The notes beneath the pieces are model-generated. The model made no database searches, had not been told where the DNA came from, and saw nothing but the letters and a program-made list of their open reading frames with translations. Below, one piece after another: positions 1 through 64,000 of a stretch of 64,000 nucleotides of DNA. The stretch comes from a bacterium (GTDB lineage Bacteria > Auribacterota > UBA3054): contig JAGCTE010000037.1 of the NCBI GenBank assembly GCA_017963805.1, forward strand, positions 30,074-94,073. The letters are read 5' to 3'. Numbering within the stretch: the stretch's first letter is position 1; every line of letters starts with the position of its first letter. Position numbers and translations under genes: made by a program.

Positions 1-1
1 G

Positions 2-1645
2 ATCACTTCTTCCGGCAGCGCCTTCGACACCGCCGGCTCCAACTATCCCCTGAAGAAGGATCCCGCCAGGACGGAAGACCAGCGCGTCGAAAGGACGGCC
101 GCCCTCGGCGGCGCCAGCTCCTCGATGGCCGCCACCGGTGACGACTGGCGCCAGCAGCAGTCCCGCCAGGTCATGAACGAATACCTCCAGGATCCCGGCA
201 AGAAGCAGGAGCTGACCACCTTCATGAAGGACGAATATGAGAAGGAAGCCGAAGCGCAGCAGGCCAGCGACGCGCTATTAAGGCTTTACCAGCAGAGCAA
301 TCCCGACGCCGTTCCTCCTCCCGTCAGCAAAGTTTCCGCTTCCGCTTACGTAAAGGAGCAGGTCAAAAAAGAGGAGGGACCGCTGAGCGAGATCGCGGTC
401 ACCGAGATCAGGAAAGAAGAATACGAGACCAAGCCGGTCCAGAAAATAGAGAACGTCTGGGCGCCCGTGCCCGGGACGGAAGTCAAGACTCAACCTTCCT
501 CCCTGTCCGTGCAGACCGTTGCAGCGACTGAGAAGCCGCGCGTGACGGAACAGACCTACACCGCCCCTGTCGTCGAGGCGCCGAAGCCTTCCGTGTCCCA
601 GCCTGTGAGCCGCGTCCAGTCTTCCAGCTGGCAGACCATTTCCCAGGCCGAGGATTTCAACGAAGTCGTGACCAGCGCTCCTCCCAAATACAGCACGGTC
701 TCCTCGTCCGAACTGGCCGGCTTCAACGCCAACAGTTCCGTCGTCGTCTCCGAGCCGCCGAAGCACACTTACAACGCGACCGGCTCCGCCCCCGTCTTCA
801 GGGATGTCTCCGGCAACGTTTCCGGCACGACCGCGGTCATAGAGACCAAGCCCGCCGAGACCAAGCCTGTCGTTTCCAATTACGCGCCCTCTTTCAAGGT
901 CGAAACGAGCGTTCCCGTAAGCGAACCCACCGTCAAGGTGACCGCCAACGTCAGCAAGCCGAGCTTTGAAATAGCGGCTCCGGAACAGCCCAGAGCGCAG
1001 CTTTCGACCGTCAACGTAACGGCCGAGGCGAAAGAGAACCCCGCCGACGAGCTCGTAAGCAGCATTATCCCTGCTTCGACCGAGCCCAGGGAGCAGGCCA
1101 TAACGATCAGCGTCACGACCAACACCGGCCTCAGAGTGACCAGGGAAGTGACGAAGCCCGCTTTCGAAGACGAAAAGCCGAAAGCTGAAGAGCAGCCTGC
1201 CAAGACTACGACCGGAGTCACCATAACCGACGAGGAGCTCGTCTCCGTCCTGCCCAAGGGCCTTACTGAAGAGAACGGCGACCTTAACAAAGACGCCATC
1301 GTGAAAGCCCCCGAAGGCACGAGGATCCGCACCTTGCCGGAAGCCGGCCGCGTTTCCACCGCCATCAGCCAGGAACAGTACCAGAGAACTGTGGAAGACA
1401 GGAACGTGAAGGACTATTCCAGCGAGACGACTCTGATCAACAATTATAAGAAGGCCTACTCCCTGGTGCAGAAAGCCGAGGCTTACCAGAACCAGAACGA
1501 CACGGTCAACGCCCGCTTCTACTACGGCCAGGCCCTGGATTCCTTCAACGCCCTGAAAGCGCAGGCTCCCCCCAACTGGCGCCACATGGACGTCCTTGAC
1601 ACCCGCATCCAGAAGTGCCGCGAGGAACTTCACCGCATCGACTAA
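2..1645 (+). CDS. Hypothetical low-complexity protein, 5' end outside the window
   Basis: Frame 2 is open from nt 2 to TAA at 1643-1645, with no stop before the first ATG at 125. The product is P/S/T/V/E/K-rich and probably disordered. It has a C-terminal helical TPR-like stretch (YKKAYSLVQKAEAYQNQND..FYYGQALDSFNALK). No family recognised. Confidence 0.5.
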   Translation: MTSSGSAFDTAGSNYPLKKDPARTEDQRVERTAALGGASSSMAATGDDWRQQQSRQVMNEYLQDPGKKQELTTFMKDEYEKEAEAQQASDALLRLYQQSNPDAVPPPVSKVSASAYVKEQVKKEEGPLSEIAVTEIRKEEYETKPVQKIENVWAPVPGTEVKTQPSSLSVQTVAATEKPRVTEQTYTAPVVEAPKPSVSQPVSRVQSSSWQTISQAEDFNEVVTSAPPKYSTVSSSELAGFNANSSVVVSEPPKHTYNATGSAPVFRDVSGNVSGTTAVIETKPAETKPVVSNYAPSFKVETSVPVSEPTVKVTANVSKPSFEIAAPEQPRAQLSTVNVTAEAKENPADELVSSIIPASTEPREQAITISVTTNTGLRVTREVTKPAFEDEKPKAEEQPAKTTTGVTITDEELVSVLPKGLTEENGDLNKDAIVKAPEGTRIRTLPEAGRVSTAISQEQYQRTVEDRNVKDYSSETTLINNYKKAYSLVQKAEAYQNQNDTVNARFYYGQALDSFNALKAQAPPNWRHMDVLDTRIQKCREELHRID

Positions 1646-1656
1646 AGGTGATCAGC

Positions 1657-2235
1657 ATGAAATTATTCCCCCTTATAGCCGGTCTTCTCGTTCTCACCCT
1701 CGCGACAGGGTGCGAGAGGGATCATTCCGCCGACGCGCCGATCAGCATCCTCGGCTACACCCTTGGCTCTCCCCAGCGCGAGGACAACATCAAGAAGCTG
1801 CACATCCCGCGCATCTCTTACGTGCCTGAAAAGGTCAACGAGCCGCATCTTCTGATGGAAGTCACGAACCAGATCATAAGCGAGTTCACGAAAGAGCAGA
1901 CCTACGAAGTGGTGCCCACGGCCGCGGAGGCTGACGGCGAACTGAGAGTCCAGCTCGTCGATCTGGTCTTCAGGCCCACGCAGTTCGTCGACAAGAAAGA
2001 CAACGCCAACGCCGCCGGCGTGGCCACGGCTTTCCGGGCGGTCGTCTACGCCAACATCACCATGTACGAATACCAGGACGGCGAGCCCGTCGCCATCTGG
2101 AGCAGAAGCAGGGTGAGGGGCAAATACGACCTCCTTACGACCGACGACATCTCCCAGACGCGCCACCAGGCCATCCTTCTGGCTTGCTCCGACCTTGCCC
2201 AGCACATCTGCGAGCAGGCGGTCGAGCGCTGGTAA
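1657..2235 (+). CDS. Putative lipoprotein, tentatively LptE-like
   Basis: The ATG at 1657 is preceded by AAGGTG about 8 nt upstream; the track ORF starts earlier, at 1615. The N-terminus MKLFPLIAGLLVLTLATGC carries a lipobox. Size (~190 aa), lipoprotein nature and position just upstream of a Kdo/Lpt operon suggest LptE, but no diagnostic motif was seen. Confidence 0.45.
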   Translation: MKLFPLIAGLLVLTLATGCERDHSADAPISILGYTLGSPQREDNIKKLHIPRISYVPEKVNEPHLLMEVTNQIISEFTKEQTYEVVPTAAEADGELRVQLVDLVFRPTQFVDKKDNANAAGVATAFRAVVYANITMYEYQDGEPVAIWSRSRVRGKYDLLTTDDISQTRHQAILLACSDLAQHICEQAVERW

Positions 2236-2287
2236 TTATAAAGAAAACAAATAACAGATTAAATAAACAAAAAACAAGGAGACAAAC

Positions 2288-2518
2288 ATGTCTAAAGAAT
2301 GCGATATCTGCGGCAAGAAGCCCTCTGTCGGCAAAAAGGTCATCCGTCACGGTATTCCGAAAAAGAAAGGCGGCATCGGCTTGCACACCACCGGCATCTC
2401 TGTGCGCCGCTTCATGCCGAACCTTCAGAAGGTCCGCGTCAGAACCGAAGACGGCACCGTTCTTACCGCCACTGTCTGCGCCCGCTGCATCCGCTCCGGC
2501 AAAGTAACGAAGGCCTAA
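2288..2518 (+). CDS. rpmB: 50S ribosomal protein L28
   Basis: 76-aa basic protein beginning MSKECDICGKKPSVGKKV..RRFMPNLQKVRV, the typical L28 pattern. AAGGAG RBS upstream and an AT-rich leader. Confidence 0.9.
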   Translation: MSKECDICGKKPSVGKKVIRHGIPKKKGGIGLHTTGISVRRFMPNLQKVRVRTEDGTVLTATVCARCIRSGKVTKA

Positions 2519-2528
2519 AGAACCGCGC

Positions 2529-3266
2529 ATGTCCCTCAACGTTGGGATAATTCCGGCGCGCTACGCGTCGACGCGCTTTCCCGGCAAACCCCTGAAACTG
2601 TTAAGGGGCTTGCCGGTGATAGCCCATGTCTGCGCGGCGGCCGCCAAAGTCAGGAATCTCTCAAACGTTTACGTCGCCACCGACGACGAAAGGATCGCTG
2701 AGGCGGTCGCGGCCGCGGGACATACGGCCATCATGACCAGAAGCGATCATTGCTGCGGGACGGACAGGATCGTCGAGGCTTTGGGAAAGCTCGACGTCAC
2801 CCCGGACATCGTCGTCAACATCCAGGGCGACGAGCCTTTGATCGACCCCCTCGCCGTTGAGAAGGCCGTAGACGCCCTGGAAAAGTCCGACGCCGACTGG
2901 TCCACGCTCGTCTATCCCGTAAGCCAAGAAGAGGCCCAGAATCCCAACAAAGTCAAGGTCGTCCTCGACCGGAAGGGGAGAGCGCTGTATTTTTCCAGAT
3001 CGCCCATCCCTTATCCCAGGGACGGCTTCAAGGCCTCGTATCTCGCCCACATCGGGCTCTACTGTTACAAGAGGGAGGCGCTCCTGAATTTTGCCGGAAT
3101 GCCGGCCTCTCCCTTGGAGCAAAGCGAAAAACTCGAGCAGCTGAGGGCGCTTGAGAACGGCATGAAGATCGTTTGCGTTGAAGTTCCCGGCGCCGCTCCC
3201 GGCATAGACACCCCGGAAGATTTGGCCGCTACGGAAAAGATCTTAATGGAAAGGGAGAGATCCTGA
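2529..3266 (+). CDS. kdsB: 3-deoxy-manno-octulosonate cytidylyltransferase (CMP-Kdo synthetase)
   Basis: N-terminal IIPARYASTRFPGKPL and NIQGDEPLI motifs typical of KdsB. 245 aa. Stop overlaps the kdsA start (TGATG). Confidence 0.9.
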   Translation: MSLNVGIIPARYASTRFPGKPLKLLRGLPVIAHVCAAAAKVRNLSNVYVATDDERIAEAVAAAGHTAIMTRSDHCCGTDRIVEALGKLDVTPDIVVNIQGDEPLIDPLAVEKAVDALEKSDADWSTLVYPVSQEEAQNPNKVKVVLDRKGRALYFSRSPIPYPRDGFKASYLAHIGLYCYKREALLNFAGMPASPLEQSEKLEQLRALENGMKIVCVEVPGAAPGIDTPEDLAATEKILMERERS

Positions 3267-4141
3267 TGACTGAAAGCAAATACGACATCAGCGTTAGCGC
3301 CGCGCCGGAAAAATTCGCGACGCGCAAGGTTAGGATCGCGTCGTTTTCAGCGGGCGGCGGAGAGAAGCTGTTCTTCATGGCCGGCCCCTGCGTTATAGAA
3401 TCCCCCGACAAAGTTTTGGAAGAAGCCCTTGAACTGAAAAAGATCGCGGAGGAAAAAGGCTTCTCCCTTGTTTTCAAAGCGAGTTTTGACAAGGCGAACC
3501 GCACTTCGGTCAGCAATTTCCGCGGCCCCGGACTGGTAAAGGGACTCGAAATTCTCGCCGAAGTGAAGAAAGAAACGGGTCTGCCCATAGTCACAGACGT
3601 CCATGAGAGCTGGCAGGTCGAGAAAGTCGCCGCCGTCGCCGACGTCATCCAGATCCCGGCTTTCCTCTGCCGCCAGACCGACCTGCTTGTCGAAGCCGGC
3701 CGCAGCGGCCGCGTGATAAACATAAAGAAAGGCCAGTTCGTGGCCCCCGAGACGATGGCCCAGGCCGTGGCGAAGGTCGCGTCCACCGGGAACGAGAATA
3801 TTATGCTGACGGAAAGAGGCGCCACTTTCGGCTACGGAAACCTTGTGGTCGACATGCGTTCGCTTTCCATCATGCGCAGAATGGGCGTGCCCGTCATTTT
3901 CGACGCGACGCATTCCGTGCAATTGCCGAGCGGGCAGGGAAGCTGCTCGGGCGGCGACAGGACGTTCGTCCCTATTTTGGCCAGAGCCGCCGTAGCGGCC
4001 GGCGTGGACGGCGTTTTTATGGAAGTTCACCCCGACCCCGACAAGGCGCTCTGCGACGGCCCGAACAGCTGGCCGCTCTCAAAGTTCGCCTCGCTCACCG
4101 AAATGCTTATGAAAGTTGACGCGTGCGTCAACGGAGAATAG
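3266..4141 (+). CDS. kdsA: 2-dehydro-3-deoxyphosphooctonate aldolase (Kdo8P synthase)
   Basis: 291 aa. FFMAGPCVIES, KASFDKANRTS, QIPAFLCRQTDL and FDATHSVQ blocks are characteristic of KdsA. Confidence 0.92.
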   Translation: MTESKYDISVSAAPEKFATRKVRIASFSAGGGEKLFFMAGPCVIESPDKVLEEALELKKIAEEKGFSLVFKASFDKANRTSVSNFRGPGLVKGLEILAEVKKETGLPIVTDVHESWQVEKVAAVADVIQIPAFLCRQTDLLVEAGRSGRVINIKKGQFVAPETMAQAVAKVASTGNENIMLTERGATFGYGNLVVDMRSLSIMRRMGVPVIFDATHSVQLPSGQGSCSGGDRTFVPILARAAVAAGVDGVFMEVHPDPDKALCDGPNSWPLSKFASLTEMLMKVDACVNGE

Positions 4142-4143
4142 AT

Positions 4144-5100
4144 ATGGATCATCTTACCGTAGCCAGAAATGTCCTGAAACTGGAAGCCCGCGCCATAGAC
4201 GACATCTCGAAAAGCCTCGACGAATCTTTTGCCAAGGCAGTCGAATTGATGTACGCCTGCAAGGGGCGCGTTATCGTCCTCGGCATGGGAAAATGCTTCC
4301 ACATCGCGAGGAAGATCGCGGCGACCTTGGCCTCCACCGGCACTCCCGCCTTCGCGATTCATCCGGGCGAAGCCTTCCACGGCGACCTCGGCATGGTCAT
4401 GAAAGGGGACGTCGTCCTGGCGCTCAGCAACAGCGGCGAGACCAGCGAAGTCACGGCCATCCTCCCTTGCCTGAGGCAGAGGGGCGCCAAGCTCATCGCC
4501 ATGACGGGCCGCAAGGATTCCACTTTGGCGAAAGCGGCCGACGAATTCATTTCCTCCTACGTCCCCAGGGAAGCCTGCTCTTTCGGCATGGTGCCGACCT
4601 GCTCTTCAACCGTGCAGCTCGCCCTTGGCGACGCGCTCGCCATGGCCTTGGTCGAAAAAAGGAACTTTACGGAAAAAGACTTCGCCCTGCTGCATCCGGG
4701 CGGCGCATTGGGCCGCAAGATGATGAAAGTCGAGCAGCTGATGAGGACGGGAGAGCGCCTTTGCAAGGTCAGCCCCGACACCATCGTCAGAGACGCGGTC
4801 GTCCTCATGACCAAGACCAAGAACGGCGCGGCCTGCGTGGTCGATTCCGACGACAAACTGTGCGGCTTCTTCACGGACGGCGATTTCCGCCGCGCGATGC
4901 TGAACGATCCGGAGGCCATCATAAGACCCGTCTCCGAAGTCATGATAAAGGAACCGCACACCATCACTCCCGGCTACCTCGCTTCTGAAGCCGCCGAGAT
5001 CATGGGCGGGACGGTGAAGAAATTCTCGCAGCTGCCCGTCGTGGACGAAAACGGCAAACTGCTCGGCCTTCTGGACGACGACGAACTTATAGGAATGTAA
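4144..5100 (+). CDS. kdsD: Arabinose-5-phosphate isomerase (SIS + tandem CBS domains)
   Basis: SIS-domain motifs (GRVIVLGMGKCFHIARKIAATL, LALSNSGETSE) followed by CBS-like repeats. I chose the ATG at 4144, which has GGAG 8-9 nt upstream, over the GTG at 4123 used by the track. Confidence 0.88.
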   Translation: MDHLTVARNVLKLEARAIDDISKSLDESFAKAVELMYACKGRVIVLGMGKCFHIARKIAATLASTGTPAFAIHPGEAFHGDLGMVMKGDVVLALSNSGETSEVTAILPCLRQRGAKLIAMTGRKDSTLAKAADEFISSYVPREACSFGMVPTCSSTVQLALGDALAMALVEKRNFTEKDFALLHPGGALGRKMMKVEQLMRTGERLCKVSPDTIVRDAVVLMTKTKNGAACVVDSDDKLCGFFTDGDFRRAMLNDPEAIIRPVSEVMIKEPHTITPGYLASEAAEIMGGTVKKFSQLPVVDENGKLLGLLDDDELIGM

Positions 5101-5102
5101 AG

Positions 5103-5654
5103 ATGCCCCATTGGCAGGACAAAAACCCCACTCCGGAACAGATCGCGGCGCTGCGCTCCATCAAAGCCATCGCGGTCGACATCGACGGCGTCATGACGGA
5201 CGGCGGCATCATCTACGGGACCGCCGGCATGGAATTGAAGCGCTTCGACTGCAAGGACGGCTTGGGCGTCAGGCTCTGGCTGAAAGCGGGGTATGATTTC
5301 GCGGTCATCACGGGGTGGGAATCCGTCGCCGTCAGCGAACGCGCTCAGGATTTCGGCCTCAAATACGTCTACCAGAAATGCGGCGACAAGGCGGAAGTCT
5401 TGAAGCGCTTTTCCATAGAGTGCGGCGTTCCCTTAAGCGAGATCTGCGTCATAGGGGACGACATCATCGACATCCCCATGATGCGCAAATCGGGTCTTCC
5501 CGTGGCGGTGGGCGACGCCAGTTATGAAGCGAAGGAAGCGGCCCAGCTGGTTACTCTGAAAGCCGGAGGAAGAGGCGCTGTCAGAGAAGTGATAGAATAT
5601 ATTTTGAAAGGTCAGTCCCTTTGGGAAAAAGTCATAGCCGATTATTATGTTTAA
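5103..5654 (+). CDS. kdsC: Kdo8P phosphatase (HAD superfamily, KdsC type)
   Basis: 183 aa. IKAIAVDIDGVMTDG (HAD motif I) and GDDIIDIPMM (motif IV) in KdsC-like spacing. Sits between kdsD and lptC, as in the E. coli yrb locus. Confidence 0.85.
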   Translation: MPHWQDKNPTPEQIAALRSIKAIAVDIDGVMTDGGIIYGTAGMELKRFDCKDGLGVRLWLKAGYDFAVITGWESVAVSERAQDFGLKYVYQKCGDKAEVLKRFSIECGVPLSEICVIGDDIIDIPMMRKSGLPVAVGDASYEAKEAAQLVTLKAGGRGAVREVIEYILKGQSLWEKVIADYYV

Positions 5655-6153
5655 ACTGCTGATTTTGATCCTGCTCCTCGCGTCTCCTCTCATTTCGGAG
5701 GAAAAGGCCCCCGCGCAAACGGCGGTCTCGGCCACCAAGAACGTCAAGTCCGGCAACAGCCGCGACGAAATGCTCGACGAGATGGAGATGCTGGACGGCG
5801 TGACGCTTATGGAAGTCGACGAGACGGGCGACCGCCGCTGGGTCCTGGAAGGGTCGAGCGCCAAGCAGTCCGGCCCCGTCAAGATACGCGTCTTCAACGT
5901 TATCGTCACGCTCTTCAGGCGCGACGGATCGGTCGTCAAGCTTCTTACGGAGTACGCCGACGTCAACAGGGAGACGGGCGAGATCGAGACTGACAAGACC
6001 GTCCAGCTCCTGGACGGCGACAGAGTGATAAAAGGCCGCGGCCTCTACGTCATCTACAACAAGGACAAGAAGGAATGCAAGCTTTTCCACGACGTCGAGA
6101 TCAAGGCCAAGATAGAGAAGAACAGCGTTGATGTTTTCAAAGCGGGGAAATGA
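5647..6153 (+). CDS. lptC: LptC-like LPS export component
   Basis: 168 aa with an N-terminal membrane anchor (MFKLLILILLLASPLI) and a beta-rich body. Located between kdsC and the OstA-like genes. The call rests on position and architecture only. Confidence 0.6.
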   Translation: MFKLLILILLLASPLISEEKAPAQTAVSATKNVKSGNSRDEMLDEMEMLDGVTLMEVDETGDRRWVLEGSSAKQSGPVKIRVFNVIVTLFRRDGSVVKLLTEYADVNRETGEIETDKTVQLLDGDRVIKGRGLYVIYNKDKKECKLFHDVEIKAKIEKNSVDVFKAGK

Positions 6154-6689
6154 CAATGAAGCTCAAAACGTCGATATTCATACTTTTGTGCGCGGCTCTC
6201 TCCCTCTTCGCGAAAGACGAGGAGAAGAGCGACGTCACCATCAATTCCGACGAGCTGAAGTACTCCTTCGAGGAGAACACGGCTTATCTTAGGGGGCACG
6301 TCGTCGTGACCGACGGCGAGCGCAAACTGACGACCGACAACGCCACCGTCTATTTCGAGGACGACAAGAAGGGCGGCGACCAGGCCGTCGAGGAACTCGG
6401 GCTTAAGGGCGTGGACGGTTTCTCGCGCGTCGTGGCCGTCGGCAACGTGCACGTCGTTTTCAACGACCAGACCAACACCAAGACGGAGGTCATAGCCGAC
6501 CGCGGCATCTGGGAAAAGGCCCAGAACAAGGTCATCATGACCGGCGGTCCGCCCATCGTCCGCAACGGCTCCAACTACATCCGCTGCCGCCGCCTTACGG
6601 TCGACCTTCTGAAAGCCAAGTGCGACTTCGAGTCTCCTGAGATCATTCTTACGCCCTCCAGCGAAGACAAGGAAAAATTCTTATTCTAA
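6150..6689 (+). CDS. lptA: LptA/OstA-like periplasmic LPS transport protein (copy 1)
   Basis: Signal peptide followed by OstA_N-like strands (VTINSDELKYSFEENTAYLRGHVVVTDGERKLTTDNATVYF). ATGA overlap with lptC. Confidence 0.65.
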   Translation: MTMKLKTSIFILLCAALSLFAKDEEKSDVTINSDELKYSFEENTAYLRGHVVVTDGERKLTTDNATVYFEDDKKGGDQAVEELGLKGVDGFSRVVAVGNVHVVFNDQTNTKTEVIADRGIWEKAQNKVIMTGGPPIVRNGSNYIRCRRLTVDLLKAKCDFESPEIILTPSSEDKEKFLF

Positions 6690-6702
6690 AAGGGAAACGC
6701 TC

Positions 6703-7218
6703 ATGCTTAAAAAAATCAGTCTTTTATTAGCGCTTCTTCTCTGCGGAACGCTTTTCGCCGAGGAAGGCAGCGGCCGCGTGATGATCACGGCCGACTCCAC
6801 CACCATGGAGACTAACGGGACTTTCGTCCTCACGGGCAACGTGAAGCTTACGTCCGTGGACGCTTTCGGCACGGCCGCCAACCGCGTCACGAACGTTTCC
6901 GTCAGGGCGGACAAAGCCATCGTTTACCAGGACCAGTCGACGCACGACATCGGCAAGATCGAAGCCCTTGGCCGGGTCCTTATCCGCACTTCGCAGGGCA
7001 CGGTGACCGGCAACAAGCTTACCTACGACGCCGTGAAAGACACTTTCAGGATGACCGGAGAGCCGATAATGCGCGACCTTAGGGGCAACACCGCCTCGGG
7101 TTCCGCCATAACCTGGGACAACCGCCACAAGAAGCTCAGCCTGGACGACGGCGCCCGCATCACATTGAACATCCAGGACGGGAAGCTAAGGCTTCCGAAC
7201 ATCAAGGAGGAAAAATGA
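6703..7218 (+). CDS. Second LptA/OstA-like periplasmic protein (copy 2)
   Basis: Signal peptide (MLKKISLLLALLLCGTLFAEE) followed by OstA_N-like strands (MITADSTTMETNGTFVLTGNVKLTS..ADKAIVYQD). 4-nt overlap with lptB. Confidence 0.6.
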   Translation: MLKKISLLLALLLCGTLFAEEGSGRVMITADSTTMETNGTFVLTGNVKLTSVDAFGTAANRVTNVSVRADKAIVYQDQSTHDIGKIEALGRVLIRTSQGTVTGNKLTYDAVKDTFRMTGEPIMRDLRGNTASGSAITWDNRHKKLSLDDGARITLNIQDGKLRLPNIKEEK

Positions 7219-7964
7219 GCGGAGATTTCACGCCTCCCAATGACGCCGTCCTTTACACTGAGAAGCTGGTCAAGACTTACAATCAGCGCAACGTGGTAAA
7301 AGGCGTCAGCATCCATGTCAACAAAGGGGAGATCGTCGGTCTCTTGGGCCCCAACGGCGCCGGCAAGACGACGACCTTCTACATGATAGTGGGCATCATC
7401 CGTCCGAACCAGGGCCGAGTGGTCTTCCAGGGCAGGGACATCACCAACGACCCGATGTGCGACCGCGCCCAGCACGGCATCGCGTATCTGGCGCAGGAAC
7501 CCTCCGTCTTCAGGCGCATGACCAGTTTCGAGAACATCATGGCCATTATGGAAACGCTGCCCATGAAACGGGACGAGATGAAGAAGAGATCCTATGAGCT
7601 CTTGGAAGAGCTCGGCATCTCAAAACTCGCCAAAAGCAAGGCTTACACGCTTTCCGGCGGCGAAAGGCGCCGCCTCGAGATCGCCCGCGCGCTGGTCACG
7701 AGCCCCTCTCTCATACTGCTCGACGAACCTTTCTCGGGCGTCGACCCTATAGCCGTGGCGGACGTTCAGCAGATCATCAGGGAACTGAAGAACCGCGACC
7801 TCGCCATCCTGATCACCGACCACAACGTGAGGGAAACGCTCTCCGTGACCGACAGGGCCTACCTTATCAACCAGGGCGAGATCCTTATAGAAGGCTCCGC
7901 GGAGAAGCTTATCAACGATCCGGAAGCCCGCAGGATCTACCTTGGGGAAGATTTCAGGATCTGA
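7215..7964 (+). CDS. lptB: LPS export ABC transporter ATP-binding protein
   Basis: Walker A GPNGAGKTT, signature LSGGERRRLEIARAL and Walker B LILLDEPFSGVD. ~250 aa, in LptB-typical context. Confidence 0.9.
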   Translation: MSGDFTPPNDAVLYTEKLVKTYNQRNVVKGVSIHVNKGEIVGLLGPNGAGKTTTFYMIVGIIRPNQGRVVFQGRDITNDPMCDRAQHGIAYLAQEPSVFRRMTSFENIMAIMETLPMKRDEMKKRSYELLEELGISKLAKSKAYTLSGGERRRLEIARALVTSPSLILLDEPFSGVDPIAVADVQQIIRELKNRDLAILITDHNVRETLSVTDRAYLINQGEILIEGSAEKLINDPEARRIYLGEDFRI

Positions 7965-7993
7965 TTTTTTCCTTAAAATTTGGAAATTTTTCC

Positions 7994-8030
7994 GACGCCC
8001 CGTTCGTATGTTCGAGCGGGGCGTTTTTTT
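7994..8030 (+). terminator. Rho-independent terminator of the kds-lpt operon
   Basis: The stem cgccccgttcg (7996-8006) pairs with cgagcggggcg (8013-8023), with one wobble. A T7 run follows at 8024-8030, about 30 nt after the lptB stop. Confidence 0.75.
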
Positions 8031-8038
8031 GCTAAAAT
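8030..8038 (+). promoter_or_regulatory. Candidate extended -10 promoter (TGCTAAAAT) for giant paralog A
   Basis: TGnTAnAAT-type element abutting the terminator T-run, ~43 nt upstream of the ATG at 8081, in an AT-rich gap. No clear -35. Confidence 0.35.
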
Positions 8039-8080
8039 ATAAATATATGTGTTTTATTTATAAAAATCTGGAAGCCTGAC

Positions 8081-11000
8081 ATGAAAAGATCATTCCTGCT
8101 TTTAATTTTCGCCGCGCTGACGCTGGCAGCCTGGGAGCGCGTCATAGACATTTCGCCGCGTGACACGCTTAAAGGCGACATCAGCGGAAACCAGGACGCC
8201 GATTTCGTCGACAATGTGAAAGCGCTCCGAATGGGGGACAAGCTCGTCATCAAGACTTCCTCGACGACCGCTCTCACGGGCACGGTCTCCTATTGCTACA
8301 TGGACGTCAACTTCGTGGAAGTGAGGGCGGGCTTCCTTGACGACAGGCTCGGCCATTTCCGCATGACCTGGGACGACGACGCAATGATGGGCAGAGTTTA
8401 CGATGCCCTTAAGCCGGAAAGCTACGATCTTTTGAAAAGATTCGGCAGACATCCCCTCAACATTGACTGCATGGACGTCGCCGCTTTCAAGAAAAAATAT
8501 CCCCTGAAGTGCGGCGTCAACGAAGGGGACGCCGAAATACACGCCTCCGCGGTCGACCAGAAGGACGATCCCAAGATCTGGGACGACGACGTCATGACGA
8601 CGCAGACCTTCCTCGTCATCTACACGAAGAACGCCAGCAAGAAATACGCGGAGCGCGGCGGCATAAACAATTTGATCGCCCAGGGCCTGGCGCTCGGAAA
8701 CCTCAGTTTGGAAAACAGCGGCGTGCCGACGAGGCTGGTGCTTGCCCACAGCGAAGCGGTGGATTACGTCAGCACCGGCAACGGAAGCACGGATCTCAGC
8801 GCTTTCGGCAGCAACAGGGGGCCTTTTAGCAACGTGAAATATCTGCAGTGCCACTACGGCGCCGACGTAAGGTCCATCGTTCCGGAAAACAGCAACTACG
8901 GCGGCCTGGCTTACGTGGCCTCCACGGCTTCCGGCATCAGCGACAGGGATCCCGCGCACATGATCAACGTGGACTACATGAGTTGGCACAGCTGGATCCA
9001 CGAGATCGGCCACAACATGGGCGGCCAGCACGCCATCGAGCAAAGCTACAGCGCCGGGCCTTCCAACGGCGGCCTTTTCGGGCATTCCGTCGGCAGCTTT
9101 TACACTTTGCGCGGCGACGACTCATATGGCAGCATCATGGCCTACGCCGGGCACAGGACGGACAATTTTTCGGACACCAACGCCTTCATAGAGAGTGTTC
9201 CTTTGGGCGTGGACGGCAGGCGCAACGTGGCCCGCACCTGGAAGAAGATCAGGAAATACGCCGCCAATTACCACGCCTTGGCCAAGCCTTCCAGAATACT
9301 GGCGGAGGAAAGCTTCCTGTACAAGCTTGACGATAGCCTTATGTGGCAGGAAGGCGGGACAGGCTGGTTCGAGCCCTGGTGGACCTGCTCCAACAAGGTC
9401 TACCAGATCTGTGGCGGCTTAAGCTATCCCGGGCTGCATTCCAGCGGCAGCGCCGTTATGATGGACGCCTGGACAAGCAACGCCATCTGGCGCTGCGGCG
9501 GCGACTATGAGCGGCGCGTTCCTTTCAACAAAGGCGGCAAATCAACTTTCTGGTTCTCCTGCCTTGTGAGCCGTCAGAACGACGACGACAATTATTTCGG
9601 CGTAGGCCTCGGCTCAAGGATCAGGATCGCGAAGAACGCCGGGACCGATCTTATCTACCTTAACAGCGCCGCGACCGGCCGCGCATTGGAGCCTTTTTCA
9701 ACCAACCTTTTCGTGGCGAAAGTCGATCTGTATCTCAACAAGGTATATTTCTGGATGGATCCCGCCCTTGATGCCGAACCGCAGCCCGATTCGGCTGACG
9801 CCAACGTTGCTTACAACATGACCGGCATCGCTTCCAACCGGGTGGTCATCGAAGGCAGGAAGGGAGCGAAGTTCATCGTTGACGAAGTCAGGCTCGGCAA
9901 AAGCTGGGAGGACGTGCTTATAAAACAGCATCCCCAGGATCCTTTGCTCGAGGAACGGGAGAATTCCCTTTGTTTCTCCTTTCTTGCCGCCGCCGGGGAA
10001 TACGACGTTTACAGAAGCGAAACGAAAGATTTTTCCGGCAGGACATATTTAAATACTGTTTCAACGGAAGGCGGAAGAGTTGTCCTTGACGACGACACGG
10101 CGGAAACGGGCAAGGTCTATTACTACATGGCCGCTCCTACAGACTCCGCGGAGGAAAGGCTTTTCACCATGCCGGTATCAGGGCTGCTCGGAAATCTAAA
10201 TCAGAGCGCGGACGCCGGCGGGCCTTACGTCGTTGGGCAGGGCGAGACCAACTATTTCGACGCCTCCGCATCCAAAGGCTGGATGCCGGCCTTCCGGTGG
10301 CAGCTTAGGGGAGTGCAGTCTCAGATGAAGACCAACAACATGGTCTACGCCTACACCGACACTTATGAACCCGGAACTTACGACGTGACTTTGATCATGC
10401 GCGACAGAAGGCGCCCTTACGACGGGGTTGTGACGAATTACACGACGCTTACCATAACAAACTCTTACCCGAAACTCAATGTCGCCCTGATCAACGGGAG
10501 TCTTATGGCGGGAAGGCCGCTCACTTTCCAGGCTTTCCCAAGCGACCCTGGCACCAACGACACATTCCTAGTCCGCTGGCGCCCCGAAGTGGACGGGGAA
10601 TGGACGGAATGGACTTCCGGCCTTTACTTTGTGCACCAATACCAGACTTCCGGCGAAAAGGTCCTGAAGTGCCAGGTCAGGGACAATTACGGAGCGGTGA
10701 CGGAAAAGGACTTGGATCTCGCTCTTGCCGAAGCCAGATCCATTCCCAGTTTCCCGACGAACGTTATCGTACCCGCTGGTTCGGACAGGGTCGGGCTTGA
10801 AATGAAAAATTTCGGGACTCTTCCTTACGATTATTCCGTGGCCGTTCCGGAAGAACAGCCTCTTTCGGTGGGGCCAATATCCGGCAGCGTCGGGCCTGAC
10901 GGCAGGACGTTGCTCGTAAAGGTCGATCCCGCCGCTCTTGGCAAGGCGGCGGAATACCGGTTCACTCTTACGGCCGACGGCAAAGAAGAGATCGTTAATG

Positions 11001-12628
11001 TCAGGACCCTGTCTTCCGACGCTTATCCTTTGCTGGCGCAGAGCGGCAATTTCACGCTCAACGAAGGCGACGTCCTCCGCCTCAACAACTTCGGCTCCAC
11101 GCCGGGCTATTCTTACAAATGGCTCCTCGACGGGGAGGAAGCGGCGGAAGGAGGCGTTTCCGAGATCGTTTCGGGAACCGACGGCGGAACGCATGTCTTG
11201 ACGCTCGCGGCCTATGACGGCGAGAACAGGCTTGCGGGCAGTTTGGAGACCAACGTCTTCGTTAATCCGCTCGTTTCGAGAGTCTATCTTGAGGAAGTTT
11301 CCCGCACGGAAAGAAGCGTGCGCTTAAGACCTGTTCTGGCGCCTTACAAAGAGGGGACGTCCATCAGGTTCAACTGGGACGAAGACATGGGCTGGACCAC
11401 CTGGCAGGCTGTTACCCCCGATTCGGAATTCGAACATGAATTCAGCGGCGGGGGAGACCGCCATATCCACTGCGAGATAAACCAGCGCGGGAGCGTGAAC
11501 GGCTCCTCTTTCATGTTCAGGCCGGAATTCAAGTTTGATCCCAAGCCTAAGATCAACGGAAGCGAAGACGCTTTCATAACGCTCTCGGCGGGCGAAAGCA
11601 TAGAGTTTGAAGGGGACGCTACCCTTGGGAATTACTGGCGCGAGGATCCCATGAATCCGGACGTCGGACTGATAGCCGACAAACTTGCCGCCGTCACCGC
11701 CTGCGGGCCCTTTGAGAAAGCCGGAACTTACTATTTCGCCTACTATGCTGGGAACGGCGAAGCGATCTCCGCTCCGAAAGTCCTTACGGTGGAAGTCGGG
11801 CTTCCTTCAAGGGAACTCGTTTCCTGGGACCTCAACGGCACGGTCACGACCAACACCATGTTCGGCTCCGGCCCCCTGGGAGGCTGCGCTCTTGCCGTTT
11901 CCACGGGGAACGAGATATACTGGATCACCAACAGCGCCTACGGTTCTTTTTCTTTCCCGAGCTTTTCCGGCGGAGACGCTCTAACGCTTAACATCACCCA
12001 TCCGGACCATTCTCCCTGCCTTACCAACATAAACGCGAACACGGGCTGCGCTTTCGCGTTGGAAAGGAGCTCCTCTTTCGGGTATCTCTATTTCAACTGC
12101 GTGGGAGAGCGTTCCAACCTTCCTTTGGAAGGCGTCGCGATAACCGTGGCCGGGCAGAAAGTGTTCACAAACAGCAAGGGGCGCTCGGCGGCCCTGGCGC
12201 TGCCCTTGGGCGATTATCTCGCGGAATTGAATTACCCCGGCATGGACCGCGTCATAACCAACGCGACGGTCGGTTCCAAGCCGGCAACGATCTCTGTTGC
12301 CATGAAAGGGCGTCAGTACGCGCTTTCCGGCATCGCTTACGGGACCGGAAACGAGATCGTGACGAACGCGCAGCTCCAGGTCCTCTCCAAGGAGACCATG
12401 AACATAGCCAAGCGCTACAATCTCGACGGCGCGCCGTTCTACGACGTGATCCTTGGCGAGACCTTAACGACGCTGCGCTTCCGCCCCTATGCATACGACA
12501 ATTTGAACATCGACATACAGCTTGAAAACAACTGGCACAAAGACACGGTTTTGACGCCGGAACCTTTATTGGCGCCGCTCCTCCTTTTTGCCATAGGCCT
12601 TATATATTTGAGAAACAAAAAAAGGTAA
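8081..12628 (+). CDS. Giant secreted metzincin-like / LamG-like / PKD-repeat protein with PEP-CTERM tail (paralog A, 1515 aa)
   Basis: - Signal peptide MKRSFLLLIFAALTLAAW.
- Exact HExxHxxGxxH zinc site (HEIGHNMGGQH), followed by YGSIMAY.
- LamG-like block ending VDEVRLGKSWEDV.
- PKD/Ig-like repeats (RWRPEVDGEWTEWTSGLYFVHQYQTSGEKVLKCQVRDNYGAVTE).
- C-terminal CarboxypepD_reg-like sandwiches.
- PEP-CTERM terminus. Confidence 0.7.
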   Translation: MKRSFLLLIFAALTLAAWERVIDISPRDTLKGDISGNQDADFVDNVKALRMGDKLVIKTSSTTALTGTVSYCYMDVNFVEVRAGFLDDRLGHFRMTWDDDAMMGRVYDALKPESYDLLKRFGRHPLNIDCMDVAAFKKKYPLKCGVNEGDAEIHASAVDQKDDPKIWDDDVMTTQTFLVIYTKNASKKYAERGGINNLIAQGLALGNLSLENSGVPTRLVLAHSEAVDYVSTGNGSTDLSAFGSNRGPFSNVKYLQCHYGADVRSIVPENSNYGGLAYVASTASGISDRDPAHMINVDYMSWHSWIHEIGHNMGGQHAIEQSYSAGPSNGGLFGHSVGSFYTLRGDDSYGSIMAYAGHRTDNFSDTNAFIESVPLGVDGRRNVARTWKKIRKYAANYHALAKPSRILAEESFLYKLDDSLMWQEGGTGWFEPWWTCSNKVYQICGGLSYPGLHSSGSAVMMDAWTSNAIWRCGGDYERRVPFNKGGKSTFWFSCLVSRQNDDDNYFGVGLGSRIRIAKNAGTDLIYLNSAATGRALEPFSTNLFVAKVDLYLNKVYFWMDPALDAEPQPDSADANVAYNMTGIASNRVVIEGRKGAKFIVDEVRLGKSWEDVLIKQHPQDPLLEERENSLCFSFLAAAGEYDVYRSETKDFSGRTYLNTVSTEGGRVVLDDDTAETGKVYYYMAAPTDSAEERLFTMPVSGLLGNLNQSADAGGPYVVGQGETNYFDASASKGWMPAFRWQLRGVQSQMKTNNMVYAYTDTYEPGTYDVTLIMRDRRRPYDGVVTNYTTLTITNSYPKLNVALINGSLMAGRPLTFQAFPSDPGTNDTFLVRWRPEVDGEWTEWTSGLYFVHQYQTSGEKVLKCQVRDNYGAVTEKDLDLALAEARSIPSFPTNVIVPAGSDRVGLEMKNFGTLPYDYSVAVPEEQPLSVGPISGSVGPDGRTLLVKVDPAALGKAAEYRFTLTADGKEEIVNVRTLSSDAYPLLAQSGNFTLNEGDVLRLNNFGSTPGYSYKWLLDGEEAAEGGVSEIVSGTDGGTHVLTLAAYDGENRLAGSLETNVFVNPLVSRVYLEEVSRTERSVRLRPVLAPYKEGTSIRFNWDEDMGWTTWQAVTPDSEFEHEFSGGGDRHIHCEINQRGSVNGSSFMFRPEFKFDPKPKINGSEDAFITLSAGESIEFEGDATLGNYWREDPMNPDVGLIADKLAAVTACGPFEKAGTYYFAYYAGNGEAISAPKVLTVEVGLPSRELVSWDLNGTVTTNTMFGSGPLGGCALAVSTGNEIYWITNSAYGSFSFPSFSGGDALTLNITHPDHSPCLTNINANTGCAFALERSSSFGYLYFNCVGERSNLPLEGVAITVAGQKVFTNSKGRSAALALPLGDYLAELNYPGMDRVITNATVGSKPATISVAMKGRQYALSGIAYGTGNEIVTNAQLQVLSKETMNIAKRYNLDGAPFYDVILGETLTTLRFRPYAYDNLNIDIQLENNWHKDTVLTPEPLLAPLLLFAIGLIYLRNKKR
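8999..9031 (+). other. Zinc-binding consensus HEIGHNMGGQH (paralog A, residues 307-317)
   Basis: Read directly from the DNA: cac gag atc ggc cac aac atg ggc ggc cag cac, in frame with 8081. Confidence 0.75.
12554..12625 (+). other. PEP-CTERM sorting signal of paralog A
   Basis: The terminal sequence TPEPLLAPLLLFAIGLIYLRNKKR has the PEP motif, a hydrophobic helix and a basic tail. Confidence 0.7.
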
Positions 12629-12632
12629 CATT

Positions 12633-15600
12633 ATGAAAAAACTCCTCCTGCTCACGGTCCTTATCGCTTGCTCTGCTTACTCAACTCCGCCTGAAAGCGA
12701 GAAAGGTCTCCTGGTGGTGGACTTCGAATCCGCCAGCGCGGCCAAGATCATGGGAACCGACGTCACGAAACTTCAGGACCCGGATTTTCCCGAACAGGTC
12801 AAAGCCCTGAAGTACAGGGATCAGATCATCTTCAAGACCGCCGAGGGGATTTTCACCGGCACGGTGGGCGTGGCTTACCGCGACGTCAACATGGTGGAAG
12901 TGAGAGCGGGCTATTTTCAGCCCCGCAACAACGGCTACAGGGAGATCTTCCACTTCACCTATGACCAGGACGCCCTGGTCGGCTGGATGGAGTACACCTA
13001 CGCGGCCAAGGAATACAACATCCTCTACACCAAGGCCAGCGGAAAACTGACGGCCTACAGCGAGGAGAGCCGCATGAAGCATTTCCGCTGCGGCAACGAG
13101 GACGGCGCGGCCCTCAGCGAGATGACGGAAGAGCAGAAGGCTGAGATCCACGCGAACTTTAACGTTCCGCAGCCGGCCACTTTCTACACCAACATCTGGG
13201 AAGTGCCGGAATACGTGACGCAGAATTACCTCATCTGCTATACCAAGGACGCCTACGAGTATTCCAAAAGGAAAGGCGGCATCAACCACCTCATGGCGCA
13301 CGGCATCGTCCACGGGACCTTGCTGCTTAGCAACAGCAATATCAAAGCCTGTCTGAGGCTGGGACACTCGCAGCTGCTTACGGATTATCCTGACAACCAC
13401 AATTCCGGCAAGAGCCTCGGCGACTTCAACGGCTACAGGAACGGCTGCCAGGACGCTTACGACATGCGCTGCCGCTACGGATGCGACATGGGTTCTATCG
13501 GCATCAAGCACGCCACCTACACCGGCCTTGCCAACGTCAACTATTCCATTACCGGCTCCGAATCCATTCCTTTCAACTGCATGGACTCCGACTTTTTGGG
13601 CGGCACCGGCTGGTGCCATGAGGACGGCCACACCATGGGCGGCCGCCACTACATCGACACCTACGCGGAAAACAACAGGAACAGCCTTTTCGACCATAGT
13701 TTCGGCTGTCACAACACTCCTCCCGGGGCGCCCAGGGAATACGGATCCGTCATGGCCCGTTCCGCCGGCCTTTTCAACTACTATTCTTCCACGAACATCT
13801 ACTATGACGGCGTGCCCATTTCCACCAACGCCAAATGCCGCGTGGCCGACACCTGGACGAAGATCAGGCGCTACGCCGCCAGGTACCGCTGCACTCCCGT
13901 CATTCCCGATGTGGATGGTTTGATCTGCAACGAAGAGTTCGAGTATCCAAGCGGCATGGGACTTATGTGGCAGGAAGGCGGCGAAGGCTTCTGCACGCCG
14001 TGGGAGAACAGCAACACCAACATTTTCCAGACCGTTTCCGACACCATGGAAAGACCGGGCTTCCACAGGGGCGGGGTGCTGAGGATCAACAACAACAACG
14101 CTGGCTCCGAATCGGTCAGGCGCTTTATTTTCTGGGGGCATAACATCAACGGCGACTATCACTACAGCAGGACTAATTTCTGGCTGAGGAGCACCCTGAA
14201 CATAAAGAATGAGAATTTGTTCTACATTTATTTGGGCAGTTTACCCATTCGATTCGGCGATGGCAGGATCAGGATCATAAACGGAAACACCGGCTTGACG
14301 TATGAATACGACAAGACTTTCAGCGTCCTGGTTCATTTCGAGATGGGTCCTGAGGACACCACGGTCAGCATTTGGAAAGATTACGCTGGAGAAAGCGCCC
14401 CGGATCCTTCCAGCGCCGGCTTTACCCTGGAAGTCAGCAACACCACTTATTTCGGCAACTACCGTTATCTCACGCTTTATTCCATGAACAACTTCCAGGG
14501 CGAACTGGATGATCTGAGGATGGGCTTCACTTACGAATCCCTTAATCCTCCTGAAAGGCCCATGGGCTTTACAATCGTTCCCGGAGGCTACACCAACGAT
14601 TACATCAGGATGGTCTGGCGCAACGTCACCGAGCCCGAAAGTTTCGAGATCTTGAGATCCACTGTCAACGACCTCGACACGGCGGTCTCCATAGCCACAT
14701 TAGAAGGCGGCACAGCCGGTTTCAAAGACGTTAACGTGGACGGCGGCGTCACGTATTACTACTGGCTGAGAGCCAATTATTCCGACCACGTCTTCACGAC
14801 GCTCGTGAGAAAAGGCGTCGCCGGCATTCCCGTCGACACGGTGGAAGCCAACGGCGAATACACCGTAGGCCAGGGGCAGATAGCGCACCTCACGGCCAAA
14901 GGCACCACGGGATACCTGCCCATGATCCGCTGGACGGTCGGAGCCTTCGACACGGTCTTCTTGACCAACCACTACGACTATGCCTTCAACGAAAGGATCA
15001 TCATGACGCCGGGCGATTACCCTGTTAAGATCGAAGTAACGGAGCAGGAGATCCAGACCGACATCCTTGAAGACACCACAGTGCTGCACGTCACCAACAG
15101 CTATCCGCACGTGACCTTCGAGTGCGAGACGGAGGAAAAGATGGCCGGCAAGCGTTTGATCTTCCATGCTTATCCCACCGACCCCGGCACCAACGACATC
15201 CTGACCGTCAGGTGGCGCTTCGCTCCCGAAAGCGAATGGAGCTCCTGGACCAACAGTTATTACTTCGCGCACACCTTCGCGGAAGCCGGCAGCTTCAAAG
15301 TAGAGTGCGAAGTCAAGGACGACTATGATGCGGTGACAAGAGAGGAGAGCACCATCGTGATCTCCGGCTCCAGCGCCATTCCTTTCTTCTCCAACAAGCT
15401 CACCATGAGCAACGGTCATTCGGCGGTCCTTGTTTTGGGCAACAAAGGCTCTTTGCCTTACGACTTCGAGATCGAGCCGCAAAGCACCCTTATTGGCGCT
15501 TATCCTTCACAGGGAACGGTCGGCGGCGAAGGCTCATATCAAACGATCCTTCTGACTTATGAGCACGACAAGACCAACGGCACAGCGGGCAGCTTTACCG

Positions 15601-17264
15601 TCAGGGTGAAAATAGGCGGCGAAAGTTACGACGTGAGATTGAACATTCCTTTCTCTCCCTGCCAGCTGACTTATCAGGGTCCCTTTTTGATCACGGGCGG
15701 ATACGAGGCGACTTTCTCGGATCTCGGCAGCCAGCCGGGCTACGTCCTGCGCTGGCTCATTGACGGCGAAGAGATCGGAGCAGCGCAGAAGGGTATGCTG
15801 CTCTCAGCCGCGCTTGACCTTAGCGAAGGCGAGCATGAGATCGTGACTCAGGCCATAAAGGAGACCGGAGACGTGGCGGCCTCCGTCACCAACACTATTT
15901 CCGCCCTGACGATCGATCCCGAAGTCTTCCTGGAAGAGATCAAAAGAGAGGGGACGACCGTCACGTATTCGCCCAGAACAGTCCTGCACGATCAAGGGGA
16001 AGCGGAAGTGCGCTTCAATTGGGACGAGGGCGTCGGCTGGACAGTCTGGCAGGCTCCTTCCGAGGTCACCCATACCTTCAAAGCCGACAGATCTTATCTG
16101 GTCCAGTGCCAAATCAGAGCCTACGGCAAAGAGAACGGCACCTCCACCCGCTTCGATCCTGTCGAAACGCTGAAGGCCGAGGCCAGCTTCGAGAACGGCG
16201 AAAAGGATCATTCCATCTCCCTTGGCGGCTCAGTGACCTTAAAAGCTGAAAAGGAGGGGGAAGCCGACATCGTTTGGAGAGAGAATTTCTCCAACCCGCA
16301 GCTCGGGCTCATAGAGGACCAATCAGCCTCCTCCTTCTCAGTGACGCCTGAAAAGCCGGGCCTTTACTGCTTCCTCTGCTACGCTCAGAACGATCGCGCC
16401 GTCAGTGCGCCTTCCGTCCTCACGCTCCGCGTCGATATGGCCGCGGAACCGAGCGACTTTTACGGCTCTCTTGCCGGCGTGGTCATAACCAACACCGTTT
16501 ACGGCTGCGACACCACGGGGGAATGCGTTTTGAGAGCGGTTGGCAAAAATTACTCCCTTGCCGTCTCCAACGAAGTGGACGGCACCTTTATCCTGGAAGG
16601 TCTGCCTTACGGCGAAGTGAAGCTTAGCCTTTCCAGCGACCGCTATGCCGGAGTCGTCTATGAGACCGTGATCACGAACGCGTCGCAAGTGGTGACAATG
16701 GTGGCGGAAGATCTTACGGGCAGCGGCATCGTTTACGCCCAGGTGTCCGACAAACGCTCCAAACTGCCCGTAAAGGGCGCTCTTGTTGCGGCAGGGTCGA
16801 AGACAGGCGTGACCACCGACAAGGGCCGTTCCACGGCTCTGACGCTGCCCTACGGCCAATATGTCATGACAGTTGAGATCCCGGGGCGCGACATCGTCGT
16901 TACCAACATCTCTCCTGACGTCAAAGCCAAGACCTTTGACGTCGTGAGCGAGGGATACTCTCCGTTTGTCCACGGCTTCCTTTACGGCACCGGCGGCGAG
17001 ACGGTAAGCTCCGGCACCATCCAGGTGCTTTCGGACATTACCAAGAACATCGTGGATCGCCACGCCATGAACGGATTACCGTTCTATTCCATAGGCCTTA
17101 CTCCTGGTCATCCCGTGACGCTGCGCTACCGCCTTGACAATTACGACAACGAGAACTTCAGCGTCAATTCGGGCAGCATCGTCGAGCACGACGCGATCCT
17201 TACTCCGGAACCGGCTTTAATCGCGCTTATTGCGCTGCTGCTTGCTTTGAAATGGCGAAGATAA
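12633..17264 (+). CDS. Giant secreted metzincin-like / LamG-like / PKD-repeat protein with PEP-CTERM tail (paralog B, 1543 aa)
   Basis: Starts 4 nt after the paralog A stop and is collinear with A and C. The signal peptide MKKLLLLTVLIACSAYS contains a possible lipobox (LIAC). The zinc site is HEDGHTMGGRH, followed by YGSVMAR. It also has a PKD-like repeat (RWRFAPESEWSSWTNSYYFAHTFAEAGSFKVECEVKDDYDAVT) and a terminal TPEPALIALIALLLALKWRR. Confidence 0.7.
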   Translation: MKKLLLLTVLIACSAYSTPPESEKGLLVVDFESASAAKIMGTDVTKLQDPDFPEQVKALKYRDQIIFKTAEGIFTGTVGVAYRDVNMVEVRAGYFQPRNNGYREIFHFTYDQDALVGWMEYTYAAKEYNILYTKASGKLTAYSEESRMKHFRCGNEDGAALSEMTEEQKAEIHANFNVPQPATFYTNIWEVPEYVTQNYLICYTKDAYEYSKRKGGINHLMAHGIVHGTLLLSNSNIKACLRLGHSQLLTDYPDNHNSGKSLGDFNGYRNGCQDAYDMRCRYGCDMGSIGIKHATYTGLANVNYSITGSESIPFNCMDSDFLGGTGWCHEDGHTMGGRHYIDTYAENNRNSLFDHSFGCHNTPPGAPREYGSVMARSAGLFNYYSSTNIYYDGVPISTNAKCRVADTWTKIRRYAARYRCTPVIPDVDGLICNEEFEYPSGMGLMWQEGGEGFCTPWENSNTNIFQTVSDTMERPGFHRGGVLRINNNNAGSESVRRFIFWGHNINGDYHYSRTNFWLRSTLNIKNENLFYIYLGSLPIRFGDGRIRIINGNTGLTYEYDKTFSVLVHFEMGPEDTTVSIWKDYAGESAPDPSSAGFTLEVSNTTYFGNYRYLTLYSMNNFQGELDDLRMGFTYESLNPPERPMGFTIVPGGYTNDYIRMVWRNVTEPESFEILRSTVNDLDTAVSIATLEGGTAGFKDVNVDGGVTYYYWLRANYSDHVFTTLVRKGVAGIPVDTVEANGEYTVGQGQIAHLTAKGTTGYLPMIRWTVGAFDTVFLTNHYDYAFNERIIMTPGDYPVKIEVTEQEIQTDILEDTTVLHVTNSYPHVTFECETEEKMAGKRLIFHAYPTDPGTNDILTVRWRFAPESEWSSWTNSYYFAHTFAEAGSFKVECEVKDDYDAVTREESTIVISGSSAIPFFSNKLTMSNGHSAVLVLGNKGSLPYDFEIEPQSTLIGAYPSQGTVGGEGSYQTILLTYEHDKTNGTAGSFTVRVKIGGESYDVRLNIPFSPCQLTYQGPFLITGGYEATFSDLGSQPGYVLRWLIDGEEIGAAQKGMLLSAALDLSEGEHEIVTQAIKETGDVAASVTNTISALTIDPEVFLEEIKREGTTVTYSPRTVLHDQGEAEVRFNWDEGVGWTVWQAPSEVTHTFKADRSYLVQCQIRAYGKENGTSTRFDPVETLKAEASFENGEKDHSISLGGSVTLKAEKEGEADIVWRENFSNPQLGLIEDQSASSFSVTPEKPGLYCFLCYAQNDRAVSAPSVLTLRVDMAAEPSDFYGSLAGVVITNTVYGCDTTGECVLRAVGKNYSLAVSNEVDGTFILEGLPYGEVKLSLSSDRYAGVVYETVITNASQVVTMVAEDLTGSGIVYAQVSDKRSKLPVKGALVAAGSKTGVTTDKGRSTALTLPYGQYVMTVEIPGRDIVVTNISPDVKAKTFDVVSEGYSPFVHGFLYGTGGETVSSGTIQVLSDITKNIVDRHAMNGLPFYSIGLTPGHPVTLRYRLDNYDNENFSVNSGSIVEHDAILTPEPALIALIALLLALKWRR
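13617..13649 (+). other. Zinc-binding consensus HEDGHTMGGRH (paralog B, residues 329-339)
   Basis: Read directly from the DNA: cat gag gac ggc cac acc atg ggc ggc cgc cac, in frame with 12633. Confidence 0.75.
17202..17261 (+). other. PEP-CTERM sorting signal of paralog B
   Basis: The terminal sequence is TPEPALIALIALLLALKWRR. The start codon of the next gene lies inside the KWRR codons. Confidence 0.7.
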
Positions 17265-18415
17265 ACATTTTCATACTGGCGCTCTTTGTTTCCGGCGCGC
17301 TTTTTGGAGGCGAACTTGACAGCCTCGCCACCTACGGCGAGGTGGAAGAGCATTTTAAAAAGCTTGGCTCCACCAACGCTTTTTACGAGGCGATGAACGT
17401 CATGAAGGCGCGGCATCCTTTCGATTTCTCGCCGGAATACAAAAAGGCGGTGGCGGCGCATTTCGCCGAGATAACAAACATCAACGCGAATGTCAAGCCA
17501 AGCTATCTCTACCGCACGCAGGCGCTGTTTGCCATGGCTTTCGGCCCCAAGAGGCTCTTTGCCAAAGAGCCTGCCGCGCTGAAAAAGAAACTGGACGGGA
17601 AAACGAGCTGGAAGGAGACCTACGCCCCCGTGTGGCTGAAAGTCGCAAAGGATGTGGAATCGCTGCCTTTGCCGGACGGAAGACACTGCGACGTCCTGCG
17701 TCAAAAGAAAGCAGGCGGCAAGGCGCTGCTCTTCTGCCACGGCGGCGGCATGATCCTTCCGCCCATGCTGCAGCACTGGGACTTGGCGCTCTACTTTCTC
17801 AAAAACGGGGAGAGGGATGTCTGGTTCCCGGACTACCCGTTGATCCCGGATACGGACATGTACCGCTCCACCACGACCTGCTTTGAAGCCTACAAGGAGA
17901 TGCTGAAGGTTTACAAGCCCGAGGATATCGCTTTCTTCGGCGATTCCGCCGGCTGCGCGCTTTGCCTTACGGTCTGTTTCAGGGCCAGGGACAACGGTCT
18001 CCCTCTGCCCAGCCGCCTCTTCCTCTTTTCTCCCGCGCACATCGACGTCAGCGAGGAGAACTGCAGGGAGGAGATGGATATCATCGCCCCTCTGGACATC
18101 CTGATACCGTTGCGGCTCATCGACAACTTGAACGTTTTCCTGCGTCCCGGGAAGGAAGCCGCTCACAACGAGTGCGACCCGTACCACGGGGAAATCGAAG
18201 GCTTCCCGCCCATGGACATCTTCACCGGCAGCAAGGAGGTCTTCTCCTCCCACGCCATCCGCTTCTACGAACTGGCGAAAAGGAAGGGGATAGACGCCAC
18301 GCTTAAGATCGGGAGATCGGTCATGCACGACTGGATCCTCATGCCCTTGGGCGAGGAGAGCCTGGAAGTGAGGAGAATGATAGCCGAAAAACTTAAGAAT
18401 GATAAAATTAAATAA
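17252..18415 (+). CDS. Secreted alpha/beta hydrolase, hormone-sensitive-lipase (family IV) type esterase
   Basis: HGGG oxyanion motif (LLFCHGGGMILP) and GDSAG nucleophile elbow (FFGDSAGCAL). Signal peptide MAKINIFILALFVSGALFGGE. 13-nt overlap with the end of paralog B. Confidence 0.75.
   Translation: MAKINIFILALFVSGALFGGELDSLATYGEVEEHFKKLGSTNAFYEAMNVMKARHPFDFSPEYKKAVAAHFAEITNINANVKPSYLYRTQALFAMAFGPKRLFAKEPAALKKKLDGKTSWKETYAPVWLKVAKDVESLPLPDGRHCDVLRQKKAGGKALLFCHGGGMILPPMLQHWDLALYFLKNGERDVWFPDYPLIPDTDMYRSTTTCFEAYKEMLKVYKPEDIAFFGDSAGCALCLTVCFRARDNGLPLPSRLFLFSPAHIDVSEENCREEMDIIAPLDILIPLRLIDNLNVFLRPGKEAAHNECDPYHGEIEGFPPMDIFTGSKEVFSSHAIRFYELAKRKGIDATLKIGRSVMHDWILMPLGEESLEVRRMIAEKLKNDKIK
18400..18408 (+). 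promoter_or_regulatory. Candidate internal extended -10 promoter (TGATAAAAT) ahead of paralog C
   Basis: TGnTAAAAT sits inside the last codons of the esterase gene, ~32 nt upstream of the ATG at 18440. An AT-rich (AAATAAATAAATAA) spacer and an AGGATA RBS follow. Confidence 0.3.
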
Positions 18416-18439
18416 ATAAATAACCACATAGGATAGATC

Positions 18440-21400
18440 ATGAAAAAAGCACTTCTGCTTTGTTCGCTCGCGGCTGTTTTCACCGCGGTTTCTTTCGCCA
18501 CCCCGCCGAAGGATATTCTGACCGTCGACCTCACATGTCAGGAGCCGCCAACCATAACGGGCGGCTATGAAAGGGACATCACCAAGCTCCAACCCAGCGA
18601 TCTGCCGGAGCAGATCGAAGCGCTGGAAGTGGGGGACACCATTTTCTTCAATTCCCCGGACGGCGTTTTCACCGGCAAATGCACGGTCGCCTACCGCGAC
18701 ATCAACCTTGTGGAAGTCAGAGCCGGCTATTTCCAGCCCCGCATGAACGGCTACAACGAGATCTGGCGCTTCACGTTCGACCAGGACCAGATGCTAGGGC
18801 AGGTTGACTACACCTACCTCAACCACGAATACGCCATACTCTACAGCGACAGGACGAAAAGGCTGACGGCGCTCGAACCGCCCAAAAGGAGCTTCACCTG
18901 CGGCGGCTGCGACGGACCCATCGACGACGTTATCGCTAGGGACGGCGTGAGGCAGATAATGGACAAAATGGAAGCCGAGCAATACTACACCAACGACTGG
19001 CGGTGCGACGAATACGTCACTCAGAACTACATGATCGTCTACACTAAGGAGGCTTTGGAAGAGGCGAAGTCCCGGGGCGGCATCAACAACGTCATGGCCC
19101 AGGGCATCGTTTTGGGAACGCTTATCCTAAGCAACAGCCACGTGAGGTCGTGCTTCAACCTCGTGCATTCCCAGCTCGTCGATTATCCCAACCCGGTGGG
19201 CGAGATCTGCAATTCCAGCCTCGCGCTCAGCAGCCTGTGCAACTCCAGGAACGGGCTTGAGCAGATCGAGCAGCTGAGAGCCCGCTACGGCGCCGACATG
19301 TGCTCGATCGCCGTTCTGATGCCGACCTACACCGGCCTTGCCTACGTGTCTGGCGGCGTGGCCGGCAGCGAGAGCTCCGCCAACAACTGCATGGACGTGA
19401 ACTTCGTCAACACCACCGGCTGGATCCACGAGGACGGCCACAACATGGGCGGCCAGCACTACGACGAGACCGGAACGAGCAGCGGCGGACTCTTCGGCCA
19501 CAGCCACGGCTGCCACAACACGCCTCCCGGGGCGCCCATGGAGTACGGTTCGGTCCTGGCCAGATCCAACGGCATTTTCAACTATTTCAGCTCCACCAAC
19601 ATTTTCTACGACGGAGTGCCGATCTCCACGAACCTGAAGTGCCAGGTGGCGCTGACCTGGGAGAAGACCAGGCGCTACGCCGCGCGCTACCGCTCCGTCC
19701 CTTACCACGCCGCGGGAGACATGCTTCTGCACGAGAGCTTCAATTACCCGATCGGCAGCGGCTTGATGTTCAAGGAAGGCGGCTGCGGCTTCGCTTCGCC
19801 CTGGTACGCCTGCCTTTCCAACATTTTCTACATTCAGGACCGGGATCTCGGCGACGAACAAGCCATGCATGAAGGCGGAAGCCTAAGGATCTGCAACGAG
19901 GGTTCCGAGACGGCCACCACCAGGCGCTTCATCAACTGGATGGATTATTCTCCCGCCTCTCTTACCACGCTCGCCGGCCATGACCTCTGGCTTTCCGTCT
20001 GGGCCGACATGGACGAAGAGGGCGGCTCTTACGGCTACGGCGGTTTCAGGCTCGGCGGTTCCTACGAAGCCTTCACCTTCTACAGGGACGGCACGATCAA
20101 CACGTTCGATTTCGGCACCGGCTACAAGCACACCTTCGGAACGCCCGCCCACTACCTGGTCCGCTGCACGATAACGACCAACGAGACCGGCTACGCCTAC
20201 ACTGACGTCTACATGTGGGTCAACCCGGATATGACGACGGAACCCGATGATTCCGACGCGGTCTTCCACAAGTACGGCTACTCTTACTGGGGCTCCGGTT
20301 TCTCCAGTCTGTATCTCTACGCGCCCTCCGGCTTCAAGATGACCTTCGACGAATTCTGCCTGGGCTACACCTTCGATTCAATCAAGAACAGGGCCGTGCC
20401 TTACGGTTTCGTCTGCCTGAACGGCGACGACAAGATAAAGTTGCGCTGGCGCAACACCTCGAAAGGGGACGTCTCATTGTGGCGCAACACCGTGGAAGAC
20501 CTCGCCACGGCCGTCAAGATAAGGGAAGGGGACAGCACCTTCCAGGCTTACGACGACGCGGACGCCGTCCCGGGCCAGACTTACTTCTACTGGCTGACCG
20601 GCGACTTCCCGACTCCGGAACCCAGAAAGGGCGTCAGGGGCATTCCCGACGTCAGCGCGGAATGTAACGGCGAATACGTGATCGGTCAGGGCCAGGCGGC
20701 GCATCTTTCCGCGGAAGGCAGCAAAGGCTATTTCCCGGCCGTGCGCTGGATCGTCGGCAACGACATGACGCTTTTCTCAACAAACTTCTATTACTACGAC
20801 TACAAAGAGGACCAGATCTATTGGCCGGGCGATTACAATGTGGAGGTGAGGGTGACGGACCGTCAGTTCAAGACCGCCGTCTGCACCAACTACACCATGC
20901 TGCATGTCACCAATGCGTACCCGCACGTCGCCATCTGGAGCGAAGCGAGAACGAGAATGGTCGACGTGCCTCAGATCTTCACCGCCGATCCCAAAGACCC
21001 CGGCATCCACGACACGCTTGACATCCGCTGGGATTTCGGCGACGGCGGCGGCTTCTCCGACTGGACGAACTATTACTTCGCCAGGCACACTTACGAAGCG
21101 AGCGGAACGTACACCGTCAAGTGCCAGGTCAAAGACAATTACGGCGCCTGGACGGAAACGACTCTGCCTTACGTCATCGACGCTTCCGAAGCGCGCCCCG
21201 TGGTCCCGGCGACCCTTACGCTGGAAAACGGCCGCAGCGGCGTTTTGCTTCTCTCCAACCTCGGCTCCGTTCCCTGCGATTACGTCATCAGGAATTCCTT
21301 CGATTCCCTTAAATTCGCGCCCGTCAGGGGCACGATAGATCCCACCGCTTCCGGATCCGTCCCGGTGGCCGTGTGGATCGATCCCCTTAAGACCGGCGGA

Positions 21401-23101
21401 ATGGCCAAGAACTTCAACGTCAAGGTCGCGATAGGGGATACGGAATACGACTTGGTCGTAAGCACTCCCGCCATCACAGACCACGTCGTCGATCCCAACG
21501 GCCCGTACGTGGCGCACCGCGGCTCGAAAGTGACGCTTGACGGCACCGGCACCATGGGCGGATACCGCTACAAGTGGCTAGTCGACGGGGAAGCGGTTGG
21601 CGAAGCCAGCGCCAGCTTCATGGAGACTATCACGGCCGATTACGGCGTGGGCGAACATACGCTGACGCTGAGGCTGGAGAAGGGGACGGGCGCCGTTTTG
21701 GCCACCACCAACACGACGCTGACCATCATTGACAACAATCCTAACGTCTACCTTGCGGAGACCGCTTCGCTTGGCACTACCGTGACGTACGAGCCCACAG
21801 TTGTGCCGCAAGACAGGGAAGGGCTGCAGGTCCGCTACAACTGGGACAACGGAGCCGGCTGGACGATCTGGCAGGACCTTGGCCCCGTGGAGCACACCTT
21901 CGAGAAAGACAGGCCCTATTACGTGCAGTGCCAGATCAAGGACGAAAACGGCAACATGAACAGCACGGCCTTGTATTACGACGGCAACAAGCCGCTCTCA
22001 GTCAGCGCGGCCTTCCCGGACAACACCCAGGATTACACCTGCTATTCCGGCAAGCCCGTAACCATCAAGACCAGCTTCCTCTTGGGCAAGAGAGTCCTGT
22101 GGCGCCAGGATCCCTACAATCCCGTAAGGAACATCCTCAGCGCCTCGGAAGGCAGCGAGATCACCTGCTCCACCGCGGTGCCGGGCGTTTATTACATCGC
22201 TGTCTACGCCGCGGACGACGAATTCGTGAGCTCGCCGAAGATCCTGAAGCTGACGGTATTGAAGTTCGAACCGGTTCTCCCCGAGAACCACGTGATCTCC
22301 GGCGTCGTCTGCACCAACACGTATTTCGGCAGCGGATTCCTTGGCGGCGGGCTTGTGAGAGCGGTGGGCGACGGGTTCGCCTTCGCGGTCTCCAACAGGG
22401 CGGACGGCACCTTCATCTTCGACGCCGTGCCGGCTGGCAAAGTTTACCTTTCCTTCTCCCACGACGAATTCGAAGGCAGGATCGCAGAAGTGGTTTTGAC
22501 CAATTCCGCCAAGTGCGTGGTCTTCGATACGGAAGCCACCGGTAAGCACGGCTTCGTCTACGCCGGCGTGGCGGACGACAACTCCAACTTCCCCCTGGTG
22601 GACGCCGAGGCGCAGATCGCCAACTTCAAGTCGACCGTCACATCCGCCGGCCGCACCACCGCCTTCACGCTGCCTTACGGCGAATACATCATGACCGTAA
22701 GGTACGGCGAAAGGACGCAGTATGTGACGAACGTGACCTCCTCGACCGGCACGCCGACCATACCTGTCAGGATGACGGGCTACAGCCCCTACGTTTCCGG
22801 CTTTTTGTACGGCACCGGCTGCGAGATAGTCACCAACGCCCAGATCCAGGTGGTCAACGCCAAGACGCAGAACATCGTTCAGCGCCACAACATGAACGGG
22901 CTGCCTTTCTTCGACATCTACCTCGGGCTCGATCAGACGGCCGTCCTGAGGGTCAGGCCGGTCGATTACGACAACCAGAACTATACCGTGACGACGGAAG
23001 GAAGTTTCTACAAGGATTTTGTCCTGACGCCGGAACCGGCTTCTTTTATGTTCTTTATTCTGGCGCTCATGGCATTCTTGCGCCGTAACCAAAAATGTTA
23101 A
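18440..23101 (+). CDS. Giant secreted metzincin-like / LamG-like / PKD-repeat protein with PEP-CTERM tail (paralog C, 1553 aa)
   Basis: Signal peptide MKKALLLCSLAAVFTAVSFA. Zinc site HEDGHNMGGQH, followed by YGSVLAR. Textbook PKD signature: WDFGDG at 21029-21046, then ..HTYEASGTYTVKCQVKDNYG. Terminal TPEPASFMFFILALMAFLRRNQKC. Most similar to paralog B. Confidence 0.72.
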   Translation: MKKALLLCSLAAVFTAVSFATPPKDILTVDLTCQEPPTITGGYERDITKLQPSDLPEQIEALEVGDTIFFNSPDGVFTGKCTVAYRDINLVEVRAGYFQPRMNGYNEIWRFTFDQDQMLGQVDYTYLNHEYAILYSDRTKRLTALEPPKRSFTCGGCDGPIDDVIARDGVRQIMDKMEAEQYYTNDWRCDEYVTQNYMIVYTKEALEEAKSRGGINNVMAQGIVLGTLILSNSHVRSCFNLVHSQLVDYPNPVGEICNSSLALSSLCNSRNGLEQIEQLRARYGADMCSIAVLMPTYTGLAYVSGGVAGSESSANNCMDVNFVNTTGWIHEDGHNMGGQHYDETGTSSGGLFGHSHGCHNTPPGAPMEYGSVLARSNGIFNYFSSTNIFYDGVPISTNLKCQVALTWEKTRRYAARYRSVPYHAAGDMLLHESFNYPIGSGLMFKEGGCGFASPWYACLSNIFYIQDRDLGDEQAMHEGGSLRICNEGSETATTRRFINWMDYSPASLTTLAGHDLWLSVWADMDEEGGSYGYGGFRLGGSYEAFTFYRDGTINTFDFGTGYKHTFGTPAHYLVRCTITTNETGYAYTDVYMWVNPDMTTEPDDSDAVFHKYGYSYWGSGFSSLYLYAPSGFKMTFDEFCLGYTFDSIKNRAVPYGFVCLNGDDKIKLRWRNTSKGDVSLWRNTVEDLATAVKIREGDSTFQAYDDADAVPGQTYFYWLTGDFPTPEPRKGVRGIPDVSAECNGEYVIGQGQAAHLSAEGSKGYFPAVRWIVGNDMTLFSTNFYYYDYKEDQIYWPGDYNVEVRVTDRQFKTAVCTNYTMLHVTNAYPHVAIWSEARTRMVDVPQIFTADPKDPGIHDTLDIRWDFGDGGGFSDWTNYYFARHTYEASGTYTVKCQVKDNYGAWTETTLPYVIDASEARPVVPATLTLENGRSGVLLLSNLGSVPCDYVIRNSFDSLKFAPVRGTIDPTASGSVPVAVWIDPLKTGGMAKNFNVKVAIGDTEYDLVVSTPAITDHVVDPNGPYVAHRGSKVTLDGTGTMGGYRYKWLVDGEAVGEASASFMETITADYGVGEHTLTLRLEKGTGAVLATTNTTLTIIDNNPNVYLAETASLGTTVTYEPTVVPQDREGLQVRYNWDNGAGWTIWQDLGPVEHTFEKDRPYYVQCQIKDENGNMNSTALYYDGNKPLSVSAAFPDNTQDYTCYSGKPVTIKTSFLLGKRVLWRQDPYNPVRNILSASEGSEITCSTAVPGVYYIAVYAADDEFVSSPKILKLTVLKFEPVLPENHVISGVVCTNTYFGSGFLGGGLVRAVGDGFAFAVSNRADGTFIFDAVPAGKVYLSFSHDEFEGRIAEVVLTNSAKCVVFDTEATGKHGFVYAGVADDNSNFPLVDAEAQIANFKSTVTSAGRTTAFTLPYGEYIMTVRYGERTQYVTNVTSSTGTPTIPVRMTGYSPYVSGFLYGTGCEIVTNAQIQVVNAKTQNIVQRHNMNGLPFFDIYLGLDQTAVLRVRPVDYDNQNYTVTTEGSFYKDFVLTPEPASFMFFILALMAFLRRNQKC
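19427..19459 (+). other. Zinc-binding consensus HEDGHNMGGQH (paralog C, residues 330-340)
   Basis: Read directly from the DNA: cac gag gac ggc cac aac atg ggc ggc cag cac, in frame with 18440. Confidence 0.75.
23027..23098 (+). other. PEP-CTERM sorting signal of paralog C
   Basis: The terminal sequence TPEPASFMFFILALMAFLRRNQKC has the PEP motif, a hydrophobic helix and a basic tail. Confidence 0.7.
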
Positions 23102-23110
23102 GGATCATTT

Positions 23111-23506
23111 ATGGCTCTTTCCGCAATCGCTTCCTACAACGGCGACCTTAAGTGCACCGCCAAATTGGCGGGCTCCCAAACTTCCATCGAGACCGACGCC
23201 AAGGGGACGCCGGGCGTCTTTTCGCCGACCGACGTGCTGTCCGCCGCACTGGCCTCCTGCACGGCCAGCATGATCGGCTTCGTGGCCGCCCAGCAGAAAC
23301 TGGACATGACCGGCCTTTCGGTGGAAGTAGGGAAAGAGATGCAGCAGTCTCCCGCTTCCGTAAAGACTTTCAAAGTGAAAGTCGTTTTCCCCAAGATCGC
23401 CCTTGACGATCCCATGAAGAAAAGGCTGGAGGGCGCGGCCAAAGCCTGCCCGGTGAAGAACAGCCTCAATCCGTCAATCGAAATAATTACCGAATTTGTC
23501 TACTAA
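23111..23506 (+). CDS. OsmC/Ohr-family protein (peroxiredoxin-like)
   Basis: 131 aa. SPTDVLSAALASCTASMIGFVA and AAKACPVKNSL blocks, with the two conserved Cys spaced as in the OsmC family. Confidence 0.8.
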   Translation: MALSAIASYNGDLKCTAKLAGSQTSIETDAKGTPGVFSPTDVLSAALASCTASMIGFVAAQQKLDMTGLSVEVGKEMQQSPASVKTFKVKVVFPKIALDDPMKKRLEGAAKACPVKNSLNPSIEIITEFVY

Positions 23507-24941
23507 ATTTTCAGACCGCCTTTTGATGCTGCGCCCGCTCTGCGCGGGCGCGGCTCTCTTTTTCCTCGTCCTTTCCCAGTTCGTTTTCCGACTGCAGTTC
23601 GGGCCGGGGGGGGCGCTCGCTTCCGCGGATTCCGCGAAATATGTCCGCATAGCGCTTGAGGGGGGCCTGCCTCACACGCCGCTTTTTCCCCTTTACACGC
23701 TGCTGCTTCGCGTCTTCGCGCGTCTGAGATTCCTTTACGAGCCGGGGGCCAACCTCGCGCTTTTCTCAGCGCTTCTTGTCGCTTTGGGGTGCGTGTTCCT
23801 CTGGGACGCGCTGAGCCGCCGCTTCAAGGACCGCTTCTTCACTTTCTTTTCCGTTTTGGCGGTGAGCTTTCTGCCCTTCATTGTCACGGCCGCGACGGAA
23901 GTGACGCCCGTTTCCCTCTCCCTCTGCCTTTTCTTTTTCGCCTACGCCGTCCTTTCGAACGACAGCGTTCCGCTGCCCTTGAAATTCGTTCCCTGCGGGC
24001 TCCTTGCTTTCCATGATCCCCTGGCGCTCTGGTTCTTCGCGCTGCTTTTTCCCTTCGCCGCCGTTTTGCTTTTCAAAGCCGGGAAGGGCAAGGCTTTCAT
24101 AACAGGCGTCTTTTTGGCGCTTGCCATTGGCTTGCTTCCTTACCTGTACGCCGTTTTGGTTTTCCAAAGAGGGGAGAGCTGCGAATATCTGAGAAGGGAA
24201 GACTTCCTGAAAAGCCTGGTTTGCGCCGTCCTGAACGGCCAATTCTGGAGCAATTACTTTGTCCTGCCGTTTTCAAATTACGGTGAAAGCCTAATTAATT
24301 TCTGCCGCGCCTTTTTCATATCTTCCGCTCTTTGCCTTTACATTGTTCCCGTTCTCCTTCTCGGCCTTTTCTACAGGAAAGCCAGGGCGTTCGCCACAAT
24401 CGAGAACACGAGCGCCTTCGCCGCCGTCACGGCGACCTTTTTGTTTTGCGTTCCGAGCTTCCATTTCTACATCGCGCAGTGGTTCTGGCTCCTCAACGCG
24501 TATCTTGCGGTCTTTTTGGCTTGCTCTTTCGTTTACATCTCAAAGGCGAAGGAGATGCGGCCGGCGCTTCTTCCTCTTGTTTTTATCGGCATCCTCGTCA
24601 TGGCCGTCCACAGTTTCGGCCATGTTCTCGAAAGGAGAAGCTCTTTCGAGGCGTCGAAGCTTGCCCAGGCCTTCGGAGCGCTTCCCTTTGGAAGCGTTTT
24701 GGTGACCGAGGACGTTTACACCGACGGGGAATTTTACCGCTATCATCTCGCCGCGCTGCCTAAGCTCGTTTCCAAAGACGTCACGGTCGTATCCGAGATC
24801 GTCACGGGCAAAAGGAATTTCTTCATTTCGCCCGCCGTGAAAAATTTTCTTTTGGAGCACGACGTGCCTTTTTATCTTGTAAGCGACGTCGACGGCCTTG
24901 CCGTTTACGAACTAGGGGAGAAGGCTGACGGTGAAAAGTAA
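23496..24941 (+). CDS. Polytopic membrane protein, DUF2723/TMEM260-like GT-C glycosyltransferase candidate
   Basis: About 10 or more predicted TM helices. The N-proximal segment ADSAKYVRIALEGGLPHTPLFPLYTLL resembles the DUF2723 signature. The track start is TTG at 23496, overlapping the OsmC end; the first ATG is at 23526. Family call from motif memory only. Confidence 0.45.
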   Translation: MSTKFSDRLLMLRPLCAGAALFFLVLSQFVFRLQFGPGGALASADSAKYVRIALEGGLPHTPLFPLYTLLLRVFARLRFLYEPGANLALFSALLVALGCVFLWDALSRRFKDRFFTFFSVLAVSFLPFIVTAATEVTPVSLSLCLFFFAYAVLSNDSVPLPLKFVPCGLLAFHDPLALWFFALLFPFAAVLLFKAGKGKAFITGVFLALAIGLLPYLYAVLVFQRGESCEYLRREDFLKSLVCAVLNGQFWSNYFVLPFSNYGESLINFCRAFFISSALCLYIVPVLLLGLFYRKARAFATIENTSAFAAVTATFLFCVPSFHFYIAQWFWLLNAYLAVFLACSFVYISKAKEMRPALLPLVFIGILVMAVHSFGHVLERRSSFEASKLAQAFGALPFGSVLVTEDVYTDGEFYRYHLAALPKLVSKDVTVVSEIVTGKRNFFISPAVKNFLLEHDVPFYLVSDVDGLAVYELGEKADGEK

Positions 24942-26412
24942 GCCTTGGCTGATCGATCTCCTTTTGCTTTTCCTTTTGGCAGCCGCGGCCTACCTTTCCT
25001 CGTTCAAAGGCGATTGGCAGTTCGACGACTTCAGGTGCATCGTCGACAACGAGGCGCTGAAAAGCGGATCGCTTTCGAGACTCTGGCGTTTTTCTCCCGG
25101 GCGCTTCCTTGTCTTCCTTACCTTTTGGGCCAATTATGAATCCTGCGGCCTCGACATCTTCTGGTACCATTTCGCCAACCTTTTCATCCATGTCCTGAAC
25201 GGCTTTCTGTTCTACTATTTTCTTCTGCTCCTGCAGGAAGCCGACGGAAGCGACGGGGAGAAACGTTTCCCGGCCTTCATGTGCGCCGCGCTCTTCTTGG
25301 TCCATCCCGCGCAGACGCAGGCGGTGACCTACATTGTCCAGCGGCTGGAACTGATGTGCTTCACTTTCATTCTGGCGCATCTGATCTTCCTGCTTTTGGC
25401 CTTGAAAAACAAGCTCTTCTATATCCCGGCCGCCATCGTTCTCGCAATGGGACTTTTCTGCAAGGAGAACATGGCGGTGGCTCCGCTGATCGTCGCGCTG
25501 GGATACTTCGTTTTCGCCTCCTCGGACCTTAAGACTTTTTTCAAAGAGAAAAAGAAGATTCTCGCCCTTGCCGCGGCGGTCTTTTTAATTCTCTGCCTTG
25601 CCGTTCTGCGTTTCGCGGGCGTCTGGAAGGGGACAAGTTTCGACTTTTCGCCGCTGCAGAGGCTCTACGCCGACACGCCCGACCTTGCGGCTTATTTCGC
25701 CACGCAGTTCAAAGTCTGGGCCGTTTACCTCAGGCTGTGCTTCTGGCCCTTCGGGCTTCGGCTGGAGTACGACGTTCCCCAGGAAGGTTTCGCTTCGCCC
25801 TTTGTCATATTGGCGATACTCTTTTGGCTCGCCCTGGCGGTTTTCGCCTTCATAAACCGGAAAAGATGGCCGTACCTGGCTTTCGGGCTGGGCTTTTTCG
25901 CGCTTGCGCTTTCGCCCGCGGCCACGCTCATTCCCAACGGCCTCTATGAGCACCGCCTTTACTGCGCGCTGCCAGGCGTCCTTATAGCTGTCGTTTTCAC
26001 GCTGTTTCCCAAAAAGAATCTTTACAGCGCGGCTTTTCTGATCGCTGTCATTCTGCTTTTCACCCACGCGGCTTTCCAGCGCAATTTCTACTGGAGCGAC
26101 GCGGAGCTGATCTGGCGGGACAATCTCAAATACTCTCCGGAGAACTTCCGCGTGAACGCCAACGTCGGGCAAGCGCTTATGGCAAGAGAACGGTATCTCG
26201 AGGCCCTGCCGTACCTGAAAAAAGCCATAGAGCTCAGGCCCCAGACGGTCGAAGCCCACTACAACCTCGCCTGCTGCCTGGCAGGCATGGGGGATCTTAC
26301 GGGCGCTAGGGAAGAGCTGATCGTCGCGAAAAAGCTGAAGAGCAAGCTCCCGGAAGTCAAGCGCCTCGTGGATGAAGCGCTGAAAGCGATCGATCAGGCT
26401 TTGGCCGAGTAG
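24931..26412 (+). CDS. TMTC-like (DUF1736/PMT_2-type) GT-C membrane protein with C-terminal TPR repeats
   Basis: GTG start overlapping the previous gene by 11 nt. The first loop motif is YLSSFKGDWQFDDFRCIVDNEAL. A polytopic body is followed by a TPR tail (YLEALPYLKKAIELRPQTVEAHYNLACCLAGMGDLTGA). Paralogous to 43422-45239. Confidence 0.6.
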   Translation: MKSKPWLIDLLLLFLLAAAAYLSSFKGDWQFDDFRCIVDNEALKSGSLSRLWRFSPGRFLVFLTFWANYESCGLDIFWYHFANLFIHVLNGFLFYYFLLLLQEADGSDGEKRFPAFMCAALFLVHPAQTQAVTYIVQRLELMCFTFILAHLIFLLLALKNKLFYIPAAIVLAMGLFCKENMAVAPLIVALGYFVFASSDLKTFFKEKKKILALAAAVFLILCLAVLRFAGVWKGTSFDFSPLQRLYADTPDLAAYFATQFKVWAVYLRLCFWPFGLRLEYDVPQEGFASPFVILAILFWLALAVFAFINRKRWPYLAFGLGFFALALSPAATLIPNGLYEHRLYCALPGVLIAVVFTLFPKKNLYSAAFLIAVILLFTHAAFQRNFYWSDAELIWRDNLKYSPENFRVNANVGQALMARERYLEALPYLKKAIELRPQTVEAHYNLACCLAGMGDLTGAREELIVAKKLKSKLPEVKRLVDEALKAIDQALAE

Positions 26413-27470
26413 AGCGCGAAAGTGCGTTTCACCATCTCTTGTGCGGAGAATTCGGTCAGCGCCCTTTCCCTGGCCGCGTTTCCGAGCCGCAGCCTTCTTT
26501 CAGGATCGCCGTGGAGGGCCTTTATTGCCCCGTTTAGGGCCCTGACGTCGCCGGGGGGTACAACTATCCCGGTTTTGCCGTCCAAGTTGACGTACGGGAC
26601 GCCGGAGGGCAAATCGGTGCTGATCACCGGCTTCCCGGCCTGGAAAGCCTCCAGCTGCACGATCCCGAAGGCTTCGCTTCGCACTGTGGAGGGCAGCACG
26701 AAGAACTCGCAGTCCGAATAGTATTGAAGCAATTCTTCTTTGGAGACGTGTCCCGGGAACTTCACGCGCTGCGCGATCCCTTGGTCTTCCGCGAGCTTTT
26801 TGAGCTCTTTTTCCAAAGGACCGCAGCCCACTATCACAAGGTCTAATCCGGGAGCGCCGGCAAGGGCTTTAATGAGAACGTCGAAGCCCTTGTAATAGAC
26901 CAGTTGTCCGACAGAGAGCGCAAACGGGCGCTCCGTTTTTCGGGGAGCGGGAAAATCGAGGGCGGGAAGGCCGTAGTGTATGACCTCCAGTTTTTCTTCC
27001 GGCAGTTTGGAAAGGAAGGGGGAAAATTTTATGTGGTTGGGAGTGGCGACGATTATCTTTTCCGCGCTAAAAAGAGTGGAACGATGGAAAGGCGCGTACA
27101 GTTTCAGGAGATATTTCTGCCTTATGATGTCGGAGTGATAGGAGACAAAGAGCCGCCCAGGCCTCCCGGCCAGTTTCCAGCTCGTCTCCGCCCAGGGGTT
27201 TGGAAGATGGATGTGCACGATGTCGGGCTTCAGATCCTTTAATTTTTTCGGAAGCCCCAAAAGGAAATCCGTGCTGTTCAAGTGAAGGCTCCTTCCGAGC
27301 CTTACGACGCGCACGCCCCCTATCTCTTCCTCTATTGTCTCTTTATTGCCGTTGCTGACCAGAACGGTAAGGTCGCATATGGGAGCGAGCCCTTCCGCAA
27401 GGGTCTTGAGATAAGTTTCGATGCCCCTCTCGTAGGGCCAGTAGTATTTCCCGACGTGGACGACGCGCAT
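26394..27470 (-). CDS. Glycosyltransferase family 4 (GT-B, retaining type)
   Basis: 358 aa. Starts MRVVHVGKYYWPYERGIETY, with a C-terminal EAFGIVQLEAFQAGKPVISTD (E-x7-E region). Its 3' end overlaps the convergent gene ending at 26412 by 19 nt. Confidence 0.8.
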   Translation of the reverse strand: MRVVHVGKYYWPYERGIETYLKTLAEGLAPICDLTVLVSNGNKETIEEEIGGVRVVRLGRSLHLNSTDFLLGLPKKLKDLKPDIVHIHLPNPWAETSWKLAGRPGRLFVSYHSDIIRQKYLLKLYAPFHRSTLFSAEKIIVATPNHIKFSPFLSKLPEEKLEVIHYGLPALDFPAPRKTERPFALSVGQLVYYKGFDVLIKALAGAPGLDLVIVGCGPLEKELKKLAEDQGIAQRVKFPGHVSKEELLQYYSDCEFFVLPSTVRSEAFGIVQLEAFQAGKPVISTDLPSGVPYVNLDGKTGIVVPPGDVRALNGAIKALHGDPERRLRLGNAARERALTEFSAQEMVKRTFALYSAKA

Positions 27471-27505
27471 AGAAAAAAGCCCCTTTCTTGAAGGGGCTTT
27501 CTTTT
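27471..27505 (-). terminator. Hairpin + T-run between the lipoprotein gene stop and the GT4 start (terminator / SD-masking hairpin)
   Basis: The minus-strand sequence reads AAAAGAAAGCCCCTTCAAGAAAGGGGCTTTTTTCT, followed directly by the ATG. The 9-bp stem is AAGCCCCTT/AAGGGGCTT and a T6 run follows. The 3' arm contains the only SD-like AAGGGG for the GT4 gene. Confidence 0.65.
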
Positions 27506-28171
27506 TTAGAAGGTTATCTGCGAGACCGCGTTGTGGAAGGTCGTTCCCTTCAGCAGCTTTCTTCTCAGATATTCCCTGACGTCGGGAGTCGCCCAGGCGT
27601 AAGTGGAGGTTGCGGTGGACTGGATGTTCTGCTCACTGATCCTAGAATTGGCCTTGAGGTCGTAGACGAAGACGGAAACGTTGAGGTTGCCTTCGATGGT
27701 GGACCATTCGACGAAGTTCGCGTTGGCGCCCAGGCCCTTGGCGTAGCATTCGTTGATGTGGAAGACCAGAAGGTAATCGTAGTTGAATTCGTCGGCTTCG
27801 GCTCTGTCTTTGACCGTAACGACGCGCTTGAAGATGGAGTAACCTCTCAGGCGGTTGAAAATGGCTTCGGCGAAGGCCTCGTTGGTGTTGTCCTGGAAGA
27901 CCTGGCCGTCGTCGTTGACGTAAGGATGGTCAAGCACGGTCACTTCGCCGCTGCCGTAGATGAAGCGCGGGAGCCACCAGCGGTGGTAGGTCTCGGAGAG
28001 CGCTTCGTAGTTGTCGGTCGGTTCGCCGTAGGGCATGATGCACAGCGTCTTGCCTTCGAAGGCGCCGTTGTTCAAGGCCAGCGGCTGAGGGTACGTCACG
28101 TCGCTGGTCGCGCAGCCAAACATTAGGAAAGTAAGAGCGGAAAGTACGGATAGTAAAACAAACTTGCGCAT
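27506..28171 (-). CDS. Hypothetical lipoprotein
   Basis: MRKFVLLSVLSALTFLMFGCATSD carries a lipobox (MFGC). GGAGAC RBS. 221 aa, ending in ..QITF. No family recognised. Confidence 0.6.
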   Translation of the reverse strand: MRKFVLLSVLSALTFLMFGCATSDVTYPQPLALNNGAFEGKTLCIMPYGEPTDNYEALSETYHRWWLPRFIYGSGEVTVLDHPYVNDDGQVFQDNTNEAFAEAIFNRLRGYSIFKRVVTVKDRAEADEFNYDYLLVFHINECYAKGLGANANFVEWSTIEGNLNVSVFVYDLKANSRISEQNIQSTATSTYAWATPDVREYLRRKLLKGTTFHNAVSQITF

Positions 28172-28185
28172 ATTGTGTCTCCTTA

Positions 28186-29229
28186 CTAGTCAATGGTTGG
28201 GAAAGCGGGAAGGTTGTTGAGCATTTCGGCTTCGCTTTGCGGAGCCGCGCCGGGCAGCGTGCCGTCCGGGGCGATGTCAAGGCCGGTGGAGCCGCCGCGT
28301 CCGTAATCCGGGACGGGGACGGAGCCGCTCTGCGGGGCGGTCGGCATCGTGGATTCCATGATGCTGTTCACCTTGTTGTTCAGCTGCTCGTCCTGAGAGA
28401 GGGGAGAACTGAAGTCGGTCGGGATCAGGGTGATGACCACGCGGCGGTTCAGACGCTGGCCGTCGGCGGTGGCGTTGCTGGCGACAGGCCTGTTGGCGGA
28501 GTATCCGGAGATGGCCATGCGCTTAGGATCGACGCCGCCCTGCTTCTCGAGGAAATGGAGGACAGCCAAACTTCTGGCCGCGGAGAGTTCCCAGTTGGAC
28601 ATGAAGTTGGAGCCTTCCGGCAGTTCGTTGCTGTCCGTGTGGCCTTCGATGGCGACCAGGAAATTGGGATACTCGGAATTGACGACGCGCCCGACTTCTT
28701 CAAGAACGGGGTAGACGGCTTCCCTCAGCTGCGCTCTGCCTTCGTCGAAGAGGACTTCGGAGAGCATCGTGATCTGGGTCGTGCCTTCCTTGGTCGTCTC
28801 GACCTGGACGTAGCGTCCGTCAGCCTGGATGTTGTTGGCCAGAACGTAGCTCTTGGCCACGATCTCTTCGTATCTGGCGGCCATCATCTTTGTCCTGGCT
28901 TCCATCTTCGCCAGCTGTTTCTCGTATTTGGCGACCACCTTGGTGGAGACCTTGGCTTCGCCGCTGTACTTGTCAACGTCGGCGTAGTCTTCCAACATGC
29001 GCGCACGGTGGATCTCGTAGGCTTCGCCGGCGATCGCGCCGGTCAGAAGGCCCGCGCCCGCTCCGGCGCCCGCGCCGATGGCGACGCCTACGCCGCCTCC
29101 GGCCGCGCCGATGCCGGCGCCCATGCCGCCTCCGATTAGACCGCCTATGAGACCGCCGCGCTGCATGGCGGTACAGGCGCTAAGCATAAGTGCCAGTATA
29201 GCTATTGTGGTAAGGGAAGATCTTTTCAT
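28186..29229 (-). CDS. OmpA/MotB-domain lipoprotein with N-terminal glycine-zipper
   Basis: Lipobox MLSAC. A Gly-rich GLIGGLIGGGMGAGIGAAGGGVGVAIGAGAGAGAG segment is followed by a coiled-coil region. The C-terminal OmpA-like block is VAIEGHTDS..SNWELSAARSLAV..NRRVVITL. Confidence 0.8.
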   Translation of the reverse strand: MKRSSLTTIAILALMLSACTAMQRGGLIGGLIGGGMGAGIGAAGGGVGVAIGAGAGAGAGLLTGAIAGEAYEIHRARMLEDYADVDKYSGEAKVSTKVVAKYEKQLAKMEARTKMMAARYEEIVAKSYVLANNIQADGRYVQVETTKEGTTQITMLSEVLFDEGRAQLREAVYPVLEEVGRVVNSEYPNFLVAIEGHTDSNELPEGSNFMSNWELSAARSLAVLHFLEKQGGVDPKRMAISGYSANRPVASNATADGQRLNRRVVITLIPTDFSSPLSQDEQLNNKVNSIMESTMPTAPQSGSVPVPDYGRGGSTGLDIAPDGTLPGAAPQSEAEMLNNLPAFPTID

Positions 29230-29879
29230 TCAGAGACCTCGCTTGTTTTTAACGTGGACGCTCCGTCATCCTTTTGTTCATCGCCTTTCTTTAGGAATCC
29301 GAAGATCGCAAAGCAGCCGATGAGAAGGATGAGGAACGCTATGGTTAATATGTTGAAATATTTGTCAATAAACGCTTTTATTTTTTCGCCGAAGATCCTG
29401 ATCAGCCCGGCGACCAGGAAGAAGCGGGCCGAGCGGCTGACCGCCGAGGCGATTATGAAGGGCCAGAAGGCCATTCCGAAGACCCCGGAGGCGATGGTGA
29501 AGATCTTGTAGGGAATGGGCGTGAAACCGGCGGCGAAGACGCACCAGAAGCTGTATTTCAGGTAAAGCTTCTCGACCGTCGCGAAACCTTCGGGCGTGAA
29601 GCCCGGAACGTAAGTGAAGAAGAAATCCTTCGTCACGCTCCAAAGGAAGGCGCCGATAACGTAGCCCAAGACCCCGCCGAGCACCGAGGAGACGGAACAC
29701 CAAAGCGCGTACCATAGGGAGCGCTTCGGCTTCGCGAGTGACATGGCGATCAGAAGAGGATCGGGCGGTATGGGAAAGAACGACGATTCCGAAAAGGAGA
29801 GCAAATTGAGCGCCAGGAGCGCGTAGGGGGAGGGCGCGCACCTCATGACCCAGTCATAGATCTTGCGCAGGAAGCCCAT
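29226..29879 (-). CDS. DedA/YqaA-family (SNARE-associated) membrane protein
   Basis: 217 aa. The motif ESSFFPIPPDPLLIAM is typical of the YqaA/DedA family. Several TM helices. ATGA overlap with the OmpA-like gene. Confidence 0.75.
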   Translation of the reverse strand: MGFLRKIYDWVMRCAPSPYALLALNLLSFSESSFFPIPPDPLLIAMSLAKPKRSLWYALWCSVSSVLGGVLGYVIGAFLWSVTKDFFFTYVPGFTPEGFATVEKLYLKYSFWCVFAAGFTPIPYKIFTIASGVFGMAFWPFIIASAVSRSARFFLVAGLIRIFGEKIKAFIDKYFNILTIAFLILLIGCFAIFGFLKKGDEQKDDGASTLKTSEVSE

Positions 29880-30260
29880 TTACTCTTTCTTTTCAAAGAC
29901 CGCTATGGGATTGACGCGAAAACGGAAAGTCATCTCCTGGTCGCCCATCTTGAGGCTGAGGAGAGAGTTGAGCCTTGTCAGGAGAAGCTGGTAGGGGATC
30001 TTGACTTCCTCGTCCTTGACTTTGATCCCGATGCTGGCCTGTCCGAGAAGGTCCCTGGACTCGTAGACCGTTTCCAAAAGTTTGCTGAAACGTTTGATCT
30101 GGTCGGCCAGTTCCGGGGTGAAAGAATAAGTTTTGCCGCATTCCTTGCAGGTCAGCAGCGTGTCGGGGTTGAGGTCGAGAAGGGAGAATTCCACAGCGTG
30201 GCCGCAGCCGACGCAGTTGAGCTCGATCCTGTGGGCGTCAGTTATTTTTTCCGTGTTCAT
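29880..30260 (-). CDS. Hypothetical zinc-ribbon protein
   Basis: 126 aa with CVGC..(20 aa)..CKEC, a four-Cys ribbon. TAAATG junction with the DedA gene. No family recognised. Confidence 0.5.
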   Translation of the reverse strand: MNTEKITDAHRIELNCVGCGHAVEFSLLDLNPDTLLTCKECGKTYSFTPELADQIKRFSKLLETVYESRDLLGQASIGIKVKDEEVKIPYQLLLTRLNSLLSLKMGDQEMTFRFRVNPIAVFEKKE

Positions 30261-30285
30261 GTGTTCCTATTTTGTTTTATAGTAG

Positions 30286-30294
30286 ATTATACCA
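30286..30294 (-). promoter_or_regulatory. Candidate extended -10 promoter (TGGTATAAT, minus strand)
   Basis: The reverse complement of gattatacca reads TGGTATAAT. It lies ~26 nt upstream of the ATG at 30260 and just downstream of the tRNA terminator. Confidence 0.4.
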
Positions 30295-30316
30295 TTTTGT
30301 CCTTTTTTGTGGGAGG

Positions 30317-30345
30317 CAAAAAAAAGACACCCTTTCGGGTGTCTT
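30317..30345 (-). terminator. Rho-independent terminator after tRNA-Glu
   Basis: The minus strand reads AAGACACCC-GAAA-GGGTGTCTT followed by T8, 7 nt after the tRNA 3' end. Confidence 0.75.
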
Positions 30346-30351
30346 GAATTT

Positions 30352-30427
30352 TGGCGCTCCATAGGAGAATCGAACTCCTGTTTTGTGGATGAGAACCACA
30401 TGTCCTAGGCCACTAGACGAAAGGAGC
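30352..30427 (-). tRNA. tRNA-Glu: tRNA-Glu (anticodon CUC), CCA encoded
   Basis: The reverse complement folds by hand into a cloverleaf:
- Acceptor stem: GCTCCTT / ATGGAGC, with one U-U mismatch.
- D arm: GTCT-AGTGGCCTA-GGAC.
- Anticodon arm: TGTGG-TTCTCAT-CCACA.
- T arm: AGGAG-TTCGATT-CTCCT.
- Discriminator G, then CCA.
The overall layout closely matches E. coli tRNA-Glu. Confidence 0.9.
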
Positions 30428-30437
30428 GGATATTCTA

Positions 30438-30608
30438 TTATTCCTCGCTGATGGCGCCGGCAGGGCAGACGCTGGCGCAGAGGCCGCAGGACACGCACTT
30501 CGCCGGGTCGATCTGATACTGGCCTTCGCCTTCCGCGATAGCGCCCTGGGGGCATTCGGAAGCGCAAGCGCCGCAGGAAAGACATTCTGAGCTGATTTTG
30601 TAAGCCAT
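30438..30608 (-). CDS. 2x[4Fe-4S] clostridial-type ferredoxin (56 aa, absent from the ORF track)
   Basis: The reverse complement translates to MAYKISSECLSCGACASECPQGAIAEGEGQYQIDPAKCVSCGLCASVCPAGAISEE*. It has two CxxCxxCxxxCP motifs and a GGAGA RBS 7 nt upstream. At under 60 aa it was missed by the track. Confidence 0.85.
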   Translation of the reverse strand: MAYKISSECLSCGACASECPQGAIAEGEGQYQIDPAKCVSCGLCASVCPAGAISEE

Positions 30609-30650
30609 AATTTCTCCTACATATGTGGGGTTAAAAGTAAGGTTACGGAA

Positions 30651-30659
30651 ATGGTATCA
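30651..30659 (-). promoter_or_regulatory. Weak extended -10-like element (TGATACCAT) upstream of the ferredoxin gene
   Basis: The reverse complement of atggtatca reads TGATACCAT, ~43 nt upstream of the ATG at 30608. The hexamer is imperfect. Confidence 0.25.
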
Positions 30660-30668
30660 GAAAAGCGG

Positions 30669-31790
30669 TCAAAAGTAAAGACTCAGGGTCTTCTCATAGA
30701 CGGCGCGCGTGTCGGCGGCGCACTTCCCCCAGGAGAAAATCTTCGCCCTTTCTTTGGCTTTCTTGGAAAGATCGCTCCTTAACCCGTCGTTTTGGAAGAC
30801 TTCGAGCATGGCTTTTTCCCAGAGCTCCTCTTCGCCGCAGGGAAGAAGCATTCCGGCGCCGCCGACCACTTCGGGAAGCGAAGAGGAGTCGGAAACGACA
30901 ACGGGAGTGCCTTCGCCCATCGCCTCCAAAACAGGGAGCCCGAAGCCCTCGTATTTCGAAGGGAAGAGGAAAGCCAGGGCGTTTCTGTAATAGTGCGGAA
31001 GGTCGCCCAAGGGAACGTAGCCTTTTACGACGACGGAATCGCCGAGCCCTTTTTCCCTTATCGTCTCGAAGATCTCGTCGGAGAGCCAGGTAGGGGAGCC
31101 GGCCAGCACGAGTTTCGGAAGGCTTTTTTCCTTCGCTTTGGCGCGGGCGTAAGCTCTCAGAAGCATCGGGATGTTTTTCCTCGGCTCCAAATTTCCGAGG
31201 TAGAGGAAATATTTATCCGGCAGCTTTTCTTTGAAGTTGGGATTCGCTTTCGTGAACTCGAGCCCGCCGAGGTAGACCGTCGTCACTTTTTCAGGCGGAA
31301 CGTCGTAAAGTTCCGTAAGCTCCCTTTTCGAAAAGTCGCTGATGGTGATGAAATGATCGGCGCATTTAAGGCGCTTCTTGAAGTAGCTCTCGAAGTACGA
31401 GCGGCGGTCTATTGGATGCGTTTCGGGATACCTTATGAGGGACATGTCGAAGACCGTCACGACCTGCGGTCCCTTGTAGGGGAGAGGGACGTAGTTCAGC
31501 TCATGGTAAATGTCCGCCTTCTGCCTTCCCGCGCCGAGCCTGAAAAACATTTCCTTCACGGGCTGGGTGATGCGGTACGGTTTCGGGAAGCACTTCTTCA
31601 GGGCTTTCCTCAGCCCGGCGTCGAAAGCGGGTGCGTCGTCAAGGATCTCGCTTGAAAAGCGGCGCCCGTAGAAGTAGACGTGCTCGTCAAGCGGATAATC
31701 CCTCGCGAACGCTTTCAGAAGATTCAGGGTGTAGTAGCCGACTCCCGATTTGGGGGCCAGAAGAGGGAATGCGTCGAAGAGAACGCGCAT
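30669..31790 (-). CDS. Glycosyltransferase family 4 (GT-B)
   Basis: 373 aa. Starts MRVLFDAFPLLAPKSGVGYYT, with a C-terminal FPSKYEGFGLPVLEAMGEGTPVVVSD (E-x7-E). Confidence 0.8.
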   Translation of the reverse strand: MRVLFDAFPLLAPKSGVGYYTLNLLKAFARDYPLDEHVYFYGRRFSSEILDDAPAFDAGLRKALKKCFPKPYRITQPVKEMFFRLGAGRQKADIYHELNYVPLPYKGPQVVTVFDMSLIRYPETHPIDRRSYFESYFKKRLKCADHFITISDFSKRELTELYDVPPEKVTTVYLGGLEFTKANPNFKEKLPDKYFLYLGNLEPRKNIPMLLRAYARAKAKEKSLPKLVLAGSPTWLSDEIFETIREKGLGDSVVVKGYVPLGDLPHYYRNALAFLFPSKYEGFGLPVLEAMGEGTPVVVSDSSSLPEVVGGAGMLLPCGEEELWEKAMLEVFQNDGLRSDLSKKAKERAKIFSWGKCAADTRAVYEKTLSLYF

Positions 31791-31791
31791 A

Positions 31792-34353
31792 TCACTGCGG
31801 AAGTTCCAGCTCGAAATTGCTCATCTCTTTCAAGGTCTCGTCCAGTTCCTCTTCGCCGACCTTGTCGCCGAAGATGGTCTCCTTGGGAACGTCGATCTCC
31901 TTTTTGACTTCCTCTTTCACTTCCTCAACGGGAGCGACGACCTCTTCTTCGGGCTCTGTCTCTTGGGGCTCGCTTTCCTCGATCTCCATGTCTTCTTCCG
32001 AAGGCAGGGTCTGCTTTTCATGGAAAGTCACTTTGCCAATGAAGGCGCCGACGTTGTAGGTCTGGTTCGTGAGGTTGGGATAGAATTCGGCGGGCACGAA
32101 GGTCTGGCTGTTCCTGATCTCGAGGACGATGTAGTCCTGCTCCTGGAAGAGGGATCTGATCTGGCTGGTGCGGCCGAGATCGTATTCCAGCGTCTTCAGG
32201 CAGCTGTTGGTGAAGCAGAACTTCATCGCGGGCTCGCTTTCGACGAGCACTTCGACTTCGACGGGGAATTCGGGCGAGAGTTTCGGATGCGCGCAGGCGG
32301 TCTCCATCCTGATGATGCGTTTGCCTTTTTCGGGCTTAACGATCATGAAGGAGGATCTGTCGCTCCAGCGGCCGATATTGTTGTAATTGAAACCTATTTC
32401 GCGCTTGGCGTAAAGTTTGGCCGTCTCTTCCTCGCTAAGGTCCAATCCCCTTATCTTCTCGAGGCGCGTGATGGCGGCGTCAAGCGAGCGTTTCTCGTTG
32501 TGGTGCGAGACGACCTTCGGCCAGAAGACGGCGACCGCGCCGCAAAGCACCAGAATGAGAAGCAGGACGTAAAGGACCTTGAAGGTCGGCTGGAAATCGC
32601 GGTTGGTCGTCGCGGCGTTGACCATGATAAGGCCGCAGAGGAACCAGTAGAGCGCGGCGATCTGGTAAGTGGCGAAGGAATTCTCAAAGAGGCAGCCGAA
32701 GACCAAAAACGTGAACATCCAGGCCAGGACGCGGGAAGTCCTCGGCGAAATGGTGTGCTCGATGTTGCTGAAGGCCACGCTGATCGTGATGATCGTGATG
32801 ATGAGCAGCGCGGCGAAGCCGAAGACGCCCTGGTCGACCAGCGCCTGCAGGAAAATGTTGCCGGCGCCGTTCCTGGATTCCTTCACGTACTTGGGCTGAT
32901 ACTGGCGGTAGAAACGCTTGAAGTTGTTGGGGCCGCAGCCCAGGGCAAGGTAATCCCAGTTGCCGTTCTTGGGCCTGAAGAAATTGAAGACCGTGATCCA
33001 GTCGGCGGACTTGTGGTTCGTCTTGGCGTAAAGCTTGGCTTCGAAATTCTGGCTCTTTACGGACGCGACGTCGGGATCCTCTTCGAAGAGCGACTGCTTG
33101 AAGCTGTCGATCTGGTTGGCTATGGAAGTGGAAAGGCTGTTGTGGAAGAGGCCGACGGGCTTGCCGGACGGATTGTCGACGTCCTTGTTGGCGCTGAAAC
33201 TGCCGTTCTTGGAGCTGTTCTTGGTGGACAGAAGCTCCGCCTTGTCGACGTTAAGGTAAGAGCCGACGGCGAAGACCGTGAAGCCGATCACCAGAACGCC
33301 CACGAAAGCCGGGGGAATGATCTTGCCGCCGCGGAAAGCTTTTATCAAAGTGGCGACGAAGAATATCAGAAGGGCGACGCCGGAAAAGAGCAGGATGACT
33401 TTCGAGCCCGCCAGGAAGATGCCGAGCAAAAAGAGCAGGATGACTATCACGCCGCAGAAAGCCGGCACGATGCCCGCGAACAGCAAGCCCAGCCCTATGG
33501 GGAGCAGGGCGAACAGGAAGACGCCCCAGGAGTTCGGCTCAACAAACGTCGCGTGGATCTCCCTGGTGTAGCGGTAGACGTAGTTGGAGAAGCCGGTAAG
33601 CGTGAGACGCTGGACGACGCCGACAAGCACGGAAGCGACGCCTATCGAGAGCAGCAATCCAAGATAGAACTTGATGTGCTTCTCGCTCCAGACCTCGTTG
33701 ATGACGACCGTGTAGAGGGCGATGAGCTCTATGACCATCGTGGCGTTCCGCAAAGCCTGCATGTGCTGAGCTTCCATTTTCCTGAAGAAAGGATAGGGGA
33801 AGGAGCAGAAGGTGTGCCAGACCTTGTCCAGGAAGCCCGGCATGAAGATGTTGTCAAGGGCTATGGCGGCGTAGACGCCGGATATGACCGCGGTGAGTCC
33901 GAAGATGAAGATGGGGAAGTTCATCTGCCTCGCGGTCCTCGCCCTGTTGACCTCAAAGTCGAGCTCAGGGTTGCCGAAGAAGCGCGTCAGTGCCCAGGCG
34001 GCGAAGAGACCCAAAAGAACGCATTCGTAGGGGACTTTGGCCAGCTGGAAGAATTTCATCGACTGCCCGACCGGAACGGCGCTGGACAGAAAGGTCTCGA
34101 ACCCGAATTTCGAGCAGACCAGGTAGAGCATATGGTCGAAGATCGCCGTGTTCCCGAAGAAGAATATGAAGATTATCGTCAGGGCCAGGGCGAAACGAAG
34201 GTGTATGAGCCCAACCACCAGCGTAAGGCACATCACCGTCAGGGGAATGTAGTTGGCGACGACCCTGAAGGAAGCCGGGTCGGTGAAGGTCCAAAGCGAG
34301 GAACCGAAGTAAACGCAGAAAGCCAGAGCGATGAGAAGGAATATGTTACGCAT
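31792..34353 (-). CDS. Large polytopic membrane protein, O-antigen ligase/polymerase-like (Wzy_C-like), with an extra soluble domain and acidic tail
   Basis: 853 aa with many TM helices. GNIFLQALVDQGVFGF resembles the HNxxLxxxxExGxxG motif of Wzy_C proteins, although the His position is Gly. The C-terminal ~250 aa are soluble and end in an E-rich tail. The 872-aa plus-strand ORF is its antisense. Confidence 0.5.
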   Translation of the reverse strand: MRNIFLLIALAFCVYFGSSLWTFTDPASFRVVANYIPLTVMCLTLVVGLIHLRFALALTIIFIFFFGNTAIFDHMLYLVCSKFGFETFLSSAVPVGQSMKFFQLAKVPYECVLLGLFAAWALTRFFGNPELDFEVNRARTARQMNFPIFIFGLTAVISGVYAAIALDNIFMPGFLDKVWHTFCSFPYPFFRKMEAQHMQALRNATMVIELIALYTVVINEVWSEKHIKFYLGLLLSIGVASVLVGVVQRLTLTGFSNYVYRYTREIHATFVEPNSWGVFLFALLPIGLGLLFAGIVPAFCGVIVILLFLLGIFLAGSKVILLFSGVALLIFFVATLIKAFRGGKIIPPAFVGVLVIGFTVFAVGSYLNVDKAELLSTKNSSKNGSFSANKDVDNPSGKPVGLFHNSLSTSIANQIDSFKQSLFEEDPDVASVKSQNFEAKLYAKTNHKSADWITVFNFFRPKNGNWDYLALGCGPNNFKRFYRQYQPKYVKESRNGAGNIFLQALVDQGVFGFAALLIITIITISVAFSNIEHTISPRTSRVLAWMFTFLVFGCLFENSFATYQIAALYWFLCGLIMVNAATTNRDFQPTFKVLYVLLLILVLCGAVAVFWPKVVSHHNEKRSLDAAITRLEKIRGLDLSEEETAKLYAKREIGFNYNNIGRWSDRSSFMIVKPEKGKRIIRMETACAHPKLSPEFPVEVEVLVESEPAMKFCFTNSCLKTLEYDLGRTSQIRSLFQEQDYIVLEIRNSQTFVPAEFYPNLTNQTYNVGAFIGKVTFHEKQTLPSEEDMEIEESEPQETEPEEEVVAPVEEVKEEVKKEIDVPKETIFGDKVGEEELDETLKEMSNFELELPQ

Positions 34354-34395
34354 CTTGAAAGCCCCTAATTATTATTTACAAAGTTAATTTTATTC

Positions 34396-34404
34396 ATTCT
34401 ATCA
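34396..34404 (-). promoter_or_regulatory. Candidate extended -10 promoter (TGATAGAAT, minus strand)
   Basis: The reverse complement of attctatca reads TGATAGAAT. It sits in the AT-rich 59-nt gap, ~43 nt upstream of the ATG at 34353. Confidence 0.35.
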
Positions 34405-34412
34405 AAAGTCTC

Positions 34413-35984
34413 CTACCTCTGTAAAGCCCGTTTGAAGCGCGGAATGCACTCGTCGATTATGAAGCTGCGGTCGTCCTTGTGCATCGTCAAGGCAGTGGCG
34501 GGCAGATAGATAACGGCGTAGAGCGCGCCCGACAGCGCAAGTTGGAAGGCCCAGTGGTCGAAGAAGCGGTTGTCGGGTGTGAGGGCGTTGACGTAATTGA
34601 AGGCGAAATAAGCCAATATCCCGCAGATGGCGGCCGTAAGCGATATAGTGACGGTGGAAAGCGAGAAAGGCTGCGACCTCACGAAGATCGCCGTGCAGAC
34701 GACCGCCAGGGCGTTCCTTATGGCGATGGCCGCCAATGTGGCGACAGCCGCGCCGACCATGGCGTAAGGCGGGATCAGAAGCAGGTTGAGAAGGACGTTG
34801 GCGAAGACCGCGAGGACGTTGATGTAAAGGATCATCCTGGAGTATCCCGACATTATCATCATCGTCCCGGAATGCCCGGCCAGGGTGCTGACTATCTGGG
34901 CGCAGACCAGTATCCTCAAGGTCGTCGTCAGCATCGGGTCGGCGTTCAAATGGAAAATGGCAAGTATCTGGGAGGGGAAAAGCAGCATCATGCCGGCCGC
35001 GGGAAGCGTTATGTATAGCATCCAGCGGGTGACCGTCTTATAGAGCTCGTTCATGCGGCGGTAATCCTTTTCCTTGCTGATCTTGGCGATCATGGGGGCG
35101 AACAGCGAGGAATAGGCCAGAAGTATGTTGGCTATAATGAGAGTCGAGATGCCGGCGGCGTTGTACTGCGAGACGTAGTTCTCGGCGTTGTGGAAATAGC
35201 CGAGCATCATGATGTCGCACTTCTTCATGAAGACAAGGATGGCGGCCTGCAGAACGAGGGGCGCCGAGAAGAAGAAAAGCGCCTTGCGGTCGTAGACGGG
35301 CGAAACTCCCTCCAATTTCGGGGCGGCTTTGACGAAGCATTTTGCCGAGATCACAAAGGAGAGCAGATTGACGAGCACCATGCCGCAGGCCAATCCCATG
35401 ATGCGGTTCTCGTTAGGAGGGAGGAACCCGACCAATATGACGACCAGAAGCCAGCCGAATTTCTGGCAGAGCGTCTCGATCCAGACGGAGTGCCTGATGT
35501 CGTTCAGGGCCCTCAGGACGGCAAGCGAAATGGTCGTCAGAGCGATCGGTATGAGGTAGAGGGAAAGCGAGCGGAGGACCCGGCAGAGGATGCGCGCGGC
35601 TTCGCCGCCCTTGAGATAATGGGTGGCGATGTGCGGCGCCAAAAAGAAGACGCATGCTATCATGAAAAGCGAGGCGACAAAGGAAAGCTGGAAGGCGCCC
35701 TTGATGACGCCTTTGATGCGGCCCCAGTCCTTGTCGACCCAGTGGACGCCGATGAAGCGCTGGACGCCGTCGGAAAGGCCGAGCCTCGCGAAGGGTTCGA
35801 GGATCGCGAAGAAAGAAAAGGCGATGATCCAGATGTTGAGTTCGGAAGAGGCTTGGGAGTGGTCGAAGCGCCAGTAAAGGATGACGTTCGTAAGGAGCCC
35901 CATCAGAGTGGACAGAAAGTACCCGAACATCGAGAATCCGGCTCCCAGAGCCACGGTCTTTTTTTCCTGGACGTATTTTTGCAT
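34413..35984 (-). CDS. Polysaccharide/oligosaccharide flippase (MOP superfamily, Wzx-like)
   Basis: 523 aa with about 14 TM helices. Composition and layout match the polysaccharide biosynthesis protein family. TAAATG junction with lepA. Confidence 0.72.
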   Translation of the reverse strand: MQKYVQEKKTVALGAGFSMFGYFLSTLMGLLTNVILYWRFDHSQASSELNIWIIAFSFFAILEPFARLGLSDGVQRFIGVHWVDKDWGRIKGVIKGAFQLSFVASLFMIACVFFLAPHIATHYLKGGEAARILCRVLRSLSLYLIPIALTTISLAVLRALNDIRHSVWIETLCQKFGWLLVVILVGFLPPNENRIMGLACGMVLVNLLSFVISAKCFVKAAPKLEGVSPVYDRKALFFFSAPLVLQAAILVFMKKCDIMMLGYFHNAENYVSQYNAAGISTLIIANILLAYSSLFAPMIAKISKEKDYRRMNELYKTVTRWMLYITLPAAGMMLLFPSQILAIFHLNADPMLTTTLRILVCAQIVSTLAGHSGTMMIMSGYSRMILYINVLAVFANVLLNLLLIPPYAMVGAAVATLAAIAIRNALAVVCTAIFVRSQPFSLSTVTISLTAAICGILAYFAFNYVNALTPDNRFFDHWAFQLALSGALYAVIYLPATALTMHKDDRSFIIDECIPRFKRALQR

Positions 35985-37781
35985 TTAGTCTTCCGATTTC
36001 AAAACTTCAATGAAGGCTTTCTGGGGAATGAAGACTTTGCCGATCTGCTTCATCTTCTTCTTGCCTTCCTTCTGCTTTTCTAACAGTTTGCGTTTCCTGG
36101 TTATGTCGCCGCCGTAGCACTTGGCCAGAACGTCTTTCCTCAGGGCGTTGATGGTCTCCCTGGCGATGACTTTTCCGCCGACCGCCGCCTGGATCGCGAC
36201 GGCGAACTGCTGGCGGGGGAGAACTTCTTTCAACCTCTCGGCCAGCAGACGGCCCTTGGGATAGGCCCGATCCTTGTGCACGATCATCGAGAAGGCGTCG
36301 ACCGGTTCGCCGTTCAGAAGAAGGTCGAGCTTGACCAGTTCGCCCTCCCTGAAGCCGATGGGCTCGTAATCCATGCTGCCGTATCCGCTCGTCATGTTCT
36401 TTATTTTGTCGTAGAAGTCGGTGATGATCTCGTTAAGCGGCATGTCGAAGTGCAGAACGCAGCGCATGGGATCCAGCGATTCCGTGCCTTTCATTTCGCC
36501 GCGGCGGTCAAGGGCCAACTGCATGATCGTGCCTATGCGGTCGCTCGGCGTTATGATGTTCACGGCGACGAAAGGCTCCTCGGCCTTCAGTATCTCGCTG
36601 GGGTCGGGGAAGCGCAAGGGATTGTCTATCTCGAGGACGGTCCCGTCCTTTTTCGTGATGCGGTAAATGACGCTGGGCGTCGTGGCGATGAGGTTCATGT
36701 TGAACTCTCTGTCCAGCCTCTCCTGAATGACGTCCATGTGCAGGAGGCCCAAAAAGCCGCAGCGGAAGCCGAAGCCCAAAGCGATGGAAGTCTCCGGCTC
36801 GTAGGTGAAGGAGGCGTCGTTCAGCCTCAGCCTTTCAAGGGCTTTCTTGAAATCCTCGTAATCGCTGGTGTCGACGGGATAGAAGCCCGAAAAGAGCATG
36901 GGCTTGAATTCCTTGAAACCGGGCAGCGGCTCCGGAGCCGGATCGTCCGATCTTGTCACCGTGTCGCCGACCCTGACGTGCGAGGCGTCCCTTATCAAAG
37001 CCGTGAAGTAGCCGACTTCGCCCGGCCTGATCTCGTCGACCGCTTTCATGTGCGGCGTGAAGGTGCCGACCTCGATCACTTCGTATTCCAGTCCGTTCGA
37101 CATGAAGCGGACTTTCGCGCCTTTTTTGATCGCGCCGGAAAAGACGCGGCCGTAGACGATGACGCCCCTGTAGGGGTCGTAGACGGAGTCGAAGATGAGC
37201 CATCTGAGCTTGTCGTCCGCGGGCTCCTTCGGCGGGGGAACGTCACTTATTATGTGCTCGAGGAGCGTTTGCAAGCCTTCCCCGGTCTTGCTGCTGACTT
37301 TCAGTATCTCGTCCTTTGTCCCGCCTATCAGATCGATGATCTGCTGCGAGCAGTAGTCGACGTCGGCGGAGGGAAGGTCGATCTTGTTGAGGACCGGAAT
37401 GATGTTGAGGTCGTGCTCAAGGGCCATCCTTACGTTGGCGACGGTCTGGGCCTGCACGCCCTGCGAGGCGTCGACAAGCAGTATCGCGCCTTCGCAGGCG
37501 GCGAGGCTCCTGGAGACTTCGTAGGAAAAGTCCACGTGCCCTGGAGTGTCTATGAGGTTCAGCACGTAAGTCACGCCGTCGGGGGAGGTGTAGTTGAGCC
37601 TCACCGGATGGGATTTTATCGTGATGCCTCTTTCCCTTTCGAGATCCATGTCGTCAAGGGCCTGGTCGACCATCTCCCTTTTGGCGACCGCGCCTGTCAG
37701 TTCCAAAAAGCGGTCGGAAAGGGTTGTCTTGCCGTGGTCGATGTGGGCTATGATGCAAAAGTTGCGGATGTTCGAGAGCAT
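35985..37781 (-). CDS. lepA: Translation elongation factor 4
   Basis: IRNFCIIAHIDHGKTTLSDR, DTPGHVDF, NKIDL, and the LepA-specific C-terminus (..GGDITRKRKLLEKQKEGKKKMK). I chose the ATG at 37781 (MLSNIRNF..) rather than the TTG at 37790 in the track. Confidence 0.93.
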   Translation of the reverse strand: MLSNIRNFCIIAHIDHGKTTLSDRFLELTGAVAKREMVDQALDDMDLERERGITIKSHPVRLNYTSPDGVTYVLNLIDTPGHVDFSYEVSRSLAACEGAILLVDASQGVQAQTVANVRMALEHDLNIIPVLNKIDLPSADVDYCSQQIIDLIGGTKDEILKVSSKTGEGLQTLLEHIISDVPPPKEPADDKLRWLIFDSVYDPYRGVIVYGRVFSGAIKKGAKVRFMSNGLEYEVIEVGTFTPHMKAVDEIRPGEVGYFTALIRDASHVRVGDTVTRSDDPAPEPLPGFKEFKPMLFSGFYPVDTSDYEDFKKALERLRLNDASFTYEPETSIALGFGFRCGFLGLLHMDVIQERLDREFNMNLIATTPSVIYRITKKDGTVLEIDNPLRFPDPSEILKAEEPFVAVNIITPSDRIGTIMQLALDRRGEMKGTESLDPMRCVLHFDMPLNEIITDFYDKIKNMTSGYGSMDYEPIGFREGELVKLDLLLNGEPVDAFSMIVHKDRAYPKGRLLAERLKEVLPRQQFAVAIQAAVGGKVIARETINALRKDVLAKCYGGDITRKRKLLEKQKEGKKKMKQIGKVFIPQKAFIEVLKSED

Positions 37782-37786
37782 AGTTG

Positions 37787-39682
37787 TCAAAGTAGTTTCT
37801 TCAAAAGTTCCTTTACCGAGCTTTCTATTTTCTGCATAAGGTCGCCGCTTTCGTTTTCGCCAAGGAACCTTTTGGCGGCGGAGCCGAGCTTGTCATTGTA
37901 AAAGTCTGTCACCAATTGCAGCACGCGGTCCTCGAAGAGCGCTTTCTTCTCGTCGGAGAGGTCGAGCGTGGCCTTCGGCGAGCGGATGCTGCCCGTCAGC
38001 TTTATCGGTATCTCTATGGCGCCGTCCTTTATGAAAAGGGAAGCCAAGGGCTGCTTGGCGTACTGGTCGGAGAGCGTTTTGTTAAGCCTTAACTGGAGCT
38101 TGTAATCCATTTCGCCCATAAGGGAGCAGCTTCCCATGGCTTTTATTTCCCCCATGTTCCCGTTCAAACTGGTGGCGGGGGAGATGATCCTGCCGTCCTT
38201 TATGGTGAAGCTGGCGGAATAGTTTCTCAGCTTCTCCTTGCCAAGGGACTGCATTATCTGCTGCAGGAAGGGAAGCTCCTCCTTGGCTTTCGCTATGGTC
38301 GCGCCGGCGCCCAGGAGGCGCTGCAAAACAACGGGGACTTTGCCCTCCTGCCAGTCGCGGTCGGTGAAGTAGCTGAGGTTGACGTTTTTGGCGCTGATCC
38401 GGCCTTTCCCGTAGATCTTTTCGAGCGTTTCCTCGCCGCCGTCGAAAAGGGCGGCAAGGCTTCCGTTCGTAAGGAATAGATCGGACGAAAGCGAGCAGAC
38501 GCCGCCCGGCATCTTGCCGCTGCATTTGAAATGAAGGAGCATGTCGCTCATGGAAACGTCCGCGAGATCGATATGAGTCTCGAGCAGGGAGGAACCGTTT
38601 TCCAAAGAGCGTTCCCTCGAATTGATCGTCGCCTTGCCCTGCCAGAAACTGGAGGTCAGAGAAAGGCTGGAGAGATGGTCGTTTAAGGCTTTGAAACAAA
38701 GGTTGGCGCCTTCCAGCTCTATTCCCGTAAGGCGTCCTTTCTTGAAGGAAAGCTCGCCTTCGGTCAGAAGTTTTCCGTTTTCGCAGGGCTTGCCTTCCAA
38801 ACGGCAGTCGAGCGCGTCGAAATGCGAGACGCGGCGCTGCAGCCCGCAGAGTTGGGCAAGCTCCCTGGTGAAGTTGCCGCTGCCGTTCAGAAGGAAGGTC
38901 AGGCCGTCTTTCGTTTTAAGGATGCTGCCGGTGGACAGGAATCTGTCCGCCATGAAAGAGATGCTGTTGAGCTCTATCTTCTCCGTGTCTATTATGCAGT
39001 CGCAGTCAAGCGTGAAAGGCACGTCGGAGACGTCCTCCACGATCCTTCCTTCAATGATCGTCTTGGCGGCGGAGCGTTTGTGCCCGGAAAAGCTGAGATT
39101 GTCCAAAAAGAGCGTCTTTTGGGCGCGGTCATAGCGGCCTCTTGAAACGAGCGTGCTTTCGCTGAGCGCCGGGCAGTCCACGTCGCAGCTTACGTTGAAA
39201 TTAAGGCAGCCTTTTTTCTTTTTGGCGTCGAAGCGTATCCTCTGGAAATACGCCGGGCGGGACTCGTCTTCCCAGAACTGGAGCTCGCTCACGTTGAGGT
39301 ACGGGACGGCCGAGAGGAAAGTTTTGACCCTTTCCCTGGCCCTCACCCATTCCATTGTGCGGATGCTTCCTTTCTCCATGCCGAAGAAGGGCGAAAAGAT
39401 CTGGTGCGGCCACATCTCGAAATGGATGTAGTCGAGGCTCATGACGGCTTTGCCGCCTTCTTTCGCTTCGTAAAGGTCGAGCGCCGGGATGTCCACTTTG
39501 AAGCGGAGAGTCCAGGACGAGAGCTTGAAGTCGACAACGTCCGCCCTTAAGCCGCAAGCCTTCGAGATCTTTCTCGCGACGTGGTCGCGGAAGACGAAGT
39601 TGTTGGCAACGAGCGGCGGAAGGATGGCGAAAGCCAGATACAGCCCGGGTATCACCAGAAGATGTCGCCAGGAGAATCTCAT
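37787..39682 (-). CDS. Hypothetical membrane-anchored protein, possibly AsmA-like
   Basis: 631 aa with a single N-terminal TM (HLLVIPGLYLAFAILPPLV) and a long beta-rich body. ATGA overlap with aspS. The AsmA-like call rests on architecture only. Confidence 0.35.
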   Translation of the reverse strand: MRFSWRHLLVIPGLYLAFAILPPLVANNFVFRDHVARKISKACGLRADVVDFKLSSWTLRFKVDIPALDLYEAKEGGKAVMSLDYIHFEMWPHQIFSPFFGMEKGSIRTMEWVRARERVKTFLSAVPYLNVSELQFWEDESRPAYFQRIRFDAKKKKGCLNFNVSCDVDCPALSESTLVSRGRYDRAQKTLFLDNLSFSGHKRSAAKTIIEGRIVEDVSDVPFTLDCDCIIDTEKIELNSISFMADRFLSTGSILKTKDGLTFLLNGSGNFTRELAQLCGLQRRVSHFDALDCRLEGKPCENGKLLTEGELSFKKGRLTGIELEGANLCFKALNDHLSSLSLTSSFWQGKATINSRERSLENGSSLLETHIDLADVSMSDMLLHFKCSGKMPGGVCSLSSDLFLTNGSLAALFDGGEETLEKIYGKGRISAKNVNLSYFTDRDWQEGKVPVVLQRLLGAGATIAKAKEELPFLQQIMQSLGKEKLRNYSASFTIKDGRIISPATSLNGNMGEIKAMGSCSLMGEMDYKLQLRLNKTLSDQYAKQPLASLFIKDGAIEIPIKLTGSIRSPKATLDLSDEKKALFEDRVLQLVTDFYNDKLGSAAKRFLGENESGDLMQKIESSVKELLKKLL

Positions 39683-41448
39683 CCCTGCAGTTCTTCCTCT
39701 TCCGTTCTGGTTACGGCGACAGCCAGTTCGTCAAGCTGCTCTTGGCTGACGGTTGAGGGCGCGTCGGACATGAGGTCGGTGGCCTTCAGCGTCTTCGGGA
39801 AGGCGATGACGTCCCTGATGTTGTTGCGGCCCGTCAGGAGCATGGTCAGCCTGTCAAGCCCGAAGGCGACGCCGGCGTGCGGCGGAGCGCCGTACTTCAG
39901 CGCGTTGATGAAGAAGCCGAAGCGGTCCTCGATCTGCTGCGGTTCAAGCTTCAATAATCTGAAGATGCGGTCCTGCAGTTTGGAATCGTGGATACGGACG
40001 GAGCCGGAGCCGACTTCGTAGCCGTTGATGACGAGGTCGTAGCTGTTGCTTCTGACATGCCCGGGGTCGGATTCCAGAATGTCGAAATCCAGAGCGTTGG
40101 GGGAGGTGAAGGGATGGTGTTCGCTAACCCAGCGTCCTTCCTCTTCGCTGTACTGGAAGAGCGGGAAGTCCGTGATCCAGGTGAAGGCGAAAGTGTTTTC
40201 CGGGATCAGCTTCAGTTCCTGGCCCAGCTGCAGTCTTACGGCGCCCAGGCCTTTGCAGGCCGTGAGAGCAGGCCCGGCGGACAATATGAGAAGGTCGCCC
40301 TCGGAAGGTAGCATCCGCTTTTCAAGCGCGGCCCATTCCTCGTCGGTCAGGCCTTTCATGGGGGACTTGCGGCCTTCCGCTTCGTATTTGACGTAGAAGA
40401 TGCCTTTGGCTTTCTCCTTTTTGGCGACTTCATTGAGTTCGTCTAATCTGCGGCGGGGGAGAGAGGCGCCTCCTTCGACTTTTATGCACCGTACGCTGCC
40501 CTTATCCTCTATGGCGGAAGCGAAGGGCGGGAAGGCGCAGCCTTTGAATATTTCGGTGACGTTCTGGATCACCATCCCGAAACGCAGGTCCGGTTTGTCG
40601 GAGCCGTAGCCGTCCATGGCGTCCTGCCAGGTCATGTGCGGGAAGGGCGTTTCGATATCGTAGCCGGCGGTCTTGAAGGCCGTTTTCATAACGGCTTCGC
40701 CGACCTCGAAGACGTCCTCTTTCTCGGCGAAGGACATCTCAAGGTCGATCTGGGTGAACTCGGGCTGGCGCTCGGCTCTCAGGTCTTCGTCCCTGAAACA
40801 GCGGGTGATCTGGAAGTACTTGTCCATGCCGGCCACCATCAGAAGCTGCTTCAGGAGCTGCGGGCTTTGCGGCAGGGCGTAGAATTTGCCGTGGTGCACT
40901 CTGCTTGGCACAAGGTAGTCCCTGGCGCCTTCCGGCGTCGACTTCGAAAGGACGGGCGTCTCTATTTCCCAAAATCCCAGGGAATCGAGGCAGTTTCTAA
41001 CGGCCAGGGCGACCTTGTGGCGCAAACCCAGAGCCTTCTGAAGGTGCGCCCTTCTAAGGTCGAGGTAGCGGTAGCGCAGTCTGAGGTCGTCGGTGGGGTC
41101 TTCGTTTTCCAAATGAAAAGGCGGAGTCTCGGCGGTGTTGAAAACTTTGATGGCGGAGGCGAGGACTTCTATTTCGCCGGTAGGCAGGTCCTTGTTGACC
41201 TGGTCGCCGCGCGAACGAACTTTTCCGCTGACTGAGATGACGTATTCGCCCCTGATGTCCTTGGCGATCTCATAGGCTTCGGGAGCGGCGGCCGGATCGA
41301 AGACGATCTGCGTTATGCCTTCCCTGTCCCTGAGGTCGACGAATATGAGGTTTCCCAAAGCCCTGCGGCGTCTCACCCAGCCGCAAAGCGTAACATCCTT
41401 TCCCTGGTCCGCGCCCCTCAGGGCGTTGCAGGAATGCGTTCTTTTCAT
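39679..41448 (-). CDS. aspS: Aspartyl-tRNA synthetase
   Basis: 589 aa. N-terminal OB fold (VTLCGWVRRRRALGNLIFVDLRDREG) plus class II motifs (FRDEDLRAERQPEFTQID, GGASLPRRR.., GLDRL). Confidence 0.93.
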   Translation of the reverse strand: MKRTHSCNALRGADQGKDVTLCGWVRRRRALGNLIFVDLRDREGITQIVFDPAAAPEAYEIAKDIRGEYVISVSGKVRSRGDQVNKDLPTGEIEVLASAIKVFNTAETPPFHLENEDPTDDLRLRYRYLDLRRAHLQKALGLRHKVALAVRNCLDSLGFWEIETPVLSKSTPEGARDYLVPSRVHHGKFYALPQSPQLLKQLLMVAGMDKYFQITRCFRDEDLRAERQPEFTQIDLEMSFAEKEDVFEVGEAVMKTAFKTAGYDIETPFPHMTWQDAMDGYGSDKPDLRFGMVIQNVTEIFKGCAFPPFASAIEDKGSVRCIKVEGGASLPRRRLDELNEVAKKEKAKGIFYVKYEAEGRKSPMKGLTDEEWAALEKRMLPSEGDLLILSAGPALTACKGLGAVRLQLGQELKLIPENTFAFTWITDFPLFQYSEEEGRWVSEHHPFTSPNALDFDILESDPGHVRSNSYDLVINGYEVGSGSVRIHDSKLQDRIFRLLKLEPQQIEDRFGFFINALKYGAPPHAGVAFGLDRLTMLLTGRNNIRDVIAFPKTLKATDLMSDAPSTVSQEQLDELAVAVTRTEEEELQG

Positions 41449-41464
41449 TTGACTTCCTTAATGA

Positions 41465-42742
41465 TTATTGATTTTTATCCAAACGGCTGCCGGGGAAGAG
41501 CTGCCTGGCCAAAGCCACGTCGCCCTCCGGCGCGTCCTGTTTTTGGGGTTCTTTTTTCTCTTTCTCTTTTTCCAATGTCACGGAGCCTTTCTCGAGCTCC
41601 TCCAATTTCGCGAAGATCATATCCGCGCTGATGCGCGACCTTATGTGGATGAGCTTGAGGACGGCCAGCTCCAGTATGGTCTGCTTGGCTTCGGTCGCCG
41701 AGAGTTTCGGAAGTATCTGCAAAAGCTCGTCGATGGCGGAAGTGATCTGTCCTATCGTGTAGCCTTCCGAGGCTTTTTTCAGCTCGGCTAGGTATTCCGG
41801 GCTCTCTTCCAGAAGCTTTCCCGGATCGCTCGTCACTTTCAAAACGGCCAGGTTGCGGTAGAACTGCACGAGGCCAAGAATGAACTGTTCGGCGTCGCGC
41901 CCGCCTTCCATGACTTTCCCGACGCATCTTAGGGCGCCTTCATAGTCGGCTTTGACTATAGCGTCGGACAGTTCGGTTATGATCTCCCTGTTGGTCAGGC
42001 CCAGAAGCGCCGCGACGTCCTTTTCCGTTACGGATTCGCCGCCCCAGGCCAGGACCTGGTCGAAAACGGAGAGCGCGTCGCGCATGCTGCCGTTGCCGGC
42101 CCTGGCGACCGCGGCGATGGCGGAAGGCGTCGTCTTCAGGCCTTCTTTCTCCGCCATTACGGAAAGGTAACTGTTCAGCGTGTTCCAATCCATGCGGTGC
42201 AGCTCGAACTTCTGCACGCGCGACATGATGGTGGGCGGGATCTTCTGCGGATCGGTCGTGGCGAAGAAGAACTTCACGTGCGCCGGCGGTTCCTCAAGCG
42301 TTTTCAAAAGCGCGTTGAAGGCCTCCTTGGTCAGCATGTGGACTTCGTCGATGATGTAGATCTTGTAGCGGCTCGCTACGGGCGCGATGGAGACGGTGTC
42401 CCTGATCTGCCTGATGTTGTCGATCGTGCGGTTGCTGGCGCCGTCGATCTCGATGACGTCGAGCGAGCTGCCGTCCTTTATGGCGCGGCAGCTGGCGCAC
42501 TCGCAGCAGGGTTCGGTCGCGGGCTCGTCGCCGGCTTGACAGTTCAGGGCCTTGGCAAGGATGCGCGCGATGGTCGTTTTACCCGTGCCGCGGGTACCGA
42601 TGAAGAGATAACCCTGGCCGACGCGCTTTTGGCTGATGGCGTTCTGCAGCGTGGTGACGATGTGATCCTGGCCGACCACTTCGGAAAAGCGCTGCGGCCT
42701 CCAGCGTCTGGCCAGGACCTGATAGTTGTTGCTTTCTGACAT
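41465..42742 (-). CDS. dnaX: DNA polymerase III subunit gamma/tau (short form, 425 aa)
   Basis: RRWRPQRFSEVVGQDHIV, GTRGTGKTT (Walker A), the Zn module CCECASCRAIKDG, IIDEVHMLT, and the SRV/SRC box (MSRVQKFE). Confidence 0.9.
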   Translation of the reverse strand: MSESNNYQVLARRWRPQRFSEVVGQDHIVTTLQNAISQKRVGQGYLFIGTRGTGKTTIARILAKALNCQAGDEPATEPCCECASCRAIKDGSSLDVIEIDGASNRTIDNIRQIRDTVSIAPVASRYKIYIIDEVHMLTKEAFNALLKTLEEPPAHVKFFFATTDPQKIPPTIMSRVQKFELHRMDWNTLNSYLSVMAEKEGLKTTPSAIAAVARAGNGSMRDALSVFDQVLAWGGESVTEKDVAALLGLTNREIITELSDAIVKADYEGALRCVGKVMEGGRDAEQFILGLVQFYRNLAVLKVTSDPGKLLEESPEYLAELKKASEGYTIGQITSAIDELLQILPKLSATEAKQTILELAVLKLIHIRSRISADMIFAKLEELEKGSVTLEKEKEKKEPQKQDAPEGDVALARQLFPGSRLDKNQ

Positions 42743-43410
42743 TATTCTGCTTCGGTTTCAGTTTCGGGCTCGGGCTCCGCTTCGGATTCGGTCTCGGTCT
42801 CGGCTTCGGCTTGGGGGTCAACCTCTTCCACGACGATCTCGATCACCTCGTCTTCGTCGAAGGGATTGTTGAGAGTCGCGATGTCGTTCACGAAGTCGAC
42901 GTGACTCTCCACGATGTCGGTGGTGTCGGTGATGTCGTAATCCTCGTTTACGAAAGCGCCCAGCGTGAAAGTGTCGAAGATGCCCTTAAGGGCGATGCAG
43001 GGGGTGAAGACCGCGCCGCAGATGGCGCCGACGACGGTGCCGGCCGTAACGGTCAGGGGAGTCATGCACATTCCGGCGTAGTTCTGCGTGGCAGGGTACA
43101 TTCCGCAGCCCGCTCCCAGTCCCGTGAAGGCAAGGGGAACGCCAAGGGAAGCCAATATCTCGGCCGGCCCGGCCAGATAAGTGTCGGAGAAAGGATTTTC
43201 CTCCGCCTCCTCTTCGGCTTCCGCGTCGGCCGCGCTATCTTCGCCGGCCTCGACGATCTCGACCACGCCGACGTTGATCGCGTCGGAATCGGCTTTTTCA
43301 GTCAGGTACTCGGGAGCGACGGAGACTTCTTTGAATTCGATCTTCGAAATCGTTTCTTCGCCGAACAGCACGAGCGGGAAAAGCAGCAGGAAGGGGATAA
43401 GTTTTTTCAT
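42742..43410 (-). CDS. Hypothetical secreted, highly acidic protein with a Gly/Cys-rich hydrophobic core
   Basis: Signal peptide MKKLIPFLLLFPLVLFGEE. Acidic flanks surround the central segment GLGAGCGMYPATQNYAGMCMTPLTVTAGTVVGAICGAVFTPCIAL. The tail is AEAETETESEAEPEPETETEAE. Its stop overlaps the dnaX start (TAATG). Confidence 0.5.
   Translation of the reverse strand: MKKLIPFLLLFPLVLFGEETISKIEFKEVSVAPEYLTEKADSDAINVGVVEIVEAGEDSAADAEAEEEAEENPFSDTYLAGPAEILASLGVPLAFTGLGAGCGMYPATQNYAGMCMTPLTVTAGTVVGAICGAVFTPCIALKGIFDTFTLGAFVNEDYDITDTTDIVESHVDFVNDIATLNNPFDEDEVIEIVVEEVDPQAEAETETESEAEPEPETETEAE
42745..42810 (-). repeat. Imperfect hexanucleotide (GAR-NCN) coding repeat giving an (E-A/T/S/P)11 tail
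   Basis: The forward strand shows a ttcgg/ctcgg periodicity (..gtctcggtctcggcttcggc..). On the minus strand this translates to AEAETETESEAEPEPETETEAE. Confidence 0.6.
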
Positions 43411-43421
43411 CTTGGACTCCT

Positions 43422-45239
43422 TTATTTGGTTTGTTCGTTTAATGCTTGGATCTGCGCCTGCGCGTCCTCGGCGTTTTCGCCGTGGGGCGCGAGTGAGAGA
43501 TATTTCTCAAAATCTTTTTTGGCGGATTTCACGCGGTTAAGATAGCGGTTCACCACGCCGCGCAGATAGTAGACGTCGGCGTAATCGGGGTTGAGCTCCA
43601 CGGCCCTGTTCAGCTGCTTCAGGGCCGAATCGGCTTTCCCCAAGCCGAGGTAGAGTATCGCTATGTTGTAGCGGAAAACGGGATTGTCCTTGTCGCAGTC
43701 GATGGCGGAAAGGTAATTGTTGACGGCGTATTTGTAATCGCCCGCCAGCTGGTAGGCGCTGCCAAGCAATGCGAAGGCCCTCGGGTGGACTATGTGCCAC
43801 TTGGGCATGTTTTCGGACAAGAGCTTGATGACGTGTTCATGGTCTCCTGTTTCGCCAAGGTAAGCCGAAGCGTAGTTGATCATCACCCTCTGCTTTCCGC
43901 CGGCTTTCGTCATGGCGTCGCCCCAGAGCGTCAGTTCGCTTCTCCAGTCCCTGCTCCTCTGGAAAGTCGCCACGGCATAAACCAGAAGCGCCGCCGGCAG
44001 GATCACTCTCACGGCGTAGGTGAAGGCCTTGGGAAGGTTCTCGCACATGATCCTGACAAGGTCGGCGCAAAGCCAGATCAAGCCCGCCACGGAAAGGTAC
44101 ATCCTGTGCTCGAAGCAGAGGTCGAGCGTCGGAACGAGCGAGCTCTGCGGAAGAAGCGGGAAGATGAAGAAGAAAAAGCCCCAGCTCGACAGAGGGTATT
44201 TGTGCCGCACCTTGAAGAAGACCGCACAGCAGGCAAGAAGGATGGCGACCGGGACGATCCACTGCCAGCTCAGAAAGCTCGTGCAGAGCGGAATGTCGTG
44301 GTCGATGCAGAGCAGACCCGGCATGAAGAAGAGGGCGACGTAGAAGAGGATCACGAACGGCTGCGTCAGAAAGTACGTGAGCCTTGACAGCCCCTCGACG
44401 TTGTAGTCGATGTGCCGCATGCCGCCAACGCTTTTAAGTGACCCGCTGATCAGCGCCGGATCCCACTTGTTAAGGTGGCAGAAGACAACTGCCGGAAGCA
44501 CGAGGAAAAGGAAGACGACGCCCAGAAGTTCCAGCAAAAGGTACTTTTTCTGGTGCGACTTCAGATACTTCAGTTCCGGGCTGGCCTCGAAGAGCCACAA
44601 GAGAACGATGCAGGAAACGGGCGCCGTGACGATCGTCTCCTTGCAGAAAAGACCTATGACGAAGGAAACTATCGCGCAGGGGATGGCGATCGCTTTACGC
44701 CAGTGTGCGAAATAAGCCCTCGTCACGAAGTAGAGCGTCAGGAAGTAAAAGAAGGCCGAGAAAAGCGTGAAGCGCTGCCCTATGTAGATGACCGGCATGG
44801 TCTGCAGCGGCATCAGCGCGAAGAAGAAAGCGACGAGCGCCGCAGCGAGATGTGTTCCCGTATCGGCTTTGTCCAGTTTGTCCCTCAGCCTCAGGGGAAG
44901 CAGAAGCGGGATCGTTATGAGATAGACGAGCCAGGCGTTCAGGGCGTGCAGGAGGAAGTTGAAGAGATGCAATGAGACGAGCTGGGCGCTCTCCGGCGCG
45001 TAAATTTTGCCGATAAAATCCGTCACCGCCGGCCTGAGGCTTACCCAGTAGGATAGGAACACCAGCCATCTGGTCGGATACTTCTTGATGAGCGGAACGA
45101 GCGGGGCGTCGACCAGGTCGTTCTCAACGATGGTCTCGAAGTCGTCAAGATGGTACGACGAGTCGACGCTGGGATAATAGGCCAGAAGTATCGCGGCCAG
45201 AAGGAGCGGGAAGATCAGATATTTGATGGCTTTTGTCAT
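43422..45239 (-). CDS. TMTC-like (DUF1736/PMT_2-type) GT-C membrane protein with C-terminal TPR repeats (second copy)
   Basis: 605 aa. The first loop motif is YYPSVDSSYHLDDFETIVENDLVD, matching YLSSFKGDWQFDDFRCIVDNEAL in the 24931-26412 product. A polytopic body is followed by a TPR tail (AFALLGSAYQLAGDYKYAVNNYLSAIDCD..YNIAILYLGLGKADSALKQLNRAVELNP). Confidence 0.6.
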   Translation of the reverse strand: MTKAIKYLIFPLLLAAILLAYYPSVDSSYHLDDFETIVENDLVDAPLVPLIKKYPTRWLVFLSYWVSLRPAVTDFIGKIYAPESAQLVSLHLFNFLLHALNAWLVYLITIPLLLPLRLRDKLDKADTGTHLAAALVAFFFALMPLQTMPVIYIGQRFTLFSAFFYFLTLYFVTRAYFAHWRKAIAIPCAIVSFVIGLFCKETIVTAPVSCIVLLWLFEASPELKYLKSHQKKYLLLELLGVVFLFLVLPAVVFCHLNKWDPALISGSLKSVGGMRHIDYNVEGLSRLTYFLTQPFVILFYVALFFMPGLLCIDHDIPLCTSFLSWQWIVPVAILLACCAVFFKVRHKYPLSSWGFFFFIFPLLPQSSLVPTLDLCFEHRMYLSVAGLIWLCADLVRIMCENLPKAFTYAVRVILPAALLVYAVATFQRSRDWRSELTLWGDAMTKAGGKQRVMINYASAYLGETGDHEHVIKLLSENMPKWHIVHPRAFALLGSAYQLAGDYKYAVNNYLSAIDCDKDNPVFRYNIAILYLGLGKADSALKQLNRAVELNPDYADVYYLRGVVNRYLNRVKSAKKDFEKYLSLAPHGENAEDAQAQIQALNEQTK

Positions 45240-45243
45240 TTCT

Positions 45244-47487
45244 TCAGAACGTTAGTTTTTCGCCGGGCTTGAGCGTTTTCTCGATGTGCCTGGCTTCGGG
45301 AGTCGAAAAGTCGAGCGTTACTTTCACGCCGTCAGCCGAAGGAGCGAGGAAAATGTCGAAGGCGAAGGGTCCGATGTGGAAGTTTTTCATTCCGTAGCTT
45401 TCCCCGATCTTCCAATTCGATGGGAGAGTCGGGCTGATCTCGACGGAGGGGTAGTCCTTCTCGAGCTCCCTTATGCCGAAGATGTTCCTTATGACCATGG
45501 TGGGAAGCGTGGCGCCCCAGCCGTAGTGCTCGGCGCCGCATTCCCAGACGGGATCGGGCGTGAGAGGCCAGAATTCCGAAGCCTGGCCCGGCATCTTGTA
45601 GCGGAAGCAGTTGGGGAAGGTCGTTTTGTGGCGGCTGGCCAGAGGACGGACGTCCCTTGAAGTCTCCCTTGCGTAAACGCGGTCGCCGGTGGCCAGAAGA
45701 AGGTCGCTGACCATTTCCGTCAGGTCGGCGCGCCTGGCCGCCTCGGTGAAGGGGAACTGGAAGGAAGGCCATTCCAGCATCAGCTTCGGGTTCTCGATGA
45801 AATACTTGAAGCTCGAGCGCATCGAATCTATCTGCTCCGGCAGCGCGACGCCCACCGTTATCGGAAGGAGCATCATGACGTCGTAGTAGTCTTTAAGGAT
45901 GATGGGCTTGTTGCTGCGGGCGTCGAAATCCCTGAACCAGCCGTCATAGAACATCTCGCGGGTGCGTTTGATGCGCTCCTTCGCCATGTCCTGCCAGTAG
46001 GGGATGTCGTTCTCCAAGCCGAGCTGCTTGGCGAAAATAGCCATCGTCTCCATGGCGTGGGCCATGACGGCCTCGACGTCCACGGTGCGGACGAAATCGA
46101 CGACGTCGGATTCGTTGCAGCCGTCGAAGGTGAAGCGCTTGCTGCCGTCCTGGCCGGATTCCCAGGAGTTGTTGCAGTGGAACCAGCCCTCGGCGTCCGT
46201 CCTGTTCTCAAGCCACCAGCTGATGAAGGCCCTGAGGTAGGGGTAGAGTTTCCTCAGCCAGGAGAGGTCGTGCTCGCGGAAAAAGATCGAGCGGATGACG
46301 TAGAAGGGAAGGCCCCAGACCGGGGATGTTCCGCACTCTGAACCGCCGGCGCCGATCATGTTCATGCTGCCGTCCTCCCTTGAGCAGGGGACGTTCGGCA
46401 TGGGCGCGTCCTTGAAGCAGCCGTAGATGACCTCCTTGGCCGTTTCGGGATCGGCGTAGGCGAAGCACATCATGTCGAGGTGCGTTTCGCCCAGAACGCA
46501 GCGGGGCGAAAAGATCTGCATGGCGTCCCAGGGAGTCGTGTAGATGCCGACTGGCGGCCTGACGGTCATCCTCAGCGTTTCCCAGTCCTGGACCCAGCCC
46601 TGTTTCCAGCTGTCGCTCCAGCTGCCTTCCAGAAAGGGCGTGCGGGAATAGAATTCCTCGTCCTCCGCCGCCTTTTCGTGCTTGACGGCGTCGTAGTTGA
46701 TCTTAATCTTGCAGAACTTGCGCCAGGCGTAGGCTTCGTTCCTTTCCCTGACAAGGTAGAAACGCCCGGTCCGGGAGGACTTTCCTTCCAGGGTGAAACT
46801 GTAGTCGGAGAAGGATTCGGCGCCTGTTATCTCGCTGAATTCCTTTGTGCCGTAGCCAAGGTCGTTCAGTTCGTCGCCGATCCACTCCGCGGGATCGTCG
46901 TCCTCTTTGTAGAATTTCAGTCCGGTCCTCAGGGGCGCGTCGTCAGATCCCATGATGAAGACGGGGCCGCCTTCCCAGATCTTGTTTATCCAGGCTTTCT
47001 TTTCGGAAACGTAGCGGCTGACCAAGCCCGAGCTGCCCCACCAGTGCTTCTCGACGAAGCCGTAGAGGTTCGAGACCCTCAGCGTCACCTTCTGCTCCTC
47101 AAAGAGATCGTTTCTGATCTCGAAGTCGCAGGCGATGGTCTCTTCGTCGGCGAGAAGGTACGTGACGCCGAAGGTCAACCCGTGGCCTTCCCAGTTGTAG
47201 CTCATCAAGTTTTTGCTGTGGATCCTGGAACAGACGTTCTGGGCTTTCGCCTCCTCCATATTGGAGATCCTGACTTTTTCCGTGATAAGGGAGAGCCTGA
47301 GGAAGGAAAGGTAGTTGTTGAAGTTCGGGCAGACGCCGCTGGCGTACGTCCAGGGAAGCGAGCGCTTCCAGAAGCCGAAGCCCATGGGCGGAACGGACCT
47401 TATGACGCCGGAGATATGCAGATGCGCGGTGTGCGCCGGATTGTCAAGGTAGCCGAAAGGCGTGAAATCGTATCGGGGAGCTTTCAT
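45244..47487 (-). CDS. (alpha/alpha)6-barrel glycoside hydrolase, GH63/GH37-like
   Basis: 747 aa. The block GWFHCNNSWESGQDGSKRF resembles the acid-catalyst ESGxDNS motif of GH63/GH37/GH15-type enzymes. No signal peptide seen. Family not confirmed. Confidence 0.55.
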   Translation of the reverse strand: MKAPRYDFTPFGYLDNPAHTAHLHISGVIRSVPPMGFGFWKRSLPWTYASGVCPNFNNYLSFLRLSLITEKVRISNMEEAKAQNVCSRIHSKNLMSYNWEGHGLTFGVTYLLADEETIACDFEIRNDLFEEQKVTLRVSNLYGFVEKHWWGSSGLVSRYVSEKKAWINKIWEGGPVFIMGSDDAPLRTGLKFYKEDDDPAEWIGDELNDLGYGTKEFSEITGAESFSDYSFTLEGKSSRTGRFYLVRERNEAYAWRKFCKIKINYDAVKHEKAAEDEEFYSRTPFLEGSWSDSWKQGWVQDWETLRMTVRPPVGIYTTPWDAMQIFSPRCVLGETHLDMMCFAYADPETAKEVIYGCFKDAPMPNVPCSREDGSMNMIGAGGSECGTSPVWGLPFYVIRSIFFREHDLSWLRKLYPYLRAFISWWLENRTDAEGWFHCNNSWESGQDGSKRFTFDGCNESDVVDFVRTVDVEAVMAHAMETMAIFAKQLGLENDIPYWQDMAKERIKRTREMFYDGWFRDFDARSNKPIILKDYYDVMMLLPITVGVALPEQIDSMRSSFKYFIENPKLMLEWPSFQFPFTEAARRADLTEMVSDLLLATGDRVYARETSRDVRPLASRHKTTFPNCFRYKMPGQASEFWPLTPDPVWECGAEHYGWGATLPTMVIRNIFGIRELEKDYPSVEISPTLPSNWKIGESYGMKNFHIGPFAFDIFLAPSADGVKVTLDFSTPEARHIEKTLKPGEKLTF

Positions 47488-47502
47488 AAAAGATCCTCAG
47501 CG

Positions 47503-47892
47503 TTATTTTTTCAAAGCGGCGATGACTTCTATCTCGACGGCCACGCCTTTGGGAAGGTTGGCCACTTCCACGCAGCTCCTGGCCGGCGCGGTGTCGCTCG
47601 GGAAGCATTCCCCGTAGACGGCGTTGACAGAAGCGAAATCGTTGATGTCGGAAAGGAAGACCGTGGTCTTGACCACGTCGTCGAAGCTCAAGCCGGCGTT
47701 TTCAAGTATGGCGCTGAGGTTTTTGAGCGACTGCCTGGCCTGGTCGGCTGCGGGGCCTTTCACTAGTTCGCCGGTCTCGGGGACGATGGGGATCTGGCCG
47801 GATACGAAAAGGAAGCCGTTGGCTTCAACGGACTGGTTGTAGGGGCCGATAGGCGAGGGGGCTTTCTCTGTGTTGAGGATCTTTTTGCTCAT
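47503..47892 (-). CDS. ridA: RidA/YjgF-family enamine/imine deaminase
   Basis: 129 aa. APSPIGPYNQSV..GFLFVSGQIP..DDVVKTTVFLSDINDFASVNAVY..PARSCVEVANLPKGVAVEIE is a canonical RidA pattern. Confidence 0.88.
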   Translation of the reverse strand: MSKKILNTEKAPSPIGPYNQSVEANGFLFVSGQIPIVPETGELVKGPAADQARQSLKNLSAILENAGLSFDDVVKTTVFLSDINDFASVNAVYGECFPSDTAPARSCVEVANLPKGVAVEIEVIAALKK

Positions 47893-47914
47893 TTTTTAAT
47901 CCTTAATTTGAATT

Positions 47915-49423
47915 TTATCTCAGGAAGCATTCGTATGCGGGGTTGTTCTTCTCAACGGTGTAGGAGTATCCGAGGTTCTTCAAAACTTCGTTGAGCTGCG
48001 CTTTCTCTTCGGGTGGGACCATCAGCCCCATGAAGATCCTGCCTACGCTCGCGCCCAGGTTGCGGTAGTGGAACATCGTGATGTCCCACTTGCTGCCCAT
48101 GGCGTCCAGGAAGTTCTTCAAAGTTCCGGCTCTTTCCGGGAACTCGAACTGGAAGAGCGTCTCTTCGCCTTTGAGGTTGGCGTGACCGCCCACCATGTAC
48201 CTGACGTGCGTCATGGCGAGCAGATTGCCGGTAAGGTCGCAGATCTCATATCCCAGGCCGTTCAGCTTGGCGTAAAGGTCTTCGCGCTTCTGCCCGGGGG
48301 CGAGCCTGATGCCGACGAAGACGTAAGCTTTCGAATCGTCGGAATGGCGGTAGTTGAATTCCGTCACGTCGTGCCCGTCTATGGCGGACGCGAAGGCGCG
48401 GAAGGAGCCCGGCTGCTCTTTCAGTTTGGCGGAGAAGAGTATTTCGCCTTCCGCCATCTCGGCCAGCTGGGATATGACCCTCAGTCTCTCGAAGTTGATG
48501 TTTGCGCCGGACAGAACGGTCGCGAAGACTTTGCCGGTCACGTTGTTTTCGCGGATGTATTTCTTGATGCCGGCCAAGCCTACGGAGCCGGAGGTCTCGG
48601 AAATGGCCCTGGTGTCGTTGAAGATGTCGCGGGTGGCCGCGCAGATCTCCTCGGGGGTGACGGTGACGCAGCCGTCCAAGCTTTTCCTCAGGATCTCAAA
48701 GGGCAGTTCGCCCAGCTGCTTGACCGCGACGCCCTCGGCGAAAAGGTCGACCTTGTCCAAAACGACTCTCTTTTGGCTGTCGATGGCCGCCTTGCAGCAG
48801 GCGCAGCCCTCGGGCTCGACCGCGAAGACTTTCACTTCCGGGCGCAAAGTTTTGATGAAGCTCGCCATGCCGGAAATTAAGCCGCCGCCGCCCACTGGGA
48901 CGAAGACGGCGTCAAGCTGCTCGGGGTTCTGCCTCAAAAGCTCCATGGCGATAGTTCCCTGGCCGGCGATGACGTCCGGATCGTCGTAAGGGTGTATGAA
49001 GCTCATGCCTTTCTCTTTCGCCAAATTCAGAGCGTAGGCGCAGGCCTCGTCGAAATTGTCGCCGTAGACTATGACTTCGGCGCCCAGTCTTCTGACGTTG
49101 TTTATCTTTATGCTTGCCGTCGGCTTCGGCATGACGATCGTCGCCTTGCAGCCGAGCCTGGCGGCGGCCAGCGCCACGCCCTGGGCGTGGTTTCCGGCGC
49201 TTGCGGCTATGACGCCTTTCTCAAGCTCCTCTTTTTTGAGGGAGTGGATCTTCTGGTAGGCGCCGCGCAGCTTGAAAGAGAAGACTTCCTGCTGGTCTTC
49301 GCGCTTCAACAAGATGGTGTTGTTAAGCTTGCCGCTCAGAATGGACATCTTGTCCAGCGGCGACTCTTTCGCGACTTCATAAACGGGAGTCGAGATGATC
49401 TTTTTGACGATTTCAGAAAACAT
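47915..49423 (-). CDS. ilvA: Biosynthetic threonine ammonia-lyase (threonine dehydratase) with C-terminal ACT-like regulatory domains
   Basis: 502 aa. PLP lysine motif (EDQQEVFSFKLRGAY), the GGGGL loop (VPVGGGGLISG) and a duplicated C-terminal regulatory region. Confidence 0.9.
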   Translation of the reverse strand: MFSEIVKKIISTPVYEVAKESPLDKMSILSGKLNNTILLKREDQQEVFSFKLRGAYQKIHSLKKEELEKGVIAASAGNHAQGVALAAARLGCKATIVMPKPTASIKINNVRRLGAEVIVYGDNFDEACAYALNLAKEKGMSFIHPYDDPDVIAGQGTIAMELLRQNPEQLDAVFVPVGGGGLISGMASFIKTLRPEVKVFAVEPEGCACCKAAIDSQKRVVLDKVDLFAEGVAVKQLGELPFEILRKSLDGCVTVTPEEICAATRDIFNDTRAISETSGSVGLAGIKKYIRENNVTGKVFATVLSGANINFERLRVISQLAEMAEGEILFSAKLKEQPGSFRAFASAIDGHDVTEFNYRHSDDSKAYVFVGIRLAPGQKREDLYAKLNGLGYEICDLTGNLLAMTHVRYMVGGHANLKGEETLFQFEFPERAGTLKNFLDAMGSKWDITMFHYRNLGASVGRIFMGLMVPPEEKAQLNEVLKNLGYSYTVEKNNPAYECFLR

Positions 49424-49425
49424 TT

Positions 49426-50232
49426 TTATTTCGCTTGTTCAGTTTGTCTTTTCAGCCAGGAGAGATAAAGCTCCAGCCAGTTGTCGGTCGCCTTGCCGCA
49501 CGGCCTGGAGCCGAAGCCGTGCCCGCCCTCGGGGTAGATGTGGCACTCCAGGGAAAGCTTTTTCCTAAGAAGCGCCTTCCCATAGGCGGTAAGGCTCGGG
49601 AAATACGGGTCGTCACTGGCCTGAAGGAGGAAGGTCGGCGGATGGTCTTTCAGAAGCCTGAACTTCGGCTTCAGTTCGAGGTAAGCCGGGTAGATGAGGC
49701 CAAGGTTGTCGACTCTGACGCTTTCCCTGTCGATCTCATCTGTGGGCTCGTAAAGCTTCTTCCCGAAGCTTCCGGCCGCGAAGGCGGAAAGATGACCTCC
49801 GGCCGAAAAACCCATGATGCCCACGGCGTCTTTCCTGATGCCGAATTTGTCGGCGTAATAACGCAGATATCTCACGGCGCGGGTCGCGTCGCAGAGCGCC
49901 GCCTCGCGCTGCTTCGGCACGCGGTACTTCAAAACGAAAGCCGAGATCCCGCGCTTTGAGAGATATTCCGCTATCTCCAAGCCCTCGTAGTCCAGGGCCA
50001 GAACGTCGTAGGCTCCGCCCGGGCAGACTATGACGGCGGGGGACGGCTTTTTAACCCCCTTGGCCGGGAAGGGAATGAGCGCGGGATAGTTGACGCCCGT
50101 AATGAGCGTGATAGGCGATTCGTCCGGGATCACGCGCTCCAATTTGGAGCGGTACTTCCTTTTGGGCACAGATTCATCCGGCCACAAAAAGAGGGGATCA
50201 GGCAAGGTTTTTTCTTTCATAAAGTTATTCAT
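49426..50232 (-). CDS. Alpha/beta hydrolase (esterase)
   Basis: Nucleophile elbow GFSAGGHL, and VIVCPGGAYD..FVLKYRVP, typical of acetyl-esterase-like hydrolases. The track start is TTG at 50238; I prefer the ATG at 50232. Confidence 0.65.
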   Translation of the reverse strand: MNNFMKEKTLPDPLFLWPDESVPKRKYRSKLERVIPDESPITLITGVNYPALIPFPAKGVKKPSPAVIVCPGGAYDVLALDYEGLEIAEYLSKRGISAFVLKYRVPKQREAALCDATRAVRYLRYYADKFGIRKDAVGIMGFSAGGHLSAFAAGSFGKKLYEPTDEIDRESVRVDNLGLIYPAYLELKPKFRLLKDHPPTFLLQASDDPYFPSLTAYGKALLRKKLSLECHIYPEGGHGFGSRPCGKATDNWLELYLSWLKRQTEQAK

Positions 50233-50297
50233 TTTCAATTAGGATATTTTACCAAACCTTCCCCTTTGGAGCAATAGCGGGCGAAGGAAAGACCGGT

Positions 50298-50327
50298 TTG
50301 CCTGACGCGCGGCGCTTTTGCTATAAT
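50298..50327 (+). promoter_or_regulatory. Candidate sigma70-type promoter (TTGCCT - 18 nt - TGcTATAAT)
   Basis: -35 TTGCCT at 50298-50303. Extended -10 TGCTATAAT at 50319-50327. ~37 nt upstream of the NifU-like ATG at 50365. Confidence 0.45.
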
Positions 50328-50364
50328 CATTAGATAAATTTTTAAACTAAATACAGGTGCGAAA

Positions 50365-50589
50365 ATGGAAGAACAGATCAAGAAGATCCTGGACGAAAAA
50401 GTCATTCCGCTGCTGCAGACGCACGGCGGTTCCTGCGAGTTCGTGGGAGTTGAGAACAACATTGTGAAAGTAAGGCTTATGGGAGCCTGCGGGCATTGCC
50501 CCGGCGCCATAATGACGCTTAGGGGCTTCGTCCTGAAAGTGCTTCAGGAAGACATTCCCTCCATCGAGGACGTTGTGAACGTCCAGTAA
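50365..50589 (+). CDS. NifU C-terminal-domain (Nfu-like) Fe-S cluster carrier
   Basis: 74 aa. IPLLQTHGGSCEFVGVENNIVKVRLMGACGHCPGAIMTL carries the CxxC motif of Nfu/NifU_C domains. Confidence 0.8.
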   Translation: MEEQIKKILDEKVIPLLQTHGGSCEFVGVENNIVKVRLMGACGHCPGAIMTLRGFVLKVLQEDIPSIEDVVNVQ

Positions 50590-50594
50590 AAGAA

Positions 50595-51644
50595 GTGAAA
50601 TTCCTTATCATAAAGCCGAGTTCCCTGGGCGACGTGGCCTGCGCCATGCCGGTCGTGGCGCTTATCAAGAAGCACTACCCCGACGCGACGGTCGACTGGC
50701 TTGTGAACAAGGAATACGCCGGCCTCGCCAAGGCGGCCGGCGCCGACAATATCTTTGTGATAGACCGCCGGGCCTGGAAGAAGGTCGCTTCCTGGCCGAA
50801 AGCGTTTTTCAACTATCTTAGCGTGGCCGCGAAGCTGCCTTTCCAGCATTACGACTACGCCATAGACCTCCAGGGGCTTCTGCGCAGCGGCATCTTCACG
50901 GCGCTTTCCAACGCCAAAAAAGCCATTGGATTCGCGGACGGCAGGGAGTGCTCCCCCATATTCTACGACACGAAGGTCGTTGTCAACAGGAAGCTGACGC
51001 ACTCCACGCTCTGCAATCTCGCGGTGCTTAAGGAACTGGGCATAGAAAAGGACGAAACCTGGCCGTCGTTCGCGCCGAGCGACACAAGCTCGACGCTTGA
51101 AAGTTTCGGTCTTGCCGGTTCCGAATTCTTCATCGCCGTGCCCCTGACGCGCTGGAAAAGCAAAAACTGGGTCCCCGAATCGATCGCCGCGGTTGGGACA
51201 GAGCTCAAAGCCCGCCACGGCTGGCGGGGAGTCCTGGTGGGGGGAAGCGACGCGAAGGAAGTCTGCGCGAAGATCTGCGCGCTGTCCCCGGACGTTTTCC
51301 TTGACCTTTCCGGGAAGACAGACTGGTCGCAGTTTTTGGCCCTGAGCGCCGAGGCGCGCTGCGCCGTAACGCCGGACACTGGGCCGATGCACGTCATGGC
51401 GGCGGCGGGAACGCCGATGATCGCCATCATGGGCCCGACGGACCCGAGGCGCCACGGCCCCTACGGGGACTGCAGCAAGGTCTTGCAGAGCAAAAGGCGC
51501 TGCCTGCCCTGCTATCACCGTGACTGCGTCCTGGGGGAAGAGGGGAAGCCTTCTTTGTGCATGGCCGACATCACGCCCGAAATGGTGGTGGAAGCGGTCG
51601 AGGAATTGCTGAACGAATTGAAAACCAAGGAAGAAAATGCCTAA
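50595..51644 (+). CDS. Glycosyltransferase family 9 (LPS heptosyltransferase-like)
   Basis: GTG start. MKFLIIKPSSLGDVACAMPVV and DTGPMHVMAAAGTPMIAIMGPT are typical of GT9. 349 aa. Confidence 0.8.
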   Translation: MKFLIIKPSSLGDVACAMPVVALIKKHYPDATVDWLVNKEYAGLAKAAGADNIFVIDRRAWKKVASWPKAFFNYLSVAAKLPFQHYDYAIDLQGLLRSGIFTALSNAKKAIGFADGRECSPIFYDTKVVVNRKLTHSTLCNLAVLKELGIEKDETWPSFAPSDTSSTLESFGLAGSEFFIAVPLTRWKSKNWVPESIAAVGTELKARHGWRGVLVGGSDAKEVCAKICALSPDVFLDLSGKTDWSQFLALSAEARCAVTPDTGPMHVMAAAGTPMIAIMGPTDPRRHGPYGDCSKVLQSKRRCLPCYHRDCVLGEEGKPSLCMADITPEMVVEAVEELLNELKTKEENA

Positions 51645-52410
51645 TCTTTGCATAGTGGGCGCCATGGGGCGCATGGGCCGCAACGTCGGATCGCTCGCCG
51701 AAAGCTTCGGCTTCAATGTCAGCGGCGCGCTGGAATTCAAAGGCTCGCCCGACATCGGGAAAACCTTTTGCTCCGTTACCGTGACCGACGACATATTGAG
51801 CGCCTTGAAAGGCGCCGACGCCGTGATCGAGTTCGCTTTGGCGGACGGCATAACGGAAAGGGCGGCCGCCTACGCGGAATGCAAGGTCCCGGCCGTCATC
51901 GGGACGACGGCCGTTAGCGAAGAGGGGTTATCCGCGCTAAGGGAAGCCGCGAAGACGATCCCCGTTATCCACGCCGCCAATTTCAGCCTGGGCGTGAATC
52001 TTTTGGGAGAGCTTTTGAAAAAGGCCTCCGCCGTTCTCAGCGAAGAATATGACGCCGAAATAGTGGAGATGCACCATCATAACAAGAAGGACGCCCCCAG
52101 CGGCACCGCGCTTTACCTTGCGAGAATGATAGAAAGCGGACGGATAGTCGGGACGGAAAAAGAGATCTACGGGCGCTTCGGCAACGTCGGCGCGAGGCCG
52201 AAGGGCGAGATAGCGATCCATTCGCTCAGGGGCGGCGACGTGGTCGGCGACCACACCGTCATTTTCGCCGCGGAAGGCGAAAGGATAGAGTTTACGCACA
52301 AGGCCTCGAGCCGCGCCAACTTCGCCATGGGCGCCCTGAGAGCCGCGAAATATCTCATAGGAAAAAACCCCGGTCTTTACACGATGGCCGACGTGATAGG
52401 TTTGAAATAA
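51637..52410 (+). CDS. dapB: 4-hydroxy-tetrahydrodipicolinate reductase
   Basis: [11 protein letters not shown] (NAD(P) binding) and [16 protein letters not shown] (the DapB signature E-x-HH-x-K-x-DAPSGTA). Confidence 0.88.
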
Positions 52411-52411
52411 G

Positions 52412-53361
<950 letters not shown>

Positions 53362-53365
<4 letters not shown>

Positions 53366-54657
53366 AGAGCTTGAAAGAAAAAATACTTTCCCATGAGGCC
53401 CGCGTGGCGGTCGTGGGACTTGGCTACGTAGGTCTGCCCTTAGCCTGCGCCTTCGCGAGCAAAGGCTATCATGTGACCGGCATCGATCTAAGCGAAAGCA
53501 AAGTCGAAAGCTTGAAGAAAGGCGACAGCTACATAATAGACGTGAAGTCGGAGACCTTGAAGAGCCTGGTAAACGAAGGCCGCTTCACGCCGACCACCGA
53601 TTTTGCCGCCTTGAGAAACGTCGACTGCATTTCCATCTGCGTCCCGACGCCCTTGGCCAAGACGGGCGAACCGGACGTTTCCTACATGATCAACGCCAGG
53701 GACTACATCCTGCCGCACCTGCAGAAGGGCACGCTCTTCGTTTTGGAGAGCACGACGTACCCTGGCAGCACGAGGGAACTGATGATCAAGCCGCTTCAGA
53801 AGGCCGGCTTCGAACTGGGCAAGGACGTCTTCGTCGCTTTCTCACCGGAACGCGTCGACCCCGGCAACCCCAAATACAACACGCTTAACACCCCTAAGGT
53901 CGTGGGCGGCGCCACGAGCGAATGCACGGAGCTCGCGGTCGCGCTCTACTCCTCCATCATCCCGATGATCGTGCCGGTCTCCTCCTGCGAAGCCGCGGAG
54001 ATGGCGAAGCTTCTGGAGAACACTTTCAGAAGCATCAACATCGGCCTTGTGAACGAGATCGCCATCATGTGCAAATACCTCGGCATCGACGTCTGGGAAG
54101 TCATCAAAGCCGCTTCCAGCAAGCCCTTCGGCTTCATGCCGTTCTATCCCGGCCCCGGCATCGGCGGCCACTGCATTCCCATTGACCCGCTGTATCTTTC
54201 CTGGAAACTAAGGACTTTGCACTACAAGGCCCGCTTCATCGAGCTGGCGGACGACATCAACAGCGCCATGCCCGATTACGTCGTGGGACTTATCGGCGAA
54301 GCCTTGAACGAGCATAAAAAGAGCATCAAGGGGTCGAAAATACTCCTTCTCGGCATGGCTTACAAAAAGGACATCGACGACCTCAGGGAAAGCCCCTCGC
54401 TTCTCGTTTACGACAGGCTGCGCCAGAAGGGCGCCGAGCTCTATTACCACGATCCTTTCATCAAGAGCTTCCGCTACAATGACGAAACCATAACGGGCGT
54501 CGGCGGCGAGAACATGGGCCAGTACGACTGCATAGTCGTCCTGACGAACCACTCCTGCTTCGACTATGACGCGATCGCCAAGAGCGCTCAGCTGATCGTC
54601 GACACCCGCAACGCCACAAAAGACATTGCGGACCGCAGCAATATCGTTACGCTTTGA
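53362..54657 (+). CDS. Nucleotide-sugar 6-dehydrogenase (UDP-glucose/UDP-GlcNAc dehydrogenase family)
   Basis: [12 protein letters not shown] (NAD binding), catalytic region [16 protein letters not shown]. 431 aa. Substrate not determinable by eye. ATGA overlap with the UXS gene. Confidence 0.8.
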
Positions 54658-55868
54658 TGATCAGAAGATCCCGCTTGCCTCTTTCCGAACTGGCTTTTGT
54701 CTGGGGTGGGAACATCCTCAGCAAAGTCATGATGTTTTTCGCCACAGTCTATCTGGCGAACAAACTGGAAGTGGAGGGCTTCGGGATATTCAGCACGGCG
54801 TTCGCCATAACGAACTACATCAGCCTGGCGCTTTTCACCGGCCTTGACACGCTCACTACCGCTGAAAGCGCCAAGCTTTCTCCCGCTTCGGTCTGGCCTT
54901 ATTCCAAGGAGCTCTTCTCCGTCAGGAGGAAATTGGCGAACCTGGCCGTCATCCTGACCGCCCTCATCGCCCTTTACATGGGGAAGGGGAGCAGGGATTC
55001 CGGCTTCGCGCTCATCCTTTTCGGCTTGGGCTTCATTCCGCTGCAATTTTATTCCGTCAACCTTTTCTACGGGCTCGAGTGGTCGTGGCCGATCGCGGCT
55101 TACTTCGTGGGCGGGAGAGTCGTCTATCTTGCGCTGCTTTTCGTTTTGGTCAAAGGCAGTTCGAACCTTATGGCGGCCGCCGGCGCTTTCACCGCCGCCA
55201 TCGCCATAGAGAACATTTTCCTTTTTCTCTGCCTTTTCCTGCGCTACGGGAAGAAGGCGGACCGAAGCGTTCCCGCGCCGAAGATCGATTTTAAGCCCGT
55301 TCTTGTCCTGACCGTTTTGTCCGCTCTCATCCTTCTGCACGAGAACGCGCCGCAGTTCCTGGTCTTCTTCATCAAAGGGGAAGAGGAAGCCGGGCTTTAC
55401 GCCTCGTCTTTCAGGCTCATCTACACGGCCGTCACTTTCGCCAACCTTGGGGGCTTCGTCTTTTTGGCGCGCTTTTCCAAAGAGTCGGGCGAGGGAACGT
55501 ACAAAAAAAGCCTTCTGCCGGCCTTCGTCCTGGGAATTCTCTTCGCGGCCGCCGGCTATTTCTGCGCGGATCTTGTTTACTCTTTGCTTTTCAGCAAGTC
55601 TTACGAAGGGGGAGCGCTCGTTTTGAGAGCCGGCGTCTTCCAGATGGCTCTGGTTCCTCTAAGAGTCTTGGCTTACCAGAGAGTGATAGCGAAAGGGAAC
55701 GCCAAATCGGCGCTTTGGCCGCTCGTTCTGGCCGTAACCGCGAGCGTGGGCTTGTCGGCGTACATGACAAGCGTTTACGGGGCGGTGGGCGCCGCCAGGG
55801 GCCTTGTCTTCGGGGAGGCGGTCGTCTGCGCCCTCTTGCTGACGCTGGCCGGGCGAACTAATTCCTGA
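54654..55868 (+). CDS. Polytopic membrane protein, oligosaccharide flippase-like (MOP superfamily)
   Basis: 404 aa with about 10-12 TM helices. ATGA overlap with the dehydrogenase gene. Wzx-like composition but no diagnostic motif. Confidence 0.55.
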   Translation: MMIRRSRLPLSELAFVWGGNILSKVMMFFATVYLANKLEVEGFGIFSTAFAITNYISLALFTGLDTLTTAESAKLSPASVWPYSKELFSVRRKLANLAVILTALIALYMGKGSRDSGFALILFGLGFIPLQFYSVNLFYGLEWSWPIAAYFVGGRVVYLALLFVLVKGSSNLMAAAGAFTAAIAIENIFLFLCLFLRYGKKADRSVPAPKIDFKPVLVLTVLSALILLHENAPQFLVFFIKGEEEAGLYASSFRLIYTAVTFANLGGFVFLARFSKESGEGTYKKSLLPAFVLGILFAAAGYFCADLVYSLLFSKSYEGGALVLRAGVFQMALVPLRVLAYQRVIAKGNAKSALWPLVLAVTASVGLSAYMTSVYGAVGAARGLVFGEAVVCALLLTLAGRTNS

Positions 55869-57930
55869 TAGTGTGGAGCGCCGTCTCCAGGTGCGTCAGC
55901 AAAAGCCTGTCCTGCTCAGCGATCTGACGCATGGCGTCGATCTGCCTCAAAAAGTAGCTCTGGTCGAACTTGCTCGGCTGGTAGCGCGAATTCTCGTAGC
56001 CCAGCACGTAGCCGTTGTTCAGGGCGCTGCGCGCGATGGTCAGCTCTCTTTCCAAAATCTCTTTGGCTTCCGCCATGGGAATGGAGATGATGGGGACGGC
56101 TTTGATGAGGTGGTTGACGAAGGTCAGGGCGTCGCTGCGGCCGTCGATCATGGTGTTCCAGAGGCTGCGGTTGACGCTGGCAAACTTGGGATCCGGCATG
56201 CCTTCGCGCCTAGACCAGCCGGCGACTTCCCTCATCCAGCAGGAGAAGAGTTTCCCGCCCGTAAGGCAGCCCTGGCTGCTCGTTCCCTTGATCTGTTTTA
56301 TCCAACGCGAGAGCGCGAGCGCCACGTCGTCCTCGAAGGGCTGCTTGGGAAGCGCGCCGTCTATTAGGATGATGTCGGCGGGAAGAGTGGTGAATTCCAA
56401 AAGCTTCGTCTGGGGATCCAGCGCGCTGCGGCCCAGCCAGGTGAAGCCGTAGTCGTTGTAGCCGGCGATGACGCCCCAATAGCCGGAGCGGTTAAGGTTC
56501 GCGCCCACCAGCGCGTGCTTCTTTACGGAAATGTTCTCTATCACTTTCCTGATGGCCGCGTCGTAGACTCTTTTGATGTTGCTGTCGAAGGTGGCGGCCT
56601 CCGCGTCGCTGATCTTTGTCGTGACGCTTCTCAGACGGAATCCGCAGGCCTCCGCCAGGGCGTCCTTCATGTCAGCGCCTTCGTTGATCTCGCGGCAGAA
56701 ATACCAGCTGTTGGTCATGAGGGCGAGCCTGAAGGGGAGCCCCGCGATGGAGCGCGTGACAAAGGAGGGCCTGTCGCTTCCGGAGAGCTGGCAGGCTATG
56801 AGAAGGGAGCAGGCCAGGGATCCCTCGTAGCGCGAGTCGATCTGCATGTCGACTATCGTGTTGGCGAGCTTGTCGGAAATGAGCTGCGAGCGCTTGCTGG
56901 GGGAGTAATACTCCTGGCTTAGGGAATTGCGCTTGTTGGCGAGGGTGAAGAAGCACTCGGCGCAGCTCATGAGGGGAACGGTCAGTTTCCTTATCTTTTC
57001 GCCCAGGACGGTCTGCGCGGCAAGGTCGGTCTGGGGATGATCCCAGGCGGGGTCGCCTATGATGCCGTTGAACGCGTCGGAATAGTTTTTGTATTCCTTT
57101 TCAGCGAGGCCGATCAGCGACCTCTCCTCTTCCGTCTGGCAAAGCTGGTACATGAAGGGGAAGAGCTGAAGGGCTTTCTTGGAATCGTGCTGCCAGCGCA
57201 AAAGATGCTTCATGATGCAGTTGTTGAATGTGGAGTTGCATTCCGGGCACCAGGGCATTGTGTAGGCGCCGTCAGCGAATTCGCGCAGCATGTTGACGCC
57301 GCCAATTAGGAAGGAGACCGTGGTGGTGCCGTTCAGGAGTTTCCCGATGTTCTCGAAGATGAAGACTTGCGGCGAATCTGTTGAGGCGGGGCGGGAAGAC
57401 TTTTTTATGAGCCAGACTTTTTCGGGAACGCCCTGGTAAGTGTAGGCCGCGCCCCTGTAAACGGCCCTTAACGTAAGGCCGGTGCCTGCTTCGACGTAGT
57501 GCCAGGTGGGGGAGAGCTGCCCCGGAAGCTTGGCGAACTGGATGGCCGGGACGCCTTCCCTTTGCGAATCGGATATGAGCTTGCGGTATTCCGTGCGTTT
57601 GGAACTCGAGATCTGCTCTTTGGCGCTGAATGTTCTCTCCTCGTTCCTAAGGCGGTAGAAGTTGTTCAGCCTTTGGACATTGAATTGGCAGGAGTAGGGG
57701 AAGTCGACGTTCCGCCCGCAGATCGTTTCGCTGCTTCTCAAGGGCGTGAAGGGGAGCCCGTTCAGGCAGGCCAGTTCCTCGTAGGAAGCGTTGACGCCGT
57801 AAAGCTGCAGGGCCAGGCGGTAGGCTTCGAGGAAGTCGTCTTTCTCTGGCTGCAAGGGAAGCGTCTCGGCGCCAAGCGACGCCAAGGCGAAAACGGAAAG
57901 CAGAAATGCCGCGGCAAGGTTTTTCTTCAT
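55858..57930 (-). CDS. Hypothetical secreted protein (690 aa)
   Basis: Signal peptide MKKNLAAAFLLSVFALASLGAE. Coding bias is clear. Two similar blocks are present (LACLNGLPFTPLRSS..C and SIAGLPFRLALMTNSWYFC). No family recognised. Its 3' end overlaps the convergent flippase gene by 11 nt. Confidence 0.5.
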   Translation of the reverse strand: MKKNLAAAFLLSVFALASLGAETLPLQPEKDDFLEAYRLALQLYGVNASYEELACLNGLPFTPLRSSETICGRNVDFPYSCQFNVQRLNNFYRLRNEERTFSAKEQISSSKRTEYRKLISDSQREGVPAIQFAKLPGQLSPTWHYVEAGTGLTLRAVYRGAAYTYQGVPEKVWLIKKSSRPASTDSPQVFIFENIGKLLNGTTTVSFLIGGVNMLREFADGAYTMPWCPECNSTFNNCIMKHLLRWQHDSKKALQLFPFMYQLCQTEEERSLIGLAEKEYKNYSDAFNGIIGDPAWDHPQTDLAAQTVLGEKIRKLTVPLMSCAECFFTLANKRNSLSQEYYSPSKRSQLISDKLANTIVDMQIDSRYEGSLACSLLIACQLSGSDRPSFVTRSIAGLPFRLALMTNSWYFCREINEGADMKDALAEACGFRLRSVTTKISDAEAATFDSNIKRVYDAAIRKVIENISVKKHALVGANLNRSGYWGVIAGYNDYGFTWLGRSALDPQTKLLEFTTLPADIILIDGALPKQPFEDDVALALSRWIKQIKGTSSQGCLTGGKLFSCWMREVAGWSRREGMPDPKFASVNRSLWNTMIDGRSDALTFVNHLIKAVPIISIPMAEAKEILERELTIARSALNNGYVLGYENSRYQPSKFDQSYFLRQIDAMRQIAEQDRLLLTHLETALHTIRN

Positions 57931-57969
57931 AGAATGTTTCCAACATTAATAATTAGAGTATTACATCTG

Positions 57970-57978
57970 ATTATACCA
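57970..57978 (-). promoter_or_regulatory. Candidate extended -10 promoter (TGGTATAAT, minus strand)
   Basis: The same 12-mer, gattataccatt, occurs at 30285-30296. ~40 nt upstream of the ATG at 57930. Confidence 0.4.
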
Positions 57979-57994
57979 TTACTTGGGCTTCCTA

Positions 57995-58003
57995 TGATAT
58001 AAT
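57995..58003 (+). promoter_or_regulatory. Candidate extended -10 promoter (TGATATAAT, plus strand)
   Basis: ~37 nt upstream of the ATG at 58040, with a GAAGGA RBS at 58026-58031. Back-to-back with the minus-strand element. Confidence 0.4.
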
Positions 58004-58039
58004 CGATTCCGTAACCAACCATATTGAAGGAAAAGAACG

Positions 58040-59740
58040 ATGCTTTCTTTGGGAAAACAACTTACGGCTGCGGCGCTTCTGTTTCTGGCCGCCGGCTGCT
58101 CTTCTTCCTTCGGAGCCCCGAAAGGAAAAGGAAAAACCATGAACATGCAAAAGATCAAATTCAGCGACTACGGAGCGAAAGCGGACGGCAGCGCCAACGC
58201 GAAAGACGCTTTCCAGGCGGCTTTCGACGCCTGCAGGGCGAAAGGGAACTGCGAGCTGGTCATAGAGCCGGGCGTCTACCTCATAAGCGACCCCGAGGCC
58301 GTAAAGCTTCGCGACGCCGTCATGTCCTTGAAGGACAAGAGCCAGGACGAGGGCACTATCTTCCAGTTCTATTTCCCCTACGTCACGGGGCTGGACATGC
58401 GCAACCTTAAGAACGTCAAGGTGACCGCCAAGGGCGTCACGATCCTCTGCGAAGGCTTCATGGAGCCCGTGACTTTGGAAGGCTCGAAGAATGTCTGCAT
58501 AGAAGGCCTGAACATCTCCTACAAGAGGCTGCCTTTCAGTCAGGGCATCATCACGAAAGTCGAAAAAGACTATTACGACGTGAAGCTGGACAAGGACACT
58601 CCGCTGACCGAAGGGACCGCGCTGTCGAGGATCTCTTACTGGGATCCCGTTAGGGAACGCTTGGAGCCCAACCAGGATTATTTCCAGCGGGACAACGAAG
58701 TGCTTCCGGACGGCACCTTCCGCGTGCACAGTTCCCTGCCCGGCCACTACAAAGGCTATATCGTGATCTTCAACCACTCGCTGCATTTCCGCCCGGCCAT
58801 CCTTGTGAACGAGTGCGAGGACATAACATTGAAGGACGTGACGATCTTCTGCCAGCCCGGCATGGGCATAGTCGGCAACAAGACTAGGAACATCTTCATG
58901 CAGGGGCTTAGGGTCGTGCCGCTGCCCGGGAAAAAGCTCTCTACCAACACGGACGCCACGCACTTCACGAACTGCTCCGGCATAATCGACTTCGAGAACT
59001 GCATGTTCGCGAACCAGGGCGACGACGCCACGAACCTTCACAACTTCTATTACACGATGCTGCCTGTGGAAGGGGAGGCCTCGAGCGCGATCCTGAAAGT
59101 GAAAGCCATGACGCACGCCCTCGTCCTCGACGCTCCGGAAGCCGGCGACATAATGGAAATAGTTGACTACGAGACCATGAACGTTTTGACGACCATGAAA
59201 GTCGTGAGAGTTGAAAAGGACGTGAAGAAACTGCAAAGCAAAGTGACTTTCGACGCTCCGCTCCCGAATCACCTCGAAAAATACGCCTGCATCAACGCCA
59301 GCAGGATGCCTAGCTTAAGGATGCGCGGCTGCTCCATCATGTCGCACCGCGCCAGGGGCATTCTCATAAAGACCAGGAACGTTCTCATAGAGAACTGCAC
59401 CATCATGGAAACGACTTTGTACGCCATCCATATCGGCGTCGAGAAAGGCTGGGGCGAAGGCCCGGGCTCTGAGAACGTCGTGATAAGGGGTAACCGCTTC
59501 ATCCGCTGCGGCTACGGCGGCGGCTGCACCGGGATCTGCATCAACTGCGACGGCAACGAGAAGTCCCGCGTGCACGACAACATCCTCATAGAAAACAACA
59601 TTTTCGAGTCGGAGCTCGACCAGCCGGACGTCGTCGTTTCCTACGCCAAAAACGTCATGCTGCGCCACAACATTTTCTCGGCCAAATCGAAGGATCCCGT
59701 GAAAATAAGGCACGCCGAAAAGGTCGTGCAGCAGAACTGA
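58040..59740 (+). CDS. Right-handed parallel beta-helix (pectin-lyase fold) lipoprotein, putative glycoside hydrolase/lyase
   Basis: Lipobox LAAGCSSS. The N-terminal block IKFSDYGAKADGSANAKDAFQAAFDACRAKGNCELVIEPGVYLI is typical of Pectate_lyase_3 / beta-helix glycosidases. Periodic ..NC.F......GI.I.. repeats follow. Confidence 0.65.
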   Translation: MLSLGKQLTAAALLFLAAGCSSSFGAPKGKGKTMNMQKIKFSDYGAKADGSANAKDAFQAAFDACRAKGNCELVIEPGVYLISDPEAVKLRDAVMSLKDKSQDEGTIFQFYFPYVTGLDMRNLKNVKVTAKGVTILCEGFMEPVTLEGSKNVCIEGLNISYKRLPFSQGIITKVEKDYYDVKLDKDTPLTEGTALSRISYWDPVRERLEPNQDYFQRDNEVLPDGTFRVHSSLPGHYKGYIVIFNHSLHFRPAILVNECEDITLKDVTIFCQPGMGIVGNKTRNIFMQGLRVVPLPGKKLSTNTDATHFTNCSGIIDFENCMFANQGDDATNLHNFYYTMLPVEGEASSAILKVKAMTHALVLDAPEAGDIMEIVDYETMNVLTTMKVVRVEKDVKKLQSKVTFDAPLPNHLEKYACINASRMPSLRMRGCSIMSHRARGILIKTRNVLIENCTIMETTLYAIHIGVEKGWGEGPGSENVVIRGNRFIRCGYGGGCTGICINCDGNEKSRVHDNILIENNIFESELDQPDVVVSYAKNVMLRHNIFSAKSKDPVKIRHAEKVVQQN

Positions 59741-59760
59741 AAAACCGAACGAGAATAATA

Positions 59761-59797
59761 AAAAAAGGCCCGCGGCAAAAGCCGCGGGCCTTTTTTT
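59761..59797. terminator. Bidirectional rho-independent terminator between convergent genes
   Basis: AAAAAA-GGCCCGCGG-caaaag-CCGCGGGCC-TTTTTTT. The perfect 9-bp GC stem is flanked by an A-run and a T-run, so it can serve both strands. Confidence 0.8.
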
Positions 59798-59814
59798 GCG
59801 CGTCTGGCTAAGCC

Positions 59815-61566
59815 TTATTTGTAGAGGCCGCGCTTGACGTACTTGGTGTGCAGGCACTCGTGAGCCTTGTGGCTGCCGGGCTTCTCATAGAATTCCTCAT
59901 ACACCTTCTTGATGCTGGGATTCTCATGGGACTTCCTGAACTTCATGCCACTGTCGAGCTGGTAGAGCGCTTTGGCGCGTTCGGCCCTGATATCCACGGT
60001 GTTCCTGATGGAAGCGTGGACCTGGGGCTGGCCGCCGCCGTTGACGCAGCCGCCCGGGCAGGCCATGATCTCGATGAAGTGGTAGTCCGCTTCGCCGTTC
60101 CTGACCTTCGTCAGAAGTTCTTTCGCGTTGGCAAGGCCGCTCGCCACGGCGATCTTGACATCCATGCCGGCCACGTTGTAGGTGGCTTCCTTGATGCCCT
60201 TGGTGCCGCGCACTTCCTTGAAGTCGACAGCCTTCAATTCCTGGCCGGTGATCCATTCGACCGCCGTCCTGAGAGCGGCTTCCATGACGCCGCCGGTCGC
60301 GCCGAAGATGACGGCCGCGCCGGTACTTTCGCCCAGAGGATCATCGAAGCCTTCGTCGGGCAGTTCGCGGAACTTGATGCCGTGATGCTTGATCATGCGG
60401 GCCAGTTCGCGGGTCGTGATGGAGTAGTCGAGGTCAGGGATGCCGGGGCCCGCGGCGGACTGATCGTCGCGGCCGATCTCGAACTTCTTGGCCGTGCAGG
60501 GCATGACGGAGACGGAGACGATCTTCTTGGGATCGATGCCCATCTTCTGCGCGTAGTAGGTCTTCAGCGTGGCGCCGAACATCTGCTGCGGGGACTTGCA
60601 GGTGGAGAGGTTCTCGGTCAGTTCGGGGAAGTAATGTTCGCAGAACTTGATCCAGCCGGGGGAGCAGGAGGTGATCAGAGGCAGTTTGCCGCCGTTCTTG
60701 ACTCTCTCGACGAATTCGTTGGCTTCTTCCATGATGGTCAGGTCGGCGCTGAAGTCAGTGTCGAAGACCTTGTCGAAGCCCATGCGGCGCAAAGCGGCCG
60801 CCATCTTGCCTTCCACGGGAGTGCCCATGGGGTAGCCGAATTCCTCGCCCAAAGCGGCCCTGACGGCCGGGGCGGTCTGGACGACCACGAATTTCTCGGG
60901 ATCGTTGATGGCTTTCTGCACTTCCTCGGTGTAGTCCTTTTCTTTCAAAGCGCCCACCGGGCAGACGGCGATGCACTGTCCGCAGCAGACGCAGCTCGTT
61001 TCACCCAAGCCCATTTCGAAGGGGGAGGTGATCCTGGTCTTGAAGCCGCGGCCGTTGGCGCCGATGACGCCCACAGCCTGGATCTTTTCGCAGACGGCCG
61101 TGCAGCGGCGGCAGAGGATGCACTTGTTGTTGTCGCGGATCATGTGCGCGGCGGAGATGTCCTCTTCGGACTCGCTTCTCACGCCGTCGTAGTAGCCCTC
61201 GTCCTCGACGCCCATGTCGTGGGCCAGAGTCTGCAGTTCGCATTTGCTGCTGCGGACGCAGGAGAGGCACTTGCGGTCATGGTTGGAGAGGATCAGAGAC
61301 AGGGTCTTCTTCCTCGCTTCCAGAACGCGCGCTGAATTGGTGGTGATCTCGATGCCCTCGTTGACGGGGTAAACGCAGGCGGCCACGAGCGTGCGGGCTT
61401 TCTTAACTTCCACCACGCACATTCTGCAGGCGCCGATCTCGTTGATGCCTTTCAGGTAGCAGAGAGTGGGGATCTCCACTCCGGCGATGCGGCAGGCTTC
61501 CAAGATGGTTGAGCCGGCGGGCACGCTGTAATCTTTACCGTTTATTTTGACATTTACATTTTCCAT
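59815..61566 (-). CDS. hydA: [FeFe] hydrogenase catalytic subunit (HydA/HndD type, with N-terminal 2Fe-2S and 4Fe-4S domains)
   Basis: 583 aa. The N-terminus is NuoG-like (VKINGKDYSVPAGSTILEAC..TLCY). H-cluster motifs are L1 ITSCSPGW, L2 MPCTAKKFE and L3 EIMACPGGCVNGGGQP. Confidence 0.9.
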   Translation of the reverse strand: MENVNVKINGKDYSVPAGSTILEACRIAGVEIPTLCYLKGINEIGACRMCVVEVKKARTLVAACVYPVNEGIEITTNSARVLEARKKTLSLILSNHDRKCLSCVRSSKCELQTLAHDMGVEDEGYYDGVRSESEEDISAAHMIRDNNKCILCRRCTAVCEKIQAVGVIGANGRGFKTRITSPFEMGLGETSCVCCGQCIAVCPVGALKEKDYTEEVQKAINDPEKFVVVQTAPAVRAALGEEFGYPMGTPVEGKMAAALRRMGFDKVFDTDFSADLTIMEEANEFVERVKNGGKLPLITSCSPGWIKFCEHYFPELTENLSTCKSPQQMFGATLKTYYAQKMGIDPKKIVSVSVMPCTAKKFEIGRDDQSAAGPGIPDLDYSITTRELARMIKHHGIKFRELPDEGFDDPLGESTGAAVIFGATGGVMEAALRTAVEWITGQELKAVDFKEVRGTKGIKEATYNVAGMDVKIAVASGLANAKELLTKVRNGEADYHFIEIMACPGGCVNGGGQPQVHASIRNTVDIRAERAKALYQLDSGMKFRKSHENPSIKKVYEEFYEKPGSHKAHECLHTKYVKRGLYK

Positions 61567-61578
61567 AGTATTTCTCCC

Positions 61579-63381
61579 TTATTTCTTGCTGATAGCGCCG
61601 AATTTGCAGTTATCCATACAAGCGCCGCACTTGATGCACTTCGTGGTGTCGATCGTATGGGGATTCCTGACTGTGCCAGTTATGGCGCCGACCGGGCAGT
61701 TGCGGGCGCACAGCGTGCAGCCTTTGCACTTCAGGGGGTCTATGACGTAGTTGAGGAGCGCTTTGCAGACGCCGGCGGGGCAGCGTTTCTCCACAACGTG
61801 GGCCTCGTATTCCTTGCGGAAGTAGCGCAGGGTGGAAAGGACCGGGTTGGGGGCCGTCTGTCCGAGGCCGCAAAGGGAGTTGTCCTTGATGTAGTAGCAG
61901 AGAGCTTCGAGCTTGTCGAGATCCTCAAGGGTGGCTTTGCCTTCCGTGATCTTCGTCAGCATCTCAAGCATGCGGCGCGTGCCGATACGGCAGGGCGTGC
62001 ATTTGCCGCAGGATTCGTCCACCGTGAATTCCAGGAAGAATTTCGCGATGTCGACCATGCAGTTGTCCTCGTCCATGACGATGAGGCCGCCCGAACCCAT
62101 CATGGAGCCGATGGCCATCAGGTTGTCGTAGTCGATCTGAACATCGAAGTGCTCGGCCGGGATGCAGCCGCCGGAAGGACCGCCGGTCTGCGCGGCTTTG
62201 AACTTCTTGCCGTTCGGAATGCCGCCGCCGATGTCTTCCACGATCTGGCGGAGCGTCGTGCCCATGGGAACTTCCACAAGACCGGTGTTGTTGATCTTGC
62301 CGCCAAGGGCGAAGACCTTCGTGCCTTTCGATTTTTCGGTGCCGATACTGGCGAACCACTGGGCGCCTTTCAAAATGATCTGGGGAATGTTGGCGTAGGT
62401 CTCGACGTTGTTAAGGATGGTCGGGCGCATGAAGAGGCCTTTGGCAGCCGGGAACGGGGGACGGGGCCTCGGTTCGCCGCGGTTGCCTTCTATACTGGTC
62501 ATCAGAGCCGTTTCTTCGCCGCAGACGAAAGCGCCGGCGCCAAGCCTGATGTCGATGTCGAAATCAAAGCCCGTGTTGAAAATGTTCTTGCCGAGCAAGC
62601 CGAGTTCCTTGGCCTGACCGATGGCGATCTGAAGACGCTTGACGGCGATGGGGTATTCGGCGCGGACGTAGATGAAGCCCTGGTTGGAGCCGATCGCGTA
62701 GCCGGCGATGGCCATGGCTTCAAGGACGGCGTGCGGGTCGCCTTCCAATACGGATCTGTCCATGAAAGCGCCCGGGTCGCCTTCGTCGGCGTTGCAGCAG
62801 ACGTACTTCGGTCCGCCGTCGTTGACGAGCGTGCGGGCCAGTTTCCACTTCATGCCGGTGGGGAAGCCGGCGCCGCCGCGGCCTCTAAGCCCGGCGTCCA
62901 AAAGCGTCTGGATGACGTCTTCCGGTTTCATCTCGGTCAGCACTTTGCCAAGCGCGGCGTAGCCGTCCATGGCGATGTACTCGTTGATGTCCTCGGGGTT
63001 GATGACGCCGCAGTTCCTAAGCGCGATGCGCATCTGGGCGCGGTAGAATTTGGTGTCGTTCAAGGAAACGTCGGCCTTGTTCTTCAGTTCGTCGGTGACG
63101 TCCTTGTATTCGAGGCGCTCGACGATGCGGCCCTTAAGCAGATGCTCGGAGACGATCTCTTCCACGTCGCCTTCCGTGACGCGGGAGTAGAAGGTGCCGT
63201 CGGGATAGACGATGACCACGGGGCCGAGGGCGCACAGGCCGAAGCAGCCGGTCTGAACGATCTTGACTTCCTGGTCCAACTCATACTTTTTGAGGTTAGT
63301 CTCGAAAGACTCCATCAGCTTGTGGCTGCCGGAAGAGGTGCAGCCGGTGCCGCCGCAGATCAATACTTGTGCACGAATCAT
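61579..63381 (-). CDS. hydB: NAD(P)H-binding flavoprotein subunit of the hydrogenase (NuoF-like, HydB/HndC)
   Basis: 600 aa. The N-terminal domain is thioredoxin-like 2Fe-2S (ICGGTGCTSSG..GCFGLCALGP). NuoF core motifs follow (GLRGRGGAGFPTG, ADEGDPGAF, ESCGKCTPCR). The C-terminus has 2x CxxCxxCxxxCP. Confidence 0.9.
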   Translation of the reverse strand: MIRAQVLICGGTGCTSSGSHKLMESFETNLKKYELDQEVKIVQTGCFGLCALGPVVIVYPDGTFYSRVTEGDVEEIVSEHLLKGRIVERLEYKDVTDELKNKADVSLNDTKFYRAQMRIALRNCGVINPEDINEYIAMDGYAALGKVLTEMKPEDVIQTLLDAGLRGRGGAGFPTGMKWKLARTLVNDGGPKYVCCNADEGDPGAFMDRSVLEGDPHAVLEAMAIAGYAIGSNQGFIYVRAEYPIAVKRLQIAIGQAKELGLLGKNIFNTGFDFDIDIRLGAGAFVCGEETALMTSIEGNRGEPRPRPPFPAAKGLFMRPTILNNVETYANIPQIILKGAQWFASIGTEKSKGTKVFALGGKINNTGLVEVPMGTTLRQIVEDIGGGIPNGKKFKAAQTGGPSGGCIPAEHFDVQIDYDNLMAIGSMMGSGGLIVMDEDNCMVDIAKFFLEFTVDESCGKCTPCRIGTRRMLEMLTKITEGKATLEDLDKLEALCYYIKDNSLCGLGQTAPNPVLSTLRYFRKEYEAHVVEKRCPAGVCKALLNYVIDPLKCKGCTLCARNCPVGAITGTVRNPHTIDTTKCIKCGACMDNCKFGAISKK

Positions 63382-63393
63382 AAAGTCTCCTCC

Positions 63394-63765
63394 TTATTTG
63401 GCGAAAGCGGCGATGGTGTACTCCGTCACGACCTTGCCGCCCTTGAGGTGTTCCTTGATGACGCGGTCCGCTTTCTCGGCGGTCATCTTGACGTAAGTGA
63501 CTTTGTCTTTCCCGGGTTCGAAGATCTCCACGACGGGCTCGTACTGGCAGATGCCGATGCAGCCGGTCTGGGTGACGGCAACTTCGCCGGAAAGGCCTTC
63601 CTTGTTGACGCCTTCGACAAAGGCGTTCAATACTGGCCTGGCGCCGGCCGCGATGCCGCAGGTGGCCATGCCGACCACCACGCGTTTCTGCGCGGAGCCT
63701 TCCCTAAGTACGACTTTGTCTTTCATCTTGTCTTTGATTGCTTGAAGTTCAGCCAAAGATTTCAT
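63394..63765 (-). CDS. Thioredoxin-like [2Fe-2S] ferredoxin subunit (HndB-like)
   Basis: 123 aa. VVVGMATCGIAAGA..VTQTGCIGICQYEPVV gives the Cys pattern of the small 2Fe-2S subunit found in hnd/hyd operons. Confidence 0.72.
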   Translation of the reverse strand: MKSLAELQAIKDKMKDKVVLREGSAQKRVVVGMATCGIAAGARPVLNAFVEGVNKEGLSGEVAVTQTGCIGICQYEPVVEIFEPGKDKVTYVKMTAEKADRVIKEHLKGGKVVTEYTIAAFAK

Positions 63766-63785
63766 AAGTTTTCCTTGAGTTGAAG

Positions 63786-64000
63786 TTAGTTAGATTGATA
63801 TTGTTCCTTTAAATATTCGTCTATCCATTTGATCACTTCGTATTCCGCGAGCGATACGCCGCCCAGCTCGTTCCTCAGTTCCCTCGTGTCGAGCGACGCT
63901 TCACCGCCCGGGAAAACGTGGCGGAAAATGAAGTCGGAATCGGGATGCCCCTGGATGAGCGTCGTCACGGTCGAAACGACGTCGCCCAAGGGGATGAAAT
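63786..64000 (-). CDS. Partial CDS (C-terminal 71 codons), function unknown; occupies the slot of the accessory gene upstream of hndB-like genes
   Basis: The reading frame stays open to the window edge; the M at 63989 in the track is a TTG inside a longer ORF. The C-terminus is ..FIPLGDVVSTVTTLIQGHPDSDF..EYLKEQYQSN. It may be the histidine-kinase-like ATPase seen in some hyd operons, but no motif supports this. Confidence 0.3.
   Translation of the reverse strand, partial: FIPLGDVVSTVTTLIQGHPDSDFIFRHVFPGGEASLDTRELRNELGGVSLAEYEVIKWIDEYLKEQYQSN

Follow-up and report, generated by a model that had tools for sequence, protein, structure and literature searches.

A seven-gene array in a rumen bacterium places giant PEP-CTERM metzincin-like proteins beside a conserved pair of GT-C-like membrane enzymes

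What do two GT-C-like membrane enzymes do at the end of a gene array that is dominated by giant secreted proteins? This question is raised by a 64-kb stretch of DNA (the window) from a rumen bacterium of the uncultured UBP3 lineage, for which the first-pass annotation had proposed a self-contained module that makes, glycosylates and surface-anchors a family of metalloproteases. We found that its family calls (metzincin, PKD, PEP-CTERM-like tail, HSL-type esterase, OsmC-like protein and two GT-C-like membrane enzymes) were borne out, and the gene order within the clade is in line with the hypothesis. However, the locus is not self-contained, and the two membrane enzymes also occur as a pair without the giants.

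The array consists of seven plus-strand genes in the order G1-G2-E-G3-O-T1-T2 (Table 1), which lie no more than 24 nt apart or overlap by 11-13 nt; their earlier placement agreed exactly with the ORF coordinates. The kds/lpt (Kdo/Lpt) genes lie upstream, and the lptB terminator that had been named as the upstream boundary is real. It is followed by an AT-rich leader of 55 nt, in which a candidate promoter had been placed, but a sigma-70 scan returned no plus-strand site at 8026-8080. Over the region as a whole, sites occurred at chance level, and this negative result is weak evidence because the sigma-70 model may not match the promoter type of the host lineage. Downstream, we identified two GT4 genes, a gene for a Wzy_C protein (31792-34353, minus strand) and a Wzx-like flippase gene, and in relatives Wzm/Wzt follow T2. 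The array is lineage-specific and probably co-transcribed.

Table 1. Features of the array and its borders (positions within the window)
Feature	Position	Strand	Description	Basis
lptB terminator	7994..8025	+	Intrinsic terminator of the kds/lpt operon, 5' boundary of the array	13-bp stem (9 G-C pairs) and T-run
G1	8081..12628	+	1515-aa secreted protein with metzincin head, beta-sandwich stalk and PEP-CTERM tail	Reprolysin_5, TIGR02595
G2	12633..17264	+	1543-aa giant paralogue	Full-length BLASTP alignments to G1 and G3
E	17252..18415	+	387-aa secreted family-IV (HSL-type) alpha/beta-hydrolase esterase	Abhydrolase_3, 80.6 bits
G3	18440..23101	+	1553-aa giant paralogue	PKD, HExxHxxGxxH, TPEP tail
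O	23111..23506	+	131-aa cytoplasmic OsmC-family protein	OsmC, 60.4 bits
T1	23496..24941	+	481-aa TMEM260-like GT-C membrane glycosyltransferase	PF11028 in family, PDB 9rql, Foldseek
Hairpin	23528..23554	+	Candidate attenuator or partial terminator	GC-rich, 11 pairs (10 G-C), then U-tract TCTCTTTTTC
T2	24931..26412	+	493-aa polytopic protein with FDD motif and about three C-terminal TPR repeats	TMTC/TfpW-like
GT4 gene	26394..27470		Convergent, overlaps the end of T2	

The unit had been described as free of internal hairpin terminators. This is contradicted by a conserved hairpin, rich in GC and followed by a U-tract, which is more terminator-like than any other site in the region. It lies 22 nt past the stop codon of O, within the 5' coding region of T1. 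Its stem is invariant and its loops are variable in eight loci, with dG values from -24 to -30 kcal/mol, and it is weaker or missing in divergent T1 alleles.

The giants G1, G2 and G3 are full-length paralogues, with G2 being 30% identical to G1 and 41% to G3 (BLASTP). The metzincin zinc site is apparently intact in each, as HExxHxxGxxH lies at aa 307, 329 and 330, reading HEIGHNMGGQH in G1 (nt 8999-9031), HEDGHTMGGRH in G2 (nt 13617-13649) and HEDGHNMGGQH in G3 (nt 19427-19459). All three carry a PKD domain (38.9 bits in G2, 46.7 bits in G3) and a tail composed of TPEP, a hydrophobic stretch and a basic cluster, which is TVLTPEPLLAPLLLFAIGLIYLRNKKR in G1 (nt 12545-12625), AILTPEPALIALIALLLALKWRR in G2 (nt 17193-17261) and located at nt 23018-23098 in G3. 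No other ORF in the window has a PEP-CTERM-like tail (3/323). The signal peptide of G2 is lipobox-like (LIAC). The earlier description of three PEP-CTERM metzincin/PKD giants therefore stands for motifs, PKD domains and tails, but the model cut-offs are reached by G1 only: Reprolysin_5 scores 36.4 bits in G1, over the Pfam cut-off, and 24.6 bits in G3, under it; TIGR02595, with a cut-off of 16, scores 18.2 bits in G1 and 14.6 bits in G3; and G2 gave neither a Reprolysin nor a TIGR02595 match.

All members of the giant family have a signal peptide, HExxHxxGxxH and a TPEP tail. The segment at about aa 175-420, the catalytic region, aligns with Reprolysin_3/4/5 and with the first 180 positions of the Mep72 model. 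An exhaustive search returned 138 representative proteins at E <= 1e-10; among the matches listed, most align only to the catalytic region and some only to a repeated segment at about aa 650-720. The architecture of 1,500 aa with a PEP-CTERM tail is rare: seven representative clusters match the 800-aa head in full length or in a large N-terminal part. The three of these clusters that come from outside the array's clade have PEP-CTERM tails too.

The call of an HSL-type esterase for E was upheld by its Abhydrolase_3 score together with HGGG (nt 17738-17749), GDSAG (nt 17939-17953) and an N-terminal signal peptide. Its matches to the GESAG and GTSAG HSL subfamily models fall under their cut-offs. 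Likewise, O is OsmC-like by domain score and retains both family cysteines, C50 and C113 (ACPV), which are kept in relatives down to 52% identity, and it falls under the cut-offs of the OsmC and Ohr subfamily models alike.

T1 starts with TTG, overlaps O by 11 nt and ends in an alpha/beta domain of about 95 aa. The window protein itself is under every Pfam threshold, and PF11028 (DUF2723) is matched by 7 of 13 T1 family members. Its sole sequence match in the PDB is TMEM260 (9rql, E 5.9e-4, residues 18-417; profile search). The best Foldseek matches were ArnT, PglB, STT3, AftB, Pmt4 and DPY19, and the confident ones were all GT-C, which agrees with the first-pass assignment of T1 as a DUF2723-like GT-C enzyme. 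T1 is also the fastest-diverging gene of the cluster: it falls into at least four allele classes, which are 45-50% identical while the flanks of these clusters show 72-92% identity.

T2 starts with GTG and overlaps T1 by 11 nt. Its invariant residues are D32 and D33 (nt 25024-25029), K178 and E179, and E340-H-R342-x-Y344; the TPR matches lie at aa 407-479, and the AF2 model has a pLDDT of 91. Pfam and PDB sequence searches with the membrane domain alone gave no match, and the Foldseek output was swamped by TPR matches. Full-length homologues, however, match PMT_2 with E-values down to 3.8e-9, and bacterial homologues, some with PMT_2, carry the JGI label 'protein O-mannosyl-transferase'. The assignment of T2 as a GT-C enzyme is thus indirect, by homologues, motifs and architecture; architecture and motifs fit the TMTC-like call made earlier.

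T1 and T2 are an old, independent and conserved pair. A T2-like gene was found directly 3' of every distant T1-like gene examined (seven independent loci in unrelated bacteria), usually with a 4-nt overlap, and hhalign aligned T1 over its full length with the PF11028-annotated proteins of these pairs (99.9% probability, E 2.6e-31). The two proteins show no detectable homology to each other (hhalign probability 0.2%). The giants, the esterase gene and the OsmC gene are not near the distant pairs. The constant adjacency and start/stop overlap of T1 and T2 across lineages suggest stoichiometric co-production.

The order G1-G2-E-G3-O-T1-T2 was found again in every relative examined. The relatives with the full order belong to one narrow rumen clade, in which neighbouring proteins are 80-98% identical (OmpA 92-99%, X221 91-97%), so shared descent suffices to explain the order, and synteny is little informative on function. 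Conserved synteny, as the first-pass annotation had envisaged, therefore holds for a narrow clade, but giants and T1-T2 are each also found apart: a fourth paralogue (locus L035) and a distant giant (L036) have no adjacent T1-T2. G3 lies directly upstream of O-T1-T2 in all relatives, and the most divergent one (L004) retains G3-O-T1-T2 at 39-52% identity. In two relatives, the same array is interrupted by inserted, unrelated PEP-CTERM genes, which encode an LTD+CotH protein (1187 aa; L012) and a GLUG protein (428 aa; L010). PEP-CTERM-like genes were also found within 10 kb of three of the seven distant T1-T2 loci (L015, L016, L033), a count that has no background rate for comparison.

The proposal of a self-contained module is at odds with the gene content of the window, where no exosortase gene, no recognisable donor-sugar gene and no polyprenyl-phosphate sugar synthase were found. 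No exosortase gene was found near any T1-T2 pair examined either. PEP-CTERM proteins have been described as rich in glycosylation-associated residues (PMC12188702).

As the best explanation, we tentatively propose, at somewhat below an even chance, that T1-T2 O-glycosylates PEP-CTERM cargo proteins as a periplasmic and possibly heteromeric enzyme. A link with this cargo is favoured by the PEP-CTERM genes inserted in the arrays of relatives, by those near three of the seven distant pairs and by the fast divergence of T1. The giants are exported by Sec, and their sorting to the cell surface would require an exosortase whose gene lies outside the window. T1 and T2 would act jointly, possibly as a heteromer as in Pmt1 and Pmt2, on the periplasmic side of the inner membrane, with a polyprenyl-phosphate-linked sugar as donor. 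Their targets would be Ser/Thr residues of folded beta-sandwich domains, to be O-glycosylated in exported PEP-CTERM proteins that are still tethered via the C-terminal helix, and the TPR domain of T2 would recruit the protein substrate. The hairpin after O would keep T1-T2 expressed at a lower level than the abundant structural genes. We infer the nature of the acceptor (protein versus lipid or glycan), which sugar is transferred and that the giants are substrates; the giants may be glycosylated, and the esterase or the OsmC-like protein might have a role in this.

The only structure-solved sequence relative of T1 is a protein O-mannosyltransferase, which argues against an acceptor among lipids or glycans (lipid A/LPS core, an O-antigen or EPS intermediate, or a periplasmic glycan) with T1-T2 being part, in function, of the envelope-glycan neighbourhood and their position after the giants being incidental. 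We consider such an acceptor rather unlikely, but several observations point to it: the top structural match of T1 is a lipid A glycosyltransferase (ArnT, 5f15, E 1e-5), T1 is hypervariable, as is typical for O-antigen polymerases and ligases, the pair occurs without giants, and envelope-glycan genes lie on both sides of the array. The distant pairs are embedded in LPS/EPS loci only inconsistently, having an HTH_GRAD protein or a UvrD-like helicase downstream, and TPR domains like that of T2 are tied to protein substrates in TMTC, TMEM260, OGT and TfpW (PMC10214176; bioRxiv 10.1101/2020.04.19.049825).

There may also be no functional module, in which case a PEP-CTERM cargo array would abut an unrelated T1-T2 pair, with the esterase and OsmC-like genes as passengers and the order kept by close kinship. 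All genomes with the full order indeed come from one clade, but L004 retains the last four genes despite its divergence. The array tolerates inserted genes, yet these are PEP-CTERM genes again and not random ones; a terminator-like hairpin is conserved between O and T1, but the 11-nt O/T1 and T1/T2 overlaps suggest translational coupling; and while giants and T1-T2 each occur alone elsewhere, PEP-CTERM genes recur close to distant pairs. We judge this explanation unlikely. A role of T1-T2 in the sorting step, building or glycosylating a glycolipid or polysaccharide acceptor for exosortase-processed PEP-CTERM proteins, appears improbable, with no exosortase gene near the pairs examined and four of the seven distant pairs having no PEP-CTERM gene nearby. 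It would nevertheless fit the adjacency of T1-T2 to PEP-CTERM genes in the array's clade and at the other three distant loci, and lipid-linked donors are what GT-C enzymes use on the periplasmic side. For proteins processed by exosortase, attachment to the outer membrane and/or polysaccharide has been proposed (PMC12188702).

The position of the giants beside T1-T2 makes the role of bacterial TMEM260/TMTC relatives testable, and does not prove that the proteases are modified. TMEM260 is a metazoan protein O-mannosyltransferase specific for IPT domains (PMC10214176), and among the window proteins only T1 can be linked to it by sequence. Besides the GT-C fold, the invariant D45 of T1 (nt 23628-23630) in ADSAKF pairs with the catalytic D52 in GGDSGE of TMEM260, and HTPLFPLY aligns with HPPGYPLF. 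TMEM260, however, has a TPR-containing C-terminal region where T1 has its alpha/beta domain, and the TPR domain is here on the separate partner T2.

T2 resembles TMTC1-4, the metazoan cadherin-domain O-mannosyltransferases of the GT-C/PMT clan, in having a multi-TM domain followed by C-terminal TPR repeats. Its FDD, KE and E-x-R-x-Y are similar to the TMTC motifs M1, M4 and M7 (PMC7801869) and stand at corresponding positions, with DD in EL1, and an LVHPxQTxAVTYI segment adds to the likeness. In contrast, T2 has no DUF1736 match, no recognisable SHKSYRP and DW motifs, and few TPR repeats. TfpW, responsible for group IV pilin arabinosylation in Pseudomonas aeruginosa, is described as a GT-C enzyme in which 11 TM helices and a DDx motif are combined with a periplasmic TPR domain; its gene directly follows pilA, which encodes its protein substrate (bioRxiv 10.1101/2020.04.19.049825). 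By this description T2 shares the polytopic GT-C domain, DD(x) in the first periplasmic loop and the periplasmic TPR, and its gene, like tfpW, comes directly after the genes of candidate protein substrates, on their strand. However, TfpW acts alone, whereas T2 is always accompanied by the gene of another GT-C enzyme, which is TMEM260-like; PEP-CTERM proteins of 1,500 aa take the place of pilins as candidate substrates, and donor-sugar biosynthesis genes are not near T2.

The use of two different GT-C subunits recalls Pmt1-Pmt2 and POMT1-POMT2, which are needed together, but T1 and T2 are not homologous at a detectable level, both have no MIR domain, and their complex is hypothetical. The giant head resembles reprolysin-like (M12-type) proteases such as Mep72, but scores 52 against an equivalog cut-off of 645 bits. 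As in PEP-CTERM/exosortase systems, the giants combine a signal peptide with a C-terminal PEP motif, hydrophobic helix and basic cluster, and the locus lies among envelope-glycan genes, a setting typical of such systems (PMC12188702). They differ in that no exosortase gene accompanies them in the window, two of the tails are under the HMM cut-off, and the cargo is unusually large and enzymatic (metzincin) instead of small and of low complexity.

The seven genes of the unit follow a Kdo/Lpt operon (kdsB, kdsA, kdsD, kdsC, lptC, two lptA-like genes and lptB), and a GT4 gene (26394-27470) is convergent on the end of the last of them. They encode three giant PEP-CTERM metzincin/PKD paralogues (G1, G2 and G3), an esterase (E), an OsmC-like protein (O), a predicted TMEM260-like GT-C protein (T1) and a TMTC/TfpW-like membrane protein with TPR repeats (T2). 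All are on the + strand, with gaps of 4, 24 and 9 nt and overlaps of 11-13 nt. Our ORF list reproduced the seven ORF coordinates of the first-pass annotation exactly and domain searches mostly agreed with it, so its observation is real and its annotations are largely right.

Coordinates of the seven genes of the unit in the window
Gene	Coordinates	Strand	Product length
G1	8081-12628	+	1515 aa
G2	12633-17264	+	1543 aa
E	17252-18415	+	387 aa
G3	18440-23101	+	1553 aa
O	23111-23506	+	131 aa
T1	23496-24941	+	481 aa
T2	24931-26412	+	493 aa

The Kdo/Lpt operon ends at a strong terminator (7994-8025), which is followed by an AT-rich leader. The promoter proposed ahead of G1 was not recovered, as a sigma-70 scan, itself at chance level overall, placed no + strand site there. 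An Rfam scan of window positions 7000-28000 gave no match. The unit had also been described as free of visible internal hairpin terminators, but the strongest terminator-like site of the region was found at 23528-23554 (+), 22 nt past the stop codon of O and within the 5' coding region of T1. This GC-rich hairpin has 11 pairs (10 of them G-C), followed by a U-tract. The stem CUGCGCCCGC/GCGGGCGCAG and the U-tract are kept, with varying loops, at seven loci that share the T1 allele class of the window and at one further related locus (L019), where the predicted dG ranges from -24 to -30 kcal/mol in all eight. Other T1 alleles have a weaker hairpin, and the most divergent relative (L004) has none. 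Since the conserved LRP...AGA codons encode the stem, this conservation is not cleanly separable from protein constraint, and the stem offers no covariation to count. We regard the hairpin as a candidate attenuator, which would keep T1-T2 expression below that of the structural genes; it may also simply follow from the LRP..AGA codons. As for a single operon, a shared strand, small gaps and a conserved gene order are present, and so is a conserved terminator-like hairpin between O and T1.

The three giants are collinear full-length paralogues, 30-41% identical by BLASTP, and no internal repeats were detected at the BLASTP level. Read from the sequence, all three N-termini are of the Sec type, with MK(K/R) and then a hydrophobic stretch; the signal peptide of G2 carries a lipobox-like LIAC. 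An HExxHxxGxxH zinc motif lies at residue ~310-330 of each protein (HEIGHNMGGQH in G1, HEDGHTMGGRH in G2, HEDGHNMGGQH in G3), followed by a PKD domain at residue ~800-900, a weak CarboxypepD_reg-like domain at residue ~1350 and a C-terminal tail of TPEP, a hydrophobic helix and a basic cluster. The zinc motif and TPEP are invariant in the 13-member family alignment, which also shows a conserved EYGSVMARS segment ~40 residues downstream of the zinc motif, and the GSVMA within it is a plausible Met-turn. G1 scored above the Pfam gathering thresholds of Reprolysin_5 (36.4 bits vs 27) and Reprolysin_3 (31.3 vs 22.4), G3 stayed below the Reprolysin-family cut-off (24.6 vs 27), and G2 gave no match. 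Against the PEP-CTERM model TIGR02595, G1 scored 18.2 bits (cut-off 16) and G3 14.6 bits, just under it, with no match for G2. Identity with Mep72 was rejected: G1 and G3 reached 52.5 and 44.2 bits against the cut-off of 645 of the equivalog model NF052434, over model positions 5-194 of 573, the N-terminal catalytic part. A Pfam scan of genes of the window found no exosortase (EpsH/Xrt).

A word-indexed search for the giant family returned only 14 proteins, each an orthologue of one of the three giants. When the first 800 residues were searched exhaustively with HMMER, 138 representative proteins scored at E <= 1e-10; most of those listed align only in the catalytic region, and some of the listed matches are limited to a repeated segment at ~aa 650-720. 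Seven representative clusters matched over the full length or a large N-terminal part, and three of these are new (P0154, P0155 and P0159); they too carry the zinc motif between a signal peptide and a PEP-CTERM tail. The whole-family profile found only weak FN3, PKD and Ig-like matches in the PDB. The most distant giant, P0159 (1693 aa; 2346-7427 of its contig, L036), is divergent from a gene for a 482-aa LTD-domain protein (731-2179, -) that also ends in a PEP-CTERM tail.

E matched Abhydrolase_3 (PF07859, HSL/family IV) with 80.6 bits against a cut-off of 25 and has a signal peptide and the motifs HGGG (aa 163) and GDSAG (aa 230); its scores against the NCBIfam models of HSL subfamilies were below cut-off. 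O has the OsmC fold (PF02566, 60.4 bits vs 27.5), lacks a signal peptide and retains both family cysteines, C50 and C113. Because its scores against the OsmC and Ohr subfamily models (~23 bits) fall below both cut-offs (~86-89), O is not a canonical member of either subfamily.

The T1 family is small (19 proteins, all metagenomic). The window T1 gave no Pfam match and did not reach PF11028, the TMEM260-like Pfam family, even at E = 10; 7 of 13 family members matched PF11028 weakly (best E 1.8e-4). Among PDB sequences, the family profile hit TMEM260 (9rql) alone, over residues 18-417. In this alignment D45 of T1 (ADSAKF) falls on D52 of TMEM260 (GGDSGE, chain 9rql_A), the proposed catalytic residue (PMC10214176), and HTPLFPLY on HPPGYPLF. 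D45 is invariant across the T1 family of the clade and nearly invariant when the distant partners described below are added. The 18 best Foldseek PDB matches of the T1 AF2 model (pTM 0.70) are all GT-C enzymes, including ArnT, PglB, STT3, AftB, Pmt4 and DPY19. The family profile, the residue alignment and the predicted fold together are evidence that T1 is probably a TMEM260-like GT-C enzyme. Its C-terminus (residues 383-481) forms a small alpha/beta domain of ~95 aa, in which no TPR match was found.

T2 has 9-11 hydrophobic segments followed by ~3 TPR repeats (matches at aa 407-479), and its AF2 model (pLDDT 91) shows a helical membrane domain and then TPR helices. Its family is large and bacterial, with 318 matches, typically 27-34% identical over ~90% of the length and often labelled 'protein O-mannosyl-transferase' by JGI. 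In 30 homologues, 26-86% identical, D32 and D33 (FDD, in the first loop after TM1) are invariant. Further invariant residues of the family are R58, H125-P126, R138, K178-E179 and E340-H-R342-x-Y344. TMTC motifs M2-M7 are SHKSYRP, RxD, KE(T/Q)xxT, DW, PxxP and ERxxY (PMC7801869 Table 4). Compared by eye, without alignment to TMTC sequences, the invariant residues of T2, FDD included, appear to resemble motifs M1, M3, M4 and M7, and the look-alikes of motifs in the M2-M7 range are R58-FLxFLTF, R138-x-E, K178-E179 and E340-H-R342-x-Y344; the SHK, DW and PxxP motifs were not recognisable in the same comparison. DUF1736 (PF08409, the TM7-TM8 loop) had no Pfam match in T2 or in 13 membrane-domain homologues. 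PMT_2 was detected in six full-length homologues (E 1.6e-5 to 3.8e-9) and not in T2 itself. Foldseek with the full T2 model returned mainly TPR proteins, with AftD at rank 44 as the sole GT-C match, and two membrane-domain profiles (A3, A7) found nothing in Pfam and, among PDB sequences, only LptG at E 0.16 or nothing. These data point weakly to a GT-C fold for T2. T1 and T2 as diverged paralogues were rejected (hhalign probability 0.2%).

Two further T2-like genes were noted. One is in the window itself (43422-45239, -); its 605-aa product combines a DD-motif membrane domain with TPR repeats and shares 29% identity with T2 over 444 residues (E 6e-30). This gene lacks a TMEM260-like partner, and its neighbours are a GH/trehalase-like gene and one for an acidic repeat protein. 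The other, more distant, is in the cultured gammaproteobacterium Idiomarina seosinensis (CP085211.1, L034, 6520-12480), where a type IV pilus/secretin cluster and an Slr4-family gene precede it and genes for phosphomannomutase and GDP-mannose pyrophosphorylase follow immediately. The species is a possible culturable model, and the context hints at a mannose donor.

We compared the unit with its relatives, whose genomes are named 'bacterium UBP3_UBA3054' or are ruminant gut MAGs of the RGIG series. The order G2-E-G3-O-T1-T2 recurs in 8/8 GTDB species representatives as well as several contigs from metagenomes, and the whole order from kdsB through lptB to G1-G2-E-G3 recurs in one related locus (L021). 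These relatives are close (OmpA 92-99% and a neighbour protein, X221, 91-97% identical), so the gene order is stable over a short evolutionary distance. In L004 (39-52% identity), a giant followed by O, T1, T2 and the convergent GT4 gene is still present. Some relatives carry additional, unrelated PEP-CTERM genes inserted in the array: L012 (1337-4900) has a gene for a 1187-aa LTD+CotH+Fn3_assoc PEP-CTERM protein between E and G3, and L010 (2467-3753) one for a 428-aa GLUG-motif PEP-CTERM protein between G2 and E. Together with the gene beside P0159, the L012 case means that LTD-type PEP-CTERM proteins accompany giants in two lineages. On the 3' side of T2, some relatives (L001 11605-20043; L010; L013) have LactamaseB, Wzm, Wzt (with a Wzt_C domain) and NadA genes, followed by those for a 615-626-aa protein (X626), a fourth giant PEP-CTERM metzincin and ExbB/ExbD.

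In the window, a minus-strand gene for an 853-aa protein (31792-34353) matched Wzy_C, a family of the O-antigen ligase, polymerase or O-OTase type, just below the cut-off (E 5e-7). It sits between a Wzx-like flippase gene and a GT4 gene and, with GT4a, OmpA and DedA, makes up a surface-glycan cluster convergent on the unit. An 872-aa + strand ORF (31750-34368) was discarded as the shadow of the Wzy_C gene. Elsewhere, the window encodes a [FeFe]-hydrogenase large subunit with ferredoxin-like domains (59815-61566, -), which fits a strictly anaerobic, fermentative rumen organism.

Within this stable order, T1 is hypervariable. In five related loci (L001, L002, L003, L013, L014), T1 is only ~45% identical to that of the window, whereas G3, O and T2 are 84-92% identical. 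At least four T1 allele classes, 45-58% identical to one another, were found in a comparison set that also included L005 and L019; the neighbours G3, O and T2 share 72-92% identity with those of the window. The nucleotide similarity of L001 and L013 to the window breaks inside T1, between ~23701 and 24642. Exchange of alleles, or diversifying selection acting on an enzyme of surface modification, would fit this pattern, which does not discriminate between a protein and a glycan acceptor.

Outside the clade, four distant T2 homologues (~34% identical) each have an upstream gene overlapping T2 by 4 nt, and in 3/4 of these loci the partner carries a precomputed PF11028 annotation. The T1 family aligned with these partners over the full length (hhalign probability 99.9%, E 2.6e-31), which links it indirectly to PF11028 through the three annotated partners. 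A metagenome scan seeded with T1-like motifs added further distant loci, with a T2-like gene directly after T1 in every one, for a total of seven independent distant loci. None of the seven has a giant, OsmC or esterase gene, which rules out a general linkage of OsmC or the esterase to T1-T2. A general adjacency of giants and T1-T2 is ruled out by two other loci: in L035 (1472-13503) the LactamaseB-to-ExbB/ExbD block with the fourth giant is set apart from T1-T2, and no T1-T2 lies near P0159 within its short contig (L036). Two kinds of context recur downstream of the distant pairs. One is a gene for a ~560-590-aa protein (L015 7010-8686, L016 11818-13587, L028 6930-8597), annotated HTH_GRAD in L015 and L016 and resembling that of L016 at its C-terminus in L028; the other is a UvrD-like helicase gene (L018/L031/L033). 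Judged from this gene order, T1-T2 is an ancient pair, independent of the giants.

The first-pass annotation had proposed a self-contained module that makes, modifies and anchors surface metalloproteases. This reading holds only in part. The gene order is kept, giants included, throughout the close clade, but T1-T2 occurs without giants, giants occur without T1-T2, and neither giant nor esterase accompanies the seven distant pairs. Our preferred description of the unit is an array of PEP-CTERM cargo genes, specific to this clade, that is linked to a TMEM260-like/TMTC-like GT-C pair of ancient origin. Of the new findings, we expect the universal pairing of T1 with T2 and the hypervariability of T1 to be the most durable.

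What the pair modifies can be approached from its neighbours. Among 323 ORFs of the window, only the giants have PEP-CTERM-like tails; 3/7 distant T1-T2 loci have PEP-CTERM-like genes within 10 kb, and in L016 two large beta-propeller PEP-CTERM-like proteins are encoded directly upstream of the pair. PEP-CTERM proteins are enriched in glycosylation-associated residues and possibly glycosylated, with no dedicated transferase named (PMC12188702). These observations and the insertions in the relatives' array, taken without a genomic background rate, are only suggestive of a link between T1-T2 and PEP-CTERM cargo. Glycosylation of this cargo by T1-T2 is the most economical hypothesis, and we favour it tentatively. 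A lipid or glycan as the acceptor, with which T1 hypervariability agrees equally well, seems to us somewhat less likely. That T1-T2 stands beside the giants as a mere neighbour is unlikely in our judgement; the short distance between the relatives that share the order and the lack of giants at the distant pairs speak for it, and the recurrence of PEP-CTERM genes near some of those pairs speaks against it.

In its widest form, the hypothesis of cargo glycosylation would make T1-T2 a widespread two-subunit bacterial GT-C protein O-glycosyltransferase with beta-sandwich-rich exosortase (PEP-CTERM) cargo as clients. It would then be the prokaryotic counterpart, possibly the evolutionary source, of metazoan TMEM260/TMTC, and the hypervariable T1 would set a strain-specific glycan or acceptor specificity. 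We regard this combined proposal as speculative and improbable as a whole. At this locus, a TMEM260 relative forms a conserved pair with a TMTC/TfpW-like protein that carries TPR repeats, and the pair comes immediately after genes for large beta-sandwich surface proteins, which offers a concrete, testable substrate hypothesis. Exosortase-sorted surface proteins are suspected to be glycosylated, and to our knowledge no dedicated enzyme has been described. If the substrate hypothesis holds, the pair would represent a new bacterial protein O-glycosylation route linked to these proteins and help to explain how the domain-specific O-mannosylation pathways of animals arose. The cell surface of UBP3, an uncultured rumen lineage, would also come into view for the first time, with giant displayed metalloproteases and a rapidly diversifying modification gene. 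If not, the locus is an ordinary clade-specific envelope-gene neighbourhood.

Full-text literature searches on DUF2723, bacterial TMEM260 and bacterial TMTC/GT-C proteins found no study of the bacterial pair. By sequence, the known system closest to T1 is TMEM260, which O-mannosylates Ig-like IPT domains and whose bacterial relatives are mentioned in passing as 'distant homologs in bacteria' (PMC10214176). TMEM260 carries a TPR-containing luminal domain at the C-terminus of the same chain, whereas T1 has an alpha/beta domain there instead. T2 is closest to TMTC by architecture and motifs (PMC7801869). The closest bacterial precedent is TfpW, whose gene comes right after that of its own protein substrate, pilA; this GT-C enzyme carries a DDx motif and has its TPR domain in the periplasm (bioRxiv 10.1101/2020.04.19.049825).

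Follow-up and report, generated by a model that had tools for sequence, protein, structure and literature searches.

The window, a stretch of 64,000 nucleotides from the genome of an uncultured rumen bacterium that bears LPS and belongs to the GTDB lineage UBA3054 (formerly UBP3), contains three genes of large paralogous proteins, which we designate A (8081..12628, 1515 aa), B (12633..17264, 1543 aa) and C (18440..23101, 1553 aa). All of them are on the + strand, as are the other features of the window given below. In the initial annotation these open reading frames were described as a tandem triplication filling about 14 kb. The three collinear copies are present and the metzincin coding sequence amounts to ~13.8 kb, but the arrangement is not strictly tandem, since a 387-aa esterase/lipase gene (17252..18415) separates B from C and brings the span to 15 kb. 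The esterase is of the hormone-sensitive-lipase type (Abhydrolase_3; PF07859, 80.6 bits; NCBIfam HSL subfamilies), its N-terminus is signal-peptide-like and the start of its gene overlaps the end of paralog B by 13 nt. An OsmC-like gene (23111..23506, 131 aa; PF02566, 60.4 bits) lies 9 nt 3' of paralog C and is the final gene ahead of the next strong terminator-like hairpin (23528..23554; 11 pairs, 10 of them G-C, followed by a T run), which closes the unit A-B-esterase-C-OsmC.

Upstream of paralog A, another terminator-like hairpin with a 13-bp stem and a T run (7994..8025) follows lptB, and an AT-rich leader of 55 nt extends from there to the start of A; together they indicate that a separate transcription unit begins at this point. 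Within the unit, neighbouring genes either overlap or are separated by 4 to 24 nt. The region 8081-23506 would thus be transcribed as a single unit that includes the three metalloprotease paralogs, a secreted esterase and the OsmC-like protein. The order A-B-esterase-C-OsmC is conserved across eight species-level GTDB genomes of the UBA3054/UBP3 lineage from sheep, goat, yak and buffalo gut, and in UBP3_UBA3054, the relevant genes being present as far as the contigs reach. The esterase is found between B and C also in the loci L001, L002, L004, L007 and L008, and the OsmC-like gene is kept at the equivalent position in all the loci compared. In some relatives the locus harbours four protease genes instead of three.

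The three proteins align from end to end (BLASTP, full length, E = 0) and are collinear paralogs, as had been proposed, with amino-acid identities of 31% (A-B), 31% (A-C) and 42% (B-C). Each is composed of a signal peptide, a prodomain, a metzincin domain, an unassigned beta domain, an Fn3-like domain, a PKD/Ig stalk, three C-terminal beta-sandwich-like domains and a PEP-CTERM-type tail. The shared motifs that had been listed were found again: VEVRAGF/Y, TQxF/Y..YTK....GGIN, TWxKxRxYAAxY, LM(W/F)xEGG, R(F/Y)NWD (one per protein), WDFGDG...GTYTVKCQVKDNYG in paralog C, and the C-terminal LTPEP with a hydrophobic stretch and a basic end. The N-termini (MKRSFLLLIFAALTLAA, MKKLLLLTVLIACSAYS and MKKALLLCSLAAVFTAVSFA) each begin with a basic stretch and contain a hydrophobic core, and, as read from the sequence, all three copies carry a predicted N-terminal signal peptide.

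The catalytic domain of A (8573..9286, residues 165-402) exceeds the Pfam gathering cut-offs of both Reprolysin_5 (36.4 bits versus 27) and Reprolysin_3 (31.3 versus 22.4); copy C stays below them (24.6 and 18.5 bits, respectively) and copy B gave no Pfam Reprolysin match at E <= 0.1. The sequence profile of the domain matched leucurolysin-A (1.3e-8), CpaA (1.7e-6), adamalysin II, serralysins and fragilysin in the PDB. An AlphaFold model of A residues 21-620 had a mean pLDDT of 73, with values of mostly 84-96 in the catalytic domain, and the Foldseek search with this model returned CpaA (6o38, E = 4e-10), profragilysin-3 (2e-8, 384 columns) and zymogen ADAM17 (5e-6, 477 columns), the probability being 1.00 for CpaA, fragilysin, ADAM17 and adamalysin II. 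The zinc sites HEIGHNMGGQH of A (nt 8999-9031), HEDGHTMGGRH of B (nt 13617-13649) and HEDGHNMGGQH of C (nt 19427-19459) are as annotated, and all 13 family members compared have HExxHxxGxxH, with an unchanging His, Glu, Gly, His, Gly and His. The HMM, profile and predicted-fold evidence identifies the head of A as an adamalysin-like metzincin, and homology to A (36-42% identity in the catalytic domain) assigns the heads of B and C to the same type, so the metzincin head suggested earlier is supported.

The prodomain of A (8141..8530, residues 21-150) was modelled with a pLDDT of 78-93, and its Foldseek alignments with profragilysin and zymogen ADAM17 (345-477 columns) span the prodomain together with the catalytic domain. 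Close to its end is a candidate cysteine switch, Cys144-Gly145 in 'PLKCGVNEG' (nt 8510-8515), with counterparts at 13089-13094 in B and 18899-18904 in C. This Cys-Gly is invariant in 13 family sequences, and an 'ECGV'-like motif occupies the equivalent place in 23 of 223 wider relatives; the segment directly after Cys144 has a pLDDT below 50 in the model of A. The 'KCGV' of A resembles the PKMCGV cysteine switch of the ADAM and snake-venom enzymes, and by this analogy the invariant Cys-Gly probably blocks the zinc in the same manner.

The family to which the catalytic domain belongs comprises thousands of secreted bacterial proteases with lineage-specific sorting tails. An exhaustive HMMER search yielded 2,625 relatives at E <= 1e-10, with the HExxHxxGxxH motif in 138 of the 139 that were checked, and those that bear a name are annotated as peptidyl-Asp metalloendopeptidase (several of them), M12 family metallopeptidase or zinc-dependent metalloprotease, names that bear indirectly on the choice between the MEROPS families M12B and M72. 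The bacterial Reprolysin_3/4/5 proteases, which are also multi-domain and secreted, share the catalytic domain (E = 1e-24 to 1e-35) and in 24 of 139 cases the prodomain, but their tails resemble type IX secretion signals or dockerin-type ends. The combination of this head with a PEP-CTERM-type tail was seen only in the narrow rumen clade and in the sequences P0016, P0017 and P0018.

Compared with the adamalysins/reprolysins (M12B), the leucurolysin-A profile match covers 170 of 247 positions, the snake-venom P-I enzymes gave Foldseek TM-scores of 0.55-0.68 (normalised by target length), and zymogen ADAM17 was matched in the arrangement of its prodomain and catalytic domain. The proteins of the rumen family, in contrast, are bacterial, are devoid of disintegrin and Cys-rich domains and differ in the downstream domains and in anchoring. 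The Tyr that follows the Met-turn in A is known from astacins and serralysins and not from adamalysins. Profragilysin (BFT) of Bacteroides fragilis, likewise the zymogen of a gut bacterium, was aligned over 345-423 columns that take in both prodomain and catalytic domain (E 2e-8 to 5e-7, target-normalised TM-score 0.50-0.58), but this toxin, which acts on host E-cadherin, is a protein of ~400 aa that lacks a stalk and an anchor. Its latency depends on an aspartate switch and involves no Cys.

CpaA of Acinetobacter baumannii, the top structural match to the model of A and the third-best PDB sequence-profile match, is also a secreted bacterial metzincin with an HExxHxxGxxH site and extra non-catalytic domains. 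However, its structure-based identity to A is only ~14%, its accessory domains are N-terminal of the catalytic domain (the catalytic match covers residues 371-536 of 578), and it has neither a PKD stalk nor a PEP-CTERM tail. It was described as an adamalysin-like glycan-specific metzincin of 578 aa freed via type II secretion with a dedicated chaperone (PMC6299215, PMC7542363). The sole NCBIfam match for A (52.5 bits) and C (44.2 bits) was NF052434, the model of Mep72 from Pseudomonas aeruginosa; B gave none. The match is confined to the metzincin part (profile positions 5-194 of 573) and these whole-protein scores are far under the equivalog cut-off of 645, so A and C are not orthologs of Mep72, and Mep72 orthology was rejected. 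Mep72 resembles our proteins in that its metzincin head precedes non-catalytic domains and that it is processed after export, and differs in the lack of a PEP-CTERM; it is a protein of 599 aa with two carbohydrate-binding modules, exported by type II secretion and co-expressed with the inhibitor BamI (PMC4334185). No gene resembling that of BamI is apparent in the DNA studied here. The architecture was thought to be uncharacterised and we found no characterised protein possessing it in full, but each of its parts is of a known type and the catalytic family is large. The proteins constitute an uncharacterised but fairly ordinary family of probable surface enzymes.

Downstream of the head, the beta-rich domain of A (9296..9916, residues 406-612, ~210 aa) ends in VDEVRLG, and the corresponding block ends LDDLRMG and FDEFCLG are present in the other two copies as annotated. 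Its description as LamG-like (Laminin_G_3) found no support. The blocks from A, B, C, P0016 and P0017 matched no Pfam family at E <= 10, and a profile built from eight sequences gave nothing relevant in the PDB. The model of A, which is only partly confident here (pLDDT <50 at residues 399-485 and 55-88 after), shows an all-beta segment with ~11 predicted strands. The stalk of A (9932..11806) comprises an Fn3-like domain (residues 618-703) and then ~6 PKD/Ig-like domains (residues 704-1242). The PKD domains named earlier are above the Pfam gathering cut-offs in all three copies (A, PKD_4 31.3 versus 27; B, PKD 38.9 versus 23.5; C, PKD 46.7 versus 23.5); an internal repeat was detected in the stalk, and its PDB profile matches are the Fn3 domain of PelI, the PKD of ColH (3.3e-7), the Ig of FAP47, a phage decoration protein and a KIAA PKD domain. 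The three beta-sandwich-like C-terminal modules of A (11828..12550, residues 1250-1490) resemble CarboxypepD_reg weakly, and the CarboxypepD_reg-like label of the initial annotation is not supported by Pfam, as the scores of A, B and C (18.9, 23.8 and 14.5 bits) are all below the PF13620 cut-off of 32.3; the sole match of the module profile in the PDB was NOMO2 (E = 0.054).

The C-termini of the three proteins (TPEPLLAPLLLFAIGLIYLRNKKR, TPEPALIALIALLLALKWRR and TPEPASFMFFILALMAFLRRNQKC) contain a PEP motif, a hydrophobic helix and a basic cluster at the extreme end, with the tails at 12551..12625 in A (LTPEPLLAPLLLFAIGLIYLRNKKR), 17199-17261 in B and 23024-23098 in C. Scans of the isolated C-terminal 31-35 residues gave TIGR02595 scores of 18.5 (A), 13.5 (B) and 15.1 bits (C), of which only the first is above the cut-off of 16, and PF07589 scores of 14.7, 18.7 and 19.3 bits, all below 20.7; the full-length scans did not list either model. 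The PEP-CTERM assignment made earlier therefore stands in part: LTPEP is invariant and A passes TIGR02595, but B and C do not, and none of the three passes PF07589. The sequence flanking LTPEP is only 31-49% identical between the paralogs. The distant relatives P0016, P0017 and P0018 (~25% identity) also end in PEP, a helix and basic residues. Similar tails are found on unrelated proteins at or near the locus in the sister genomes, namely an LTD/CotH protein, a GLUG protein and an LTD protein (L001 6382-9957; L008 7472-8806, with a PF07589 score of 16.0 bits, below the cut-off of 20.7; L016 731-2179), and there are three PEP-CTERM-type proteins within the window itself. Judged by its sequence, the combination of LTPEP, helix and basic tail is a putative sorting signal of the PEP-CTERM type.

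The genomic setting agrees with this assignment. The organism has genes for KdsA/B/C/D, LptA/B/C, an OmpA-family protein, GT4, Polysacc_synt and UDP-glucose dehydrogenase, and all PEP-CTERM organisms were reported to have an outer membrane and polysaccharide-synthesis genes (PMC1569441). The known exosortase substrates, including PepA of floc formers and those of cyanoexosortase B, resemble our proteins in this respect and also in occurring several per genome (PMC1569441, PMC9850573, PMC12188702). Typical PEP-CTERM proteins have little homology to known proteins (Haft 2006, PMC1569441), whereas the passenger here is a recognisable enzyme, and no cognate exosortase was found among the open reading frames of the window (Pfam/NCBIfam) or the called genes 10 kb past each end (~84 kb in total). 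This last result would fit an alternative in which the proteins are not anchored at the surface, the tail being cleaved and the protease released to the medium or matrix, or the C-terminal helix tethering it to the inner membrane so that it faces the periplasm. The sub-threshold scores of B and C with both models point the same way, as do the only partly known post-cleavage fate of PEP-CTERM proteins (PMC1569441, PMC12188702) and the release and processing of the related Mep72 after secretion (PMC4334185). Such a fate nevertheless appears rather improbable to us, because LTPEP is invariant across paralogs of 31-42% identity and relatives of ~25%, the same type of tail is present on several unrelated proteins of the clade, and a stalk of ~900 residues would make little sense on a released or periplasmic enzyme. 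We favour sorting to the cell surface.

The active sites of the three copies are not equivalent. Copy A retains the Met-turn of the family and the following Tyr ('YGSIMAYAG', nt 9125-9151). At the Met-turn column, where 241 of 257 relatives have Met, A (GSIMAYA) and B (GSVMARS) keep this residue, while C of the window (GSVLARS) has Leu, in common with P0002; Met is retained in the C orthologs P0001 and P0003. The Tyr after the Met-turn, kept in 236 of 257 relatives, is replaced by Arg in both B ('YGSVMARSA', 13740-13766) and C ('YGSVLARSN', 19544-19570). The third position of HExxH is Asp in B and C (HEDGH) and Leu, Ile or Met in the relatives. Given these derived changes, which are specific to the B/C clade, the specificity or activity of B and C is probably not that of A; the lack of the Tyr in both copies, and of the Met-turn Met in C, makes their catalytic competence uncertain. 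Some or all of the copies, B and C especially, might even be non-catalytic, with the head re-used as a binding module of surface adhesins on the Ig-like stalk, for which the three replacements and the absence of a Pfam Reprolysin match in B could be cited. Long PKD/Ig stalks are, moreover, common among adhesins. We consider this quite unlikely, since every B and C ortholog keeps the three His that bind zinc, the catalytic Glu and the Gly of the motif, and all the canonical residues are kept in A. The catalytic domain is also the most conserved part of the proteins (92-98% identity between orthologs, dN 0.005-0.03), which fits a constrained active enzyme. Retention of proteolytic activity is thus the reading we prefer.

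Paralogs B and C had been thought to share long, nearly identical DNA stretches, which would indicate stepwise duplication with scope for recombination between the copies. This is not supported by the alignments: in the 56-nt stretch cited as an example 47 positions match (84%), extension of the B/C repeats gives at best 205 nt at 77% identity, and exact matches reach no more than 18 nt between B and C and 25 nt between any two copies. The stretches of DNA conserved near the active site and in the prodomain, the only feature that speaks for a recent triplication with recombining copies, are short. At the protein level the copies are just 31-42% identical, and A, B and C each correspond to separate orthologs in other species (72-92% identity) in equivalent order, which means that the duplications predate the divergence of those species. 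A recent origin is therefore extremely unlikely and was rejected; the three copies are anciently diverged and were already distinct genes before the eight examined species split.

Comparison of the orthologs revealed a strong disparity within the proteins: the heads are 89-100% identical, the stalks fall to 39-52%, and the synonymous divergence is 3-5 times higher in the stalk. Such a pattern would agree with an exchange of stalk segments among strains. The divergent stalk alleles are ~30% identical to the other paralogs, no closer than expected, so they were not copied from those paralogs, which again disagrees with recombination among A, B and C. We propose tentatively, and as an unlikely reading, a surface system that pairs a conserved catalytic head with exchangeable, fast-diverging stalks, and in which the B/C branch, with its HEDGH and Tyr to Arg replacement, could be a metzincin subtype altered in catalytic mechanism or substrate class. 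If it is true, stalk swapping may serve, for example, to evade phages or predators recognising abundant surface proteins.

The best overall explanation, in which we have reasonable though not high confidence, is that the locus encodes in one unit three ancient ~1,500-aa cell-envelope zinc metalloprotease paralogs that are exported as zymogens, stalked and PEP-CTERM-sorted. Each protein would be exported through its N-terminal signal peptide and, by modelling, be synthesised as a zymogen with a ~130-aa prodomain like those of profragilysin and ADAM17, kept latent by the invariant Cys-Gly ('KCGV' in A) placed on the zinc in a cysteine-switch manner. After export, an exosortase may cleave the C-terminal tail, leaving the protein attached to the surface of the cell or within the exopolysaccharide layer. 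The adamalysin-like metzincin domain would then carry out proteolysis, and the beta-rich domain (~210 aa), the Fn3-like domain, the ~6 PKD/Ig-like domains and the three beta-sandwich-like modules would act as a long spacer, the stalk keeping the protease head at a distance from the cell. These enzymes probably serve to obtain nutrients by breaking down proteins or glycoproteins outside the cell.

The finding of three such paralogs does not overturn the current understanding. To our knowledge, there are few PEP-CTERM proteins with a known function, and a protease as the passenger, the activity of which is easy to assay, may provide a reporter for exosortase-dependent sorting. The differences in the active site between A and B/C offer a starting point for work on metzincin specificity, as the pattern of conserved heads and variable stalks does for the evolution of surface proteins. 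We know of no cultured member of UBA3054, and the proteins described here are candidates for the means by which this little-known rumen lineage attacks extracellular proteins and glycoproteins.

The proteins encoded on the forward strand at 8081–12628 (A, 1515 aa), 12633–17264 (B, 1543 aa) and 18440–23101 (C, 1553 aa) are related to one another far beyond chance. Every pair gave a full-length BLASTP alignment with E = 0, the global identity being 31% for A–B, 31% for A–C and 42% for B–C. The initial annotation had described three collinear paralogs at these positions and had quoted a series of shared sequence blocks; it was correct in these respects, all the blocks being found in A, B and C. 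Its tandem array is interrupted between B and C by an esterase gene (17252–18415, 387 aa, Abhydrolase_3/hormone-sensitive-lipase type), the first 13 nt of which are shared with the end of B. The nearly identical DNA reported for B and C did not withstand inspection: the 56-nt stretch cited matches at 47 of its 56 positions, the best B/C repeat obtained by extension has 77% identity over 205 nt, and exact matches between pairs of copies reach 18–25 nt at most. Protein identities of 31–42% and such short exact matches rule out recent duplication or gene conversion among the three genes.

A search with C through about 5.8 billion protein clusters matched only 14 clusters, all of them orthologs of A, B or C, with 'hypothetical protein' and unclassified 'bacterium' records as the sole source names. 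Scanning one genome per GTDB species found eight loci, in MAGs of RGIG isolates from the gut of sheep, goat, yak and water buffalo and in 'bacterium UBP3_UBA3054'. UBA3054 itself is a phylum-level GTDB lineage of about 15 genomes from the rumen, digesters and a hydrothermal vent, which has been proposed as 'Ca. Hicupiota' or put within the Auribacterota of the PVC superphylum (PMC11382960, PMC12057145). Wherever the contigs of the eight loci reach, the order A–B–esterase–C–OsmC–membrane protein–membrane/TPR protein is kept, and each protein of the window has its own ortholog at 72–92% identity in other loci. The presence of a separate ortholog for each paralog and the conserved order mean that the duplications are older than the species compared.

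A terminator-like hairpin with a 13-bp stem (7994–8025) separates lptB from A, and the next comparable one (23528–23554) follows the OsmC-like gene (23111–23506), while the genes between the two are spaced by only 4–24 nt or overlap. The tight spacing and the flanking hairpins make A–B–esterase–C–OsmC look like one transcription unit. The esterase/lipase, whose N-terminus resembles a signal peptide, and the OsmC-like protein are thus encoded within the protease unit, with conserved synteny. Directly downstream lie the genes of two multi-pass membrane proteins (23496–24941, 481 aa, and 24931–26412), both conserved in position and the first of them unusually divergent (45–80% identity between relatives). 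The 481-aa protein has no match in Pfam, NCBIfam or PDB, and the second is matched only through its C-terminal TPR repeats; a role of the two in glycosylation or sorting is possible. Elsewhere in the window, five sizeable ORFs gave no significant Pfam or NCBIfam match (125–1645 on the forward strand; 27506–28171, 37787–39682, 42742–43410 and 55858–57930 on the reverse strand), as expected in a poorly studied lineage, and of these only 55858–57930 was confirmed in public assemblies, as a called gene of 690 aa. The right end of the window and the DNA past it (59815–61566, reverse strand; 3612–11752 in locus L009) carry an [FeFe]-hydrogenase-like complex cluster with Fe_hyd_lg_C, NADH-dehydrogenase 51K-like and 2Fe-2S thioredoxin-like subunits and small HATPase_c/DRTGG/PHP proteins.

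The HExxHxxGxxH motif shows no variation among the 13 family members aligned. In Pfam, A exceeds the cut-offs of Reprolysin_5 (36.4 bits against 27) and Reprolysin_3 (31.3 against 22.4), C reaches 24.6 bits on Reprolysin_5, under the cut-off, and B has no Reprolysin match at E ≤ 0.1; in NCBIfam only the metzincin part of Mep72 of Pseudomonas aeruginosa was matched, far under the equivalog cut-off. When the head profile was run exhaustively with HMMER through 1.84 billion representatives, it returned 6,673 proteins at E ≤ 0.001, of which 2,625 reached E ≤ 1e-10, as against a single protein in a word-indexed homolog search. Almost all of these relatives align just to profile positions ~185–415, which correspond to the catalytic domain; those that carry a name are annotated as peptidyl-Asp metalloendopeptidase, M12 family metallopeptidase or zinc-dependent metalloprotease. 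The motif was present in 138 of the 139 checked, the N-terminal domain was also matched in 24 of them, and the C-termini of the relatives mostly resemble type IX secretion signals or dockerin-type ends.

A head profile of nine family sequences found nothing among the PDB sequences. The catalytic-domain profile of 22 sequences (A, B, C and 19 distant relatives) matched leucurolysin-A (1.3e-8) and CpaA, an adamalysin-like metzincin of Acinetobacter baumannii (1.7e-6), as well as trimerelysin II, adamalysin II, serralysins, fragilysin and myroilysin. The AlphaFold model of A residues 21–620, made from a 92-sequence alignment, had a mean pLDDT of 73, with 78–93 in the N-terminal domain and mostly 84–96 in the catalytic domain, and Foldseek placed it in the PDB closest to CpaA (6o38, 4e-10), followed by the Bacteroides fragilis toxin and profragilysin-3 (2e-8, 345–423 aligned columns), zymogen ADAM17 (5e-6, 477 columns) and, after these, adamalysins and ADAMs by the dozen. 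The metzincin assignment made initially is borne out by these data, and the head is a prodomain followed by an adamalysin-like metzincin of the zymogen type. It is the long alignments of the model to zymogens that identify the N-terminal ~130 residues, the 'VEVRAGF/Y' domain, as the predicted prodomain. Between it and the catalytic domain a Cys-Gly pair is invariant (A, 'PLKCGVNEG'; B, 'FRCGNEDG'; C, 'FTCGGCDG'), and 'ECGV'-type motifs occur at the same place in 23 of 223 wider relatives. In ADAMs and snake-venom enzymes a similar motif, PKMCGV, acts as a cysteine switch; latency by such a switch may, by this resemblance, be considered a lead.

The active sites of the three enzymes differ. The Met-turn Met is kept by 241 of the 257 relatives aligned and the Tyr two positions after it by 236, and most have Leu, Ile or Met as the third residue of HExxH. 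A is canonical (GSIMAYA and HEIGH), whereas in all B and C orthologs the Tyr is replaced by Arg and the motif reads HEDGH, with Asp in third place, and the window C and its homolog P0002 also have Leu for the Met-turn Met. These changes are conserved within the B/C branch, and in every copy conservation is highest in the catalytic domain (92–98% identity between orthologs, dN 0.005–0.03), which argues that B and C are under constraint and not decaying. Even so, the two may not share the activity or specificity of A.

The part following the head (A 406–612) had been annotated as LamG-like. Five family members were scanned over this block against Pfam, with no match even at E ≤ 10, and a profile of 8 sequences brought up nothing relevant in the PDB; both searches being empty, the LamG label was dropped. 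The AlphaFold model has ~11 strands there (pLDDT < 50 in the first 85 residues and 55–88 thereafter), and we treat the block as a putative beta-rich domain of no assigned family. The stalk proper (about A 612–1245) matches Fn3, PKD and Ig domains of the PDB in order along its profile: the Fn3 domain of pectate lyase PelI and an Fn3-like protein at 14–93, two tandem PKD domains of collagenase ColH at 102–273 (3.3e-7), the FAP47 Ig-like domain at 292–353, a phage decoration Ig domain at 378–457 and a KIAA PKD domain at 564–631. The PKD domains suggested from the sequence were confirmed, Pfam PKD or PKD_4 being over the cut-off in A, B and C, and the 'RFNWD' domain can be recognised as repeating the main PKD domain. 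The CarboxypepD_reg-like regions were not supported at the Pfam cut-off, the last ~250 residues giving only a sub-threshold CarboxypepD_reg match and a weak one to NOMO2. All three proteins have a long Fn3/PKD/Ig stalk.

Head and stalk have diverged to very different degrees. The heads are 89–100% identical between orthologs, and the Ig3–PKD6 stalk falls to 39–52% in some pairs (A 10727–11806, B 15363–16442 and C 21179–22267 against the loci L004 and L007 and the homologs P0003, P0005 and P0010). The identities are 99% in the head versus 42% in the stalk for P0010 and P0012, and 97% versus 48% for B and P0005. The dS of the stalk is 3–5 times higher than that of the head (1.57 versus 0.20–0.36 for B and L004, 1.25 versus 0.40–0.66 for C and L007), which points to differing histories of head and stalk and suggests that stalk segments have been exchanged with divergent alleles, beyond any relaxed constraint. 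Against the other paralogs the divergent stalks show no raised identity (about 30%), so they were not copied from these, and gene conversion from sister paralogs is ruled out as well. In locus L001 (isolate RGIG7086), codon 1105 of the B ortholog is an in-frame TGA (L001 3939–3941) in place of the AGA of the window, which could mean a pseudogene or an assembly error; owing to this stop, the comparison of B with L001 was made ungapped.

A fourth paralog type, P0017 (1613 aa; L017 10001–15895), occurs in a close relative (86% identity in the C ortholog), 9 kb downstream of the C–OsmC cluster. It stands directly before exbB–exbD and is preceded by a 615–626-aa protein without a Pfam match, and P0016 (1627 aa; L015 7567–13503) is flanked in the same way. 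Both are distant full-length collinear relatives, 23–26% identical to A–C; the window has no copy of this type.

A, B and C end in LTPEP, then 14–17 hydrophobic residues and then Arg/Lys, LTPEP being invariant in 13 of 13 family members. With the tails scanned in isolation, the PEP-CTERM assignment stands for A on TIGR02595 (18.5 bits, cut-off 16), but B (13.5) and C (15.1) remain under this cut-off, and all three tails are under that of PF07589 (14.7, 18.7 and 19.3 for A, B and C; cut-off 20.7), a model which overlooks many true PEP-CTERM cases (PMC1569441). The tails of P0016, P0017 and P0018, the last having the same head type on a different body, are of the same kind, that of P0018 scoring 20.1 bits, just under the PF07589 cut-off. 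In sister genomes, unrelated proteins with such tails are also encoded at or near the locus: a 1191-aa LTD/CotH/CHB_HEX_C protein (L001 6382–9957) and a 444-aa GLUG protein (L008 7472–8806) are inserted at the same locus, and a 482-aa LTD protein (L016 731–2179) adjoins P0018. From these arrangements the locus appears to behave as a hotspot for tagged surface proteins. The repeated tails fit the description by Haft of PEP-CTERM as a tag reused many times per genome in outer-membrane bacteria making polysaccharide (PMC1569441). No exosortase was found in the window by Pfam or NCBIfam scans, including 30 further ORFs, or among the called genes within 10 kb past either end. The 481-aa membrane protein was considered as a candidate divergent exosortase; it has no database match.

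The closest characterised proteins to A–C are CpaA, Mep72, the adamalysins and ADAMs, and profragilysin. A–C are orthologs of none of them: size, stalk and tail differ, the structure-based identity is ~14%, and the cut-off of Mep72 is missed more than tenfold. The initial claim of an uncharacterised architecture can be retained for the combination of the head, a ~900-residue stalk and a PEP-CTERM-type tail, for which we found no characterised match and which, by the sequences compared, appears restricted to a narrow clade; however, all of the components are familiar, and so is the general plan of a secreted protease bearing a sorting tag specific to its lineage. The host itself bears an LPS outer membrane, since kdsB, kdsA, kdsD, kdsC, lptC, lptA and lptB lie upstream of A, and an OmpA-family gene, GT4 glycosyltransferases and polysaccharide flippases are near the locus. 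With the Sec-type signal peptides predicted in A, B and C, the enzymes would be exported, attached to the cell surface in an exosortase-dependent manner and kept latent by the cysteine switch, and the stalk would carry the head past the LPS and polysaccharide layer, where it may serve in the breakdown of extracellular proteins or glycoproteins.

Follow-up and report, generated by a model that had tools for sequence, protein, structure and literature searches.

Two overlapping genes in a 64,000-nucleotide stretch of bacterial DNA (the window) encode membrane glycosyltransferases from two different GT-C families, and together they make up a fixed gene pair in several uncultured bacterial lineages. 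The protein products, A and B, are homologous to the animal O-mannosyltransferases TMEM260 and TMTC, respectively, residues of donor-site and catalytic type are conserved in them, and the genes are strictly adjacent across divergent lineages. We put at about even odds (roughly 0.5) the proposal that A and B are a translationally coupled, conserved pair of GT-C enzymes that face the periplasm and act together on exported proteins; three giant proteins encoded upstream would be the likeliest clients here, with no specificity of the enzymes for them. We found no earlier description of this gene pair in the literature. The relevant features are collected in Table 1.

Table 1. Features of the window, with positions counted from its first nucleotide
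Feature	Position	Strand	Description
Terminator-like hairpin	7994..8025	+	13 bp and T-run; after lptB
Giant 1	8081..12628	+	1515 aa; signal peptide, reprolysin-like metzincin (HEIGHNMGGQH at 307), PKD, CarboxypepD_reg, PEP-CTERM tail
Giant 2	12633..17264	+	1543 aa; HEDGHTMGGRH, one PKD domain, tail LTPEPALIALIALLLALKWRR
Abhydrolase_3	17252..18415	+	387 aa; alpha/beta-hydrolase, hormone-sensitive-lipase-like; between giants 2 and 3
Giant 3	18440..23101	+	1553 aa; signal peptide, HEDGHNMGGQH, one PKD domain, tail LTPEPASFMFFILALMAFLRRNQKC
OsmC-like gene	23111..23506	+	131 aa; start 9 nt past giant 3; 11-nt overlap with A
Gene A	23496..24941	+	481-aa polytopic GT-C glycosyltransferase, divergent TMEM260/DUF2723 (PF11028)-type; TTG start
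Gene A, alternative start	23526		ATG
GC-rich hairpin	23528..23554	+	11 bp (10 G-C), about -26 kcal/mol, then U-run
Gene B	24931..26412	+	493-aa TMTC-like GT-C glycosyltransferase; GTG start
Second TMTC-like + TPR gene	43422..45239	-	605 aa; 29% identical to B

Relationship of the two proteins to TMEM260 and TMTC

In protein A, a membrane core (residues ~1-375) is followed by a small alpha/beta domain at the C-terminus (~395-481); the key conserved residues are D45, K48, H60, E135, E230, Q249, F250 and D406. The block ADSAKYVRIALEGGLPHTPLFPLYTLL, which the initial annotation had likened to the DUF2723 signature, is real: it is the most conserved block of the family (D45, S46, A47, K48, G57, H60, P62, P65, L66 and Y67 are invariant) and aligns with a block of 26 residues in human TMEM260. 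Pfam and NCBIfam directly recognize the membrane domain of neither A nor B, and protein A itself gives no match to the PF11028 HMM even at E <= 10, so its membership in the TMEM260-like group is argued from transitive and profile evidence. The A1 profile, run against all PDB sequences, returned human TMEM260 as its single match (9rql_A, E = 5.9e-4), with query residues 18-417 aligned to TMEM260 residues 29-453, across the membrane core. PF11028 is matched, weakly, by 7 of 14 close homologs of A (best E = 1.8e-4), and the next-nearest ~480-aa relatives, P0124, P0126, P0127, P0129 and P0132, exceed its gathering score of 24.2 bits (31.8-61.2 bits). An exhaustive search with the A1 profile yielded 730 matches, of which those sampled are PF11028 proteins; the longer matches also belong to PF11028, with TPR repeats present or absent. 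Comparison with GT-C structures led to the same fold, the AF2 model of A (pLDDT 73, pTM 0.79) having ArnT as its best Foldseek match (E = 5e-5), with ALG9, STT3, AftB, Pmt4 and DPY19 also among the top matches; the TMEM260 structure itself is absent from these fold-library matches. The PDB profile match, the PF11028 relatives, the modeled fold and the aligned residues discussed below thus bear out the assignment of A as a divergent TMEM260/DUF2723-type GT-C protein.

In TMEM260, D52 and H67 of the sugar-recognition motif are both essential, D441 is the catalytic base that deprotonates the acceptor threonine, and a TPR domain recruits the IPT acceptor by binding an IPT strand (preprint 10.64898/2026.03.17.711096). 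Profile alignment places D45, H60 and D406 of A at the positions of D52, H67 and D441. Among A-type sequences down to ~30% identity, H60 and D406 are invariant (23/23) and D45 is found in 22 of the 23. The pairing of D406 with D441 comes from the alignment of LLRGDLPG in A with VTEDVYTDG in TMEM260, which has a moderate posterior and involves a much shorter domain in A. TMEM260 residues R264, Y267 and R355 fall opposite N247, F250 and W329, where the local alignment is uncertain and only Y267 has a counterpart of like kind, another aromatic residue; either phosphate binding differs in A, or the alignment is locally off.

Protein A therefore resembles human TMEM260 (PF11028, PDB 9rql, an IPT-domain O-mannosyltransferase) in its predicted GT-C fold, in profile homology over the whole membrane core, in the DS..(x11)..H-P-P/T-x-x-P-L-F/Y sugar-recognition motif, and in a luminal or periplasmic domain that follows the last TM helix and bears the invariant aspartate. 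It differs in being 481 rather than 707 residues long, in reading DSAK instead of DSGE, in not conserving R264 and R355, and in having its Rossmann-like domain reduced to ~90 residues. It also has no TPR domain (no TPR match was found in A, and the chain ends ~90 residues past the last TM helix), and its gene, unlike that of TMEM260, always has a TMTC-like partner gene.

In protein B, residues 1-390 form a membrane domain of TMTC type and residues 390-493 about three TPR repeats; its gene is preceded by a Shine-Dalgarno-like GGAGAAGG ~8 nt upstream of the start. The proposal that B is a TMTC-like protein ending in TPR repeats holds. Its membrane-domain profile matches eight animal TMTC N-domains end to end at 150-184 bits (E-values 4e-42 to 3e-52), and hhalign gives a probability of 100% (E = 5.5e-46, 375 columns). 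The tail is recognized as TPR_1, TPR_2, TPR_8, TPR_11 and TPR_19 (residues 384-490) and forms six helices in the model of B (pLDDT 93.8). At the sequence level, the resemblance of A to TMEM260 and of B to TMTC is far beyond chance, and A and B have no detectable similarity to each other.

The acidic first-loop residues, which the initial annotation had pointed out in B, are conserved in both proteins after alignment. The YLSSFKGDWQFDDFRCIVDNEAL near the start of B aligns with a TMTC block of 24 residues, and its D32-D33, invariant in 47 sequences, coincides with the TMTC FV(F/Y)DD block. The remaining motifs of B (R58, H80/N83/H87, H125-P126...R138, K178-E179, E280-Y-D282 and E340-H-R-L-Y344) include counterparts of the TMTC motifs (SY)RP, HP.HTEAV..GR, KE and ER..Y. 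For the motifs linked to metal and phosphate binding in TMTC (KET(Q)xxT, DW and ERxxY), the match is close, not exact: K178-E179 is nearly invariant, E280-Y-D282 lies at the DW position, and E340-H-R342-L-Y344 has the Glu and Tyr of ERxxY in register and the Arg offset by one. Only R58 is invariant at the SHKSYRP motif of TMTC loop EL1, where B reads SPGRF and distant family members read YRPL. PMT_2 is found above threshold in members of the B family. DUF1736 (PF08409) was matched by neither B nor 27 family members at E <= 1, and the family member P0306 scored 25.2 bits (cutoff 27). A structural search with B was swamped by TPR matches and returned no GT-C match, and the probability against a single ArnT sequence was only 35%.

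By these comparisons the homology of B to the TMTC membrane domain is clear. It extends over the whole length of that domain in animal TMTC1-4 (cadherin/protocadherin O-mannosyltransferases; CAZy GT105), with counterparts of the motifs DD, RP, HP.(H/Q)T(E/Q)AV, KE and E(H)R.Y, and B also has a C-terminal TPR domain that, by analogy with TMTC topology, would lie on the non-cytoplasmic side. The differences from TMTC1-4 are that B has ~3 TPR repeats rather than 8-10, that its TM7-TM8 loop is shorter and unrecognized by the DUF1736 model, that SHKSYRP has shrunk to a conserved Arg, and that B is paired with a TMEM260-like gene. Bacterial TMTC homologs have been noted earlier as uncharacterized proteins (PMC7801869). 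The second TMTC-like gene of the window keeps the catalytic motifs and stands alone, with no A-type partner.

Genomic setting of the pair

Genes A and B lie on the + strand and overlap by 11 nt. The same order, an A-type gene followed by a B-type gene and usually overlapping it, was found in all 18 loci of one uncultured ruminant-gut lineage and in all 12 loci outside it. A larger block of giant, OsmC-like gene, A and B occurs in 15 of the 18 lineage loci, and it survives at loci whose A has only 40-50% identity and whose downstream genes are different. All loci with giants come from this one lineage, which covers only 8 GTDB species, and inheritance of gene order could account for their synteny. 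None of the 12 distant loci has a giant, PKD or OsmC homolog within 10 kb of the pair; because the pair persists there without these neighbors, what is conserved as a unit is A together with B. The giant slot holds an LTD+CotH protein in L017 and PQQ propellers in L020.

The seven genes from giant 1 through B are separated by gaps of at most 24 nt or overlap, and the hairpin after lptB probably bounds the transcription unit upstream. The Abhydrolase_3 gene keeps its position in many loci of the ruminant-gut lineage. The OsmC-like gene always lies between giant and A in that lineage and is absent beside the pair elsewhere. A and B had been described as directly downstream of the giants; downstream is right, but the OsmC-like gene intervenes. 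The GC-rich hairpin lies within codons 11-20 of A, 22 nt past the OsmC stop, and is kept in lineage loci; possibly it acts as an attenuator, holding expression of A and B below that of the giants.

All three giants carry a metzincin HExxHxxGxxH motif, and giant 2 is a paralog of giants 1 and 3 (30% and 41% identity). Calling them Ig/PKD-rich, as was done initially, overstates the case: Pfam finds one PKD domain per giant, along with reprolysin-like, CarboxypepD_reg and Y_Y_Y domains, and no internal repeats were found in any of the three. In their PEP-CTERM-like tails, LTPEP, a hydrophobic stretch and R/K residues are visible by eye in each, and against TIGR02595 (cutoff 16 bits) the tail of giant 1 passes at 17.6 bits, that of giant 3 falls just below at 14.2, and that of giant 2 is missed and is PEP-CTERM-like only by eye. 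The giants are the only PEP-CTERM-tailed ORFs in the window. No exosortase was found among the ~45 window ORFs scanned, or in any locus examined.

Predicted cooperation and possible acceptors

How might the two enzymes work? Protein A would supply a TMEM260-type core and a truncated luminal-type domain with the D441-equivalent aspartate, and B a TMTC-type core with a short TPR arm. By analogy with the animal relatives and with GT-C enzymes generally, each would draw a sugar from a polyprenyl-phosphate carrier and transfer it to Ser/Thr of proteins during export, at the periplasmic face of the inner membrane. The donor is probably an undecaprenyl-phosphate-hexose made by a GT2 enzyme encoded elsewhere; as the initial annotation had stated, no GT2 polyprenyl-phosphate-sugar synthase is visible in the window, nor is there a dedicated flippase for such a sugar. 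Considering that A and B are always co-encoded and that only B has an acceptor-recruiting TPR domain, they most likely act as a complex, or sequentially, on the same clients.

A model for such cooperation is provided by Pmt1-Pmt2 and POMT1-POMT2, GT39 dimers in which two GT-C protein O-glycosyltransferases work only together. Those partners, however, belong to a single paralogous family and contain MIR domains, whereas A and B represent two separate GT-C families and their interaction is putative. In bacteria, the nearest parallels are ArnT (GT83, the lipid A aminoarabinosyltransferase) and the Pseudomonas aeruginosa pilin arabinosyltransferase TfpW, both of them GT-C enzymes of the inner membrane whose donors are undecaprenyl-phosphate sugars taken up at the periplasmic face, as those of A and B would be by analogy. 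TfpW, a GT-C enzyme discussed in connection with TPR, illustrates that a bacterial GT-C can glycosylate protein. Sequence similarity of either enzyme to A and B is at the fold level only, the substrates differ, and neither occurs as a two-family gene pair.

In the ruminant-gut lineage the pair stands at the end of a tight operon of seven genes, with the three PEP-CTERM metzincin giants at its head. Because this operon is tight and conserved in the lineage, the giants are the best available candidate substrates there; they may, but need not, be targets, and the pair is probably specific neither to them nor to Ig-like domains. The initial annotation went further, proposing that the two enzymes glycosylate the PKD/Ig-like repeats of the giants. 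In its specific form this reading has A and B as O-mannosyltransferases specific for those domains, after the pattern of TMEM260 with IPT domains and of TMTC with the EC domains of cadherins. The packed operon, the persistence of its block through divergence of A, the PKD domain in each giant and the action of both animal relatives on Ig-like folds are all consistent with this proposal. Nonetheless, we consider it unlikely. A lack of co-occurrence with the giant family elsewhere had been named at the outset as a ground for refuting it, and all 12 distant loci keep the pair without a giant or PKD homolog, the co-location being confined to one narrow lineage. Moreover, Pfam finds only a single PKD domain in each 1500-aa giant, the giants are mainly metzincin proteases, other proteins occupy the giant slot in L017 and L020, A has no TPR domain of the kind with which TMEM260 binds the IPT strand, and the window holds a solo TMTC-like paralog. 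Thus the family assignments of the initial annotation stand, and its tie between the enzymes and the Ig/PKD repeats is not supported in the form given.

Perhaps the pair instead serves as a general periplasmic glycosylation system for exosortase/PEP-CTERM cargo of any fold, before or during sorting. The window's only PEP-CTERM ORFs sit upstream of the pair in the same operon, and beyond the lineage the 10-kb flanks of the pair contain ORFs with PEP-CTERM tails in L020, L021, L023 and possibly L028 (raw counts). Two of these, in L020, are directly upstream on the same strand. The distant neighbors are PQQ beta-propellers, an S8 subtilase and small proteins of no assigned domain, not Ig-fold proteins; their unrelated folds are the reason for dropping Ig-domain specificity while weakly keeping the idea that A and B act on PEP-CTERM cargo. 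As a general system this remains improbable, given that the flanks in L024-L027 have no PEP-CTERM-tailed ORFs, that exosortase is absent from the window and every locus examined, and that the tails were detected with a home-made regular expression that gave at least one false positive (L025).

A non-protein acceptor, such as lipid A, LPS core, O-antigen, capsule or another envelope glycan, has also to be weighed, with A and/or B acting like ArnT or the mycobacterial arabinosyltransferases and the proximity of the giants being incidental. Lipids or glycans are the substrates of many bacterial GT-C enzymes. The LPS- and O-antigen-rich surroundings (kdsB/A/D/C and lptC/A/B immediately upstream; GT4, Wzy_C-like and Wzx-like genes downstream) and the lipid A-modifying ArnT as top structural match of A make a glycolipid or glycan acceptor possible, and an ABC2/Wzt O-antigen-type exporter follows B in L004 and L005. 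We nevertheless regard such an acceptor as improbable, since the closest characterized sequence relatives of A and B are protein O-mannosyltransferases, A keeps the aspartate equivalent to the threonine-deprotonating residue of TMEM260, the TPR repeats of B are of a typically protein-binding kind, and the pair outside the lineage is not beside LPS or polysaccharide genes.

The lack of a TPR acceptor-binding domain in A and its presence in B suggest that the two cooperate. In a bolder version of the proposal, the pair would be an obligate heteromer of two GT-C families, whose catalytic subunit, of TMEM260 type and without TPR repeats, would rely on the TPR arm of the TMTC-type partner. Both animal pathways of domain-specific O-mannosylation would have in this heteromer their bacterial counterpart and possibly their evolutionary source, and it would be dedicated to glycosylating exosortase/PEP-CTERM cargo. 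This is a long shot in our estimation. If true, the heteromer would supply the long-suspected glycosylation step of PEP-CTERM sorting.

The gene array and its surroundings

Genes A (TMEM260/DUF2723-like) and B (TMTC-like with TPR repeats) lie exactly where the initial annotation placed them, as the last two genes, in that order, of a tight one-strand array that begins with the first of three large PEP-CTERM-tailed proteins, the giants (see table). Neighboring genes of the array are separated by 24 nt or less, or overlap, and the reading frames of A and B overlap by 11 nt. A strong terminator-like hairpin, which closes a complete Kdo/LPS-transport block, divides lptB from the array, and a convergent GT4 gene abuts B on the downstream side. 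A second hairpin begins 22 nt past the OsmC stop codon, inside A, and is kept in homologous loci to about 50% identity in A. It could separate the giants/OsmC from A-B as an attenuator, or could be a side effect of a conserved LRP..AGA peptide. Elsewhere in the window, the hydrogenase genes fit a gut organism that lives by anaerobic fermentation.

Features of the window, with positions and strands
Feature	Position	Strand	Remarks
Kdo/LPS-transport block	2529-7964	+	kdsB, kdsA, kdsD, kdsC, lptC, two lptA-like genes, lptB; directly upstream of the giants
Terminator-like hairpin	7994-8025
Giant 1	8081-12628	+
Giant 2	12633-17264	+
Abhydrolase_3 protein	17252-18415	+	Lipase/esterase-like; between giants 2 and 3, position conserved
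Giant 3	18440-23101	+
OsmC-like gene	23111-23506	+	Peroxiredoxin-type; overlaps A by 11 nt
A	23496-24941	+	481 aa; TTG start; alternative ATG at 23526
GC-rich hairpin and U-run	23528-23554	+	11 bp, about -26 kcal/mol; in A codons 11-20 (LRPLCAGAALFF)
B	24931-26412	+	493 aa; GTG start, GGAGAAGG just 5' of start
Convergent envelope cluster	26394-35984	-	GT4, lipoprotein, OmpA-like protein with glycine-zipper N-terminus, DedA/VTT, second GT4, 853-aa Wzy_C/O-antigen-ligase-like protein, Wzx/MurJ-like flippase
Wzy_C-like gene	31792-34353
631-aa ORF	37787-39682	-	No Pfam match at E <= 1e-3
Second TMTC-like + TPR protein	43422-45239	-	605 aa; flanked by a GH (MGH1/trehalase-like) gene and by a small ORF adjoining dnaX
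435-aa ORF	50544-51851	-	No Pfam match at E <= 1e-3
690-aa ORF	55858-57930	-	No Pfam match at E <= 1e-3
[FeFe] hydrogenase	59815-63381	-	HydA-type, with NuoF-like HydB subunit

Two families of GT-C enzymes

Profiles were needed for both proteins, because direct single-sequence searches with A (Pfam, NCBIfam and, by phmmer, PDB) and with the membrane domain of B were empty. A word-indexed search returned only 19 homologs of A, all without annotation. The family profile of A had a single match among 177,635 PDB sequences, human TMEM260 (9rql; E = 5.9e-4), in an alignment of A residues 18-417 with TMEM260 residues 29-453. PF11028 is touched individually by 7 of 14 family members, and 730 proteins were retrieved when the profile was run exhaustively against 1.84 billion representatives, with PF11028 above the Pfam threshold in all ten that were sampled, including the nearest relatives of about 480 aa. 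The AlphaFold model of A (pTM 0.79) matches ArnT, ALG9, STT3, AftB, Pmt4 and DPY19, all of them GT-C enzymes. A is thus a divergent TMEM260/DUF2723-type GT-C protein, as had been proposed from a sequence block that proves to be the most conserved feature of its family alignment. A TPR domain is absent, and the chain ends about 90 residues past the last TM helix.

The functional residues of TMEM260 were named in a 2026 structure preprint, in which the TPR arm was necessary and sufficient for acceptor recruitment (10.64898/2026.03.17.711096). In the profile alignment, D52 and H67 of the sugar-recognition motif correspond to D45 and H60 of A, and the catalytic base in the luminal Rossmann-like domain, D441, to D406. 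H60 and D406 never vary among 23 A-type sequences, the most distant at about 30% identity, and D45 occurs in 22 of them. The sugar-binding Y267 is aligned with F250, keeping the aromatic, while the phosphate-binding R264 and the mannose-engaging R355 are aligned with N247 and W329 and are not conserved.

Pfam finds only TPR repeats in B (residues 384-490) and no GT-C family in 27 members of its family, and a profile of 27 trimmed membrane domains had no match among PDB sequences. The membrane domain (residues 1-392) has more than 100 homologs, mostly TM+TPR proteins of 500-700 aa, a few with PMT_2 and some named 'protein O-mannosyl-transferase' by JGI; the profile reaches proteins that bear PMT_2, and a single one whose DUF1736 match is below threshold. 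Counterparts of the published TMTC motifs (PMC7801869) can be followed along B: DD is D32-D33, invariant in 47 sequences; SHKSYRP is reduced to R58; HP.HTEAV..GR is HPAQTQAVTYIVQR; KET is K178-E179; DW is E280-Y-D282; and ERxxY is E340-H-R-L-Y344. The DUF1736 loop of B, however, is shorter than that of TMTCs and is not recognized by Pfam. Although the model of full-length B has very high confidence (pLDDT 93.8), its Foldseek matches are dominated by TPR proteins with no GT-C match, and are uninformative on the membrane domain; comparing the B profile with one E. coli ArnT sequence by hhalign gave a weak match (35% probability). We conclude that B is a TMTC-type GT-C protein with a short TPR tail.

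Could A and B simply be paralogs of each other? Alignment of the B profile with the A profile by hhalign shows no relationship and the A profile does not match TMTCs, so the operon holds one member each of two GT-C families, in agreement with the initial claim that both enzyme classes are present. An identity as Wzy/O-antigen polymerases is rejected for both; the Wzy_C-like gene of the window is a separate ORF. The sequences show that each protein is homologous to a family of protein O-mannosyltransferases, that both keep the acidic residues of the first loop and that A keeps the D441 equivalent. These assignments soundly confirm the first reading of the locus.

Conservation of the pair within and beyond the lineage

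The A family is found in only eight GTDB species representatives, all uncultured ruminant-gut MAGs labeled 'Bacterium RGIG...' or 'bacterium UBP3_UBA3054' and carrying no phylum assignment. Within this lineage the order OsmC-A-B is kept in 18/18 loci, and a giant lies upstream of OsmC in the 15 where upstream sequence is present. The giant-OsmC order persists where identity in A falls to 40-50% and the downstream genes differ. This conservation supports a functional operon in this single lineage. OsmC proteins are normally cytoplasmic redox proteins, yet one is always present between the last giant and A here; the gene is missing beside the pair in other lineages. At one locus of the lineage (L017), the second-giant slot (1325-4897, +) holds a PEP-CTERM protein of another kind, whose domains are Lamin-tail, CHB_HEX_C/Fn3-associated and CotH kinase.

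Outside the lineage, three loci (L020, L021 and L032) carry B homologs of 34-35% identity, each with an overlapping PF11028 protein of about 480-495 aa directly 5'. A metagenome scan seeded with distant A-type proteins added ten further loci, with a B-type gene next wherever downstream sequence exists. In all, the pair is kept in 12/12 loci outside the lineage; A and B are thus strictly paired as genes, with translational coupling. The flanks of these 12 loci contain no homologs of the giants, OsmC, the Abhydrolase_3 gene or the GT4 gene, and no consistent third gene. Two candidate third partners, an HTH_GRAD-type cytoplasmic protein (four loci) and a UvrD-like helicase (three loci), were rejected, since they are mutually unrelated and not in the window. 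More distant B-family members occur alone (P0040, P0052 and the second TMTC-like protein of the window). The latter, 29% identical to B with catalytic motifs intact, has no TMEM260-like partner.

Because the pair is kept outside the lineage without giants, the conserved unit is A-B itself, and the proposed link of the pair to the giant family fails beyond the lineage. We consider this conserved two-family GT-C pair a more interesting and better supported finding than the giant-substrate relationship.

Candidate acceptors and significance

As paralogs, the giants share 30-41% identity, and they carry signal peptides. Their metzincin zinc-binding motifs, HExxHxxGxxH at residues 307, 329 and 330, are all intact, which makes them probable secreted metalloproteases of giant size. 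Pfam detects one PKD domain in each, plus CarboxypepD_reg and Y_Y_Y matches, and BLAST found no internal repeats. At the C-terminus of all three, LTPEP is followed by a hydrophobic helix and then by a basic tail; giant 1 passes TIGR02595, giant 3 falls narrowly under and giant 2 is undetected. They are the only PEP-CTERM-tailed ORFs of the window, where no exosortase was found.

The suggestion that A and B modify the giants is plausible in the lineage, where they share an operon, but is not general, since the pair occurs elsewhere without giants. Other PEP-CTERM-tailed proteins do occur near out-of-lineage pairs. In L020 (552-7626, +), two PQQ beta-propellers of 1368 and 679 aa lie directly upstream on the same strand, as does a MamF/MmsF-like protein. 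Also within 10 kb of the pair are a protein of 170 aa in L021, an S8 subtilase and a protein of 219 aa in L023 and, possibly, an ORF of 127 aa in L028; L024-L027 have none. As raw counts, these occurrences are suggestive at most. They do show that a link, if there is one, would involve PEP-CTERM cargo at large rather than Ig-like folds.

By established GT-C biology, A and B would use a polyprenyl-phosphate sugar, act on the periplasmic face and modify protein Ser/Thr. A search for a Dpm1/GtrB/ArnC-like GT2 donor synthase found none in the window, as the initial annotation had noted. The two proteins may also cooperate, since A lacks the acceptor-recruiting TPR arm of TMEM260 and B carries a TPR arm; a functional precedent is the Pmt1-Pmt2 dimer. 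A glycolipid or glycan acceptor is a live rival to a protein acceptor, because LPS and O-antigen genes flank the array on both sides and ArnT is the best structural match of A. The convergent envelope cluster could supply or consume lipid-linked glycans.

TMEM260 and TMTC1-4 are disease genes whose products were recently recognized to catalyze two domain-specific O-mannosylation pathways in animals. Published work refers to their bacterial relatives only as unnamed, uncharacterized 'distant homologs' (PMC10214176, PMC7801869); in the literature searched, neither the A-B pair nor any characterized bacterial enzyme of the TMEM260-like or TMTC-like type is described. The pair would make both enzyme types accessible in a tractable prokaryotic system, and it suggests a testable form of cooperation in which the acceptor-binding TPR comes from one partner. 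In the ruminant-gut lineage, the operon would name candidate substrates beside the enzymes, and the pair would be relevant to a question of long standing, whether PEP-CTERM proteins carry glycans.
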